The translations under genes were made by a program, and so were the position numbers. Source: Pseudothioglobus sp. nBUS_23 (GTDB lineage: Bacteria > Pseudomonadota > Gammaproteobacteria > PS1 > Pseudothioglobaceae). Taken from it: a stretch of 32,000 nt of DNA. The notes below the pieces were generated by a model that had not been told where the DNA came from, did not search any database, and worked only from the letters and a program-made list of their open reading frames with translations. Below are positions 1 to 32,000 of this stretch, piece after piece; within the stretch, counting starts at the first letter, position 1, and every line of letters begins with the position of its first letter. The DNA is taken from assembly GCF_051201565.1 (NCBI RefSeq), contig NZ_CP179200.1, positions 1,710,001 through 1,742,000 of the forward strand, given 5' to 3'.

Positions 1-68
1 AACGCTATGAATAAAATCATCGCAAGCGCTGTAGGTAAAAAGAACCAAAAAAAAGTCTTATGCTTCAT
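1..68 (-). CDS. ABC transporter permease, N-terminal fragment running off the window edge
   Basis: A minus-strand ATG at 68-66 opens a frame with no stop before position 1. It reads MKHKTFFWFFLPTALAMILFIA, a hydrophobic N-terminus typical of MalF/UgpA-type permeases. It lies 92 nt downstream of the SBP gene on the same strand. Confidence 0.45.
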   Translation of the reverse strand, partial: MKHKTFFWFFLPTALAMILFIA

Positions 69-101
69 ACAAGTTAATTATGGTTTAACACTCTATATTT
101 C

Positions 102-135
102 ATAAAAAGAAGGGGCACGCTATAAACATGCCCCT
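102..135 (-). terminator. Intrinsic-terminator-like hairpin between the SBP and permease genes (candidate intra-operon attenuator)
   Basis: The minus-strand RNA reads AGGGGCAUG-UUUAUAG-CGUGCCCCU. The arms lie at 135-127 and 119-111: 7 Watson-Crick pairs plus one G.U and one G-C. UCUUUUUAU (110-102) follows directly. Confidence 0.55.
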
Positions 136-160
136 ACTTAGGAGATCAAAACATTAAAGT

Positions 161-1390
161 TTAGAGATAACCTTTTTCTTTAGCAGCAGTTGTGTAAGCT
201 GCTTCTAAGTCAGCCAGTGCTTGACTAGCTGTTTCTTTTCCTTGCATGAAATCAACAAGCTCCTTACCTGCTGCTGAATGCATTAGACCAGCATATGGCA
301 ACATTGGATATGGAGTTGTTCCCATTGCAGCTGCAGCAAATACACCCTTGGCAGCATCTGTTGGCTGATAACCATCAATTAGCCAAACCGCTAACGGAGA
401 AGTTTCATCGTTTAGCATTTCAGGACGAATTGCATGCATCATAGCCATAAAGGTAGCTTCTGCATCTGCATCCGAAATGTTCTTAGAAACAGTGAATCCA
501 TCCCACCATAGTGTTGAAGCAGGAGTTGAGCCACCGCCTACTGTCATTGGACCTGCAATATCAGTATTATTTGCAACTGTTGGATCTACTTCATCACTCT
601 TAAGTGGTCCAACGCGAGAGCCCCACATATTCATAAGCGCAACATTACCTGCTTTCCATTCAGCACTCGTTGCATTTGAGTCGTGAGTCAAGAAGTCTGG
701 GTTCATGTAATCTGATAACGCTCTCATCATGTGAAGTGCATCTTCACCATGTTGATTGTTAACTGCAATCTCAGCAGAACCAGGCTTAAAGAACTCACCG
801 CCCTGACCAATGTACATATTGACAAATTCTTCAGCTAAGTTCCAACCAGCAGCATAAGCACCTCCGACTGGATGCTCCATCATTCCACTTGCACGTATAT
901 TCGCAGCAGCAACTAACATCTCTTCATAAGTTGTTGGCGGCGCAATACCTAACTGATCTAAGACATCTGCTCTGAAAACTAAATGCTGAGCGTTTGCCAT
1001 GAAGGCAATACCCATAATCTTTCCATCAACAGTGATTAGCTGGCTCTTCTTTAGGCCTTGACCATGCTTAGCAACTAGATCATCAAGCGGTCTAATCACA
1101 TCATTATTCATTAGTGCAACAATCGATGAGTTTGCAACAATCGCTGTTGTAAATTCAGCTGGATTACCTTGCATACCTGGCACATTAATTTTTTGGTGAT
1201 CAGCAGTTAAGTTTTTCTCAACTGTAACACCTCCACCAGCACATTCCATAGCGCCTGCACCAACAGTTTGGATCGCTGGGAACTCATTTCCAACAATGCT
1301 TACACGGCCATCGGATGCTCCACATCCTGCCCAGGCACTAGAAGCTAATGTTGTTAACGCTACAACTGTAGCAATTTTTCTTAAAAACAT
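161..1390 (-). CDS. ABC transporter periplasmic solute-binding protein, family 1 (sugar/polyol-type, CUT1-like)
   Basis: The ORF track starts at TTG 1414. ATG 1390 is the likelier start because AGGAGAG lies 5 nt upstream. This gives MFLRKIATVVALTTLASSAWAGC, a signal peptide with an AWA/G or lipobox-like AGC site. Length of about 409 aa and overall composition fit family-1 SBPs. A permease lies downstream and a MalK-like ATPase sits at the operon head. Confidence 0.85.
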   Translation of the reverse strand: MFLRKIATVVALTTLASSAWAGCGASDGRVSIVGNEFPAIQTVGAGAMECAGGGVTVEKNLTADHQKINVPGMQGNPAEFTTAIVANSSIVALMNNDVIRPLDDLVAKHGQGLKKSQLITVDGKIMGIAFMANAQHLVFRADVLDQLGIAPPTTYEEMLVAAANIRASGMMEHPVGGAYAAGWNLAEEFVNMYIGQGGEFFKPGSAEIAVNNQHGEDALHMMRALSDYMNPDFLTHDSNATSAEWKAGNVALMNMWGSRVGPLKSDEVDPTVANNTDIAGPMTVGGGSTPASTLWWDGFTVSKNISDADAEATFMAMMHAIRPEMLNDETSPLAVWLIDGYQPTDAAKGVFAAAAMGTTPYPMLPYAGLMHSAAGKELVDFMQGKETASQALADLEAAYTTAAKEKGYL

Positions 1391-1459
1391 ATTTACTCTC
1401 CTATTTATACTCAATTAAATACTCTTAGTATCACATCGAATGACCTTAAATCTTCATTT

Positions 1460-1473
1460 TGCATACGATTGCA
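1460..1473. promoter_or_regulatory. Putative LacI-family operator O1-A (TGCATACGATTGCA)
   Basis: A 14-bp pseudo-palindrome of the form TGCA-nn-CG-nn-TGCA with a central CG at 1466-1467. An identical copy lies at 11877-11890. On the minus strand it sits 4 nt downstream of an extended -10. Confidence 0.55.
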
Positions 1474-1477
1474 ATGA

Positions 1478-1486
1478 ATTATAACA
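1478..1486 (-). promoter_or_regulatory. Extended -10 promoter element (TGTTATAAT) for the SBP-permease transcript
   Basis: The minus strand reads TGTTATAAT, matching TGnTATAAT. It lies about 88 nt upstream of ATG 1390. The same arrangement recurs at 11895-11903. Confidence 0.5.
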
Positions 1487-1513
1487 CAGTCTATATTAAT
1501 ATATAAATAATTT

Positions 1514-1527
1514 TGCATTCGTATTCA
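1514..1527. promoter_or_regulatory. Putative auxiliary LacI-family operator O2-A (TGCATTCGTATTCA)
   Basis: A degenerate copy of the O1 motif with a central CG at 1520-1521. Its centre is 54 bp from the O1-A centre, the same spacing seen in the second intergenic region. Confidence 0.45.
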
Positions 1528-1595
1528 GAATATTCCTTTAGAATTTTTTTAATACTAATTAGCCTCATTATTGAACACTATTTTTCAGAATTCCA

Positions 1596-2576
1596 CTACT
1601 TTTGCCATTTTGGCAACGGGTCATAGCCGAGCTGCAACAATACATGTGGAACATCGACAAATACCCAATTTTCAACTAAGAGCTCATTTTCACGACGCCA
1701 CCAATCACAAACACGCATAAAAACTCGCTCGTTGGTTGGGCCTTGACCTAGGAATGGTTTAACGTTAACACCGGTCAATGATGGCCAGCCTCCTGAGCAG
1801 GTGTAATTGCCCTCGCCAAATCTTGTGAAGTGTTTTGTAAAGCCATTATTTTTTGTTCCACCTGACCACCCTTCAAACTGGGATTCAAACGGCACTTGAA
1901 ATGAAGCAAACTCCTCAACGCCAATAAAAGAACCGAATGCACCTGGTCCATACCACATCATATTCTTATGCCAATAAGGACGCCAGGCCTCATTCTTAGT
2001 CGCTAATTTATTGAGCATATCGGTAACAATTTGATAGCTTTGCTGCCCCTCAGCAGGGTCTAGAGAATTTATTAGGACGCCATCTCGTGACGCGGGGCCC
2101 TGAATCAGACCGGTGTATCCTCGGGAATACCCTGGACCCATATCCAAAGGCCATTGATTGCAGGCAATCATCAGTTCTGGAATATCTAGATAAATATAGC
2201 TTTCTACAGCTTGTTCATTCTCGATACGGTGGAATTCACCATAGCGCAGATAACTCAGACTTTTTGTCGATTTAATGCCGATCCAATCATTTTCGAATTG
2301 ACCAACATAATACCCGGTTGAGCTGATCCAATTTTGTCCCTCAAATTCTCCTGCCATGAAGATATCATCACGCCTATAGAGTCCTTCGAATGAATGTTGG
2401 AGCGGCAGGAGAAATTCATTAAGGTATATTTCTGCACCTTTGAGCTGATTAAACGGATGGACAACATTAATGTCAGCATCCTCACCAAAAAAAATCGCAA
2501 TGTTGGAAGAGAAGTCTCCCGGATGGCTCAATGCCGCTGCATATTTCAAATAGAATGAACGGTCATATATCGACAT
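1596..2576 (-). CDS. Tandem NTF2/SnoaL-like domain protein, function unknown
   Basis: ATG start with AGGAAAA 5 nt upstream. The C-terminal segment RVCDWWRRENELLVENWVFVDVPHVLLQLGYDP matches the SnoaL ester-cyclase C-terminal signature also seen in the 161-aa protein ([16 protein letters not shown]). The N-terminal half ends in an analogous ESYIYLDIPELMIACNQWP, which suggests two NTF2-like domains. Confidence 0.55.
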   Translation of the reverse strand: MSIYDRSFYLKYAAALSHPGDFSSNIAIFFGEDADINVVHPFNQLKGAEIYLNEFLLPLQHSFEGLYRRDDIFMAGEFEGQNWISSTGYYVGQFENDWIGIKSTKSLSYLRYGEFHRIENEQAVESYIYLDIPELMIACNQWPLDMGPGYSRGYTGLIQGPASRDGVLINSLDPAEGQQSYQIVTDMLNKLATKNEAWRPYWHKNMMWYGPGAFGSFIGVEEFASFQVPFESQFEGWSGGTKNNGFTKHFTRFGEGNYTCSGGWPSLTGVNVKPFLGQGPTNERVFMRVCDWWRRENELLVENWVFVDVPHVLLQLGYDPLPKWQK

Positions 2577-2634
2577 AATTTTTCCTATTAAAATAAATAA
2601 ACTTTATGGTAACTCAATGATCTATAGAATAAAA

Positions 2635-3342
2635 CTAGGTACGGGATTTTTCAAAATCTTCCCATGCTCTTTTAAAATCATCAAAACTAAATTCTGTTTT
2701 TTCTGCAGGGTCTAATATGAGCCTTTCAGAAGCAAACAGCTTATGAATTGAATCTTTCAAAATAGGTATTACTTCATTCGGAACTAGAACTGCTCCATGA
2801 CGATCTGCATGGATTAAGTTGCCTGGATTCACCGTCATTCCAAAGACATTTACAGGGGTATCTATCTCGCGGACATGCACAAAACCATGGCTAGGGCCTA
2901 TTGAACCAGCGACTACCGGAAAGCCTTCTGCAAGATCACCTAAATCTCTCATTACTCCATTGGTTAGAGCTCCTGAAAGTCCAAACCCCTTGTGTACTTT
3001 AGTATTAATTTCTCCCCAATAAGCTCCGATACAGTCTGGAAAATCAAGATCCTCAATAACTACAACTGTTGGTCCATTTATTTCAGACATATAGCGATAG
3101 TAATTCATTCTTCGCTCTTTAATAATTTCTGGGTTTTCTTTCGGTGGTTCTATTGCTGCAATCTTTGCAGTTTTAGCAAAACCAACCATAGCTCCACCGT
3201 CTGCATCAGAACAAAGCATCGTTCCTCTAGTAAATTGGGAAAAGCCCCGTTTGCCTTGAGCAACCTCAATCGCATTACAGACAGTTGGTGTATCGACCGA
3301 CTGAAGCAGTTTTAGTAAATCTGAATCTATCTCATCAGCCAT
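2635..3342 (-). CDS. RraA-like protein (4-hydroxy-4-methyl-2-oxoglutarate aldolase / oxaloacetate decarboxylase family)
   Basis: It carries a family-like pattern: TPTVCNAIE near the N-terminus, GALTNGVMRD, and GNLIHADRHGAVLVP near the C-terminus. GGAGG lies about 10 nt upstream of the ATG. The start overlaps the 3' end of the upstream hydrolase gene by 16 nt. Confidence 0.7.
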   Translation of the reverse strand: MADEIDSDLLKLLQSVDTPTVCNAIEVAQGKRGFSQFTRGTMLCSDADGGAMVGFAKTAKIAAIEPPKENPEIIKERRMNYYRYMSEINGPTVVVIEDLDFPDCIGAYWGEINTKVHKGFGLSGALTNGVMRDLGDLAEGFPVVAGSIGPSHGFVHVREIDTPVNVFGMTVNPGNLIHADRHGAVLVPNEVIPILKDSIHKLFASERLILDPAEKTEFSFDDFKRAWEDFEKSRT

Positions 3343-4019
3343 TCTTTTATTACCTCCGTTGTTTCTCTGGGTTGCTCCAATGTAGGCATATGGCCCGCAT
3401 TATTTATTATTTTTAAATCTGAATCAGTAATCATATTATGCATCATCTCATGCCTTTCCACAGGACATAATTTATCCTCCGAGCCACACAGAATCAATAC
3501 AGGGATTTTAATTGATTGAATAGTATCCTGTTGATCTAACCTTGATTGAAGGGCTCTTGATTGATTAATAAAAACATCTGGCCCTAGGGTCAACGCCATA
3601 TCCATACAAACATTTAGAACGCTCCTTTTGTTTTCACTTTCGGCAAGATAATTTGGTTTCATTTCATCTCGCATCACTTCGAGAAGCTTGCCCTGATTAA
3701 CCTCTCTTATCTGGGGTTCTCGCTTTAATTTAACTTCGTCTAGTTCAGCCTTAGGATTTGTATCCATAAGTATGAGTTTCTCAATCCGATTAGGTGCTTG
3801 AGAATATATTTCCATAGCAACAATGCCGCCCATTGAATGCCCTAAGAGTGAAAAATTTTTTGGAGCCTTTTTTAACACATCTGAGGCCAACTCCCTGACT
3901 GATGAAAAATTCGAAATATCTGCAATAGTTACTTCAAGGTTCTGACTCAGTGCTTCTATTTGTGGGGAAAAGATTCTTTCATCACACATCATTCCCGGAA
4001 CCATAACTAGACTTTTCAC
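3327..4019 (-). CDS. Alpha/beta-fold hydrolase
   Basis: It has the nucleophile elbow GHSMGG and later GSEDKLCP and NAGHMPTLEQP, which fit a Ser-Asp-His triad. The GTG start at 4019 lies 1 nt after the upstream TAG (translational coupling). An alternative ATG lies 5 codons in. Confidence 0.8.
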   Translation of the reverse strand: MKSLVMVPGMMCDERIFSPQIEALSQNLEVTIADISNFSSVRELASDVLKKAPKNFSLLGHSMGGIVAMEIYSQAPNRIEKLILMDTNPKAELDEVKLKREPQIREVNQGKLLEVMRDEMKPNYLAESENKRSVLNVCMDMALTLGPDVFINQSRALQSRLDQQDTIQSIKIPVLILCGSEDKLCPVERHEMMHNMITDSDLKIINNAGHMPTLEQPRETTEVIKEWLMR

Positions 4020-4021
4020 AA

Positions 4022-5149
4022 CTAATTACTTGCAATTAAAGCGCCCTCAGATAGTGACTTCAGCTTAGCAAATGCAATATCAGGATCTACAGCTCCAAAT
4101 CCTGCAAAGGTTCCAAAGCCACAGTCAGAGCCCGCTATAACTCTTTCCTTGCCGACAATGTTGACAAATTTATTGATCCTCTCAGCGACTAGCTCTGGGT
4201 GTTCAATAAAGTTAGTTGTCGTATCAACAACTCCAGGAACCAGTATTTTGTCATCTGGTATCTCTTTCTTTCGATCACGAAAGACTGTCCATTCATGAGC
4301 ATGTCTTGGATTTGAGGTCTCGAATAATGTGTATTGAGCATCCGCTTTCATTAAAGTTCCAAACACCTTATTCATGTCAATATCACAGACATGTGGGCCC
4401 TCATAGTTTCCCCAGCAAATATGAATTCTTACTTTTTCAGATGGGACATTTTTTAGAGCATGATTTAAAGCCTCCATATGCGACTCTGCGATCTTTATGA
4501 ACTCCGAATCCGATAGATCACTAAATAGCATATGTCTCGAAAGAGCCAGGTCCGGACAATCAAGTTGCAAGTCTAATCCTGAAGCGACAATCGTTTCATA
4601 TTCTTCTCTCATAGCATCTGCAAGTGCTGCAAGGTAGGCATCTCTAGTTGCATAAAAATCATTCTGCAGAAATAAAGAAATGACACCCGGTGAGGCTGCA
4701 TTCATAAAACCCCTCTCAACTCCATGAGCTTTCATTGCATTTTTTAAATTGGCGATATCTTTTTGAAGCTCTCCCTGACCCTTGGATTTTACTTCTCCAG
4801 TGCACATTGGCCTAGCATATTGTGGCGTACCTCCCTCATCTGCAAGTCTTTGAAGAAATCCTGGAAAAAGCTTTAAATCTTCTGGTGCATTTCTTGGGCT
4901 ATCTCCCGAAAAACCGGTATATCTATCTTTGACATAAGTAGCATATGAAATTTTGGAGGTTTCGCCATCACTAACAATGTCAATTCCAGAGTTTTTTTGT
5001 TTTTCAACTGTACTCAAAACGTTTCTTTGCATACATTCATCAAAGCTATTTTGATCATATTTTTTATTATTTTCTCTAGCGAAAATAAAGTCGACCACCC
5101 CCTGACTTCTTGGCAGTGAGCCGACATGACTGGTTAAAATTTTATTCAA
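4022..5149 (-). CDS. Core-MetE-like protein (cobalamin-independent methionine synthase C-terminal / URO-D-CIMS-like Zn fold)
   Basis: The N-terminus TSHVGSLPRS is typical of the Meth_synt_2 family. Putative Zn ligands are the His-x-Cys in RIHICWGNY, the Glu in LFETSNP and the Cys in AGSDCGFG. The TTG start is supported by AAGGAG 6 nt upstream. At 375 aa this is the single-barrel core form. Confidence 0.7.
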   Translation of the reverse strand: MNKILTSHVGSLPRSQGVVDFIFARENNKKYDQNSFDECMQRNVLSTVEKQKNSGIDIVSDGETSKISYATYVKDRYTGFSGDSPRNAPEDLKLFPGFLQRLADEGGTPQYARPMCTGEVKSKGQGELQKDIANLKNAMKAHGVERGFMNAASPGVISLFLQNDFYATRDAYLAALADAMREEYETIVASGLDLQLDCPDLALSRHMLFSDLSDSEFIKIAESHMEALNHALKNVPSEKVRIHICWGNYEGPHVCDIDMNKVFGTLMKADAQYTLFETSNPRHAHEWTVFRDRKKEIPDDKILVPGVVDTTTNFIEHPELVAERINKFVNIVGKERVIAGSDCGFGTFAGFGAVDPDIAFAKLKSLSEGALIASN

Positions 5150-5171
5150 ATCAATCTCCTTAAAATAAATA

Positions 5172-6137
5172 CTACATTCTCCATGTTGGCCCTGCTATAT
5201 CATTAGTCTTAGTCACCCGAAAAAGACTGGCATCATTTGAGTTTAATGGAACCATTCTATAAGTTAGGTTTGGCGTTATGAGGCATGTGTCCCCCTCTGA
5301 CAATTCTGAACTACCACCTTCATACTCTAAAGACCAGCTACCCTTTGAAATCATATTAACTTGATACTGGTCTGGAAAATCAAACTCATCAATAAACGAA
5401 TTATTTGTAATAAAGTCAACTTCAAAACCGGGTCTATCTTTTAATATTCCGTTTTTACCTATGACATTGACTGAGCCTTTTTTTGAGCTTTCAAAGAGAT
5501 CTGCTGCACTAACAAAAAAATTTTCTTGAAATTCTTCGGTTGTAACGATAGGAAAATCTTTTAGCTCGTCTTCACTTAAAAGAGGCATTGGATTAACATG
5601 GCTTGGTAGCGACTCTCCTTTTTTAGTGTCATAAAGCAACCCATTTTCACCCAATATCAAACCATATTCTTTGGCATTATTGATGACTTCTGGAGCCCAT
5701 GTCACTCCGCCTCCCGCATCATCACCTCCGAGAACTGCCATTAACATTCCATAGGAATTACCAATATTTTTAAATGCTCTAAAAACACCAGTAGGTATAT
5801 TAACCAAGTCTCCTTCATTCGCAATCACTTCACCATCTTTTCCATCACGGCCCCAAAAGAAACGCCACCTTCCTTTAAGGACATAAAAAACTTCTGCTGT
5901 AGTGTGAGAGTGTAATGAATTAGTACAGCCTGGTGGCTGACCAGCTGCACCAATATTAAAGCCAGGAGTCTCCTTAATATGAACATGTTGATCAGGGCTT
6001 TCAGAAACCCCAGAACCAATAATTGTAAAATTTTCTTTTTGATTTGAGCCAGGCGTATGGGCATCAATAAATGCCGTCTTACATGGCTTTAAATCAGCAT
6101 ATCTCACAATAAATTTTTCCATCTCTTTCGAGGTCAT
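5172..6137 (-). CDS. Bicupin protein (one metal-site cupin plus one degenerate cupin)
   Basis: The N-terminal domain carries cupin motif 1, GCTNSLHSHTTAEVFYVLKG (HxHxxxE), and motif 2-like GDLVNIPTGVFRAFKN. The C-terminal half (GSWSLEYEGGSSELSEGDTCLITP) has cupin-like spacing but no His ligands. Confidence 0.7.
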   Translation of the reverse strand: MTSKEMEKFIVRYADLKPCKTAFIDAHTPGSNQKENFTIIGSGVSESPDQHVHIKETPGFNIGAAGQPPGCTNSLHSHTTAEVFYVLKGRWRFFWGRDGKDGEVIANEGDLVNIPTGVFRAFKNIGNSYGMLMAVLGGDDAGGGVTWAPEVINNAKEYGLILGENGLLYDTKKGESLPSHVNPMPLLSEDELKDFPIVTTEEFQENFFVSAADLFESSKKGSVNVIGKNGILKDRPGFEVDFITNNSFIDEFDFPDQYQVNMISKGSWSLEYEGGSSELSEGDTCLITPNLTYRMVPLNSNDASLFRVTKTNDIAGPTWRM

Positions 6138-6140
6138 AAA

Positions 6141-7109
6141 TTAGCCTGTTTTGATTATTATTTGCTTCCATAAAGCTGTTTCATCGAACAGAGTGTATTC
6201 CCTTCTTAATCCCCACGGTCCAAACTCTGCATGGGTAACTCCCATAACATATAAATCAGCCCCTGTAGGTTCACCAAAAACCCCCCATCCATCATGCTTA
6301 CCTTTGAGATTCCATCGAACCGCGGCTCTTGGAGAAAGCTGTTCATCTTCGCGTCCGATTTGATGCTCTACTGTAAATTTTGCACTTGGCATTGAGGAGC
6401 GAAGACCCATCCAAAACTCTTCTGCATGATTATATGAATGACCACTGACGCCTCCTGGATATTCAAGATGACAGCCCCGGTCATATTGAGACCTAAAGAC
6501 TGAGGAATCTGAATTCATAATACGCTCCAATATGTCAACGAATCTCTCTCCCCATTCATTTTGGTTACCTTTTCCAGTGTATGGTCCAGCCAAATCCATC
6601 GAATCATTGAATGGATGCTGGCATTGCTGAACACCCCCCTCCTGATCTATCTGATTTCTAGCAAAATCCTGCGGAGTCATGCCTAGCTGTCTAACAATAG
6701 CTCCTTGGTCTCTTATTAGCCACTCATCATTTACCTGGTTGTTGATTGCATGACAATCTGCAATGGTCCTGAATACAACTTTTTTACCAGTTGCATTTCC
6801 AAATGAGCCATCTCCGAGATGGGAGGCTGTTGAAATAATTCGATGAGAAGACAACATCCCTTTCTCTGGACTGCCTGACCAAATTACATCTTCTCCTAAA
6901 AGCTTACGATCAGGAAACTCAAATAATGTTGCCTTGGTGGCATCGATAACTGTGTTATTGCCAATCACCAGAGAGGGTGGCGCTCTTAAAATAATATCAT
7001 CTGAATATAGATACAGAAGTTTATCAATACCTCTCTCTTCCCAAATTTCATGAGTTATGCCATTAATCCAATCTGGAAAATTTGCATACTTTGAATCGAA
7101 CCCTTCCAT
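6141..7109 (-). CDS. Tandem NTF2/SnoaL-like domain protein, function unknown
   Basis: ATG start with AGGAGA 7 nt upstream. The first domain ends DEWLIRDQGAIVRQLGMTP, a SnoaL-type signature. The second half (VRWNLKGKHDGWGVFGEPTG...REYTLFDETALWKQI) looks like a second NTF2-like fold. Confidence 0.6.
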   Translation of the reverse strand: MEGFDSKYANFPDWINGITHEIWEERGIDKLLYLYSDDIILRAPPSLVIGNNTVIDATKATLFEFPDRKLLGEDVIWSGSPEKGMLSSHRIISTASHLGDGSFGNATGKKVVFRTIADCHAINNQVNDEWLIRDQGAIVRQLGMTPQDFARNQIDQEGGVQQCQHPFNDSMDLAGPYTGKGNQNEWGERFVDILERIMNSDSSVFRSQYDRGCHLEYPGGVSGHSYNHAEEFWMGLRSSMPSAKFTVEHQIGREDEQLSPRAAVRWNLKGKHDGWGVFGEPTGADLYVMGVTHAEFGPWGLRREYTLFDETALWKQIIIKTG

Positions 7110-7119
7110 TAATTATCTC

Positions 7120-8132
7120 CTATTTTTCAGACATTCTTGCAGACCCTCTGACCATGAGTGGGCCATCAATTTCAATTCTTCTTGCGGTTGTAGTCTTGTT
7201 CTCAATACTTTCAATTAATATTGAAACGGTTTCTGCTACCATTCGATTTGCAGGTTGACGAACAGTTGTTAGGTCGTAGGCTGGCCATGATGAAATGGGG
7301 ACATCATCATATCCAACAACAGAGACCTGCTCGGGGACTTTTAGTCCAAGCTCAAACCTAATTACATCTATCACTGCAATGGCCATTGCATCATTAGCAA
7401 TGAAAACTGCATCTGGATAATCTTTTTTGGTAAACATTTTTCTTGCAGCTTGTCTAGCTTCATCTGTATTAAAGTTGCCAACTTCGCGAGCATAGAGCTC
7501 TTGTCCATTTCTGGCTAGCTCATTTACGAATCCTTTTTCTCGATCTCGTTGCGTAGAAGCTCCTTCCCAACCCGCAATATATCCAATTTTCTTATGGCCC
7601 CCAGCCATAAGAAATCGTGCAACTTTCTGACCACCAAGCTCATTATCAGATGTGACTGCAGAGAACCTTTCATCATCTTGAGATCTATTAAATAGGACAA
7701 CAGGGACTCCAGCTGATCCACATCTTTTTGCCAAGTCAGAGGACATAGAAACAGATGCAGCAATAATTCCATCAACTTGATAGTCTAATATTTCATCAAC
7801 TGCATCCTCAATATCATCCTCAGTATTTCCAGCCATAAATATAAGAACGTGATATCCTTTCTTTTGAAGAGCACTGGATAGAAGCTCTAATGCCTCTGGA
7901 TAAAAATAATTATCAAGATAGGCCACAACAAGCCCAATAATTCTTGACTTTCCTGTTATCAATGAACGAGCAAGAACATTTGGCCTATAGCCAAGCTTTG
8001 CTGCCGCCTTACGAACTAATTCGTCTGTTTTTTTAGAAGATGACGCTCCAGGGTAAACACGCGAGAAACAGCAGACTGGCTAACACCGGCTAATTTAGCG
8101 ACCTCCAATGATGTAACTTTTTTATTTTCCAT
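7120..8132 (-). pseudogene. LacI-family transcriptional regulator, disrupted by a 1-nt frameshift between the HTH and effector domains
   Basis: ATG 8132-8130 overlaps the SDR stop as TAATG. It encodes MENKKVTSLEVAKLAGVSQSAVSRV, a LacI-type HTH, then reads on out of frame and terminates at TAG 8018-8016. A second frame, closed upstream by TAG 8082-8080, reads RVYPGASSSKKTDELVRKAAAKLGYRPNVLARSLITGKSRIIGLVV. That frame runs straight into the 280-aa effector-domain ORF (7120-7962). Confidence 0.75.
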
Positions 8133-8899
8133 TAGTCTGCAGTCCATCCTCCGTCTATCATCAAAGCAGAGCCAGTGATCATGCTAGATGCATCTGACGC
8201 AAGAAAGACCACTGCTCCCATCACATCCTCAACCTCTCCAACTCGACCTAGTTTAATCTTGTCTTCTATCCATTTTTTGCGATCCGGATTGTCAAATGTA
8301 GACTGTGTTAAGGGCGTTCGAATAAATGTTGGACAAATGGTATTCACTCTAATTTGATGCCTCCCCCACTCAATAGCCATTGCCTTTGTAAACCCCTCGA
8401 CAGCATGTTTTGAGGCCGCGTATACTGCTCGATCAACCCCGCCAACATGGCCCATTTGAGAAGATATATTAATCAACGATCCAGGCTTTTTTGCTTTAAT
8501 TAAAGCTTTTGCAATAGACTGTGTAAGGAAGTATGCTCCCTTAAGATTTACATCCATTACCGCCTCAAAATCTTCGGCGGATGTTTCTAACGAGGGAGTA
8601 TGTCGACCCAAGCCAGCACTATTAACCAAAACATCAAAAGGCTTTTGTTCTTTTAAAACAGTATCAATTGAGACTAAATCTGAGATATCAATCTGTAAAG
8701 TCTCTGCACTGAATCCTTTCATGATAATTGCCTCAGCTGCTTCACTTAAAGCTTTAATATTTCTTGAGGCTAAGACAACATCAGCTCCGGCCTCAGCCAG
8801 AGCAACTGCACATCCTAAGCCAATTCCTGATGAAGCGCCAGTTACTAACGCCCTAAGGCCATCCAGTCTTAATGAAGGCGTCTTAGGTAAATCAATCAT
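8132..8899 (-). CDS. Classical short-chain dehydrogenase/reductase (FabG-like)
   Basis: It has TGASSGIGLG (TGxxxGxG), NSAG and the catalytic YAASK (YxxxK). AAGGAG lies 9 nt upstream of the ATG. Confidence 0.9.
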   Translation of the reverse strand: MIDLPKTPSLRLDGLRALVTGASSGIGLGCAVALAEAGADVVLASRNIKALSEAAEAIIMKGFSAETLQIDISDLVSIDTVLKEQKPFDVLVNSAGLGRHTPSLETSAEDFEAVMDVNLKGAYFLTQSIAKALIKAKKPGSLINISSQMGHVGGVDRAVYAASKHAVEGFTKAMAIEWGRHQIRVNTICPTFIRTPLTQSTFDNPDRKKWIEDKIKLGRVGEVEDVMGAVVFLASDASSMITGSALMIDGGWTAD

Positions 8900-8953
8900 T
8901 TATTGCGCTCCTTGCTAACTACAAGGGCTTTATTGGTTGAGTGCAAACTAGAC

Positions 8954-10264
8954 TTATTGAGCAGCTTTACCATAGGGCACATCTTCACCACCATAACGCC
9001 TAACTCTTATGTTGGCCTGCTCTGCATGACCCACAAAAGACTCAAGCATACAGAGTCTTGAGCAGTATCTGCCAATCTTGACAGCTGCTTCATCCGTTGT
9101 AATTTTTTGGTAGCTATGTGTTTTAAGATACTTACCAACCCATAGACCGCCAGTGTAGCGCCCCGCTTTTTTTGTAGGAAGCGTATGGTTAGTTCCAATC
9201 ACCTTATCACCATTTGATACGTTAGTTCTTGGTCCTAAAAATAATGCACCATAAGAGTGCATATTTTCCAGGAACCAGTCATCTCGATCAGTCATTACTT
9301 GAACATGCTCAGAGGCAATCTCATTGGCAACCTCAAGCATTTCATCGTAGGTGTCACAAACAACAACCTCACCATACTCCTCCCAACTAACGCCAGCAGT
9401 ATCGGCTGTAGGAAGAATGGTGAGTATTCTATCAATTTCATTAAGAGTCTCATCTGCAAGATTTTGACTATTGGTTACAAGGACCGCTGGCGAGTTATAG
9501 CCATGCTCAGCCTGACCAAGAAGATCAGTTGCGCACAATTCAGCATCTACTGTCTCATCTGCAATCACCATAGTCTCTGTTGGACCAGCAAAAAGATCAA
9601 TTCCAACTCGTCCGAAGAGTTGTCTTTTAGCTTCAGCCACATATGCATTACCTGGACCGACCAGCATATCGACTGGGGCAATCGTTTCAGTGCCTAAGGC
9701 CATAGCACCAACAGCTTGAATGCCACCAATGACATAAATCTCATGAGCTCCACCAAGATGCATTGCAGCAATGACCGCTGCATTAGGCTGACCTTGATAG
9801 GGCGGAGTGCAAGCTACAATTCTAGGAACCTTTGCAACACTAGCTGTAACTACTGACATGTGTGCAGAGGCAACCATTGGGAACTTCCCTGCTGGCACAT
9901 AACAGCCTACTGACTGAACAGGAATATTTTTGTGTCCAAGAATAACTCCTGGCATTGTTTCAACTTCAATATCTTGCATCGAGTCTCTTTGAGCTTGTGC
10001 AAAGTTCCTCACTTGTTCTTGAGCAAACTTAATGTCTTTCATGTCTCTATCAGACACATTTGAAATAAGATTATCAATCTCAGCTGAGCTTAGTTTGTAT
10101 GATTTTGGTGAATAATTATCAAACTTTTCTGAGAACTCTCTAACAGCAGCATCACCTTTTTCTTCAATGACTTTTAAAGTATTTTTGACTACCTCACTTA
10201 CCTGAGCATCGTCGATTGCTTTATCTTCAGCAGTTTTTCCTTTTTTTAAATAATATATTGCCAT
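8954..10264 (-). CDS. Histidinol-dehydrogenase-family NAD-dependent alcohol-to-acid dehydrogenase (HisD paralog in a catabolic context)
   Basis: HisD signature residues are kept: GQAEHG (Zn Gln/His), ASEHVQV (catalytic Glu-His) and GTNHTLPT. Length is 436 aa. No other his genes are nearby. Confidence 0.8.
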
Positions 10265-10275
10265 AGTAATTCCAA

Positions 10276-10761
10276 TTAATTAGGTTTGGGTGGTTCGGCC
10301 TCACCCCGATCAAAAGCCTCCCAACCCTGGCCATTAAAAACATCAACTCCAAGTTGGGCAAGAATACTTGGGAAATCTACATTGACCCAATTATCAACAA
10401 TGAGGCCATCTCTAACTTCCCAAAAATCTGTGTAATGAATTTTCACGCGCTTATTTGTAGGTTTAATGCCCATGAATTCTCCACTATGAACAGCATCGAT
10501 GTGCCCAAAACAAGAAGCCCATTCACCATCCACAAGAAACTTGTCTGTTTTATAGATTCTATCTGTAAAAGCTGCTCTTAAAGGGAGCTGCCAGTTGTTT
10601 CGAAACTCTTCAAGATTATTTTTTGTTCCACATCCTTGATTGCCCATCCATCGAAAATCTTTATGAAAATGCTTATCCATACTATTTGAATTAGCCCCTA
10701 AAGCCTCTTCCATTGCCTTGATTACTGCAAGGGTTTTTTGGGATTTTTCATCATAACTCAT
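10276..10761 (-). CDS. SnoaL-like ester cyclase / NTF2-fold protein (single domain)
   Basis: 161 aa. The C-terminal [26 protein letters not shown] is the typical SnoaL-family signature. Confidence 0.75.
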
Positions 10762-10774
10762 AATATCTCTCTAA

Positions 10775-11827
10775 CTAGCTGTCTAGCATTTGTCCAGTTT
10801 CACTATCAAACAATAAGCATAAATTTGCAGAAATATTAGCCATAACCTTTGAACCTATATCAACGTGATAGTTTTTGTCAGACTTAATTGAAATCAATTC
10901 TCCTCCAGATTTGATGGATACCATTGTCATATCTCCAAGAAGCTCCATTGAAAATGCTGGAGCAGAAATAGCACCTTTTGACTTAACAATAACTGCATCC
11001 TCTGCTCTAAAACCAAGAGTCACATTGCCCTTGTGTTTTTTACTCAAACCATCAATCTTTACGCCTTCACACGTGAAAACACCATCCTTAATTGAGCCTT
11101 TCAATAGATTCATAGCTGGCGACCCAATAAAGCTTGCAACGAAACTATTGGCGGGTTTGTTGTATATTTCTTGAGGTGTTCCAACTTGCTGAACGATTCC
11201 AGCATTCATTACAACAACTCTGTCTGCCAAAGTCATTGCCTCTACCTGATCATGTGTCACATAAATAGTGGTAACTTTTAAACTGTGCTGTAAATTTTTT
11301 ATTTGTGCACGAGTAGAAACACGTAATTTAGCATCGAGATTTGATAATGGCTCATCCATCAAAAAAACTGTTGGCTCTCTTACAATTGCTCTTGCTAGTG
11401 CAACTCTTTGCCTTTGCCCTCCAGAGAGTTCTGCTGGTTTTCTGTGAAGAAAATCATTCAGTTCAACCATTTCAGAGGCCCTCATCACTTTCTCATCATG
11501 GAGAGATTTATCAATTTTTCTAACCTTTAAAGGAAAACGAATATTTTCATAAACTGTCATGTTGGGGTATAACGCATAAGATTGAAATACCATGGCAACA
11601 TCTCGGTCTTTTGGTTCAAGAGAGTTAACCACTTTTCCATCAATTAAAACCTCACCACTTGTAACATTCTCAAGGCCAGCAATCATTCTCATTGTCGTTG
11701 TCTTGCCACAACCTGAAGGCCCTAACAAAACTAAAAACTCTTCGTCAGGTATAGTAAGGTTAAAGTTATCTACACCGACAAAATTACCCCATCGTTTTGT
11801 AAGATTTTTTAATTCAATTTCTGCCAT
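10775..11827 (-). CDS. ABC transporter ATP-binding protein, MalK/UgpC/MsmK type
   Basis: It has Walker A GPSGCGKTT, the signature LSGGQRQRVALARA, Walker B FLMDEPLSNLD, an H-loop in TTIYVTHD, and a C-terminal MalK-like regulatory/TOBE region. Confidence 0.95.
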   Translation of the reverse strand: MAEIELKNLTKRWGNFVGVDNFNLTIPDEEFLVLLGPSGCGKTTTMRMIAGLENVTSGEVLIDGKVVNSLEPKDRDVAMVFQSYALYPNMTVYENIRFPLKVRKIDKSLHDEKVMRASEMVELNDFLHRKPAELSGGQRQRVALARAIVREPTVFLMDEPLSNLDAKLRVSTRAQIKNLQHSLKVTTIYVTHDQVEAMTLADRVVVMNAGIVQQVGTPQEIYNKPANSFVASFIGSPAMNLLKGSIKDGVFTCEGVKIDGLSKKHKGNVTLGFRAEDAVIVKSKGAISAPAFSMELLGDMTMVSIKSGGELISIKSDKNYHVDIGSKVMANISANLCLLFDSETGQMLDS

Positions 11828-11876
11828 AATATTCTTGTGTAAACTAATTCTTATAAATTAAGGAATGTAAGCAAAA

Positions 11877-11890
11877 TGCATACGATTGCA
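11877..11890. promoter_or_regulatory. Putative LacI-family operator O1-B (TGCATACGATTGCA)
   Basis: An exact copy of the 1460-1473 motif; the identity extends to 15 nt. On the minus strand it sits 4 nt downstream of an extended -10. It lies in the divergent gap between the ABC ATPase and BKACE genes. Confidence 0.55.
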
Positions 11891-11894
11891 AAAT

Positions 11895-11903
11895 ATTATA
11901 GCA
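11895..11903 (-). promoter_or_regulatory. Extended -10 promoter element (TGCTATAAT) for the ATPase-led operon
   Basis: The minus strand reads TGCTATAAT, about 68 nt upstream of ATG 11827. Its register relative to the operator is the same as at 1478-1486. Confidence 0.5.
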
Positions 11904-11930
11904 CAAGGTTTTTTCTTTTAAAGGTAATGT

Positions 11931-11944
11931 TGCAATCCTATGCA
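11931..11944. promoter_or_regulatory. Putative auxiliary LacI-family operator O2-B (TGCAATCCTATGCA)
   Basis: It has one mismatch to the reverse complement of O1 (central CC instead of CG). Its centre is 54 bp from the O1-B centre and 79 nt upstream of the BKACE ATG. Confidence 0.45.
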
Positions 11945-11973
11945 AAAAAATTTACTAATTTAACTGATTTTTG

Positions 11974-12000
11974 ATTTGAATTTTGAAATAAAATTCAAAT
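11974..12000. promoter_or_regulatory. Perfect 11-bp inverted repeat (ATTTGAATTTT-GAAAT-AAAATTCAAAT) upstream of the BKACE gene
   Basis: The arms at 11974-11984 and 11990-12000 are exact reverse complements with a 5-nt spacer. The repeat ends 22 nt before ATG 12023, just upstream of the AAGGGGAG ribosome-binding site. Confidence 0.4.
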
Positions 12001-12022
12001 TTCTATTTAAGGGGAGAAGAAT

Positions 12023-12934
12023 ATGACAAACCTGCAACCATCGAGAGAAGTCTTTATTACTTGTGCTGTTACCGGCTCAGGTGACACAACTGGAAGATCT
12101 GATAAGGTTCCTATTACGCCGCAGCAAATAGCAGATTCTTGCATCGAAGCATCTGAAGCTGGTGCAGCAATTGTTCACATTCATGTTCGAGACCCTAAAA
12201 CAGGTGTCCCAGCTCGTGATCCTGATCTCTATAGTCAGGTGATCGAAATAATCAAGAAATCAAACGTTGACATGGTCATCAACTTTACTGCTGGAATGGG
12301 TGGTGATATTGTGTTTGGATCAGCTGAAAAGCCTTTTCCGCTCAATGAAGCTGGCACAGACATGGTTGGAGCTACAGAAAGACTGGAACATGTTCGGAAT
12401 CTTCTTCCAGAAATATGCACCATTGATTGTGGCACTATGAATTTTGGTCATGGTGATTATGTAATGACCAACACTTCGTCTGTTCTTCAAGAAATGGCTC
12501 GTCAGGTTCAAGCACTTGGTGTCAGACCAGAGATTGAGTGTTTTGATACGGGTCACTTACAACTGGCAATATGGCTTAAGAACCAAGGACTAATTGATGA
12601 TCCAGTCATGATTCAGCTCTGCATGGGAATCCCCTGGGGCGCTCCAGATGATATGCATACCTTCTTAGCGATGACTTCAAGTATCCCCAAAGATTGGACT
12701 TTTTCAGCCTTTTCAATTAGTAGAAACCAGTTACCTTTTGTCGCAATGGCAGTTCTTGCAGGTGGCAATATACGTGTTGGCTTGGAAGATAATATATATC
12801 TAAAGAAAGGAGTTCTCGCTACGAACGGTGATCTTGTTAAAAAGGCAGTTCAAACTGCTGAAGGAATGGGGTGCACTATACTCGGTCCTGAGCAAGTTCG
12901 TAAAAACTTAAAATTAGAAAAGCGCTGGGGTTAA
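12023..12934 (+). CDS. BKACE-family beta-keto acid cleavage enzyme (DUF849), probable 3-dehydrocarnitine cleavage enzyme
   Basis: The N-terminal pattern VFITCAVTGSG...PITPQQIADSCIEASEAGAAIVHIHVRDPKTGVP matches the Kce/BKACE TIM-barrel signature, with HxH as Zn ligands. It lies directly upstream of a carnitine dehydrogenase with a 2-nt gap. Confidence 0.8.
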   Translation: MTNLQPSREVFITCAVTGSGDTTGRSDKVPITPQQIADSCIEASEAGAAIVHIHVRDPKTGVPARDPDLYSQVIEIIKKSNVDMVINFTAGMGGDIVFGSAEKPFPLNEAGTDMVGATERLEHVRNLLPEICTIDCGTMNFGHGDYVMTNTSSVLQEMARQVQALGVRPEIECFDTGHLQLAIWLKNQGLIDDPVMIQLCMGIPWGAPDDMHTFLAMTSSIPKDWTFSAFSISRNQLPFVAMAVLAGGNIRVGLEDNIYLKKGVLATNGDLVKKAVQTAEGMGCTILGPEQVRKNLKLEKRWG

Positions 12935-12936
12935 GT

Positions 12937-14415
12937 ATGGCTCAGATAAAGTCTGCAGGTGTTATTGGAGCGGGCGTTATTGGAAGCGGATGGATAGCTC
13001 GTCTTCTTCTAAATGGTGTTAATGTTTGTGTCTTTGACCCTTCAAAAGAAGCCCCTAAAAACGTTGACAAAGTTATTCAAAATGCTGAAAGAGCATACAA
13101 AAACTTACTCAAGTCAAAGCTCCCTGAGAAAGGAAATCTTACATTTGCAAAAACTATTACTGATGTTTCTAAGTCTTCAGAATTAATAATTGAAGCAGTT
13201 CCGGAAAGACTTTCTGCAAAACAATCTGTTTATGATGAAATTGAGTCTAATGGCTCTAAAGATTTAATTATAACTTCATCCACTTCAGGAATACTGCCCT
13301 CAGATCTGCAGTCAGAAATGAAACATCCAGAGAGGCTGATAGTTGCACATCCATTTAATCCAGTCTATCTATTGCCACTAGTAGAGCTAGTGGGTGGAAA
13401 GCAAACAGCTCACGAAGTGATTGACAAAGCTTCAACTATTTTTACTCATATTGGCATGTTTCCTCTTCAAATTAAAAAAGAGATACCTGCCTTTATTGCT
13501 GACAGACTTCTTGAATCAGTTTGGAGAGAAGCTTTATGGCTGGTTAATGATAATGTTGCTACAACAGAAGAAATTGATGATGCAATTCGCTATGGTTTTG
13601 GCTTAAGATGGGCTCAAATGGGTCTTTTTGAAACTTACAGACTGGCTGGTGGTGAGGCTGGAATGCGACACTTCATTTCTCAATTTGGTCCTTGTCTTGA
13701 ATGGCCCTGGACCCATCTAATGGATGTCCCAGAGTTCACTGATGAACTCGTTGACAAGGTCTCCAGCCAATCTGATGCTCAATCTGGGCAATACAGCATT
13801 GATGAACTAATGCAGAAGCGTGATGACAACTTGGTTGATTTTTTGAAAGCTCTAAAAGAGAATCGATGGGGTGCTGGAAATCTATTAAAAGAATACGATG
13901 AGGCTCTATCAAACGCAGCGAATAAACTAGAGTTTTCAGAGCTTGATCTATCTCAACCTATTGATACTTATTCGACTCACATACCCAAAGAGTGGGCCGA
14001 TTATAATGGCCACATGACTGAAGCGAGATACCTTGATTGCTTTTCAGAGGCAACAACGGAGTTAATGTCGATTATTGGCGCTGATGAAGAATATATTGCT
14101 AAAGTTGGCTCCTACTTTACAGTTGAAACACACATCAGGCACTTAGATGAAGTATTAATAGGCGAACGAATCTACTCCAAAACGCAAGTGATTTATGGTC
14201 AGAACAAAAAACTTCACCTCTTTCATTGGCTCCATCATAATGATGGAAGGCTCCTTGCAACAGCGGAACATATGTTGATTCATGTTGACCTAAAAACGCG
14301 CGGTGCTAGTATGCCTAGCGATCTAGTAATGGATAGAATGGAGCGCATTTATAACGCGCATAAAAATTTACCTAAACCAGAAGGAATAAGCCGGGCAGTC
14401 GGGGATAAAGTCTAA
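12937..14415 (+). CDS. lcdH: L-carnitine 3-dehydrogenase fused to a C-terminal hotdog (4HBT-type) thioesterase domain
   Basis: The N-terminal two thirds have the Rossmann motif GVIGAGVIGSGWIARL plus AHPFNPVYLLPLVELVGG, ADRLLESVWREALWLV and GLRWAQMGLFETYRLAGGEAGMRHFISQFGP, all characteristic of carnitine dehydrogenases. The last 150 aa or so (WADYNGHMTEARYLDCFSEAT...YFTVETHIRHLDEV) look like a YbgC/4HBT thioesterase. Confidence 0.85.
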   Translation: MAQIKSAGVIGAGVIGSGWIARLLLNGVNVCVFDPSKEAPKNVDKVIQNAERAYKNLLKSKLPEKGNLTFAKTITDVSKSSELIIEAVPERLSAKQSVYDEIESNGSKDLIITSSTSGILPSDLQSEMKHPERLIVAHPFNPVYLLPLVELVGGKQTAHEVIDKASTIFTHIGMFPLQIKKEIPAFIADRLLESVWREALWLVNDNVATTEEIDDAIRYGFGLRWAQMGLFETYRLAGGEAGMRHFISQFGPCLEWPWTHLMDVPEFTDELVDKVSSQSDAQSGQYSIDELMQKRDDNLVDFLKALKENRWGAGNLLKEYDEALSNAANKLEFSELDLSQPIDTYSTHIPKEWADYNGHMTEARYLDCFSEATTELMSIIGADEEYIAKVGSYFTVETHIRHLDEVLIGERIYSKTQVIYGQNKKLHLFHWLHHNDGRLLATAEHMLIHVDLKTRGASMPSDLVMDRMERIYNAHKNLPKPEGISRAVGDKV

Positions 14416-15947
14416 TACCACTCATCTGCCATACTTTCTTTTTTCTTCGCCATATAGTCTATTAAGGCTTCGTCTATAGACTCATCTAGAGGTGGCTCCA
14501 TATACTCTTCTAACATCTGATTCCAACGCTCATAAGCTCTTTGCTCAGAATCTTTGGAGCCATCTTCCACCCACTGCTCATAAGAATTGTTATCAGGAAG
14601 CTCTGCTCGATAGTTCGCAGTCTCAAAGTTTTCAGCTGTGTGCTGAGTTCCCAAGAAATTCTCGCCTGGAGAATTTTCCATAAATGCACTGCTGGCTAGG
14701 GAATTCTCATCAATAGTCAATCCCTCAAACATGCGATGCAGCATTCCAAGTCGATCACAGTCAAGTATAAACTTTTCGTAACCAACAACCAACCCTCCTT
14801 CAAGCCAACCCGCAGCCTGATGCATAAAGTTGGCACCAGCTAGAATTGCTGGATACATGGAGTCTACAGACTCTTGCATGGCCTGAGCATCGGCAACCTT
14901 TGAAGCAGTATAGTGGCCGCCCGCCCTAAAAGGCAACTTAACTCTTCTGGCCATCTGTCCAACGGCATAAGTTGCTAGGCTTGACTCGGCAGTTCCAAAA
15001 GTAGGTGCTCCTGACTTCAAATCCATTGTTGTCAAGAAGTTTCCATATACCGCACTTGAGCCAGGCCTTATAAGTTGTGTGAGTGCGACCCCGACTAATG
15101 TTTCTGCATGAGCTTGCGCAATAGCTGCTGGCATCGTGACCGGGGACATTGCGCCGCCCAAAATAAATGGCGTTATAACGACGCCCTGATTCGCTCTTGC
15201 ATAACCTTTGAGGGCATCAGTCATAGTTTTGTCATAGACCAACGGGGAATTAACATTGATATTACCCTGAATAACACAGTTCTTATCCAATACATCTTCG
15301 CCAAATACAATGCGCGCCATATTGATTGAATCTTCAACTCTATCAAGTGCCGTTACTGAGCCCATAAAAGGCTTATCAGAATACTTAATATGGGAATAAA
15401 CCATATCTAAATGGCGTTTATTGACAGGAATATCAACCGGCTCACAGTTGGTGCCACTTGTATGATGAAGCCATGGAGTCATATGGGAGAGCTTTATCAA
15501 ATTATTAAAATCTTGCATGTTGCCTTGCCGCCTTCCGCCCTTAAGATCATATACAAAAGGAGATCCATATGCTGGACCTAGCACTAACTTATTGCCTCCA
15601 AATATGGTTGATCTTTTAGGATTCCTTCCAAGCATTTCGAACTCACTTGGAGCAGTCTTACAGAGATTTTGAACAAGGCCCTTATCAAACTTTACAAGAG
15701 TTCCTTTAACAGTTGCTCCAGCATCCTTAAATAAGTTTAAAGACTCTTCGTCATCCCAAAATTCGAGACCAACCTCTTTCAGGATCCAATCAACGTGATC
15801 ATCGATTTTTGAAAGCTCTTCTTCACTAAGCATATCATAGCACTTGATATTTCGAGTCAAATATCTTGGTGGGTCAATCTGCTCTGATTTTTTTCGTTCT
15901 GCAATTTTTGCCGAACGACCTCCTTCTCCTCTTCGACGATTTGACAT
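14412..15947 (-). CDS. Trimethylamine-methyltransferase (MttB) superfamily protein, non-pyrrolysine type; candidate quaternary-amine (glycine betaine/carnitine-type) methyltransferase
   Basis: About 511 aa, with the Arg/Gly-rich N-terminus MSNRRRGEGGRSAKIAERKK common in bacterial MttB homologs. The frame is uninterrupted, with no in-frame TAG. The likely start is ATG 15947, with GGAG 5 nt upstream, rather than the track's GTG 15953. The stop codon overlaps the lcdH stop. Confidence 0.8.
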   Translation of the reverse strand: MSNRRRGEGGRSAKIAERKKSEQIDPPRYLTRNIKCYDMLSEEELSKIDDHVDWILKEVGLEFWDDEESLNLFKDAGATVKGTLVKFDKGLVQNLCKTAPSEFEMLGRNPKRSTIFGGNKLVLGPAYGSPFVYDLKGGRRQGNMQDFNNLIKLSHMTPWLHHTSGTNCEPVDIPVNKRHLDMVYSHIKYSDKPFMGSVTALDRVEDSINMARIVFGEDVLDKNCVIQGNINVNSPLVYDKTMTDALKGYARANQGVVITPFILGGAMSPVTMPAAIAQAHAETLVGVALTQLIRPGSSAVYGNFLTTMDLKSGAPTFGTAESSLATYAVGQMARRVKLPFRAGGHYTASKVADAQAMQESVDSMYPAILAGANFMHQAAGWLEGGLVVGYEKFILDCDRLGMLHRMFEGLTIDENSLASSAFMENSPGENFLGTQHTAENFETANYRAELPDNNSYEQWVEDGSKDSEQRAYERWNQMLEEYMEPPLDESIDEALIDYMAKKKESMADEWY

Positions 15948-16124
15948 AAGCACTCCAAAAAAAACTAATTCGAAAAATGTTAGATTTGATCTAAGTCAAT
16001 GTTAATTCAAATAAAAAATTATCTCAAGTTAATAAATTTAATAGTTTTTATTGATTTTTTTTATATAAGTTTAAAAAATAAACAATATAATCAAATGTCA
16101 ATATAAAAAATAAGGGGTCAATAA

Positions 16125-16472
16125 ATGAAAAAAATGGAGCTGAAAGGCAATATTACATCTGAGACACTCCCTCTTTTTGAGGGTGACAATGCTTACTTAA
16201 AAGATTTTGCCACCTCAAATGATGAAGCTGCGCCGATTACTGCTGGCCTGTTTCGGCTAGAGAAGGGTGAGTCAATTACTTACGACTATACCTATGAAGA
16301 AATGAAGTTAATCATTGACGGAGAGTTTCATATCAGTGATGGCTCAGGTGAAAAGATTACAGCAAGCAAAGGGGATTTAATTTATTTTCCTAAAGGGAGC
16401 GTTATCACCTTCCGAACTGATGATTTTGGTCTGGGTTATTTTGTAGGCCAAAGAGGTCAAGACGAAGCTTAG
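16125..16472 (+). CDS. Small single-domain cupin (EutQ/DUF861-like), no metal-binding His motif
   Basis: 115 aa. It has cupin beta-strand spacing (GLFRLEKGESITYDYTYEEMKLIIDGEFHISD...GDLIYFPKGSVITF) but lacks HxH. AAGGGG lies upstream of the ATG. It is divergent from the MttB-like gene. Confidence 0.55.
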   Translation: MKKMELKGNITSETLPLFEGDNAYLKDFATSNDEAAPITAGLFRLEKGESITYDYTYEEMKLIIDGEFHISDGSGEKITASKGDLIYFPKGSVITFRTDDFGLGYFVGQRGQDEA

Positions 16473-17080
16473 AGAGACCTGGTTTGACAAAGCACTCTTC
16501 CGCTTATTGGTGCAGAAATCGTTCTTCTGTAGGCCTCAACAATTCGTTTTTCTGAAGTGGGCTCGAATCCATCGAAGACCATTCCATAATGCTCAACAGA
16601 GTTCTCAATAATAGAGGGTGAAACTATATTTATTCTGAGCCTACCAGCGTACTCTGCAGCCAATGTTGAAACGCACATGTTTAATGCGCCGTTTGCTGCG
16701 GCTGCGGCTGAACCTGACAAAATTGGCTCGTCTCCAATGATTCCACTTGTCAAAGTGATCGAACCATTTTCAGTGAGATAGGGAATTGCTGCTTTTGCTA
16801 AATTTAGTTGGCTTAAGCACTTATTAGATATTCCTACAGCAAAGTCCTCCATTGTCAACTCCTCAAATGGTTTGAAAGGAGCTCGAACACCAGCACATGA
16901 AATTAAAGCATCAAAAGGACCAATTGTTGCAAATGCAGCTGATACGCTCTCAAAGTCTAAGGCATCAATTTTTAAATCAGGTCCAGAGCGGCCAGCTCGA
17001 ATAACCTCATAGTCTTTAAGTCCACCAACTACAACACTTCCAAGTCTTCCTGTTGCACCAACGACAATAATTTTTTTCAT
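16469..17080 (-). CDS. Atypical short SDR / NAD(P)-binding Rossmann protein
   Basis: The N-terminus MKKIIVVGATGRLGS is a GxxGxxG-type dinucleotide fold. It is 203 aa with no recognisable YxxxK. AAGGAG lies upstream of the ATG. Confidence 0.6.
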   Translation of the reverse strand: MKKIIVVGATGRLGSVVVGGLKDYEVIRAGRSGPDLKIDALDFESVSAAFATIGPFDALISCAGVRAPFKPFEELTMEDFAVGISNKCLSQLNLAKAAIPYLTENGSITLTSGIIGDEPILSGSAAAAANGALNMCVSTLAAEYAGRLRINIVSPSIIENSVEHYGMVFDGFEPTSEKRIVEAYRRTISAPISGRVLCQTRSL

Positions 17081-17115
17081 AAAACTCCTTAATTAACTTT
17101 CTTATTTTAATGATA

Positions 17116-17700
17116 TCACTTTAGAAGCAGGCTACCAATACCTCTTTTTACTTCTTCTTTTGTTGCACTAGAATCTAACGCCTTTCCAATCCTGACATTG
17201 ACATCTCGACGGAAACTAAACTTCATGCTTCTTTTGACTAATCTTGGTGCTTTGGAGAAAAAACTACCCCACATATTGTTAATCGCGAAAGGAACAACTT
17301 TGACTCCCTCCTTGGACTGGGATAAAACTTTTTCAAAGCCTCTTTTTAAATCACTCAACTCTCCTGAAGTTGAGACATGGCCTTCTGGAAACAAGCCAAC
17401 AACACAATCATCTTCTAATAGGTTAACAATATTTTGCATCGCATTTCTACTATTCTCAGGCCTTATAGAGACTGCACCAACAGCTCTTAAAATCGTATTG
17501 AAAATAGGCTTTCTGTAATAATCATCGTGGACAACAAATCTTATTGTTCTTGGAGTTGCCCACTGAATAAAGGCAAAGTCTATATAGCTAATATGATTTC
17601 CTAGAAGTAAAACAGGGCCGCTCTTTGGAATATTTTCAATTCCATGAACTTTTAGTCGATAACGCCATCCGAATAAAAGGAGACCTGCAAGTTGGCGCAT
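17116..17700 (-). CDS. PlsC-family (lyso)phospholipid acyltransferase
   Basis: It has the HX4D motif in NHISYIDF and block III FPEGHVS. The start lies 3 nt after the stop of the upstream LplT-like gene. Confidence 0.8.
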   Translation of the reverse strand: MRQLAGLLLFGWRYRLKVHGIENIPKSGPVLLLGNHISYIDFAFIQWATPRTIRFVVHDDYYRKPIFNTILRAVGAVSIRPENSRNAMQNIVNLLEDDCVVGLFPEGHVSTSGELSDLKRGFEKVLSQSKEGVKVVPFAINNMWGSFFSKAPRLVKRSMKFSFRRDVNVRIGKALDSSATKEEVKRGIGSLLLK

Positions 17701-17703
17701 ATA

Positions 17704-19002
17704 TTAAAGAATGGCTTTAAGTTTTCTCAATACAATACTGAATCCAACAACCGCAATGAATGCATTGAAGTAAAGTATAAACTCACTTCCAAAACTTAGG
17801 TTTGCTAGAAAAACTGTAAAGATTAAAAGACTTATCATTGCAATATTTTGAAGCCAGTTCTTTCCTGCAAGCATACTTCCCAGCCCATCTTCTGGTGAGT
17901 TGGCTTGCATTAAGGCATTAAGTGGGACAATCATCATGCCTGCGCCAACCCCAAATAACAAAATAACAGTGGTAACCAAAATGAGTGCTGTAGAGTCTGG
18001 AATAAAACTTAGGCTAGAGATTACTGGCACCAGTATCGCGCATACTGTAATCATAATTGACCCACTATAAATATTATTAATGCGAATATTATTGAAACTT
18101 TTTCTGCCAGACAAAAATGCTCCAATCATAATTCCGATAACTGATGATGCAAGCATTGCATTGACAACGAGTGGACTCTCTACTCCAAAATTAACTTTCG
18201 CATGAGCAGGTATCACGGCCACTAAGTTTTGCGACATACCCCAAAAAATTGCTGTGCCCAAAATAGAGTACCAGACAATTGCATTCGCCCTCATGGCCCT
18301 AAAGTTTGTGGATAAATAATGAAAGGAGATTAACTTTCCAATTGAAAGTTTTACTTCACTCAACTTGGCAGGATAGAAGCGAGTTCCAAGAGTTGCCAAG
18401 AATTCAATCGTTGATAATCCAACTAAAACCCAGCCTACAGGAGCTATTTTCATTAAAATCGCCTCGGGGGTGACAACTTGCATTGTTCCAAGATAGGCTT
18501 CAAATAAAAAAGAGAAGAAAACTGTACCCAATAGAATTGCGATTAATACTACTGATGAGTGATACGCATTCCCTTTACTTAAGCCAGCCTTGCTAAGGCA
18601 CTCTTTAATGTACCCCATTTTGGCAGGTGAGTAAATTGCACTTTGGGTTGCAAGCAGAAGCGTGAATCCAAACGCAGTTTTATATAAACCGTTATAGTAA
18701 CAGAAGGTAATTGCCAAGGTAATTAGCACTGCCGAAAAGGCACTAAAACGCATCACGCTAGTCTTTGCAAATCTGTCAGAAAGGTATCCAGACATCGTGA
18801 AAAGTAGGATAAAGGGCACCAGAATCATGGCATTTACAACAGCTGTCAAAATTATTTGCTGCTGCTCACCATAAATCATAAAGATAGTATTTTGAATAAT
18901 GATTTTGTGACCTAAATCCACAAATGCATTAAGAAATACAGCAACTAAGTAGATTGAAAATACTAAGGAACGCTCTCTGCTAATTGGTTGACTTTCTTCC
19001 AT
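17704..19002 (-). CDS. lplT: MFS transporter, lysophospholipid transporter LplT-like
   Basis: 432 aa and highly hydrophobic with about 12 predicted helices. The LplT call rests on the tight pairing with an acyltransferase, as in lplT-aas modules, and is inferred from that context. Confidence 0.65.
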   Translation of the reverse strand: MEESQPISRERSLVFSIYLVAVFLNAFVDLGHKIIIQNTIFMIYGEQQQIILTAVVNAMILVPFILLFTMSGYLSDRFAKTSVMRFSAFSAVLITLAITFCYYNGLYKTAFGFTLLLATQSAIYSPAKMGYIKECLSKAGLSKGNAYHSSVVLIAILLGTVFFSFLFEAYLGTMQVVTPEAILMKIAPVGWVLVGLSTIEFLATLGTRFYPAKLSEVKLSIGKLISFHYLSTNFRAMRANAIVWYSILGTAIFWGMSQNLVAVIPAHAKVNFGVESPLVVNAMLASSVIGIMIGAFLSGRKSFNNIRINNIYSGSIMITVCAILVPVISSLSFIPDSTALILVTTVILLFGVGAGMMIVPLNALMQANSPEDGLGSMLAGKNWLQNIAMISLLIFTVFLANLSFGSEFILYFNAFIAVVGFSIVLRKLKAIL

Positions 19003-19076
19003 AACTCTCCAGGCTAATGTCTCTAACTAGACAGTATAAGAGAATTATTAGGAGTCAGGTATAAAAATAAAGTTGG

Positions 19077-20279
19077 CTAAAATTCAATCCCTTCAACCTC
19101 AGCAATCGTTTGCATATCCTTGTCGCCTCTGCCAGAGAGATTAATGATAATTGATTTATCACTAGACCATTCTTTTGCTAATTTCACTGCATAAGCAATA
19201 GCATGCGATGGCTCTAGTGCTGGAATAATTCCCTCTACCTCAGTTAAAAGATGAAATGCCTCAAGAGCCTCCTTATCAGTAATAGCAACATACTCCGCTC
19301 TGCCAATATCTTTTAGATAAGCATGCTCAGGTCCAACTCCAGGGTAGTCAAGACCTGCTGAAATAGAATGGCCCTCAATTATTTGGCCACTTTCATTTTC
19401 CATGAGGTAAGTTCTATTTCCATGCAGAACACCAACACTTCCAGCTGTTAGCGGCGCAGCATGTGCATCAGGCCCGAGATCGATACCTCGTCCTCCAGCT
19501 TCAACACCAATAATTCTGACCGAAGTATCCTCAATGAAAGGGTGGAAAAGCCCAATTGCATTTGAGCCTCCTCCAACACAAGCAATTATGGCATCAGGAA
19601 GACCTCCGACTTGTTTATCAAATTGCTCTTTGGCCTCTTTACCGATGACGCTTTGGAAGTCCCTTACGAGCATTGGATAGGGATGAGGGCCTGCTACAGT
19701 GCCAATAATATAATAGGTGTCATCGATGTTAGTCACCCAGTCTCGCATTGCCTCATTTAAAGCATCTTTAAGTGTTTTTGAGCCAGATGATACTGGGACT
19801 ACAGTTGCGCCGAGAAGCTTCATTCGATAAACATTCTGTACCTGTCTGACTACGTCAACCTCTCCCATATAGACCACGCACTCAAGCCCTAATCTGGCAG
19901 CAATAGTGGCCGACGCAACACCATGTTGGCCAGCGCCTGTTTCTGCGATGATACGAGTTTTACCCATTCTCTTAGCGAGCAAAGCTTGGCCAATTGTGTT
20001 ATTGACTTTGTGCGCGCCAGTATGATTCAGGTCTTCACGTTTTAAATATATTTTTGCTCCACCAATCTTCTTTGTTAGGTTTTCAGCATAGTAAAGTGGC
20101 GTCTCTCTGCCTACATAATGCTTAAGATCATACTCAAACTCCTTTAGAAAATCTGGATCATCTTTGTATTTTTCATAGGCTTCATTTAACTCAGTTACTG
20201 CCGACATAAGAGTTTCTGCAACAAAAATGCCACCATATTGATCAAAATGACCGTGCTCATCTGGAAGGTTATAACTCAT
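19077..20279 (-). CDS. trpB: Tryptophan synthase beta chain
   Basis: It has [17 protein letters not shown] and the PLP-lysine motif HTGAHKVNN, plus GGGSNAIG. The ATG overlaps the trpF TGA as ATGA. Confidence 0.97.
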
Positions 20280-20887
20280 GAATTAGTATTTCTGATAAAA
20301 GATACTATTTTATCAATATCCTTAACACCTGGAGCACTTTCAACACCACTGGAAGCATCTACAGCATATGGACTAACTTGACTAATTGCAGATGACACAT
20401 TGTCTTGATTTAACCCTCCCGCAAGTATGATGGGTAGAGATATATCAACGCAAGCTAATGACCAATCAAACGCCTCACCCGTCCCACCATAAACAGAAGG
20501 GTTGTATGAATCAAGAAGAATTGCACTTGCGCTTGAAAAGTGTTCAGCAACTTGGTTAACATCAGTCTCAGGTTTCACTCGCAATGATTTAATAAATGGC
20601 ATTTGATACTGAGAGCAGTCAAGAAGACTTTCATCGCCATGGAATTGGAGCGTGTCTAGGGGTACTTCGCAAAGAACCTCATCAACAAAGCTAGGATTTG
20701 CATTCACAAATAATCCAACCCTATTCACAAAGGGTGGCAAAGCATCAATGATCGCTTTTGCTCTATTAACATCAACATTTCTTGGTGACTTGTCATAGAA
20801 CACAAGGCCAATTGCATCTACGCCAGCAATTGAAGCCTCTCTCGCATTGACAGGGTCAGTAAATCCACAAATCTTAACTTTTGTCAT
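20276..20887 (-). CDS. trpF: N-(5'-phosphoribosyl)anthranilate isomerase
   Basis: It starts [10 protein letters not shown], is 203 aa long, and is translationally coupled to trpB. Confidence 0.9.
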
Positions 20888-20975
20888 TATTGTTTATTTT
20901 TTTTGATATTAAGATTTTCTCATAGGCATCCATTGTATTGGATGAAATAAATAAACATCTTCTAATCAAGCTTAT

Positions 20976-23318
20976 TTATTTTTTCTTTTGAGTAGGCTTC
21001 TTTTTTCTTTTTTTTGGCTTAGCTTTTGCTTTGATTTTACCTTCTATAGCCTTTTTACATTCCTCTAAGGTTAAATCAGCAGGCTCTTTGTCTCCAAAAA
21101 CTTTTGTCACGGTGACATTTTTCTGGCCTTTTCCCCTCTTTTTTCCATTCCAAATATAGGGCCCAAAACGGCCGTTTAATACTTGAATATCTGAATCATC
21201 AAAAACCTTTATGATTCTCTCTGCATCAAATTTTTCTTTTGCAGCGATTAACTCCAATGCAGTTTCTAAAGTCACTTCCTCTGGTGTTTCTTCCTTAAGA
21301 GAAACATATTTTTTCCCGTATTGAATATACGGTCCAAATCTTCCATAGTTAGCTTTTATAGTTTCACCCGATTCAGTCTCACCAATAGTCCTTGGCATTT
21401 TGAAAAGTTCTAAAGCCTCTAAAAGAGTAATATTTTCGATATCCTGTCCTGTTCTTAAAGACGCAAAAGTTGGTTTTTCCTCATCATCTTGTCTTCCGAT
21501 TTGAGCAAATGCACCATAACGGCCAAAACGCACGCTCACTGGCTTACCAGAAACAGGATCTTCGCCTAGCTCTCTTTTGCCATGCGTCTCATCTCTTGAA
21601 ATATCTTTGGCTAATTCAATTTGTTCATGAAAAGGCTCATAGAAATTACGAACAACTCCAGTCCATGATTTAGATTCTTCAGCAATAAGATCAAAATCAC
21701 TTTCTAGATTAGCTGTAAACTCATAACCAATAATATTTCTAAAGTTTTTAAGTAAAAAATCTACCAATAGGTAGGCAACATTAGTTGGAAAAAGCTTATT
21801 CTTTTCAGCACCAGTTGTTTCAGTTTGAGTTAACTCTGAGATATTACCATTTGAAATCTCAATGCATTGATACTCGCGCTGAACTCCCTCTCTAGTATCT
21901 TTCACAACATAATTTCTGTCTTGAACTGTTGTGATCATTGTTGCAAAAGTTGAAGGTCTTCCAATTCCCATTTGCTCAATCTCTTTGACTAGAGATGCCT
22001 CTGTATATCTTGGCTTTGCCCTTGAAAAAGACTCTCTTGAACTCATATCAACCAATGTCAATATATCACTCTTACTTATTTCTGGCAATAGCTTGTCATC
22101 AGAAGACATATAGTCATATACCTCTAGAAATCCGGCAAAAGAGAGTACCTCACCATCCGCGATAAAGTGTTCGTCTCGTCCAGATATACTAATAGTGACT
22201 TTTGTTTTTTGTAACTGTGCATCACTCATCTGTGAGGCCAGCGTTCTTTTATAGATTAAAGAATAAAGCTTTGAAGATTGTTCATCTAGACCAAGAATGG
22301 TTGGCTTAGTCAAATCGGTTGGCCTGATAGCCTCATGTGCTTCTTGAGCACCACTTGAGCTTGTTTTATATCTTCTGGCTTGATGAAATTCCTTTCCATA
22401 TTTTGAAATAATTTCTTCTTGAGCTGCAGAAATTGCTACTTCAGATAAGTTTAATGAGTCAGTTCTCATATACGTAATTGCTCCCTCACGATATAAGTTC
22501 TGAGCAATTGACATAGTTTGTTTAACTGAAAAACCAAGCTTTTGTGAAGCCTCTTGCTGCAAAGTAGAGGTGATAAATGGCGCCTTTGGTGATCTTTTAG
22601 ATGGCTTTGTCTCAACTAGATCAACTATTAATTTTGCTTCTAGCAAAGCCTTAGCAAAAAAGAGAGCGTCTTCTTTAGAGCTAAACTCTTTACTGAGTTT
22701 TACCTCAAGATTTTGATTGTTCTTGTTAGTTAGGTTTGCCTTAACCTTAAATGTACTTATTGGGTTATGAGCTGAAATTTCCCGCTCTCTTTCAACCACC
22801 AGTCGTACAACTGGAGATTGCACTCTACCTGCTGAACGCGCTCCAGAAATTTTTCTCCATAGAACTGGTGAAATCTCAAAACCAACCAACCTATCAATGA
22901 TTCTTCGAGCTTGTTGCGCATCTACAAGATCAGTATTTATTGTTCTTGGATTCTTTATTGCCTCTGTTATCGCCCCCTTTGTAATCTCATGAAATACAAT
23001 CCTAGGAGTATTTGAATCTAAAGATAGCGCCTGCTGAAGATGCCATGCAATCGCCTCTCCTTCACGGTCCTCATCAGTAGCTAAAAAGATTTTCTCAGCA
23101 GATTTGGCGGATTTTTTTAAGTCGGCAACAACTTTTTTCTTGTCCGAGCTTATTGCATAAGTGGGTAGAAAGTCATTCTCAATATTGACACCCATATCTT
23201 TCTTAGGCATATCCCTGATATGGCCAATGCTAGACTTAACAACGTAGTCTGGCCCCAAAAACTTTTCAATGGTTTTTGCTTTCGCCGGCGATTCGACAAT
23301 AACAAGATTTTTTGACAT
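20976..23318 (-). CDS. topA: DNA topoisomerase I (type IA)
   Basis: It has Toprim LVIVESPAKAKTI and DEDREGE, and the active-site Tyr context ITYMRTDS. Three C-terminal GR(Y/F)G(A/P)(F/Y) repeats are followed by a Lys-rich tail. Confidence 0.97.
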   Translation of the reverse strand: MSKNLVIVESPAKAKTIEKFLGPDYVVKSSIGHIRDMPKKDMGVNIENDFLPTYAISSDKKKVVADLKKSAKSAEKIFLATDEDREGEAIAWHLQQALSLDSNTPRIVFHEITKGAITEAIKNPRTINTDLVDAQQARRIIDRLVGFEISPVLWRKISGARSAGRVQSPVVRLVVEREREISAHNPISTFKVKANLTNKNNQNLEVKLSKEFSSKEDALFFAKALLEAKLIVDLVETKPSKRSPKAPFITSTLQQEASQKLGFSVKQTMSIAQNLYREGAITYMRTDSLNLSEVAISAAQEEIISKYGKEFHQARRYKTSSSGAQEAHEAIRPTDLTKPTILGLDEQSSKLYSLIYKRTLASQMSDAQLQKTKVTISISGRDEHFIADGEVLSFAGFLEVYDYMSSDDKLLPEISKSDILTLVDMSSRESFSRAKPRYTEASLVKEIEQMGIGRPSTFATMITTVQDRNYVVKDTREGVQREYQCIEISNGNISELTQTETTGAEKNKLFPTNVAYLLVDFLLKNFRNIIGYEFTANLESDFDLIAEESKSWTGVVRNFYEPFHEQIELAKDISRDETHGKRELGEDPVSGKPVSVRFGRYGAFAQIGRQDDEEKPTFASLRTGQDIENITLLEALELFKMPRTIGETESGETIKANYGRFGPYIQYGKKYVSLKEETPEEVTLETALELIAAKEKFDAERIIKVFDDSDIQVLNGRFGPYIWNGKKRGKGQKNVTVTKVFGDKEPADLTLEECKKAIEGKIKAKAKPKKRKKKPTQKKK

Positions 23319-23326
23319 AAAAAGTC

Positions 23327-23815
23327 CTACTGAAGAGTAGGGTTATCGTCGTGAAACACAATAGACTCAATCCATTGCGATGGAACAGCCGATTCAGCAC
23401 TATTTCCAATAACCATCATTACAACCCATTTCAAATCATCAATGCTGAGCTTTGAATCCTCTAGAGACATTACTTGATCAATAACTATCTCTCTTTGACT
23501 CGGGTTTAGTTGGCCCATATTTTCCATAAACATTATGAAGCCTCTTGCTCTAGAATCTAACTTAGTTTTTTCAAGTTCGCTATAAATTCGCATGGAATTA
23601 TGAACTGTATTAAAACTTGCAATTTTTCCATCTTGAAGTGCTGCAATATTCTCAAGCCAAATCAAAGCTTTTTCAATTCTCTCTGAATCAAATCCAGCCT
23701 CAGATAGATGAGTCTTAAGCAAATCATCGTCCAACTCTTGGGTAGAATCCTGCTCAGCAGATTCAAAAAGAAAGTCAAACATAAAGGTGAGTACATCAAG
23801 AATGTTGTTAGTCAT
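23327..23815 (-). CDS. smg: Smg protein (DUF494)
   Basis: 162 aa and acidic, with the N-terminus ILDVLTFMFDFLFE typical of Smg. Its position immediately upstream of topA matches common proteobacterial synteny. Confidence 0.8.
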   Translation of the reverse strand: MTNNILDVLTFMFDFLFESAEQDSTQELDDDLLKTHLSEAGFDSERIEKALIWLENIAALQDGKIASFNTVHNSMRIYSELEKTKLDSRARGFIMFMENMGQLNPSQREIVIDQVMSLEDSKLSIDDLKWVVMMVIGNSAESAVPSQWIESIVFHDDNPTLQ

Positions 23816-23990
23816 AGAGCCTCTTAAAAATTAACCTATATTACTAATTTATAAATAACTAGACTCTTAGAATGAATTAAAAAGAGCCTATTTGTTTGCT
23901 TTTATTTGTGGGCAACAATCACTTTTTCAACCTCCACTTAAGTTATAAAGTGATTTCTATATTAAAGCAACTCATTATTTGTTACCTTCA

Positions 23991-23999
23991 TTATCCACA
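23991..23999 (+). promoter_or_regulatory. Consensus DnaA box TTATCCACA
   Basis: A perfect 9-mer in the 304-bp AT-rich divergent gap between smg and rpmH. Two-mismatch copies lie at 24003-24011 (TTATCTAAA) and 23907-23915 (TGTGGGCAA, opposite orientation). Confidence 0.35.
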
Positions 24000-24119
24000 T
24001 CTTTATCTAAATTGGGCTCTAATAAAGCCTTAATAGCTTAGAATCTCTTGTTTATCAGGCATACCGATTCAATCCAAGTATGGTAAAATTGCAAAATTTT
24101 TTGTTGGCATATACAGATT

Positions 24120-24254
24120 ATGAAAAGAACTTTCCAACCAAGCGTACTAAAACGTAAGCGCAACCACGGCTTTAGAGCTAGAATGAAAACTCGTTCTGGA
24201 CGTGCTATTCTAAGTGCACGTAGAAAAAAAGGGCGTAAGCGCTTAGCAGCCTAA
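24120..24254 (+). CDS. rpmH: 50S ribosomal protein L34
   Basis: This gene is absent from the ORF track because it is under 60 aa. Manual translation gives [44 protein letters not shown], followed by TAA at 24252-24254. It lies directly upstream of rnpA. Confidence 0.95.
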
Positions 24255-24258
24255 TACA

Positions 24259-24609
24259 ATGGCTAGCTCGCTTGCTCGAAGTGTGCGTATCACCAATGCC
24301 AAAGAATTCGCACATGTTTTCAAAAAGGGGCGCCATTCTCAAAGTAAATTTTGGAAAATAGTAGCCAGTAATTCTGACTACTCATTCTCAAGACTTGGGC
24401 TTGCGATATCCAAAAAAGAATACAAAAAGGCTGTCAATAGAAACCATTTAAAAAGACTAGTTCGTGAGACTTTCAGAATAAATCAAGATTACTTAGGGAA
24501 ATTAGACTATGTTGTCATGGCCAAAAAGACCCAGAGCATAAACAATACTGAAATGAAAAATGATCTGCTTGTACTTATGACAAAAGCAACAAATAGGGCG
24601 GCCTCCTGA
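24259..24609 (+). CDS. rnpA: Ribonuclease P protein component
   Basis: 116 aa and basic, with the NRNHLKRLVRETFR motif. It follows rpmH. Confidence 0.9.
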   Translation: MASSLARSVRITNAKEFAHVFKKGRHSQSKFWKIVASNSDYSFSRLGLAISKKEYKKAVNRNHLKRLVRETFRINQDYLGKLDYVVMAKKTQSINNTEMKNDLLVLMTKATNRAAS

Positions 24610-24836
24610 TGAAATTTTTGCTTCTACCTTTCATCAAATTTTACCAATGGGTCATTAGCCCTGTTTTAGGTAGTAATTGTCGTCATATTCCTACTTGCTC
24701 TGAATATACATACGATGCAATTAAATATCATGGCGCCATTAAAGGGGCTGCTCTTGGCGTAAAAAGAATAAGCAAATGTCATCCTTGGTCAGAAGCAAGC
24801 TATGACCCTGTCCCAAAAAAAATTAAAACAATTTAA
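24609..24836 (+). CDS. yidD: Membrane protein insertion efficiency factor YidD
   Basis: It has the CRHIPTCSEYTYDAIKYHG signature. The ATG overlaps the rnpA TGA by 1 nt. Confidence 0.9.
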   Translation: MKFLLLPFIKFYQWVISPVLGSNCRHIPTCSEYTYDAIKYHGAIKGAALGVKRISKCHPWSEASYDPVPKKIKTI

Positions 24837-24842
24837 AAACTT

Positions 24843-26486
24843 ATGAATACTCAAAAACTCTTTCTTTTTATTGCAATTTTTTTAACTGTTTTTCTTCTTT
24901 GGGATAAATGGGAGCTTACTCAGTCTGTAGATGAAAATGGAAATGTTATAACCCAAACACAACTAGTAAGTAATGACTCTTCAACAGAAACAAATGACGT
25001 TCCTCTTCCAAGTGATGTTCCATCAGCAGAATTGCAAGTCTCAGAAGATTCAACCCCATCAATAAATGAGCCAATTAATTCTGGTGGATACACTACAGTT
25101 GTTACAGATCTTCTAACACTTCAAATTTCACATAAGGGTGGAACAATAATCAGTGCTTTACTCAACAAATACCCTGAAACTTTGAACTCTGAAGAAAGAT
25201 TTGAGCTGTTAAGCAACTCACCAGATAGAATTTTCCATGCACAAAGTGGATTAATTCCTGCAGACCAAATGCCAACCCATCAAGATCAATACACTTCAGA
25301 AAGAGAAGAATATTTCTTAGGAGGGGAGAGTGAATTGACTGTTCCATTGAAATGGACTGATAATAATGGCGTCACTGTAACTAAAAACTTTCATTTTAAG
25401 CCCGATAGTTACGTTATCGATGTGGACTATCAAATTGACAATAACAGTTCCTCTGACCGCGTTGTTAGTAGTTACACACAGCTTGCTCATGGCGCCTCTC
25501 AAAAATCTGGCGGCTTTATGATGGGAATGCAAAACTTTAATGGAGGCGCTATCTACAACGATGAGGAAATCTTTGAGAAGATTGATTTTGAAGACTTTGA
25601 CTCTAGCCCAAAAACAACATCAATTGGTGGATGGGCAGCAATGATTCAACATTATTTCTTTTCAGCATGGATTCCAAATGAAAAAGATAAACATACATAC
25701 TCAACCAAATCTAGTAGGGACAATTTCCTTTTAACCACGGTGAATCCTAGCTCAAGAATTACTGCGGGCTCCTCTGTGAATATTGAAAAAAATCAGCTCT
25801 TCATTGGACCAAAAGAACATGTTCGCCTCGAAAATTTAGCACCTGGACTGGATAAAACAGTTGACTATGGTTTCCTGTTTATTGTAGCCAAGCCTTTATC
25901 TGTATTCCTTCACTGGATTTATAGTTTTGTTCAGAACTGGGCTATATCAATTATCTTGGTAACTTTAGCAATAAAGCTTGCCTTTTATAAACTCTCTGAA
26001 AAATCCTTTCGCTCAATGGCTGGGATGAAAAAATTAGCGCCAAGACTTCAAAAGATTAAAGAAACTTATGAGGGCGACAAACAGAAAATTGGTAAAAAAA
26101 CTATGGAGCTCTATAGAACTGAAAAAATCAATCCTGCCGCTGGTTGTCTGCCGATTCTAGTTCAAATTCCTGTGTTTATTTCAATTTACTGGGTTCTTAT
26201 AGAGATGGTAGAATTGCGCCAAACTCCTTTCTTATATCTGCCAGATTTGGCTGCAAAAGATCCTTATTTCATCCTGCCCCTAATAATGGGTGCGTCGATG
26301 TGGTTTCAGCAAAGACTTAATCCGCCGCCTGCAGATCCAATCCAAGCAAGGATTATGCAAATGCTTCCAATTGTATTTACAGTATTCTTCCTTTGGTTCC
26401 CATCAGGACTTGTATTATATTGGGTTACTAATAATATTCTTTCAATTGCCCAACAAATGTACATCAATAAAAAAATTAATGGATAA
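24843..26486 (+). CDS. yidC: Membrane protein insertase YidC
   Basis: 547 aa with an N-terminal TM segment, a large periplasmic domain, and the conserved C-terminal core (GCLPILVQIPVFISIYWVL, PSGLVLYWVTNN). Confidence 0.95.
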   Translation: MNTQKLFLFIAIFLTVFLLWDKWELTQSVDENGNVITQTQLVSNDSSTETNDVPLPSDVPSAELQVSEDSTPSINEPINSGGYTTVVTDLLTLQISHKGGTIISALLNKYPETLNSEERFELLSNSPDRIFHAQSGLIPADQMPTHQDQYTSEREEYFLGGESELTVPLKWTDNNGVTVTKNFHFKPDSYVIDVDYQIDNNSSSDRVVSSYTQLAHGASQKSGGFMMGMQNFNGGAIYNDEEIFEKIDFEDFDSSPKTTSIGGWAAMIQHYFFSAWIPNEKDKHTYSTKSSRDNFLLTTVNPSSRITAGSSVNIEKNQLFIGPKEHVRLENLAPGLDKTVDYGFLFIVAKPLSVFLHWIYSFVQNWAISIILVTLAIKLAFYKLSEKSFRSMAGMKKLAPRLQKIKETYEGDKQKIGKKTMELYRTEKINPAAGCLPILVQIPVFISIYWVLIEMVELRQTPFLYLPDLAAKDPYFILPLIMGASMWFQQRLNPPPADPIQARIMQMLPIVFTVFFLWFPSGLVLYWVTNNILSIAQQMYINKKING

Positions 26487-26496
26487 CTAGTTTATT

Positions 26497-27030
26497 ATGG
26501 GTAATAGCTCTAAAGCGGAATCAATAGCAAAAGATATCAAACTTCTAATCTTGGATGTGGATGGAGTTCTAACAGATGGTGGTATTTATTTTGACGATAA
26601 CGGCACAGAGCATAAAAAATTTGATTCCCAGGATGGTTGTGGGATTAAATTACTAGAATTATCGGGTGTTGAAGTTGCAATCATTACTGCAAGAAGCACT
26701 CGCTCAGTTGCCCATAGGCTTGAAACACTCAGTATCAAAAATTACTACCATGGGATAAAGGACAAAGGTGTTGCACTCAAAGAGCTCTCTGAAAAACTTT
26801 CTATCGATTTAAGTGAATCAGCTTTTGTAGGTGATGACGTCATTGATCTCCCTGCTATGTCAAAAGTTGCACTACCAATAGCTGTAGCGAATGCGCATTC
26901 ATTTGTAAAAGAAAATGCTCTGATGGTTACAAATAATGCTGGCGGCTCTGGTGCAGTTCGAGAAGTTTGTGACTTTTTATTAAAATCTCAAGACAAGTAT
27001 GATGACCTAATGCAGTCATTTTTAAAATGA
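26497..27030 (+). CDS. kdsC: 3-deoxy-D-manno-octulosonate 8-phosphate phosphatase (HAD family)
   Basis: It has HAD motif I, LLILDVDGVLTDG, and GDDVIDLP. Length is 177 aa. Confidence 0.8.
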   Translation: MGNSSKAESIAKDIKLLILDVDGVLTDGGIYFDDNGTEHKKFDSQDGCGIKLLELSGVEVAIITARSTRSVAHRLETLSIKNYYHGIKDKGVALKELSEKLSIDLSESAFVGDDVIDLPAMSKVALPIAVANAHSFVKENALMVTNNAGGSGAVREVCDFLLKSQDKYDDLMQSFLK

Positions 27031-27329
27031 CTAAATTCCAATCTGAGTGCTATGAGGCTCTCAAAAAAGTTCCCAAAGGAAAAGTTATTACCTATGCTGG
27101 CCTAGCTAGAATGGTAGGAAGGCCCAAAGCTCACAGGGCAGTTGGAAGTGCAATGAACAAAAACCCTTATGCACCTCAAGTTCCGTGTCATCGAGTAGTA
27201 AAATCTAATGGTGACTTAGGAGGCTTTGCAACAGATATAAAGGTCAAAATAAAACGCCTTCAAAAAGAAGGCGTAGTGGTATCAGATAATAAGATAGTCG
27301 ATTTTCAATCGACTCTTTTTGAAGCCTAA
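27027..27329 (+). CDS. Single-domain MGMT-family protein (O6-alkylguanine-DNA alkyltransferase C-terminal domain with the active-site Cys)
   Basis: The PCHRVV active-site motif is present. It is only 100 aa and has no N-terminal domain. The ATG overlaps the kdsC TGA. Confidence 0.8.
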   Translation: MTKFQSECYEALKKVPKGKVITYAGLARMVGRPKAHRAVGSAMNKNPYAPQVPCHRVVKSNGDLGGFATDIKVKIKRLQKEGVVVSDNKIVDFQSTLFEA

Positions 27330-27746
27330 CTAACGCTTTTTGCCCCTCATCTTTGTAATCATTTGTAGCTGTGCTAATGACTCAGCTAATGCAGCCTGAG
27401 TAGTTGAAAGGTCTTGATCTCCTTGAGCATTTGACATTGCCTCTTCAGCTCTTTGTTTAGCTTCTAGAGCCTTTGACTCATCAAGATCATTGGCTCGAAT
27501 TGCAGTATCAGAGAAAATTGTCACAACATCAGGTTGCACCTCAATAATACCGCCAGATACAAAAATTGACTCCATTCCACTGTCAGTTTCAACTCTAACC
27601 TCACCTGGTTTAAGCGTGCTAATCAAAGGAACATGCATTGGATAAACACCAATCTCACCCATAGTAGCGGGTGCAAAAACACATTTTGCCTCTCCTGAGT
27701 ATATTTCCTCAGTTGCACTAACTACATCAACGTGGATTACTGACAT
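27330..27746 (-). CDS. atpC: ATP synthase F1 epsilon subunit
   Basis: 138 aa, starting MSVIHVDVVSATEEIYSG, immediately downstream of atpD. Confidence 0.95.
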   Translation of the reverse strand: MSVIHVDVVSATEEIYSGEAKCVFAPATMGEIGVYPMHVPLISTLKPGEVRVETDSGMESIFVSGGIIEVQPDVVTIFSDTAIRANDLDESKALEAKQRAEEAMSNAQGDQDLSTTQAALAESLAQLQMITKMRGKKR

Positions 27747-29135
<1,389 letters not shown>

Positions 29136-29149
29136 CTATTTTGTAAACT

Positions 29150-30013
29150 TTAAACAGCTGCAGCACCAGCAACTATCTCAGATATTTCCTGAGTAATTGC
29201 GGCCTGTCTAGCCTTGTTATAAATCAATCCTAACTCTTTAATCATGTCTCCAGCATTATCTGTCGCACTATGCATTGCAATCATTCTTGAAGATTGCTCG
29301 CATGCGTTATTTTCAACTATGCCTTGATAAACTAACGCCTCAATATATCTAACCAATAATGCCCCAAGTGCCTTTTCAGCATCTGGCTCATAAATATAGT
29401 CCCAATGATGATCCATGCTCTCTTCTTCAGTAAGCTCCATTGGAACAATTTGTTTTACTGTTGGCACTTGAGTCATTGTATTTGCAAAACGATTGTAGGC
29501 AATCATAATCTGATCAATCTCACCCGAATCATATTTATCTAACATGACTTTAATTGTGCCCAACAACTCATCAAAATTAGGATTATCGCCAAGGTCAGTT
29601 AAAACTGAATTAATTTGAAGGCCTGTATTTTTGAAAAAGGATGTTGCCTTTTTCCCGATTGTGCAAAGCTCAACATCTACCTTATCAGATTGCCAATTTG
29701 CAATATCTTTCAACAAACTTCTAAATAAATTAGTGTTTAAACCTCCACAAAGGCCTCTGTCACTAGAAATGATGATAATGCCTACTTTTTTAACGTCCTT
29801 TGAAGCAGTCATGTAAGGGTGCTTAAACTCAGAGTTAGCATGCGTAAGGTGACCAATCACATTAAGAATCTTTTCTGAATATGGTCGAGATGCCTGCATT
29901 CTATCTTGTGCTTTTTTCATTTTAGAAGCTGCCACCATTTCCATGGCCGAAGTAATCTTCTGAGTATTTTGAATACTCGCAATCTGTGTTCTAATTTCCT
30001 TACCAACTGCCAT
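29150..30013 (-). CDS. atpG: ATP synthase F1 gamma subunit
   Basis: It starts [32 protein letters not shown] and is 287 aa. Confidence 0.97.
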
Positions 30014-30019
30014 AATTAT

Positions 30020-31561
30020 TTACCAAGTATTATTAGCTTTAAAGTCATCAATTGCAGCCTGAAGCTTGGCAGCTATATCATCGTTATAGTCACCAGACTC
30101 GTTAATTTCATCCATCAAAGCTGTTTGGCTTGTATTCATATACGCCAAAAGTGCTGCCTCAAATGCAACTACTTTATTTGCTTCGATGTCATCTAGAGCA
30201 CCACTATTTGCAGCAAACAATGAAGTAGCAGTTTCAGCCACGTTTAATGGTGAATATTGTCCTTGTTTCATAAGCTCCGTTACACGCTGACCTCTGTCAA
30301 TCTGTGCTTTTGTTTCAGCATCAAGATCAGAAGCAAACTGAGCGAACGCTGCAAGCTCACGATATTGTGCTAAGTCGAGACGAATACCTCCACCAAGTTT
30401 TTTAATAACCTTAGTTTGTGCGGCACCTCCAACTCGAGATACAGACAAACCGGCATTAATCGCAGGTCTGATTCCTGAATTAAATAGATCTGTCTCAAGG
30501 AAGATTTGACCATCAGTAATGGAGATTACGTTTGTTGGAACAAAAGCCGATACATCTCCAGCTTGAGTTTCAATAATTGGTAATGCTGTTAGTGACCCAG
30601 TCTTGCCCTTCACCTCTCCATTAGTAACCTGCTCGACGTATTCAGCGTTTACCCTAGAGGCTCTCTCCAAAAGACGAGAGTGAAGGTAGAAAACGTCACC
30701 TGGATAAGCCTCACGTCCTGGCGGTCGCTTTAAAAGAAGCGAAACTTGACGGTAAGCCCAAGCCTGCTTGGTGAGGTCATCATAAACAATAAGTGCATCT
30801 TCACCCCTCTCCATAAAGTACTCGCCCATAGCGCAGCCAGCATATGGTGCAATATATTGAAGCGCTGCAGAATCAGAAGCAGATGCAGAGACAATGATTG
30901 TATGCGCCAAAGCACCATGCTCTTCTAATTTGCGAACTACAGCAGCAATAGATGAAGCTTTTTGTCCAATAGCAACATAAATACATTTAACTCCTGTATC
31001 TTTTTGATTAATAATTGCATCAATAGCAACAGCAGTTTTTCCAGTTTGACGGTCACCAATAATAAGCTCACGCTGGCCTCGGCCAATTGGCACCATTGAA
31101 TCAATCGCCTTAATTCCAGTTTGAATTGGCTGGTCAACAGATTGTCTCTCAATTACGCCTGGTGCAACAACTTCAATTGGTCTTGATGCTGAAGCTTTAA
31201 TATCGCCTTTACCCTCTAGGTCTTCTCCTAATGGATTGACAACCCTACCAAGCAACTCATTTCCTACTGGCACTTCCATGATTCGGTTTGTACACTTTAC
31301 TGTGTCGCCTTCTGAAATATGAAGATAGTCTCCCAAAACAACCGCACCCACCGAGTCTTGCTCTAAGTTAAGCGCTAGGCCAAATGTATTTCCAGGAAAC
31401 TCTAGCATTTCACCAAATTGAGCATCTGCTAGACCGTGAATACGAACAATGCCATCACTCACACTTATAACTGTGCCTTCAGTTCGAGCTTCTGCAGAAA
31501 AGTCAAAGCCCTCTATTTCTTTCTTAATTAAATCACTGATTTCAGAAGCGTTTAATTGCAT
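30020..31561 (-). CDS. atpA: ATP synthase F1 alpha subunit
   Basis: It has Walker A GDRQTGKT and is 513 aa. Confidence 0.99.
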
Positions 31562-31582
31562 AACAAACCTCTCTATATATAA

Positions 31583-32000
31583 TTAATTTACAGACAATGA
31601 GACGCTCAAAGCGTCAACTTTTGCCTTAATTGATGTATCAATAACCTTGTCACCCTCTTTTATGATGATGCCGCCCTTGAGAGCCTCATCAACTTCAGTT
31701 TCTACTGATACTGTTGTTTTATGTTTACTTGTTAAATCATCAATAATTGCTTTTTTCTCACTTTCACTCAATTCAAAAGCACTTATAACTTTAAAGTTCT
31801 TACTTTGATTAGAATCAGAAACTGCCATTTCAAATGAACTTACAATACTCTCAATCGCAGAAGAACGATCGTTCTTTAAAATAAGCCCAATAAATGCTGA
31901 TTCCTGCTTGCTTAGCTCCTTTGATGAGGCTTTTGCAATTAACGCAGAAATCAAATCATATTTTTGATTTTTACTTTTACCTGGAGAGGCAATAAAAGCT
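31583..32000 (-). CDS. atpH: ATP synthase F1 delta subunit (OSCP), 5' end beyond the window
   Basis: The track ORF starts at an internal TTG (31954). The frame stays open to position 32000 (…AFIASPGKSKNQKYDLISALIAK…). It lies upstream of atpA. Confidence 0.9.
   Translation of the reverse strand, partial: AFIASPGKSKNQKYDLISALIAKASSKELSKQESAFIGLILKNDRSSAIESIVSSFEMAVSDSNQSKNFKVISAFELSESEKKAIIDDLTSKHKTTVSVETEVDEALKGGIIIKEGDKVIDTSIKAKVDALSVSLSVN

Follow-up and report, generated by a model that had tools for sequence, protein, structure and literature searches.

Positions 1-11,827 of the window (the whole stretch of DNA that we analysed, 32,000 nt) very probably belong to a coherent and conserved catabolic LacI regulon coupled to a CUT1-type ABC importer. 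We read this regulon as substrate-inducible and as serving the import and breakdown of a small polar metabolite with a transferable methyl group. The metabolite probably bears a hydroxymethyl-substituted carbinol, and in our reading the breakdown of this methylated, hydroxymethyl-branched compound involves cleavage of a ring or of a C-C bond and ends in pyruvate-type products. With regulon, methyl transfer, step order and substrate class blended, our overall confidence is evenly balanced. The gene set is conserved, common in seawater and carried by abundant ocean bacteria, yet, as the first-pass annotation had supposed, no characterised pathway matched it in the literature, NCBIfam (June 2026) or PDB sequence searches; nor did we find a published or curated function for the cluster in the literature or NCBIfam. 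The only close characterised relative of any cluster protein is HpsN (~50% identity), whose substrate-defining motif is altered here. Since no other enzyme is near a characterised one, the catalytic steps proposed below are drawn from superfamily membership.

All twelve minus-strand genes listed in the first-pass annotation are present and complete (Table 1), their families are borne out by Pfam and NCBIfam, and AlphaFold and Foldseek back the family calls for the tandem NTF2 protein 'A' and the bicupin. A permease had been listed as well; the gene does begin here, but the window holds just its first 22 codons (68-3). The intergenic gaps from the ATPase to the SBP gene are 13, 11, 54, -1, 10, 3, 22, 2, -16, 58 and 181 nt, with another 92 nt between the SBP gene and that of the permease; apart from the two larger ones (181 and 92 nt), all lie between -16 and 58 nt. 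Past the window start the operon goes on with two permease genes, one for a BetA-like GMC oxidoreductase and the fourth of the tandem-NTF2 genes (permease 2, the oxidoreductase and this NTF2 gene were read from contigs L001 and L005). There are two transcription units, one from MalK to NTF2-A and one from the SBP through the permeases and GMC oxidoreductase to the further NTF2 gene, and the whole repressor-controlled set of ~16 genes is real.

Table 1 Features of the regulon in and just upstream of positions 1-11,827.
Feature	Position	Strand	Remark
ABC importer ATPase, MalK/UgpC type	10775..11827	-	first gene, transcription unit 1
Single-domain SnoaL-like NTF2 protein (Sn1)	10276..10761	-	Pfam SnoaL
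HisD/HpsN-family Zn/NAD four-electron alcohol dehydrogenase	8954..10264	-	third subfamily, motif G-K-F-P-M
SDR oxidoreductase, gluconate-5-dehydrogenase/KduD type	8132..8899	-	NCBIfam, PDB relatives
LacI-family repressor, frameshifted	7120..8132	-	1-nt deletion between 8053 and 8052
Tandem NTF2/SnoaL protein 'B'	6141..7109	-	Pfam SnoaL + SnoaL_2
Bicupin, one metal site (H76, H78, E82) in N-terminal barrel	5172..6137	-	Pfam Cupin_2
Core-MetE-like zinc protein, predicted homocysteine S-methyltransferase	4022..5149	-	Pfam Meth_synt_2
Alpha/beta hydrolase, predicted esterase or lactonase	3327..4019	-	sub-cutoff NCBIfam PcaD/PcaDC
RraA-like protein, predicted class II aldolase or decarboxylase	2635..3342	-	Pfam RraA-like
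Tandem NTF2/SnoaL protein 'A'	1596..2576	-	last gene, transcription unit 1; AlphaFold model
Periplasmic substrate-binding protein (SBP), ABC importer	161..1414	-	probable start ATG 1390
ABC permease 1, first 22 codons	3..68	-	translation MKHKTFFWFFLPTALAMILFIA = permease start on contig L001
Promoter 1 region, two LacI boxes	11877..11944	-	boxes 11877-11890 and 11931-11944
Promoter 2 region, internal, before SBP gene, two LacI boxes	1460..1527	-	boxes 1460-1473 and 1514-1527
GC-rich stem-loop then T-run	111..135	-	between SBP and permease genes

Each transcription unit lies behind a predicted sigma-70-like promoter flanked by two LacI boxes. The box, TGCAATCGTATGCA, is paired at 54 bp in both promoter regions; five matches occur in the window where 0.29 are expected, and four of the five form these two pairs around -35/-10-like sites. 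Promoter 1 combines one exact box and one copy with 1 mismatch, with TTTAAA-16-TATAAT between them at 11922-11895, and promoter 2 has one exact box, one copy with 2 mismatches, and TTTATA-18-TATAAT at 1507-1478. The 181-bp break at 1415-1595, previously proposed as an internal promoter region, is confirmed as one and contains both a promoter-like site and two LacI boxes. The layout of promoter 1, with its paired boxes, recurs in loci L005-L011 and in Ruegeria loci, and Pseudahrensia has a perfect palindrome. The frameshift in the LacI gene is genuine here: one T is missing in the alignment with L005 and L008, and two relatives carry an intact LacI of 342 aa (L005) and 337 aa. The frame encoding the HTH runs from the ATG at 8132-8130 to a stop at 8018-8016, and the ligand-binding domain forms an ORF at 7120-7962. 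Because the repressor gene is broken, the operon may be constitutive in this copy. The stem-loop ahead of the permease gene (11-bp stem, 6 G-C pairs) would act as a partial terminator or as a stabiliser raising SBP relative to permease.

A gene-neighbourhood check, suggested along with the first description, recovered this gene set, in this order, from no fewer than six genomes of the Thioglobus type and from about 20 of alphaproteobacteria, and the arrangement is far beyond chance. Synteny is kept across Candidatus Thioglobus genomes, and many members of the Rhodobacteraceae, Hyphomicrobiales and Devosiaceae have the set at 50-82% protein identity, often plasmid-borne; Sinorhizobium and Roseibium carry reduced variants. 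Gammaproteobacteria (Thioglobus) and Alphaproteobacteria have the gene set, its order and the operator in common. Since identity of 75-82% and a shared operator layout extend across two proteobacterial classes, the cluster has clearly moved horizontally as a unit. A lack of recent mobility had been proposed, and within the window the flanks of the cluster are indeed free of tRNA, integrase and GC anomaly, but cross-class identity and carriage on plasmids or megaplasmids (Marinovum, Ruegeria, Octadecabacter, Roseibium, Sinorhizobium) show this to be an incomplete picture. The smallest clusters consist of importer, NTF2-A and NTF2-B; MetE-like protein and bicupin form the next layer, and HisD-like with SDR and hydrolase with RraA are add-on modules. 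Roseibium has a 'lower' module (HisD-like, SDR, bicupin, hydrolase, RraA) with its own TRAP transporter, which suggests that the intermediate of this module is anionic.

The proposed co-regulation with the adjacent carnitine genes is not supported. These genes are divergent, carry a perfect inverted repeat of their own (11974-12000), and adjoin the cluster in a single sublineage of Thioglobus (L005, L007, L008); their position is taken by AraC regulators in other Thioglobus genomes, and alphaproteobacteria have nothing comparable there. A possible alternative substrate is an onium or quaternary-amine osmolyte, to which the genomic neighbours (MttB, carnitine, DddP-like, DmdA and corrinoid protein genes) point; its sole basis is neighbours that are not conserved.

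The ATPase has the Pfam domains ABC_tran and OB_MalK, scores 449.6 bits against the NCBIfam UgpC subfamily NF008653 (cutoff 432), and is 83-97% identical in Thioglobus genomes and 67-74% in the alphaproteobacterial clusters with a full-identity match. The SBP, probably 409 aa long as annotated on contig L001, gave no Pfam match at E<0.01, and its orthologues match SBP_bac_1/8; in the PDB it comes closest to SmoF, which binds sulfoquinovosyl-glycerol (E 1e-6), followed by sugar SBPs. Sn1, found in 22 cluster loci, reaches 56.5 bits for Pfam SnoaL (cutoff 28.4), with IdmH, AclR and SnoaL as top PDB relatives (E 1e-7 or weaker). NTF2 'B' has SnoaL (19-142) and SnoaL_2 (196-296) domains in Pfam, matches no NCBIfam family and is found in 24 cluster loci. 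The AlphaFold model of NTF2 'A' contains two NTF2 cones (1-138 and 174-315) that Foldseek matches to AclR, IdmH, SnoaL2, LEH and PhzA/B at no more than 17% identity; its 729 homologues are, among those listed, all unnamed or generically named, and the family has 773 representatives among 1.84 billion. NTF2 chemistry ranges over scytalone dehydratase, KSI, LEH, PhzA/B and LdpA. In alphaproteobacterial clusters, Amidohydrolase_2 (fuconolactonase-like) or SMP-30 lactonase genes adjoin a divergent NTF2 gene. A near relative of NTF2-A stands alone in many Roseobacters, where it has no conserved neighbours, and this counts against the scheme set out below.

Aligned to the C-terminal half of E. coli MetE only (residues 381-753), the MetE-like protein has two H-x-C motifs and equivalents of Ser433, Glu484, Asp599, His641, Cys643, Glu665 and Cys726 that are kept in 17/17 orthologues; these are all seven of the Zn- and homocysteine-binding residues checked. 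It has more than 8000 homologues, the best 120 of which are 96-99% identical and come mostly from ENA, JGI and Tara metagenomes. In two sphingomonads a 48%-identical homologue shares a fused operon with a small NTF2 gene, beside ligM, metF, purU and ligAB. Alternatively, the MetE-like protein may be no more than a methionine synthase, recycling methyl-folate that originates elsewhere. Because the Zn- and homocysteine-binding residues are all kept, we consider it fairly probable that the MetE-like protein passes the methyl group to homocysteine.

The HisD-like protein scores 371 bits to HpsN (PDB 8v35) versus 250 bits to HisD, and retains the Zn ligands, the catalytic Glu/His and Lys353. The sulfonate-binding substrate motif of HpsN, GRYA/SH (PMC11382572), is replaced by GKFPM in 25/25 orthologues, and we place the protein in a third subfamily of the HisD/HpsN family. 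The SDR, whose gene accompanies that of the HisD-like protein in related loci, reaches 221 bits for NCBIfam KduD (under the cutoff of 339); sugar-acid dehydrogenases are nearest among its PDB relatives, headed by gluconate 5-dehydrogenase, 2-deoxy-D-gluconate 3-dehydrogenase and L-xylulose reductase.

In the bicupin, H76, H78 and E82 of the H76-x-H78-x3-E82 motif are invariant, an equally invariant Arg120 stands where motif 2 would have its His, and conserved metal ligands are absent from the C-terminal barrel. Foldseek places its AlphaFold model (pLDDT 79) at TM ~0.5 to oxalate decarboxylase, quercetinase, and 3-hydroxyanthranilate and salicylate/gentisate dioxygenases. The enzyme could be an isomerase or decarboxylase instead of a dioxygenase, as it lacks the customary fourth His ligand; cleavage of beta-diketones and enediols by cupins is exemplified by Dke1 and acireductone dioxygenase, and oxygen-dependent cleavage is the role adopted in our scheme. 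The hydrolase matches PcaD/PcaDC 3-oxoadipate enol-lactonase best in NCBIfam (94-96 bits, below cutoff) and shows 31% full-length identity to the hydrolase beside ligM in Novosphingobium. Its gene adjoins the RraA-like gene in marine clusters and Roseibium, and Sinorhizobium has both, apart. The RraA-like protein scores 61.5 bits for Pfam RraA-like, with weak matches to LigK/PcmE CHA aldolase (34.6 bits, cutoff 304.5) and to PDB 3noj (E 5e-3). HMG/CHA aldolases have the RraA fold and act on 4-hydroxy-4-carboxy-2-oxo acids. Together, RraA, hydrolase and bicupin resemble ring-cleavage lower pathways. Both this set and the MetE-like residues lend support to the suggestion that the substrate is methylated or contains a ring.

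In the proposed route, the CUT1 ABC system would import the compound, and cofactor-free NTF2/SnoaL enzymes would carry out non-redox steps at an enol, beta-diketone or imine-type centre (hydrolysis of a C-N substituent, dehydration or isomerisation). The MetE-like zinc enzyme would then transfer the methyl group to homocysteine, yielding methionine; in clusters without it, the alpha/beta hydrolase may instead free methanol from a methyl ester. The bicupin, with its single His2-Glu metal site and invariant Arg, would use O2 to cleave an enediol or beta-diketone C-C bond, and hydrolases or lactonases would open an ester or lactone. The HpsN-like dehydrogenase would convert a CH2OH beside a Zn-bound hydroxyl into a carboxylate, and the Lys conserved in this enzyme points to a nearby anionic group. 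The RraA-like aldolase would split the 4-hydroxy-4-carboxy-2-oxo acid so formed into pyruvate and oxaloacetate-type products. This order of steps is tentative, and somewhat less likely than not, because minimal clusters lack any redox enzymes. Mycosporine-like amino acids, mycosporines and gadusol combine a 2-methoxy cyclic beta-diketone or enaminone, a CH2OH-bearing tertiary carbinol and amino-acid substituents. These compounds, including (4-deoxy)gadusol, are the substrate class that we infer to fit best, although from gene content this assignment is speculative and rather unlikely to be correct. A few clusters also carry SAM-methyltransferase and PNPOx-like genes, which fall outside the proposed scheme.

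The cluster comprises 12 complete minus-strand genes within window positions 161-11827 (ORF listing), which, from the first gene downstream, are spaced by 13, 11, 54, -1, 10, 3, 22, 2, -16, 58, 181, and 92 nt. The window also holds the start of an ABC permease gene (22 codons), whose translation is identical to the permease start on the matching metagenome contig L001. Pfam and NCBIfam searches agree with the family calls of the first-pass annotation: an ATPase, a single-domain SnoaL protein, a HisD-family dehydrogenase, an SDR, a LacI repressor, two tandem NTF2 proteins (NTF2-A, encoded next to the SBP gene, and NTF2-B), a bicupin, a MetE-like protein, a hydrolase, an RraA-like protein, and an SBP. 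The ATPase is of the MalK/UgpC type (NF008653, 449.6 bits against a cutoff of 432) and carries an OB_MalK C-terminal domain (Pfam). Beyond the SBP gene, contig L001 and Thioglobus single-cell genomes continue with two permeases, a BetA-like GMC oxidoreductase, and a fourth tandem-NTF2 gene. Depending on the genome, this is followed by an MttB-family gene or by dimethylglycine-dehydrogenase-like, DddP-like, and AcuI-like genes. Between the SBP and permease genes lies an 11-bp GC-rich hairpin with a T-run that looks like a partial terminator or an mRNA stabiliser. The remainder of the window contains carnitine genes, an MttB-family methyltransferase, trpFB, topA, yidC, and the ATP synthase operon.

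Coordinates of the features discussed, in the window or in the homologous locus named.
Feature	Locus	Position	Strand	Source
MalK/UgpC-like ATPase	window	10775-11827	-	Pseudothioglobus sp. nBUS_23
Single-domain SnoaL protein	window	10276-10761	-	nBUS_23
HisD-like dehydrogenase	window	8954-10264	-	nBUS_23
SDR	window	8132-8899	-	nBUS_23
LacI repressor	window	7120-8132	-	nBUS_23
Single-base deletion in LacI gene	window	between 8053 and 8052		nBUS_23
NTF2-B	window	6141-7109	-	nBUS_23
Bicupin	window	5172-6137	-	nBUS_23
MetE-like protein	window	4022-5149	-	nBUS_23
Hydrolase	window	3327-4019	-	nBUS_23
RraA-like protein	window	2635-3342	-	nBUS_23
NTF2-A	window	1596-2576	-	nBUS_23
SBP	window	161-1414	-	nBUS_23
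Hairpin with T-run	window	111-135	-	nBUS_23
ABC permease start	window	68-3	-	nBUS_23
Paired LacI boxes, promoter 1	window	11877-11944		nBUS_23
Paired LacI boxes, promoter 2	window	1460-1527		nBUS_23
Inverted repeat upstream of carnitine genes	window	11974-12000		nBUS_23
MttB-family gene	window	14412-15953	-	nBUS_23
LplT and acyltransferase genes	window	17116-19002		nBUS_23
Operator-like match inside trpB	window	19101		nBUS_23
Second MttB-family gene	L005	17107-18633		Thioglobus sublineage
Dimethylglycine-dehydrogenase-like, DddP-like and AcuI-like genes	L009	15578-20452		Thioglobus single-cell genome
B12-binding corrinoid protein region	L065	430-1786		Aliiroseovarius-type
Genes downstream of cluster	L088	16281-22923		Marinovum algicola pMaD9
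Methyltransferase/PNPOx-like insertions	L061	12981-13955 and 18123-18938		
Methyltransferase/PNPOx-like insertion	L073	18232-18840		
Methyltransferase/PNPOx-like insertion	L083	15329-15964		
MetE-like + 130-aa NTF2 + IclR unit	L090	9004-11296		Novosphingobium pentaromativorans pLA3
MetE-like + 130-aa NTF2 + IclR unit	L091	8995-11285		Sphingobium sp. RAC03

The repressor gene contains recognizable LacI domains (Pfam/NCBIfam). Compared with two close relatives in which the gene is intact, it has lost a single base, in line with the frameshift noted in the first-pass annotation. Either the gene is a true pseudogene, in which case the operon would be constitutively expressed in nBUS_23, or the sequence contains an error at this point. 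Both large intergenic regions contain a single exact copy of the 14-mer TGCAATCGTATGCA, which is imperfectly palindromic in the manner of classic LacI-family sites, and a degenerate second box exactly 54 bp upstream of it. Palindromic putative operators of the TGnnnnCGnnnnCA type match the window five times against 0.29 expected, and four of the five lie at the two promoters; the match inside trpB was taken as chance. The boxes of each region flank a sigma-70-like promoter whose -10 element is extended, so that the strong box would cover the transcription start and the weak box would sit just upstream of the -35 element. Boxes paired at the identical distance of 54 bp are found in the equivalent regions of other Thioglobus genomes and also between a divergent NTF2 gene and malK in three Ruegeria species, and Pseudahrensia has two copies of the perfect palindrome TGCATACGTATGCA. 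The boxes and promoters thus define two predicted LacI-controlled transcription units, which bears out the earlier reading of 1415-1595 as an internal promoter region.

The earlier proposal that the operon is co-regulated with the neighboring carnitine genes found no support. The BKACE gene adjoins the cluster only in the loci of one Thioglobus sublineage (L005, L007, and L008), is transcribed divergently, and has a separate, perfect 11-nt inverted repeat, ATTTGAATTTT-N5-AAAATTCAAAT, just upstream of the BKACE/carnitine-dehydrogenase genes. This repeat differs from the LacI boxes and probably serves as an operator at which another regulator controls the carnitine genes. Two different non-pyrrolysine MttB-family genes flank the Thioglobus cluster; they reach only 270 and 317 bits with the trimethylamine methyltransferase model, whose cutoff is 525. 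One of them is convergent with the carnitine dehydrogenase gene, and no corrinoid-protein gene was seen beside the MttB-family gene in the window. In the Thioglobus single-cell loci L009 and L011, the cluster is followed directly by genes for a dimethylglycine-dehydrogenase-like protein (804 aa), a DddP-like M24 protein (461 bits against a cutoff of 600), and an AcuI-like reductase, with GbdR-type AraC regulators upstream, forming an osmolyte-catabolism island whose content varies between Thioglobus lineages. The Aliiroseovarius-type loci L058 and L065 carry, just upstream of the cluster, a B12-binding corrinoid protein gene by a second LacI gene, as well as a gene for an unannotated protein of 229-269 aa with no Pfam match. 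On the 98-kb plasmid pMaD9 of Marinovum algicola, the annotations after the full cluster read selenium-binding-protein-56 homologue, alcohol dehydrogenase, dmdA, acyl-CoA synthetase, and, for two genes, 'DMSP breakdown'.

A species-level genome scan with NTF2-A recovered 162 related loci, the closest of which (85-96%) belong to single-cell genomes and MAGs of Candidatus Thioglobus and ARCTIC96BD-19. Using tblastn with all window proteins and ORF clustering, we found the whole gene set in identical order in six Thioglobus-type genomes. The cluster also occurs, with slightly altered module order, in about 20 Rhodobacteraceae (including Ruegeria conchae, R. faecimaris, R. lacuscaerulensis, Aliiroseovarius, Marivita, and Primorskyibacter), and it is present in a Hyphomicrobiales genome, a Devosiaceae MAG, and Pseudahrensia. 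Protein identity between the two bacterial classes is 50-82%, with the HisD-like and MetE-like proteins near 80%. The possibility that unrelated genes merely lie side by side here, which an absence of this gene order from relatives would have indicated, is therefore scarcely credible. While the accessory modules (GMC, HisD-like plus SDR, hydrolase plus RraA-like) do vary between genomes, synteny extends across two classes at the identities given, the operator architecture is common to both, and the genes are tightly packed. The statement in the first-pass annotation that nothing suggests recent mobility stands for the window itself, where we saw no tRNA and no compositional anomaly, but it is incomplete, since alphaproteobacterial copies are often borne on plasmids or megaplasmids (Marinovum pMaD9, Ruegeria, Octadecabacter, Roseibium).

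The cluster is modular. Its smallest forms consist of the importer with NTF2-A and NTF2-B (Marivita), or of these plus the MetE-like gene; the common core adds a single SnoaL protein, another tandem NTF2 protein, the bicupin, and the MetE-like protein. Add-on modules are HisD-like plus SDR, hydrolase plus RraA-like, GMC, and a lactonase (Amidohydrolase_2 or SMP-30). Roseibium carries two units, one with NTF2, ABC, and LacI genes and the other with a TRAP transporter, HisD-like, SDR, LacI, bicupin, hydrolase, and RraA-like genes. Sinorhizobium/Ensifer combine ABC, HisD-like, SDR, LacI, bicupin, RraA-like, amidase, and hydrolase genes with one tandem SnoaL gene. The MetE-like gene is absent from both of these variants. 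Searches with two member proteins gave over 7000 homologues each, the majority of metagenomic origin (ENA, JGI, and Tara), and 415 contigs of the searched collection carry one and the same exact variant. Among the carriers of the cluster are bacteria of the surface ocean, soil rhizobia in which the amidase is added, and isolates from algae, corals, clams, ascidians, and sea ice.

No characterised pathway matched this gene set. In NCBIfam (June 2026), NTF2-A and NTF2-B lack a model, and the bicupin, MetE-like, RraA-like, hydrolase, and SDR proteins gave only sub-threshold matches. PDB sequence searches returned nothing for NTF2-A, no sequence-level match to any solved structure for the bicupin (E>0.01), and remote family members only for NTF2-B and the RraA-like and MetE-like proteins. 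Foldseek searches with two AlphaFold models (NTF2-A and the bicupin) confirmed folds, not functions, and we found no published description of the cluster in open-access papers and bioRxiv. The homarine hom operon (a flavoprotein pair, a peptidase-like enzyme, and an aldehyde dehydrogenase; PMC13236597) is likewise a conserved, regulator-linked operon of Rhodobacterales and other bacterioplankton and a recently solved orphan pathway for a phytoplankton-derived methylated compound, but it was rejected as a match, having no enzyme family in common with the cluster. Apiose/branched-sugar, KduI/KduD uronate, methionine salvage (ARD), opine/Amadori, and nucleoside/methyl-purine pathways were also set aside, each lacking its defining enzymes in the cluster. 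The core of the initial interpretation was right: we consider the cluster to be an orphan catabolic operon, probably for a methylated, possibly cyclic, polar metabolite.

The MetE-like protein (375 aa) links the operon to methyl transfer. It aligns to residues 381-753 of E. coli MetE, the C-terminal half that was supplied for the comparison, and contains two H-x-C motifs. Equivalents of His641, Cys643, Glu665, and Cys726, the Zn ligands of MetE, and of Ser433, Glu484, and Asp599, which bind homocysteine, are invariant in all 17 orthologues, making thiol methylation the expected chemistry. The protein shares these two sites with MetE, with short core-MetE synthases and, functionally, with betaine-homocysteine methyltransferase. 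It differs from them in its catabolic-operon setting, in scoring below every NCBIfam methionine-synthase cutoff (at best 92 bits against 406), and in the absence of the N-terminal (beta-alpha)8 domain of MetE, which completes the site for methyl-tetrahydrofolate polyglutamate. On the simplest reading of the sequence, it would be a homocysteine S-methyltransferase that takes its methyl group from the pathway substrate or an intermediate, so that the pathway would yield methionine. Among the best matches listed, a large-database search with this protein gave only near-identical marine sequences and no distant named relatives.

A homologue with 48% identity is encoded in two sphingomonads, where it is translationally coupled to a small NTF2 gene that is followed by an IclR gene. 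We found no description of function for this unit. It adjoins ligM, a hydrolase gene (31% identical to that of the window), metF, purU, and ligAB, a region for O-demethylation and ring cleavage of methoxylated aromatics, and this neighborhood ties the trio of MetE-like, NTF2, and hydrolase proteins to methoxy-group metabolism. The proposed logic of our cluster (demethylation, ring opening, ester or lactone hydrolysis, aldolase) resembles that of the sphingomonad protocatechuate 4,5-cleavage and gallate/syringate pathway (LigM/DesA, CHMOD, LigI/LigJ, LigK), and both would split a 4-hydroxy-4-carboxy-2-oxo acid by an RraA-fold aldolase. Unlike that pathway, the cluster has no LigAB-type dioxygenase and no GcvT-type demethylase, its similarity to LigK is far below cutoff, and it combines sugar-type import and LacI control with five NTF2 proteins. 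An Amidohydrolase_2 neighbor was considered as LigI or LigJ and rejected, as NCBIfam places it nearest to L-fuconolactonase.

The HisD-like protein is closer to crystallised HpsN (DHPS-3-dehydrogenase; 371 bits, about 50% identity) than to true HisD (250 bits), and it passes the domain-level model TIGR00069 (430 bits against 243.8). A discriminating loop reads G-R-Y-A/S-H in HpsN, where the final His126 binds the sulfonate, and G-S-A-P-L in HisD (PMC11382572). In our alignment, the loop is G-K-F-P-M in 25 of 25 orthologues, including those of Sinorhizobium, Roseibium, and Marinovum. The Zn ligands Gln248, His251, Asp352, and His411 and the catalytic Glu318/His319 are kept in all orthologues with a residue at the respective position (23-25 of 25), and Lys353 is retained. 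These features define what is predicted to be an active enzyme of a third HisD/HpsN subfamily. It has neither the G-S-A-P-L loop nor a his-operon context, its setting being catabolic. By analogy with HpsN, it probably oxidises a CH2OH group beside a Zn-bound hydroxyl or amino group, with an anionic group nearby which, judging from the loop, is predicted not to be a sulfonate recognised in the HpsN fashion. The SDR is nearest to gluconate-5-dehydrogenase, KduD, and xylulose reductase.

The kinship with HpsN raises the alternative of a sulfonate pathway for DHPS, cysteinolate, or sulfoquinovosyl-glycerol, with the HisD-like protein as HpsN and the SDR as its HpsO-like racemising partner. DHPS catabolism (HpsN, HpsO/HpsP, TRAP import) indeed uses a HisD-fold, Zn/NAD-dependent, four-electron alcohol-to-acid dehydrogenase; here, too, an SDR gene accompanies it, and in Roseibium a TRAP transporter lies with the lower module, as for DHPS in Roseobacters. 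In addition, the best PDB relative of the SBP is SmoF, the sulfoquinovosyl-glycerol binding protein, and a TauE-type exporter adjoins one cluster. However, the sulfonate-binding loop is replaced in every orthologue, SmoF scores weakly (31 bits, hardly more than a chitin-oligosaccharide binder), and the HisD-like gene is an accessory module of a much larger cluster whose conserved core (NTF2-A, NTF2-B, bicupin, MetE-like) occurs without it in some loci. Among the annotated or Pfam-identified genes of the clusters examined, we saw none for desulfonation (suyAB, xsc, cuyA, slcD), nor an SMO-type monooxygenase or sulfoquinovosidase, which makes a DHPS or sulfoquinovose pathway unlikely. Overall, we regard the sulfonate alternative as distinctly improbable.

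The SnoaL Pfam model matches the single-domain SnoaL protein (56.5 bits) and NTF2-B (43.6 bits) above its 28.4-bit cutoff, and NTF2-A below it (22 bits). The AlphaFold model of NTF2-A superposes on AclR, IdmH, and SnoaL2 with a Foldseek probability of 1.0; it consists of two NTF2 cones related to SnoaL-type cyclases/hydroxylases, epoxide hydrolases, and PhzA/B at no more than 17% identity. Its family comprises 773 representatives at E<=1e-3 among 1.84 billion, almost all of about 330-345 aa. Known NTF2/SnoaL enzymes perform acid-base chemistry on ketones, enols, imines, and epoxides. The cofactor-free cone fold is shared with SnoaL/AknH, AclR/SnoaL2, limonene epoxide hydrolase, PhzA/B, scytalone dehydratase, LdpA, and Lsd19, the last of which, like NTF2-A and NTF2-B, has two domains per chain. 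Unlike for these enzymes, no member of the tandem family has been characterised, and four or five paralogues occur per catabolic operon.

Several proteins are annotated as 'ester cyclase' or 'SnoaL-like polyketide cyclase', and a few loci contain SAM-dependent methyltransferases, which could point to a biosynthetic cluster making a secondary metabolite. We consider this very unlikely. The clusters contain no PKS, NRPS, ligase, or exporter genes, they are built around a binding-protein-dependent importer and a LacI repressor with predicted operators at both promoters, and their aldolase, hydrolase, and dehydrogenase types are typical of breakdown. Moreover, carriers include streamlined oligotrophs such as Thioglobus. 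A role of the NTF2 proteins in polyketide aldol cyclisation likewise finds no PKS genes to act with in these importer-linked catabolic operons.

NTF2-A also occurs on its own. A solo clade (loci L014-L050; many Roseobacters and Granulosicoccus, with examples in Algirhabdus, L022, Pacificoceanicola, L026, Granulosicoccus, L017/L019, and Cognatishimia, L040) is 77-85% identical to the window protein, which groups with it, compared with 59-71% for in-cluster alphaproteobacterial copies. Clustering the neighbors of 28 solo loci revealed no conserved neighbor; an OpuAC-type transporter beside the Cognatishimia copy, considered as a hint at betaine, was therefore dismissed.

The AlphaFold model of the bicupin (pLDDT 79) fits oxalate decarboxylase about as well as it fits quercetinase, 3-hydroxyanthranilate dioxygenase, and gentisate-type dioxygenases. 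As in quercetin 2,3-dioxygenase, gentisate/salicylate 1,2-dioxygenase, mammalian 3-hydroxyanthranilate dioxygenase, and oxalate decarboxylase, there are two barrels with HxHxxxE in the N-terminal one; mechanistically, the protein may also be likened to the single-cupin Dke1 and acireductone dioxygenase. Known cupin dioxygenases use three His or three His plus one Glu, whereas here the metal site (invariant H76, H78, and E82) is confined to the N-terminal barrel and the motif-2 His position is an invariant Arg120. This Arg would suit binding of an anionic substrate, and dioxygenase, decarboxylase, and isomerase activities would all be compatible. The RraA-like protein has the RraA fold (PF03737, 61.5 bits against 24.5) and falls below the LigK equivalog level (TIGR02798, 34.6 bits against 304.5; PDB 3noj at E 5e-3); by sequence, it is a distant relative of HMG/CHA aldolases. 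The hydrolase is nearest to enol-lactonases (NCBIfam, sub-threshold).

Taken in order, the ABC system would import the compound, the NTF2 enzymes would carry out non-redox processing, and the MetE-like protein would pass a methyl group to homocysteine; where its gene is absent, methanol would instead be lost by ester hydrolysis. C-C cleavage by the bicupin, hydrolysis of a lactone or ester, and four-electron oxidation of a hydroxymethyl group by the HpsN-like enzyme could follow, before aldol cleavage by the RraA-like protein to pyruvate and an oxaloacetate-type acid. Mycosporine-type compounds abound in algae, cyanobacteria, corals, and fungi as UV sunscreens and osmolytes. Built from a C7 sugar, these polar molecules have a 2-methoxy cyclic beta-diketone or enaminone core; C=N/C-N bonds attach the amino-acid substituents, and a tertiary carbinol carries a CH2OH group. 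They are the one compound class we can find that would use every part of the cluster, and we tentatively suggest, as a doubtful candidate, that the substrates are mycosporine-like amino acids, fungal mycosporines, or (4-deoxy)gadusol, with the cluster as their first known bacterial consumption pathway. Tandem NTF2 proteins would strip the amino-acid substituents from the ring, and such hydrolysis would explain the minimal clusters of importer, NTF2-A, and NTF2-B. The MetE-like protein would recover the O-methyl group directly as methionine. The bicupin would open a cyclic enediol or beta-diketone: demethylation and enediol cleavage would give 4-hydroxy-4-hydroxymethyl-2-oxoadipate, and Dke1-type cleavage of the methoxy-diketone its methyl ester. 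Oxidation of the CH2OH group would then yield 4-carboxy-4-hydroxy-2-oxoadipate, a textbook substrate of RraA-fold aldolases, which the RraA-like protein would split into pyruvate and oxaloacetate. The distribution of carriers is compatible with the mycosporine class, not proof of it. In some alphaproteobacterial clusters, extra SAM-dependent methyltransferase and PNPOx-like (FMN-binding) genes interrupt the series of conserved genes, and the proposed scheme does not account for them.

The main rival is a pathway for an alcohol-bearing onium (quaternary ammonium or sulfonium) osmolyte, which we also judge possible but rather unlikely. Candidates would be a choline- or DMSP-related compound or a deacylated betaine-lipid head group (glyceryl-linked trimethylhomoserine, carboxy-hydroxymethyl-choline). 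The MetE-like protein would then act like betaine-homocysteine methyltransferase, and in chemical terms no methyl groups are more readily donated to a Zn-thiolate than those of onium compounds. Oxidation of the alcohol or glyceryl moiety would fall to the GMC and HisD-like enzymes, and cleavage of an ether or acetal to the NTF2 proteins. The Thioglobus GMC enzyme approaches BetA (559 bits to the BetA model against a cutoff of 605), the substrate of HpsN is a 1-substituted propane-2,3-diol, the ATPase scores above the cutoff of the UgpC subfamily, and the ligand of SmoF is a glyceryl conjugate. Neighbors in Thioglobus also fit this rival (two MttB-family genes, carnitine BKACE and dehydrogenase, the dimethylglycine-dehydrogenase-like and DddP-like proteins, and GbdR-type AraC regulators), as do the corrinoid protein in two Aliiroseovarius-type loci and the mtoX, dmdA, and dmdB genes abutting the Marinovum cluster. 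Yet none of these osmolyte-type neighbors is conserved across lineages, the importer is of the CUT1 sugar type rather than OpuA or BCCT, and betaine breakdown offers no obvious task for the bicupin, the RraA-like aldolase, or the five NTF2 proteins. Moreover, the Sinorhizobium and Roseibium variants lack the MetE-like gene entirely.

The architecture is familiar, a repressor-controlled, importer-linked catabolic operon assembled from known superfamilies; the pathway, its substrate, and three of its enzyme families are new. These uncharacterised families are the tandem NTF2 proteins, the third HisD/HpsN subfamily (GKFPM), and the catabolic core-MetE. If mycosporines are the substrate, the tandem NTF2 proteins would have a new catalytic role, and the methyl ether of an algal compound would be converted to methionine without folate or B12. 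Carriers are among the most abundant surface-ocean heterotrophs (Thioglobus/ARCTIC96BD-19 gammaproteobacteria and Roseobacters), and an orphan, conserved import-and-degrade system of 15-17 genes implies that a sizeable flow of DOC, methyl groups, and possibly nitrogen is missing from current models. Since the cluster is both abundant in ocean metagenomes and present in cultivable bacteria (Ruegeria conchae, Marinovum algicola, Roseibium aggregatum, and Sinorhizobium medicae), the question of its substrate is directly testable; the binding protein offers a screen and the repressor/operator pair a biosensor.

Elsewhere in the window, two separate neighboring genes code for the lysophospholipid transporter LplT (432 aa) and for an acyltransferase (194 aa). 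Both match the long fused acyl-ACP-phospholipid O-acyltransferase model, indicating that this system is split in the window.

Follow-up and report, generated by a model that had tools for sequence, protein, structure and literature searches.

A 15-mer, TGCATACGATTGCAA, occurs on the plus strand of the 32-kb stretch of DNA analysed here (the window) at positions 1460–1474 and again, as an exact repeat, at positions 11877–11891. The question raised by this repeat is whether it marks a regulatory element shared by two promoters and, if so, which protein would bind there and in what arrangement, or whether it is a coincidence. The initial annotation had taken it as part of a duplicated promoter module with two LacI/GalR-type operators 54 bp apart, and the sequences and coordinates on which that proposal was built are correct.

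Layout of the two copies

Read on the minus strand, copy A consists of the extended −10 element TGTTATAAT (1486–1478), the tetranucleotide TCAT and the 14-mer TGCAATCGTATGCA (1473–1460). Copy B has the same arrangement, with TGCTATAAT (11903–11895) followed by ATTT and by the same 14-mer as in copy A (11890–11877). This 14-mer is the predicted main operator, O1. A partner site, O2, is found further upstream in each case: at 1514–1527 in copy A (TGCATTCGTATTCA, one mismatch to the consensus TGCAnnCGnnTGCA) and at 11931–11944 in copy B (TGCAATCCTATGCA, in which the central CG has become CC/GG). The centre-to-centre distance between the partner and the main site is exactly 54 bp in copy A and copy B alike. 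The operator is a central-CG palindrome, tttTGCAnnCGnnTGCAaaa, and the elements of the module are ordered O2, −35 position, −10, 4 nt, O1, with O2 immediately upstream of the −35 position. The predicted elements are as follows.

1460–1473, minus strand: O1 of copy A, main operator TGCAATCGTATGCA, 4 nt past the −10 element; identical in all Thioglobus relatives
1478–1486, minus strand: extended −10 element of copy A, TGTTATAAT, within the conserved TGTGnTATAAT block
1502–1507, minus strand: weak −35-like hexamer of copy A, TTTATA, from the promoter scan; unconserved in the window's clade
1514–1527, minus strand: O2 of copy A, auxiliary operator TGAATACGAATGCA, centre 54 bp upstream of that of O1, at about −49.5
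11877–11890, minus strand: O1 of copy B, main operator TGCAATCGTATGCA, 4 nt past the −10 element of the ATPase operon promoter
11895–11903, minus strand: extended −10 element of copy B, TGCTATAAT, from the promoter scan and the alignment of relatives
11931–11944, minus strand: O2 of copy B, auxiliary operator TGCATAGGATTGCA, centre 54 bp upstream of that of O1; central CG changed to GG in the window's clade; 78 bp from the divergent BKACE start codon

Because the −10 hexamer of copy A ends at 1478, transcription is predicted to start at about 1470–1472, inside O1. Relative to this predicted start, O1 would span roughly −2 to +12 and the centre of O2 would lie at about −49.5. Copies A (1460–1527) and B (11877–11944) appear to be two versions of one regulatory module. 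To call the module duplicated, as the initial annotation had done, is plausible, but outside the functional blocks the spacers of A and B are no more alike than background.

Genes adjoining the two copies

Copy A is located in a 181-bp gap ahead of the gene for a solute-binding protein (SBP) and is without any divergent gene. Copy B is located ahead of an ATPase gene, with a BKACE gene and a carnitine-dehydrogenase-like gene running divergently from it. The three gene features that the argument needs are listed here.

161–1390, minus strand: SBP gene, predicted to be driven by copy A; likely start codon ATG at 1390, preceded by the ribosome-binding site GGAGAG (1414 as the limit of the mechanical ORF)
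1596–11827, minus strand: operon predicted to be driven by copy B, from ORFs and family matches; tightly packed, with an order largely conserved in 80 loci
7120–8132, minus strand: gene of the LacI-family regulator, within the copy-B operon and disrupted by the loss of 1 nt

The genes of the copy-B operon encode, in order, a MalK-type ABC ATPase, a SnoaL-like protein, a HisD-like dehydrogenase, an SDR, the LacI-family regulator, a double SnoaL-like protein, a bicupin, a MetE-like protein, an alpha/beta hydrolase, an RraA-like protein and a 326-residue SnoaL-like protein. A scan found no terminator-like site between this operon and copy A. The SBP has no Pfam or NCBIfam match; it shows weak similarity to CUT1-type sugar-binding proteins, the best PDB match being SmoF (E = 1e-6).

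As to the pathway and the effector, the Pfam and NCBIfam matches of the cluster proteins are to generic families only, and the PDB likewise gives only a generic match for the MetE-like protein. The enzymes under the predicted control of the module (SnoaL-like, HisD-like, MetE-like, bicupin and RraA-like) make up no recognizable sugar pathway. None of the enzymes of the cluster is mentioned in the supplement of a study of LacI-family regulons (Ravcheev et al., 2014; PMC4052901), and literature searches, with RegPrecise outside their scope, returned no published description of the motif strings, the gene combination or the cluster.

Strength of the signal within the window

By itself, the identity of the two 15-mers is at chance level and is not significant. 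About 0.96 exact direct 15-mer pairs are expected per 32 kb and three independent repeats of at least 15 nt are present, in agreement with the order-of-one estimate that accompanied the original proposal. Matches to TGCAnnCGnnTGCA with at most one mismatch number five in the window, compared with 1.02 expected, a count that was reached by two of 100 shuffles. The promoter scan of the minus strand recovered both TG-extended TATAAT promoters, and the AT-rich spacers of the window would be expected to yield −10/−35 matches as good as these by chance. Because the within-window matches are no better than chance, support for the −10 and −35 elements has to come from conservation. Judged from the sequences, the significance within the window is weak and the conservation among relatives is overwhelming; a chance origin of the whole module is ruled out by this conservation.

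Two further candidates were considered and rejected. A third site at 19101–19114 (AGCAATCGTTTGCA, one mismatch) lies in the conserved 3′ coding end of a TrpB-like gene, at a GRGDKD motif, and is taken as a chance match; it has neither a partner nor a −10 element in register, and about one such match is expected by chance. A role as an RNA hairpin was set aside since O2 sits upstream of the promoter and the stem of the palindrome is just 4 bp.

Conservation of the module among relatives

Species-representative genomes were scanned with the repaired regulator sequence (described below), which gave 80 loci, and 10-kb flanks were examined. Regulator orthologues were found in Candidatus Thioglobus and other SUP05-group genomes (78–98% identity) and in many Rhodobacteraceae, some Rhizobiaceae and other Alphaproteobacteria (63–71% identity), and the gene order of the locus is largely conserved among these relatives. 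The window accordingly belongs to a relative of Candidatus Thioglobus (SUP05 group). The whole locus appears to have been transferred between bacterial classes, because orthologous loci with conserved gene order are present both in the Thioglobus/SUP05 group and in Alphaproteobacteria. The alphaproteobacterial loci have the genes for the ATPase, the binding protein and the enzymes in a single unit, behind one upstream region. The Thioglobus loci have the binding-protein gene at the far end of the operon, with an upstream region of its own, which is copy A.

Of the orthologous loci, 60 extend 200 nt or more upstream of the ATPase orthologue, and in 51 of these the gene is preceded by two matches to TGCAnnCGnnTGCA at a distance of 50–58 bp; six more loci have a single exact site. 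The GC content of the loci ranges from 39% (Thioglobus) to 68% (Rhodobacteraceae). The second copy is present in all of the Thioglobus loci that reach the binding-protein gene with the exception of L006, which has a single exact site only, ahead of a divergent SBP homologue.

A motif scattered at random, inside genes as well as between them, would have spoken against the initial annotation; the sites are distributed quite differently. The 1.37 Mb of fetched loci contain 115 exact-consensus sites, compared with 1.35 expected from base composition (an approximately 85-fold excess). Pairs of the kind described above account for 103 of the 115, at least nine of the other 12 adjoin the same transporter genes or the regulator, and at most three of the exact sites lie inside coding sequence.

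Metagenome contigs were scanned for TGCATACGnnTGCA-N(25–55)-TGCAnnCGTATGCA, a pattern that permits spacings of 39–69 bp and is independent of the regulator. The scan returned at least 122 modules in at least 120 stretches, nearly all of those listed adjoining ATPase or SBP orthologues. The spacings among the matches listed are 54 bp (47 modules), 55 bp (43), 56 bp (8), 53 bp (4) and 52 bp (2), with 18 others. The 54-bp distance proposed for the window is therefore not peculiar to it: a distance of about 54 bp is conserved in the pooled set of at least 148 unique modules from Gamma- and Alphaproteobacteria, those listed including 74 with 54 bp and 51 with 55 bp. Among the modules listed, those with an extended −10 element number 39 at 54 bp and three at 53 bp, and those with a −35 element (CTTG 8 nt past O2) number 34 at 54 bp and 49 at 55 bp. 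The position of O1 at 4 nt past the TG-extended −10 element, noted originally for the window, is kept in all 39 of the listed unique Thioglobus-type modules with 54-bp spacing.

Anatomy of the module

The composition of the operators was counted over 48 unique sites each for O1 and O2. O2 reads TGCA-T-A-CG-(T/A)(A/T)-TGCA followed by an A-run, and O1 reads TGCA-(A/t)-N-CG-T-A-TGCA with a T-run before it and a shorter A-run after it. The full site is a palindrome of about 20 bp, in which the TGCAnnCGnnTGCA core is extended to ttt...aaa. The central C and G are found in 44–48 of the 48 unique sites for both O1 and O2, the exception being O2 of copy B in the window, with GG, and an A-tract directly follows O2 in 39–46 of the 48. 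The promoter-distal half-sites are strict (TGCATAC) and the promoter-proximal halves are relaxed, and the two operators together form a module with dyad symmetry about the promoter. The even palindrome with its central CG, and a LacI-family regulator gene in the operon that the motif is predicted to control, support the earlier assignment of the sites as LacI/GalR-type operators.

The alphaproteobacterial modules have CTTGCC or CTTGCA 8 nt past O2 together with a weak −10 element. The offset between O2 and the −35 element is constant whether the total spacing is 54 or 55 bp, with the 1-bp variation falling between the −35 element and O1. In Thioglobus, TGTGnTATAAT ends 4 nt before O1; it is invariant in 13 aligned modules and is carried by at least 42 unique modules. 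Copy B of Thioglobus is without a conserved −35 element, and the blocks conserved in Thioglobus are O2, TGTGnTATAAT and O1 only. Copy A of the deeper Thioglobus lineages (L009, L012, L013 and L014) has CTTGCA at the −35 position.

In the alignment of the 13 Thioglobus modules, the pairwise identity is 0.98 for O1, 0.94 for TGTGnTATAAT and 0.88 for O2, compared with 0.49 for the remaining spacer and 0.47–0.48 for the flanks. One column of the spacer is gapped in this alignment; for the flanks the figures are six of 30 and 13 of 50 columns. Both O2 sites of the window's clade depart from the consensus, copy A having TGA for TGC and copy B having GG for the central CG. The O2 consensus is perfect in copy A of L009, L012, L013 and L014, and in copy B of these lineages and of L066.

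The LacI-family regulator

The regulator gene is intact in the relatives and frameshifted in the window, where the helix-turn-helix is encoded in one frame (8132–8016) and the core in another (7962–7120). In an alignment with six relatives the window lacks one nucleotide of the Thr27 codon (ACTCCT to AC-CCT), at about 8052/8053 and just past the recognition helix. The same deletion is present in the Logan assembly of run SRR31779810, which may be the source read set of the window itself.

The 7120–7962 frame matches the Pfam families Peripla_BP_1, Peripla_BP_3 and Peripla_BP_4. When repaired, the regulator has 337 residues, with full-length matches to the RbsR, PurR, CytR and CcpA models and with matches to LacI-family chains in the PDB, and it is predicted to be a full-length LacI/GalR-family protein of the LacI/PurR/CcpA type. 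No match was found to the tetramerization tail or helix of LacI; a phmmer comparison with the Escherichia coli LacI chains covers query residues 4–308 only.

The recognition helix AGVSQSAVSRVFTPGAS is at least 95% invariant across the 80 orthologues. This constancy of the helix parallels that of the motif, which is kept over a GC range of 39% to 68%. Other loci recovered in the metagenome scan have two or three copies of TGCATACGTATGCA ahead of a HisD homologue, with spacings of 39, 46, 49 and 61 bp. Each such locus adjoins a LacI-family gene, the core of which is 26–41% identical and the VSQSxVSRVF helix of which is kept. Because these paralogues with divergent cores keep both the helix and the motif, the motif tracks the DNA-binding domain rather than the target genes, which would be the expected behaviour of a true operator.

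Proposed mode of action

The explanation that we favour is that each module is a sigma-70 promoter placed between two operators of a LacI-family repressor. We put at roughly 0.85–0.9 the probability that O1 and O2 are operators of the repressor encoded in the copy-B operon and that they lie at real promoters, and it is likely that this identity of operators and promoter goes together with repression at O1. Without inducer, a repressor dimer on O1 would block RNA polymerase at the start site and a second dimer on O2 would strengthen the repression. Most likely the two dimers would cooperate, bound to one face of the helix with the 40-bp core promoter between them; an additional or alternative effect of the O2 dimer would be to block upstream contacts of the polymerase. 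The repressor would close both promoters and would control its own gene (local autoregulation), and a small molecule, taken up through the ABC transporter that it regulates or made from the transported substrate, would release it. O2 must matter for the same promoter, because its consensus is perfect even behind a co-directional gene.

Cooperative action of O1 and O2 has, in our estimate, about even odds. The spacing is 54 bp in 39 of the 42 unique modules listed from Thioglobus, in which the copy-B −35 region is no more alike than background, and it is 54–55 bp in 125 of the 148 listed unique modules, or about five turns at 10.5–11 bp each; other modules have 52, 53, 56 or 57 bp, and promoter anchoring could explain part of the constancy. 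LacI loops form down to roughly 58 bp in vivo. Looping, with which the initial annotation had found the spacing in copy A compatible, would be compatible with the data as far as the spacing of about 54 bp is concerned, but the regulator has no match to the tetramerization tail of LacI that the lac-type mechanism uses. A more far-reaching version, which we offer tentatively and consider unlikely to be right in full, is that two dimers of a LacI-family repressor lacking the tetramerization helix enclose the 40-bp core promoter in an obligate dyad-symmetric cage or micro-loop, that the 54–55 bp spacing is itself selected, and that the assembly is a switch controlling a marine-metabolite catabolic pathway common to roseobacters and SUP05-group heterotrophs. 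If this were true, the spacing would have survived both the horizontal transfer between Alpha- and Gammaproteobacteria and the swap from a −35-dependent to an extended −10 promoter, and the geometry of the assembly would be what keeps the outer half-sites strict and leaves the inner ones relaxed.

Alternative explanations

The closest alternative accepts both sites as LacI-type operators and takes them to act independently: O1 would occlude the start site and O2 would keep the alpha-CTD of the polymerase off the A-rich stretch between O2 and the −35 element, with the spacing a by-product of promoter anchoring. We regard this as possible but doubtful. The alphaproteobacterial CTTG is fixed at 8 nt past O2 at a total spacing of either 54 or 55 bp, the gap between the −10 element and O1 is constant at 4 nt and the A-tract past O2 is present in 39–46 of the 48 unique sites, all of which speaks for independent action; the lack of a match to the tetramerization tail points the same way, and cooperative looping is further disfavoured by a spacing of 54–55 bp that falls outside the usual LacI-family intersite peaks of 13, 22 and 32 bp (Ravcheev et al., 2014; PMC4052901). 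Anchoring is harder to reconcile with copy B of Thioglobus, where the −35 region is unconserved (0.49) and yet 39 of the 42 listed modules keep 54 bp with almost no indels. The dyad symmetry, with strict outer and relaxed inner half-sites, is also a better fit to a symmetric assembly of two dimers. A different role for O2, as the operator of a divergent promoter that persists in Thioglobus as an inherited relic without a role at the ATPase and SBP promoters, seems to us improbable. In the alphaproteobacterial loci a divergent gene for a SnoaL-like protein (about 335 residues) does start some 15–75 bp from O2, where O2 may serve both directions, and both O2 sites are degenerate in the window's clade. 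Inspection by eye of the opposite strand of the alphaproteobacterial spacers gave no convincing divergent promoter, and O2 is perfect in copy A of L009, L012, L013 and L014, where the upstream gene is co-directional, and in copy B of L009, L012, L013 and L066, where a co-directional AraC-type gene ends about 35 nt away. The identity of O2 in Thioglobus (0.88, compared with 0.48 in the adjacent flank) argues in the same direction. One operator per divergent promoter is rejected as the sole explanation in view of these perfect O2 sites without a divergent gene.

The weak statistics within the window would fit a further possibility, that the palindromes are sites of another transcription factor, chance matches or structural repeats, unconnected with the LacI-family gene. 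We give it very little credence. The even palindrome with a central CG is itself a LacI-family signature (PMC4052901). The exact sites are enriched about 85-fold and occur almost only within the module, a LacI-family gene with the same recognition helix adjoins the motif even at unrelated loci, and an RNA hairpin cannot account for an O2 that is upstream of the promoter.

Comparison with known systems

With two operators around one promoter, as favoured here, the system would act as local LacI-family regulons classically do, through a main operator and an auxiliary one, and would be a standard repressor–operator system. A palindrome, a cognate regulator, a phylogenetic footprint and a motif that tracks the recognition residues, by which LacI/GalR operators are known, were all found here, as was a sigma-70 extended −10 element; the C-terminal tetramerization helix of lac-type looping was not.

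In the E. coli lac system, O1 and O3 are 92 bp apart and are bridged by a LacI tetramer held together by a C-terminal helix bundle. The present module resembles it in that the main operator lies at the start site and a weaker, auxiliary one ahead of the promoter, with an asymmetry of operator quality, and differs in its spacing of 54–55 bp, which is at the lower limit reported for LacI loops in vivo, and in a 337-residue protein that has no match to the tail. In the E. coli gal system, OE and OI (at −60.5 and +53.5, the latter inside galE) are about 113–114 bp apart, and looping by the GalR repressosome requires HU and supercoiling and proceeds through dimer–dimer contact without a LacI-type tetramerization domain. 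Here too, two operators of a LacI-family repressor flank the promoter; in contrast to gal, their centres are at about −49.5 and +5.5 and the gap between the sites is just 40 bp.

The LacI-family regulons surveyed by Ravcheev et al. (2014; PMC4052901) have even palindromes with a central CG, located 30–140 bp upstream of start codons; autoregulation is found in 72% and more than one site is present upstream of about 20% of the operons, with intersite peaks at 13, 22 and 32 bp. The present system shares with them the even central-CG palindrome, the distance of the sites from the start codon, the occurrence of more than one site per promoter and a regulator that is encoded together with the ABC transporter and the catabolic genes that it is predicted to control. 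It differs in that the pair is held at 54–55 bp and brackets the whole core promoter, and in that the enzymes belong to no recognizable sugar pathway. RafR and ScrR have obligate double operators 21–22 bp apart (PMC4052901). The likeness to these is a conserved and apparently obligatory operator pair for a LacI-family repressor at one promoter; the difference is that their pairs are about two helical turns apart, whereas here five turns span both promoter hexamers.

Implications for the cluster and for this genome

The cluster is widespread in marine Rhodobacteraceae and in SUP05-group Thioglobus, and the combined prediction of operators, promoters, regulator and targets is well supported and testable. 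Its main value would lie in the direct handles that the regulator and the binding protein offer on the substrate of the cluster and on a marine catabolic pathway, and in a clear case of operator geometry kept through horizontal transfer. As a natural experiment, the locus appears to have kept the spacing and asymmetry of its operators while the core promoter was rebuilt after horizontal transfer, and the module would lend itself to the question whether dimeric LacI-family repressors act cooperatively at short operator pairs that bracket a promoter. If the frameshift after residue 27 is real, both promoters are probably constitutively open in this genome, and the fully conserved O1 sites would then point to a recent event.

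Distribution and probable transfer of the locus

The regulator, transporter, enzymes and operator pair are common to the Rhodobacteraceae/Rhizobiaceae loci (L016-L080) and the Thioglobus loci (L001-L014 and L066), with protein identities of about 65-80% between the two groups. Because the whole locus is common to both at this level of identity, the sequence comparison implies that it passed horizontally between bacterial classes. After this putative transfer, the core promoter switched from a -35-dependent form (CTTGCC) to an extended -10 (TGTGnTATAAT), and the binding-protein gene was relocated to the operon end with a promoter-operator module of its own. The proteobacterial locus is also present in L015 (contig JBLHID010000073.1; binned as Polaribacter), where the regulator identity is 73% and the two operator sites are separated by 98 bp. 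The assignment to Polaribacter could be the result of mis-binning.

Differences from relatives in the regulator gene and beside copy B

About 8052/8053, minus strand: 1-base deletion in the LacI-family regulator gene (7120-8132), ACTCCT to AC-CCT in the Thr27 codon
11976-11998: 9-bp inverted repeat, TTGAATTTT-gaaat-AAAATTCAA, 25 bp ahead of the BKACE start codon

The deletion splits the reading frame of the regulator in the window directly past the recognition helix; the gene is intact in the six relatives compared with the window. The identical deletion is found in a Logan assembly of run SRR31779810.

In four Thioglobus loci, L009 (at about 5900-6190), L012, L013 and L066, an AraC-type regulator gene separates BKACE from the module, to the left of operator O2 of copy B. 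This gene of the deeper Thioglobus lineages is possibly a CdhR-like carnitine regulator. It is missing at this position in the clade of the window, in which BKACE and copy B are immediate divergent neighbours. The inverted repeat is found in L001 and L002 and is absent from L004, L005 and L010, and its conservation therefore extends no further than the closest relatives.

Candidate sister regulons and other occurrences of the operator motif

Sister-regulon candidates, among the matches listed (metagenome contig and positions):
L083, 561-710
L097, 6746-6805
L138, 8409-8562
L145, 8371-8423
L158, 1757-1831
L200, 6153-6306
L168, 6003-6071
L190, 2578-2646

These loci, in which paralogous LacI-family regulators adjoin HisD homologues, look like sister regulons. 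Their regulators have core identities of 26-41% with an unchanged VSQSxVSRVF helix, and each locus has two or three perfect TGCATACGTATGCA sites spaced by 39, 46, 49, 61 or 87-91 bp, or else by 54-55 bp. Short tandem-like arrays of three TGCATACGTATGCA copies were also found, among the matches listed, on metagenome contigs L102 (445-543), L146, L176 and L160 (2163-2267); LacI, ATPase and HisD homologues were sought near these arrays and none was detected.

19101-19114: AGCAATCGTTTGCA, one mismatch to the operator consensus

This match lies within the coding sequence of a TrpB-like gene, at its 3' end, with an MFS transporter gene 99 bp further on, and no partner site for it was found. About one such match is expected by chance in the window.

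Solute-binding protein and SnoaL-like genes

The solute-binding protein (161-1414) has no match in Pfam or NCBIfam. It is weakly similar to CUT1 sugar-binding proteins, the top match being the sulfoquinovosyl-glycerol binding protein SmoF (E = 1e-6). The enzyme set of the locus contains four SnoaL-like proteins.

1845-1861 and 10615-10631: exact 17-mer ATTATTTTTTGTTCCAC, in two SnoaL-like genes (326-aa and 161-aa ORFs)

The shared 17-mer is most likely a conserved coding segment of these paralogous genes.

Follow-up and report, generated by a model that had tools for sequence, protein, structure and literature searches.

The segment at positions 11877-11944 of the window (the whole analysed stretch of 32,000 nucleotides from Pseudothioglobus sp. 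nBUS_23) lies in the gap between two divergent units, an ATPase-led operon on the minus strand and a BKACE gene followed by lcdH on the plus strand, and the question it raises is which of these genes its regulatory sites serve. The initial annotation had described the segment as one copy of a duplicated promoter and dual-operator module, and had proposed that a single LacI-type repressor could control the ATPase-led operon, the internal SBP promoter and the divergent BKACE-lcdH unit, which would tie the enzymes of the operon to carnitine and betaine metabolism. Our preferred reading, to which we assign a probability of about 80%, is that the ATPase-led operon has its regulatory core in this segment, where a predicted sigma-70 TG-extended promoter is clamped by the operators of the LacI-family repressor encoded in the same operon.

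The letters of the segment were re-read, and the positions of TGCATACGATTGCA, TGCTATAAT and TGCAATCCTATGCA, the 4-nt gap, the 54-bp distance between centres and the 79 nt to BKACE were all recovered as first annotated (Table 1). The proximal site O1B is the consensus 14-mer and forms the core of a palindrome of ~20 bp. It is centred at 11883.5, and the distal site O2B at 11937.5, which places them 54 bp apart and at 56 and 110 nt upstream of the ATPase ATG, respectively. Positions 11895-11903 read ATTATAGCA on the plus strand, the complement of TGCTATAAT on the minus strand, and two more bases extend this to TGTGCTATAAT; four nucleotides (AAAT) separate the -10 box from O1B. O2B is the reverse complement of O1B with one change, the central CG having become CC on the plus strand (GG on the operon strand), and it was found 7 nt upstream of the -35 position. 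Its end (11944) lies 79 nt from the A of the BKACE ATG (12023). A consensus promoter scan called a TG-extended -10 promoter on the minus strand both here and at a second module near the SBP gene (TTTAAA-16-TATAAT and TTTATA-18-TATAAT), and O1B and O2B flank the -10 and -35 elements that the scan called. The GG centre of O2B should weaken binding compared to CG, and the occupancy of this site is uncertain.

Table 1. Positions of the regulatory elements and genes discussed in the text, numbered from the first letter of the window.
Feature	Positions	Strand	Sequence or remark
SBP gene under module A	161-1414	-	417 aa; followed by a hairpin and then by a permease gene running off the window
O1A, proximal operator of SBP promoter (predicted)	1460-1473	-	14-mer identical to O1B
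Extended -10 of SBP promoter (predicted)	1478-1488	-	TGTGTTATAAT
O2A, distal operator of SBP promoter (predicted)	1514-1527	-	TGCATTCGTATTCA; operon strand TGAATACGAATGCA; 54 bp from O1A
ATPase-led operon under module B	1596-11827	-	intergenic gaps of at most 58 nt
LacI-family regulator gene inside operon	7120-8131	-	repaired product 337 aa
O1B, promoter-proximal operator (predicted)	11877-11890	-	plus strand TGCATACGATTGCA; operon strand TGCAATCGTATGCA
Extended -10 of ATPase-operon promoter (predicted)	11895-11905	-	TGTGCTATAAT
Weak -35-like hexamer, module B	11917-11922	-	TTTAAA with 16-nt spacer, or CTTTAA with 17
O2B, distal (auxiliary) operator (predicted)	11931-11944	-	plus strand TGCAATCCTATGCA; operon strand TGCATAGGATTGCA

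Chance similarity among AT-rich intergenic sequences was considered as an explanation of the sites. When three mismatches to the exact 14-mer were allowed, 6 matches were counted against 3.4 expected, which is not significant and would fit such a reading. At one mismatch or fewer, however, TGCAWWCGWWTGCA was matched 5 times in the window against an expectation of 0.15 +/- 0.36, and 0 of 100 shuffles reached 5. The position, orientation and spacing of the sites are also kept in more than 50 genomes, so that chance is already refuted and has a negligible probability. The fifth of the TGCAWWCGWWTGCA matches (AGCAATCGTTTGCA, 19101-19114) falls within the 3' end of a trpB-like ORF, with an MFS transporter gene beginning ~100 nt further on; this match was set aside as an operator and is probably a chance match, since it sits inside an ORF and is partnerless.

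The conservation of the module was assessed in 80 loci, one genome per species, that were fetched with the repaired LacI-family regulator as the query; all loci were chosen through a LacI ortholog. The set comprises SUP05/'Candidatus Thioglobus' (78-98% identity) and many Rhodobacteraceae, Rhizobiaceae and other alphaproteobacteria (64-71%), and the gene cluster was conserved across it. In these 1.37 Mb, selected via the regulator, 120 of the 125 motif matches were located no more than 250 bp ahead of an ortholog of the ATPase or the SBP gene, and at least 3 of the remaining 5 (in L006, L012 and L013) were also upstream of an SBP gene. Of the 65 sequences with an ATPase ortholog (the window and 64 loci), 53 had a pair of sites ahead of the ATPase gene, with a spacing of 54 bp in 29 (the window included), 55 bp in 16, 56-57 bp in 5, 52-53 bp in 2 and 98 bp in 1; 51 of the pairs were counted at 52-57 bp. 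The other 12 sequences were without a clear pair, some being cut at contig ends and some having a single site.

When the modules were aligned, a common layout appeared: O2, 7 nt, -35, 17 nt, -10, 4-5 nt, O1. The -35 element reads CTTGCC in the alphaproteobacteria, CTTGCA in copy A of the clade of L009, and a weak CTTTAA or CTTTCA in the window's clade; the Thioglobus -10 is TGTGCTATAAT or TGTGTTATAAT. Among the fetched Thioglobus copy-B modules, TGTGCTATAAT was kept in 9 of 10, with TGTGATATAAT in L010. O1B is invariant or near-invariant in all Thioglobus loci and is kept in the alphaproteobacterial loci as well. The consensus of 106 sites is (ttt)TGCAwwCGwwTGCA(aaa), a palindrome of ~20 bp, and the module as a whole is dyad-symmetric, with outward-facing half-sites that read TGCATAC in ~90% of cases and promoter-facing half-sites that are variable. 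Loss of motif and spacing in orthologous intergenic regions was the result by which the initial annotation was to be judged wrong. This comparison was run, and motif, order and the spacing of 54-55 bp were found to be common to two classes of Proteobacteria, from Thioglobus (Gammaproteobacteria) to Rhodobacteraceae and Rhizobiaceae. It was also noted that a GANTC motif, the form of a CcrM methylation site, recurs in many alphaproteobacterial modules (e.g., L029 1563-1600, L037 and L048), at 4-8 nt downstream of O1 and ~17 nt beyond O2.

In Thioglobus the layout occurs twice, once ahead of the ATPase-led operon and once ahead of the SBP gene, where it was found at 1460-1527 of the window. Positions 1478-1486 read ATTATAACA, the -10 box of copy A is TGTTATAAT, and a 4-nt gap to O1A is present as in copy B. 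The description of the two modules as duplicated holds for their architecture and fails for their sequence, as A and B are ~47-52% identical outside the operators and the -10, which is near the AT-rich background. Across genomes, the identity of the inter-operator segment was 47% for A-B, 54% for A-A and 64% for B-B comparisons. A recent duplication as the origin of A and B was rejected in view of the 47% inter-operator identity, and their likeness would reflect either an old duplication or shared function. In the window's clade, the proximal site of each module follows the consensus and the distal one is slightly defective (the GG centre in O2B; TGA for TGC in O2A), a pairing of putative operators that matches the classical main-plus-auxiliary pattern.

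We then considered which protein would recognize these sites. According to Ravcheev et al. 2014 (PMC4052901), LacI-type sites are even palindromes with a central CG that lie ~30-140 bp from the start codon. Such a palindrome with a central CG was found in O1B, O1A and O2A, O2B with its GG/CC centre being the exception. The motif is predicted to represent LacI-family operators of an ordinary kind that are well conserved. A cognate gene is present within the locus itself: after repair of a frameshift, the product shows Peripla_BP_1/3/4 domains and a LacI-type helix-turn-helix. Its start overlaps the stop of the upstream SDR gene (TAATG), an arrangement of translational coupling, and the regulator would be autoregulated since its gene lies within the operon. 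The helix-turn-helix AGVSQSAVSRVFTPGAS and the hinge YRPNVLAR are invariant in 80 of 80 orthologs, and this invariance of recognition helix and hinge fits the invariant TGCA/CG core of the sites.

The regulator is intact in all 80 orthologous loci and frameshifted in the window. The lesion is a 1-nt deletion in codon 27 (near 8052), inside the helix-turn-helix, where the window reads TTTAC-CCTGG compared to TTTACTCCTGG. It was absent from 80 of 80 orthologs, including that of the close relative L003 (97% regulator identity), and was shared with the Logan contig L081, which is 99.99% identical over 12,963 bp and may derive from the same organism or the same reads as the window. With its DNA-binding domain frameshifted, the regulator would probably leave the still-perfect operators of the window unoccupied, and this strain is probably derepressed, with constitutive expression of the operon.

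That the operators remain perfect beside a frameshifted local regulator is the observation that could favour binding by another factor, such as a global regulator, in place of the operon's LacI-family protein. The sites nevertheless have the even palindrome with a central CG that is typical of the LacI family, they occur almost only upstream of the ATPase and SBP genes of the cluster (within the loci chosen via the LacI ortholog), and the DNA-reading residues of the regulator are invariant in parallel with the TGCA...CG...TGCA core. We consider another binding factor to be very improbable. For the single repressor proposed at the outset, control of the ATPase-led operon and of the SBP promoter is upheld by paired, conserved sites of operator form, while its extension to BKACE-lcdH is not supported, as is set out below.

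The most likely mechanism, as judged from the arrangement of the elements, is steric repression at O1 that is reinforced by a dimer at O2. The -10 box predicts a start site near 11887-11888, and O1B would span approximately -2 to +12, such that a dimer on the consensus O1 would cover the start and block RNA polymerase. A second dimer on the weaker O2 would be centred at approximately -49, just upstream of the -35 and roughly five turns of the helix from O1, on the same face, where it could stabilise repression through cooperative contact or through exclusion of the upstream contacts of the polymerase. An imported substrate or a pathway intermediate would release the repressor. It was noted that 54-55 bp corresponds to 5.1-5.2 turns at 10.5 bp/turn, a value that would arise just as well if each site simply adjoined a standard -35/17/-10 promoter, with no need for cooperation between the proteins.

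The sites could also serve two promoters without cooperation, O1 repressing the ATPase promoter and O2 acting as the primary operator of a divergent promoter. The window and most alphaproteobacterial loci do have a divergent gene that starts within ~50-80 nt of O2, and the LacI family often has shared sites in divergent gaps (PMC4052901). This arrangement appears quite unlikely, however, because O2 is kept at 53-54 bp where the upstream gene is co-directional, as observed for copy A (the window and 8 fetched genomes) and likewise for copy B of L009, L012, L013 and L066, and because the opposite strand of the inter-operator segment, inspected by eye, is without promoter-like hexamers. Since the spacing is kept where no divergent gene exists, O2 would serve the downstream promoter and not only a divergent one.

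Paired sites of this kind were compared with known systems. In the survey of LacI-family regulons, multiple sites occur in ~20% of regulated operons, the preferred inter-site distances are 13, 22 and 32 bp, and two sites in helical phase are taken as a sign of cooperative dimers (PMC4052901). Compared to the tandem operators of that survey, the pair described here is 54-55 bp apart and encloses the whole core promoter instead of lying side by side (PMC4052901). Local LacI-family repressors with tandem operators (the double sites of RafR and ScrR; E. coli GntR at gntKU) share with this module the palindrome form and the distance to the start codon, and their regulator genes likewise belong to or adjoin a sugar-type ABC transporter or catabolic cluster and are autoregulated, as is predicted here. 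The lac O1/O3 and gal OE/OI pairs combine a strong operator at the start with a weaker upstream auxiliary in helical phase, an arrangement that the module described here would share, and here too one promoter would need both sites. In the lac system, 92 bp separate O1 from O3, and a LacI tetramer held by a C-terminal four-helix bundle spans the two. Unlike LacI, the regulator described here has 337 aa without such a tail, and a loop of 54 bp would be unusually tight.

This difference was apparent from alignments to LacI, PurR, RbsR and CcpA, in which the LacI-type C-terminal tetramerisation segment was not found in the 337-aa regulator. The protein aligned end to end with the 330-340-aa chains of PurR, RbsR and CcpA, its residues 8-331 corresponding to PurR 3-329 (of 340) and its residues 7-332 to RbsR 3-330 (of 330). 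With the 360-aa LacI, the match ended at LacI residue 306 and only 29 query residues were left. Because the LacI-type C-terminal tail is missing, a classical tetramer loop is doubtful, and the regulator is expected to be a dimer.

Part of the original proposal is that the same repressor would act through the module on the ATPase-led operon as well as on the divergent BKACE-lcdH unit, which would assign the enzymes to carnitine or betaine metabolism. The plus strand of the window does carry BKACE and then LcdH, a carnitine 3-dehydrogenase with a thioesterase tail that scores over the NCBIfam carnitine 3-dehydrogenase cut-off (722 vs 592 bits). The short distance of 79 nt from O2B to the BKACE start is in line with joint control, the alphaproteobacterial module also sits in a short divergent gap, which makes two-way control plausible in principle, and BKACE-LcdH-MttB adjoin the operon in all Thioglobus loci that extend far enough to show it. 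This adjacency was encountered only in Thioglobus, however. In all alphaproteobacterial loci that keep the module, BKACE and lcdH are missing beside it, and the divergent neighbour is a SnoaL-like gene that starts ~50-75 nt beyond O2. The proposed tie of the operon's enzymes to carnitine and betaine metabolism was consequently not supported, as BKACE-lcdH adjoins the module only in Thioglobus.

Further evidence against joint control came from a sister Thioglobus clade. In L009, L012, L013 and L066, a 320-aa GATase1-AraC gene (L009 5227-6189) was found between BKACE and the module, divergent from BKACE and co-directional with the module B operon. Its product has GbdR as its best match at 226 bits, which is below the equivalog cut-off of 480. 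The module lies ~1.1 kb from BKACE in these four genomes, yet it is unchanged. In Pseudomonas, the carnitine genes under CdhR/GbdR have a GATase1-AraC activator gene (cdhR) divergent from the carnitine operon, and the GbdR-like gene of the sister clade is likewise divergent from BKACE-lcdH. The window's clade differs from that system in being without such a gene at the locus, and the sites described here are LacI-type palindromes, not AraC-type. A GbdR/CdhR-like gene was absent at the window's locus and throughout the 32-kb window, and it was also absent in L001, L002, L004, L005 and L010, where, as in the window, BKACE lies 73-80 nt from O2. The want of a dedicated activator gene in the window's clade could be counted in favour of joint control. 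Nevertheless, the interval between O2 and BKACE is poorly conserved: in this clade the sequence hardly varies between O2 and O1, whereas the 80 bp on the BKACE side differ in both sequence and length.

The plus strand was also examined for a BKACE promoter. A consensus scan found no sigma-70-type promoter there, and the -10-like candidates picked by eye were weak. With the best of them, TAAAAT at 11989-11994, O2B would fall at approximately -57 to -70 and lie beyond the core promoter. An inverted repeat with perfect 11-nt arms was observed at 11974-11984 and 11990-12000 (ATTTGAATTTT and AAAATTCAAAT), 23 nt upstream of the BKACE ATG. It was considered as a second operator or RNA hairpin and set aside, being confined to the window, L001 and L002 and folding no better than shuffled sequences (z = -0.65).

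Taken with the loci compared above, these features make joint control of BKACE-lcdH unlikely. The regulator gene that separates the two units in the clade of L009 is absent in the window's clade, and the shared gap is for that reason best read as the result of gene loss or rearrangement and not as a region that evolved for joint control. That the module lies close to the carnitine genes seems to be a by-product of gene order, although a repressor bound at O2B may incidentally influence BKACE transcription. In a related scenario, which we also hold to be improbable, loss of the GbdR/CdhR-like activator brought BKACE-lcdH next to O2 and amounted to regulatory rewiring, by which carnitine breakdown would have joined the LacI regulon and both units would be constitutive in this strain. 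The six genomes without the GbdR-like gene all have GG at the centre of O2B, compared to CG in L009, L012, L013 and L066, and the change from CG to GG, found only in the activator-less clade, could be part of such retuning. L014, whose fetched sequence stops short of the upstream region, also has CG at the O2B centre, and the difference may be a clade marker only.

Returning to the ATPase-led operon as the unit served by the module, we examined the genes that it would control. Their order is a MalK-type ABC ATPase, SnoaL (161 aa), an HpsN/HisD-like dehydrogenase, SDR, the LacI-family regulator, a double SnoaL, a bicupin, and then MetE-like, alpha/beta hydrolase, RraA-like aldolase and SnoaL-like (326 aa) genes. 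Apart from this operon, the SBP and permease genes, BKACE and lcdH, the 32-kb window consists of housekeeping genes. The HisD-like enzyme (8954-10264, minus strand) was nearest to the sulfopropanediol (DHPS) 3-dehydrogenase HpsN (PDB 8v35, E = 5e-110), compared to E = 5e-73 for the nearest true HisD, and this likeness hints at an alcohol-to-acid oxidation of a substrate other than histidinol. The SBP was without a match in Pfam and NCBIfam at default thresholds, and its best PDB match was a weak one to the sulfoquinovosyl-glycerol-binding protein SmoF (E = 1e-6). No PDB relatives of the bicupin and the double-SnoaL protein were found. Since the HpsN, SmoF and other PDB matches are too thin, no substrate name was assigned. 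A literature search for a published description of the cluster or its regulon, including Thioglobus with carnitine, BKACE or DHPS, yielded nothing relevant. Together, the HpsN-like enzyme, SnoaL proteins, bicupin, MetE-like and RraA-like enzymes suggest a catabolic route for an imported, probably algal, metabolite.

Additional features were noted around the transport genes. A terminator-like hairpin (111-135, minus strand; AGGGGCA...TGCCCCT and a T-run) separates the SBP stop codon from the start of the permease gene and is a possible attenuator giving an excess of SBP over permease. In the alphaproteobacterial locus L079 (11109-18549), and also in L074, a reduced unit of SnoaL, ATPase, SBP, permeases and LacI was encountered, adjoined by a GntR-family regulator and DHDPS-like, ALDH, MttB-like, two SDR and DAO genes. 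In L074 and L079, the MttB-like gene next to the LacI ortholog was considered as a sign of a link to methylamines and set aside; it probably belongs to a neighbouring unit, since it sits behind the separate GntR-family regulator gene in L079.

These results point to an operator-promoter module of an ordinary LacI-family kind that is predicted to control an uncharacterised marine catabolic and transport cluster of at least 11 genes, which is common to heterotrophic SUP05/Thioglobus and many marine Rhodobacteraceae and is marked by this module. Its ~20-bp palindrome in a fixed, promoter-clamping layout provides a testable signature of the regulon. For assigning function by neighbourhood, the locus advises caution, as the carnitine genes beside the operon have their own regulator in sister genomes. 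If the deletion in the regulator gene is real, no functional DNA-binding domain would be left in the repressor of this strain, both the operon and the SBP gene would be expressed constitutively, and the operators would be recent relics. The repressor and the SBP would offer direct handles on the substrate of the cluster.
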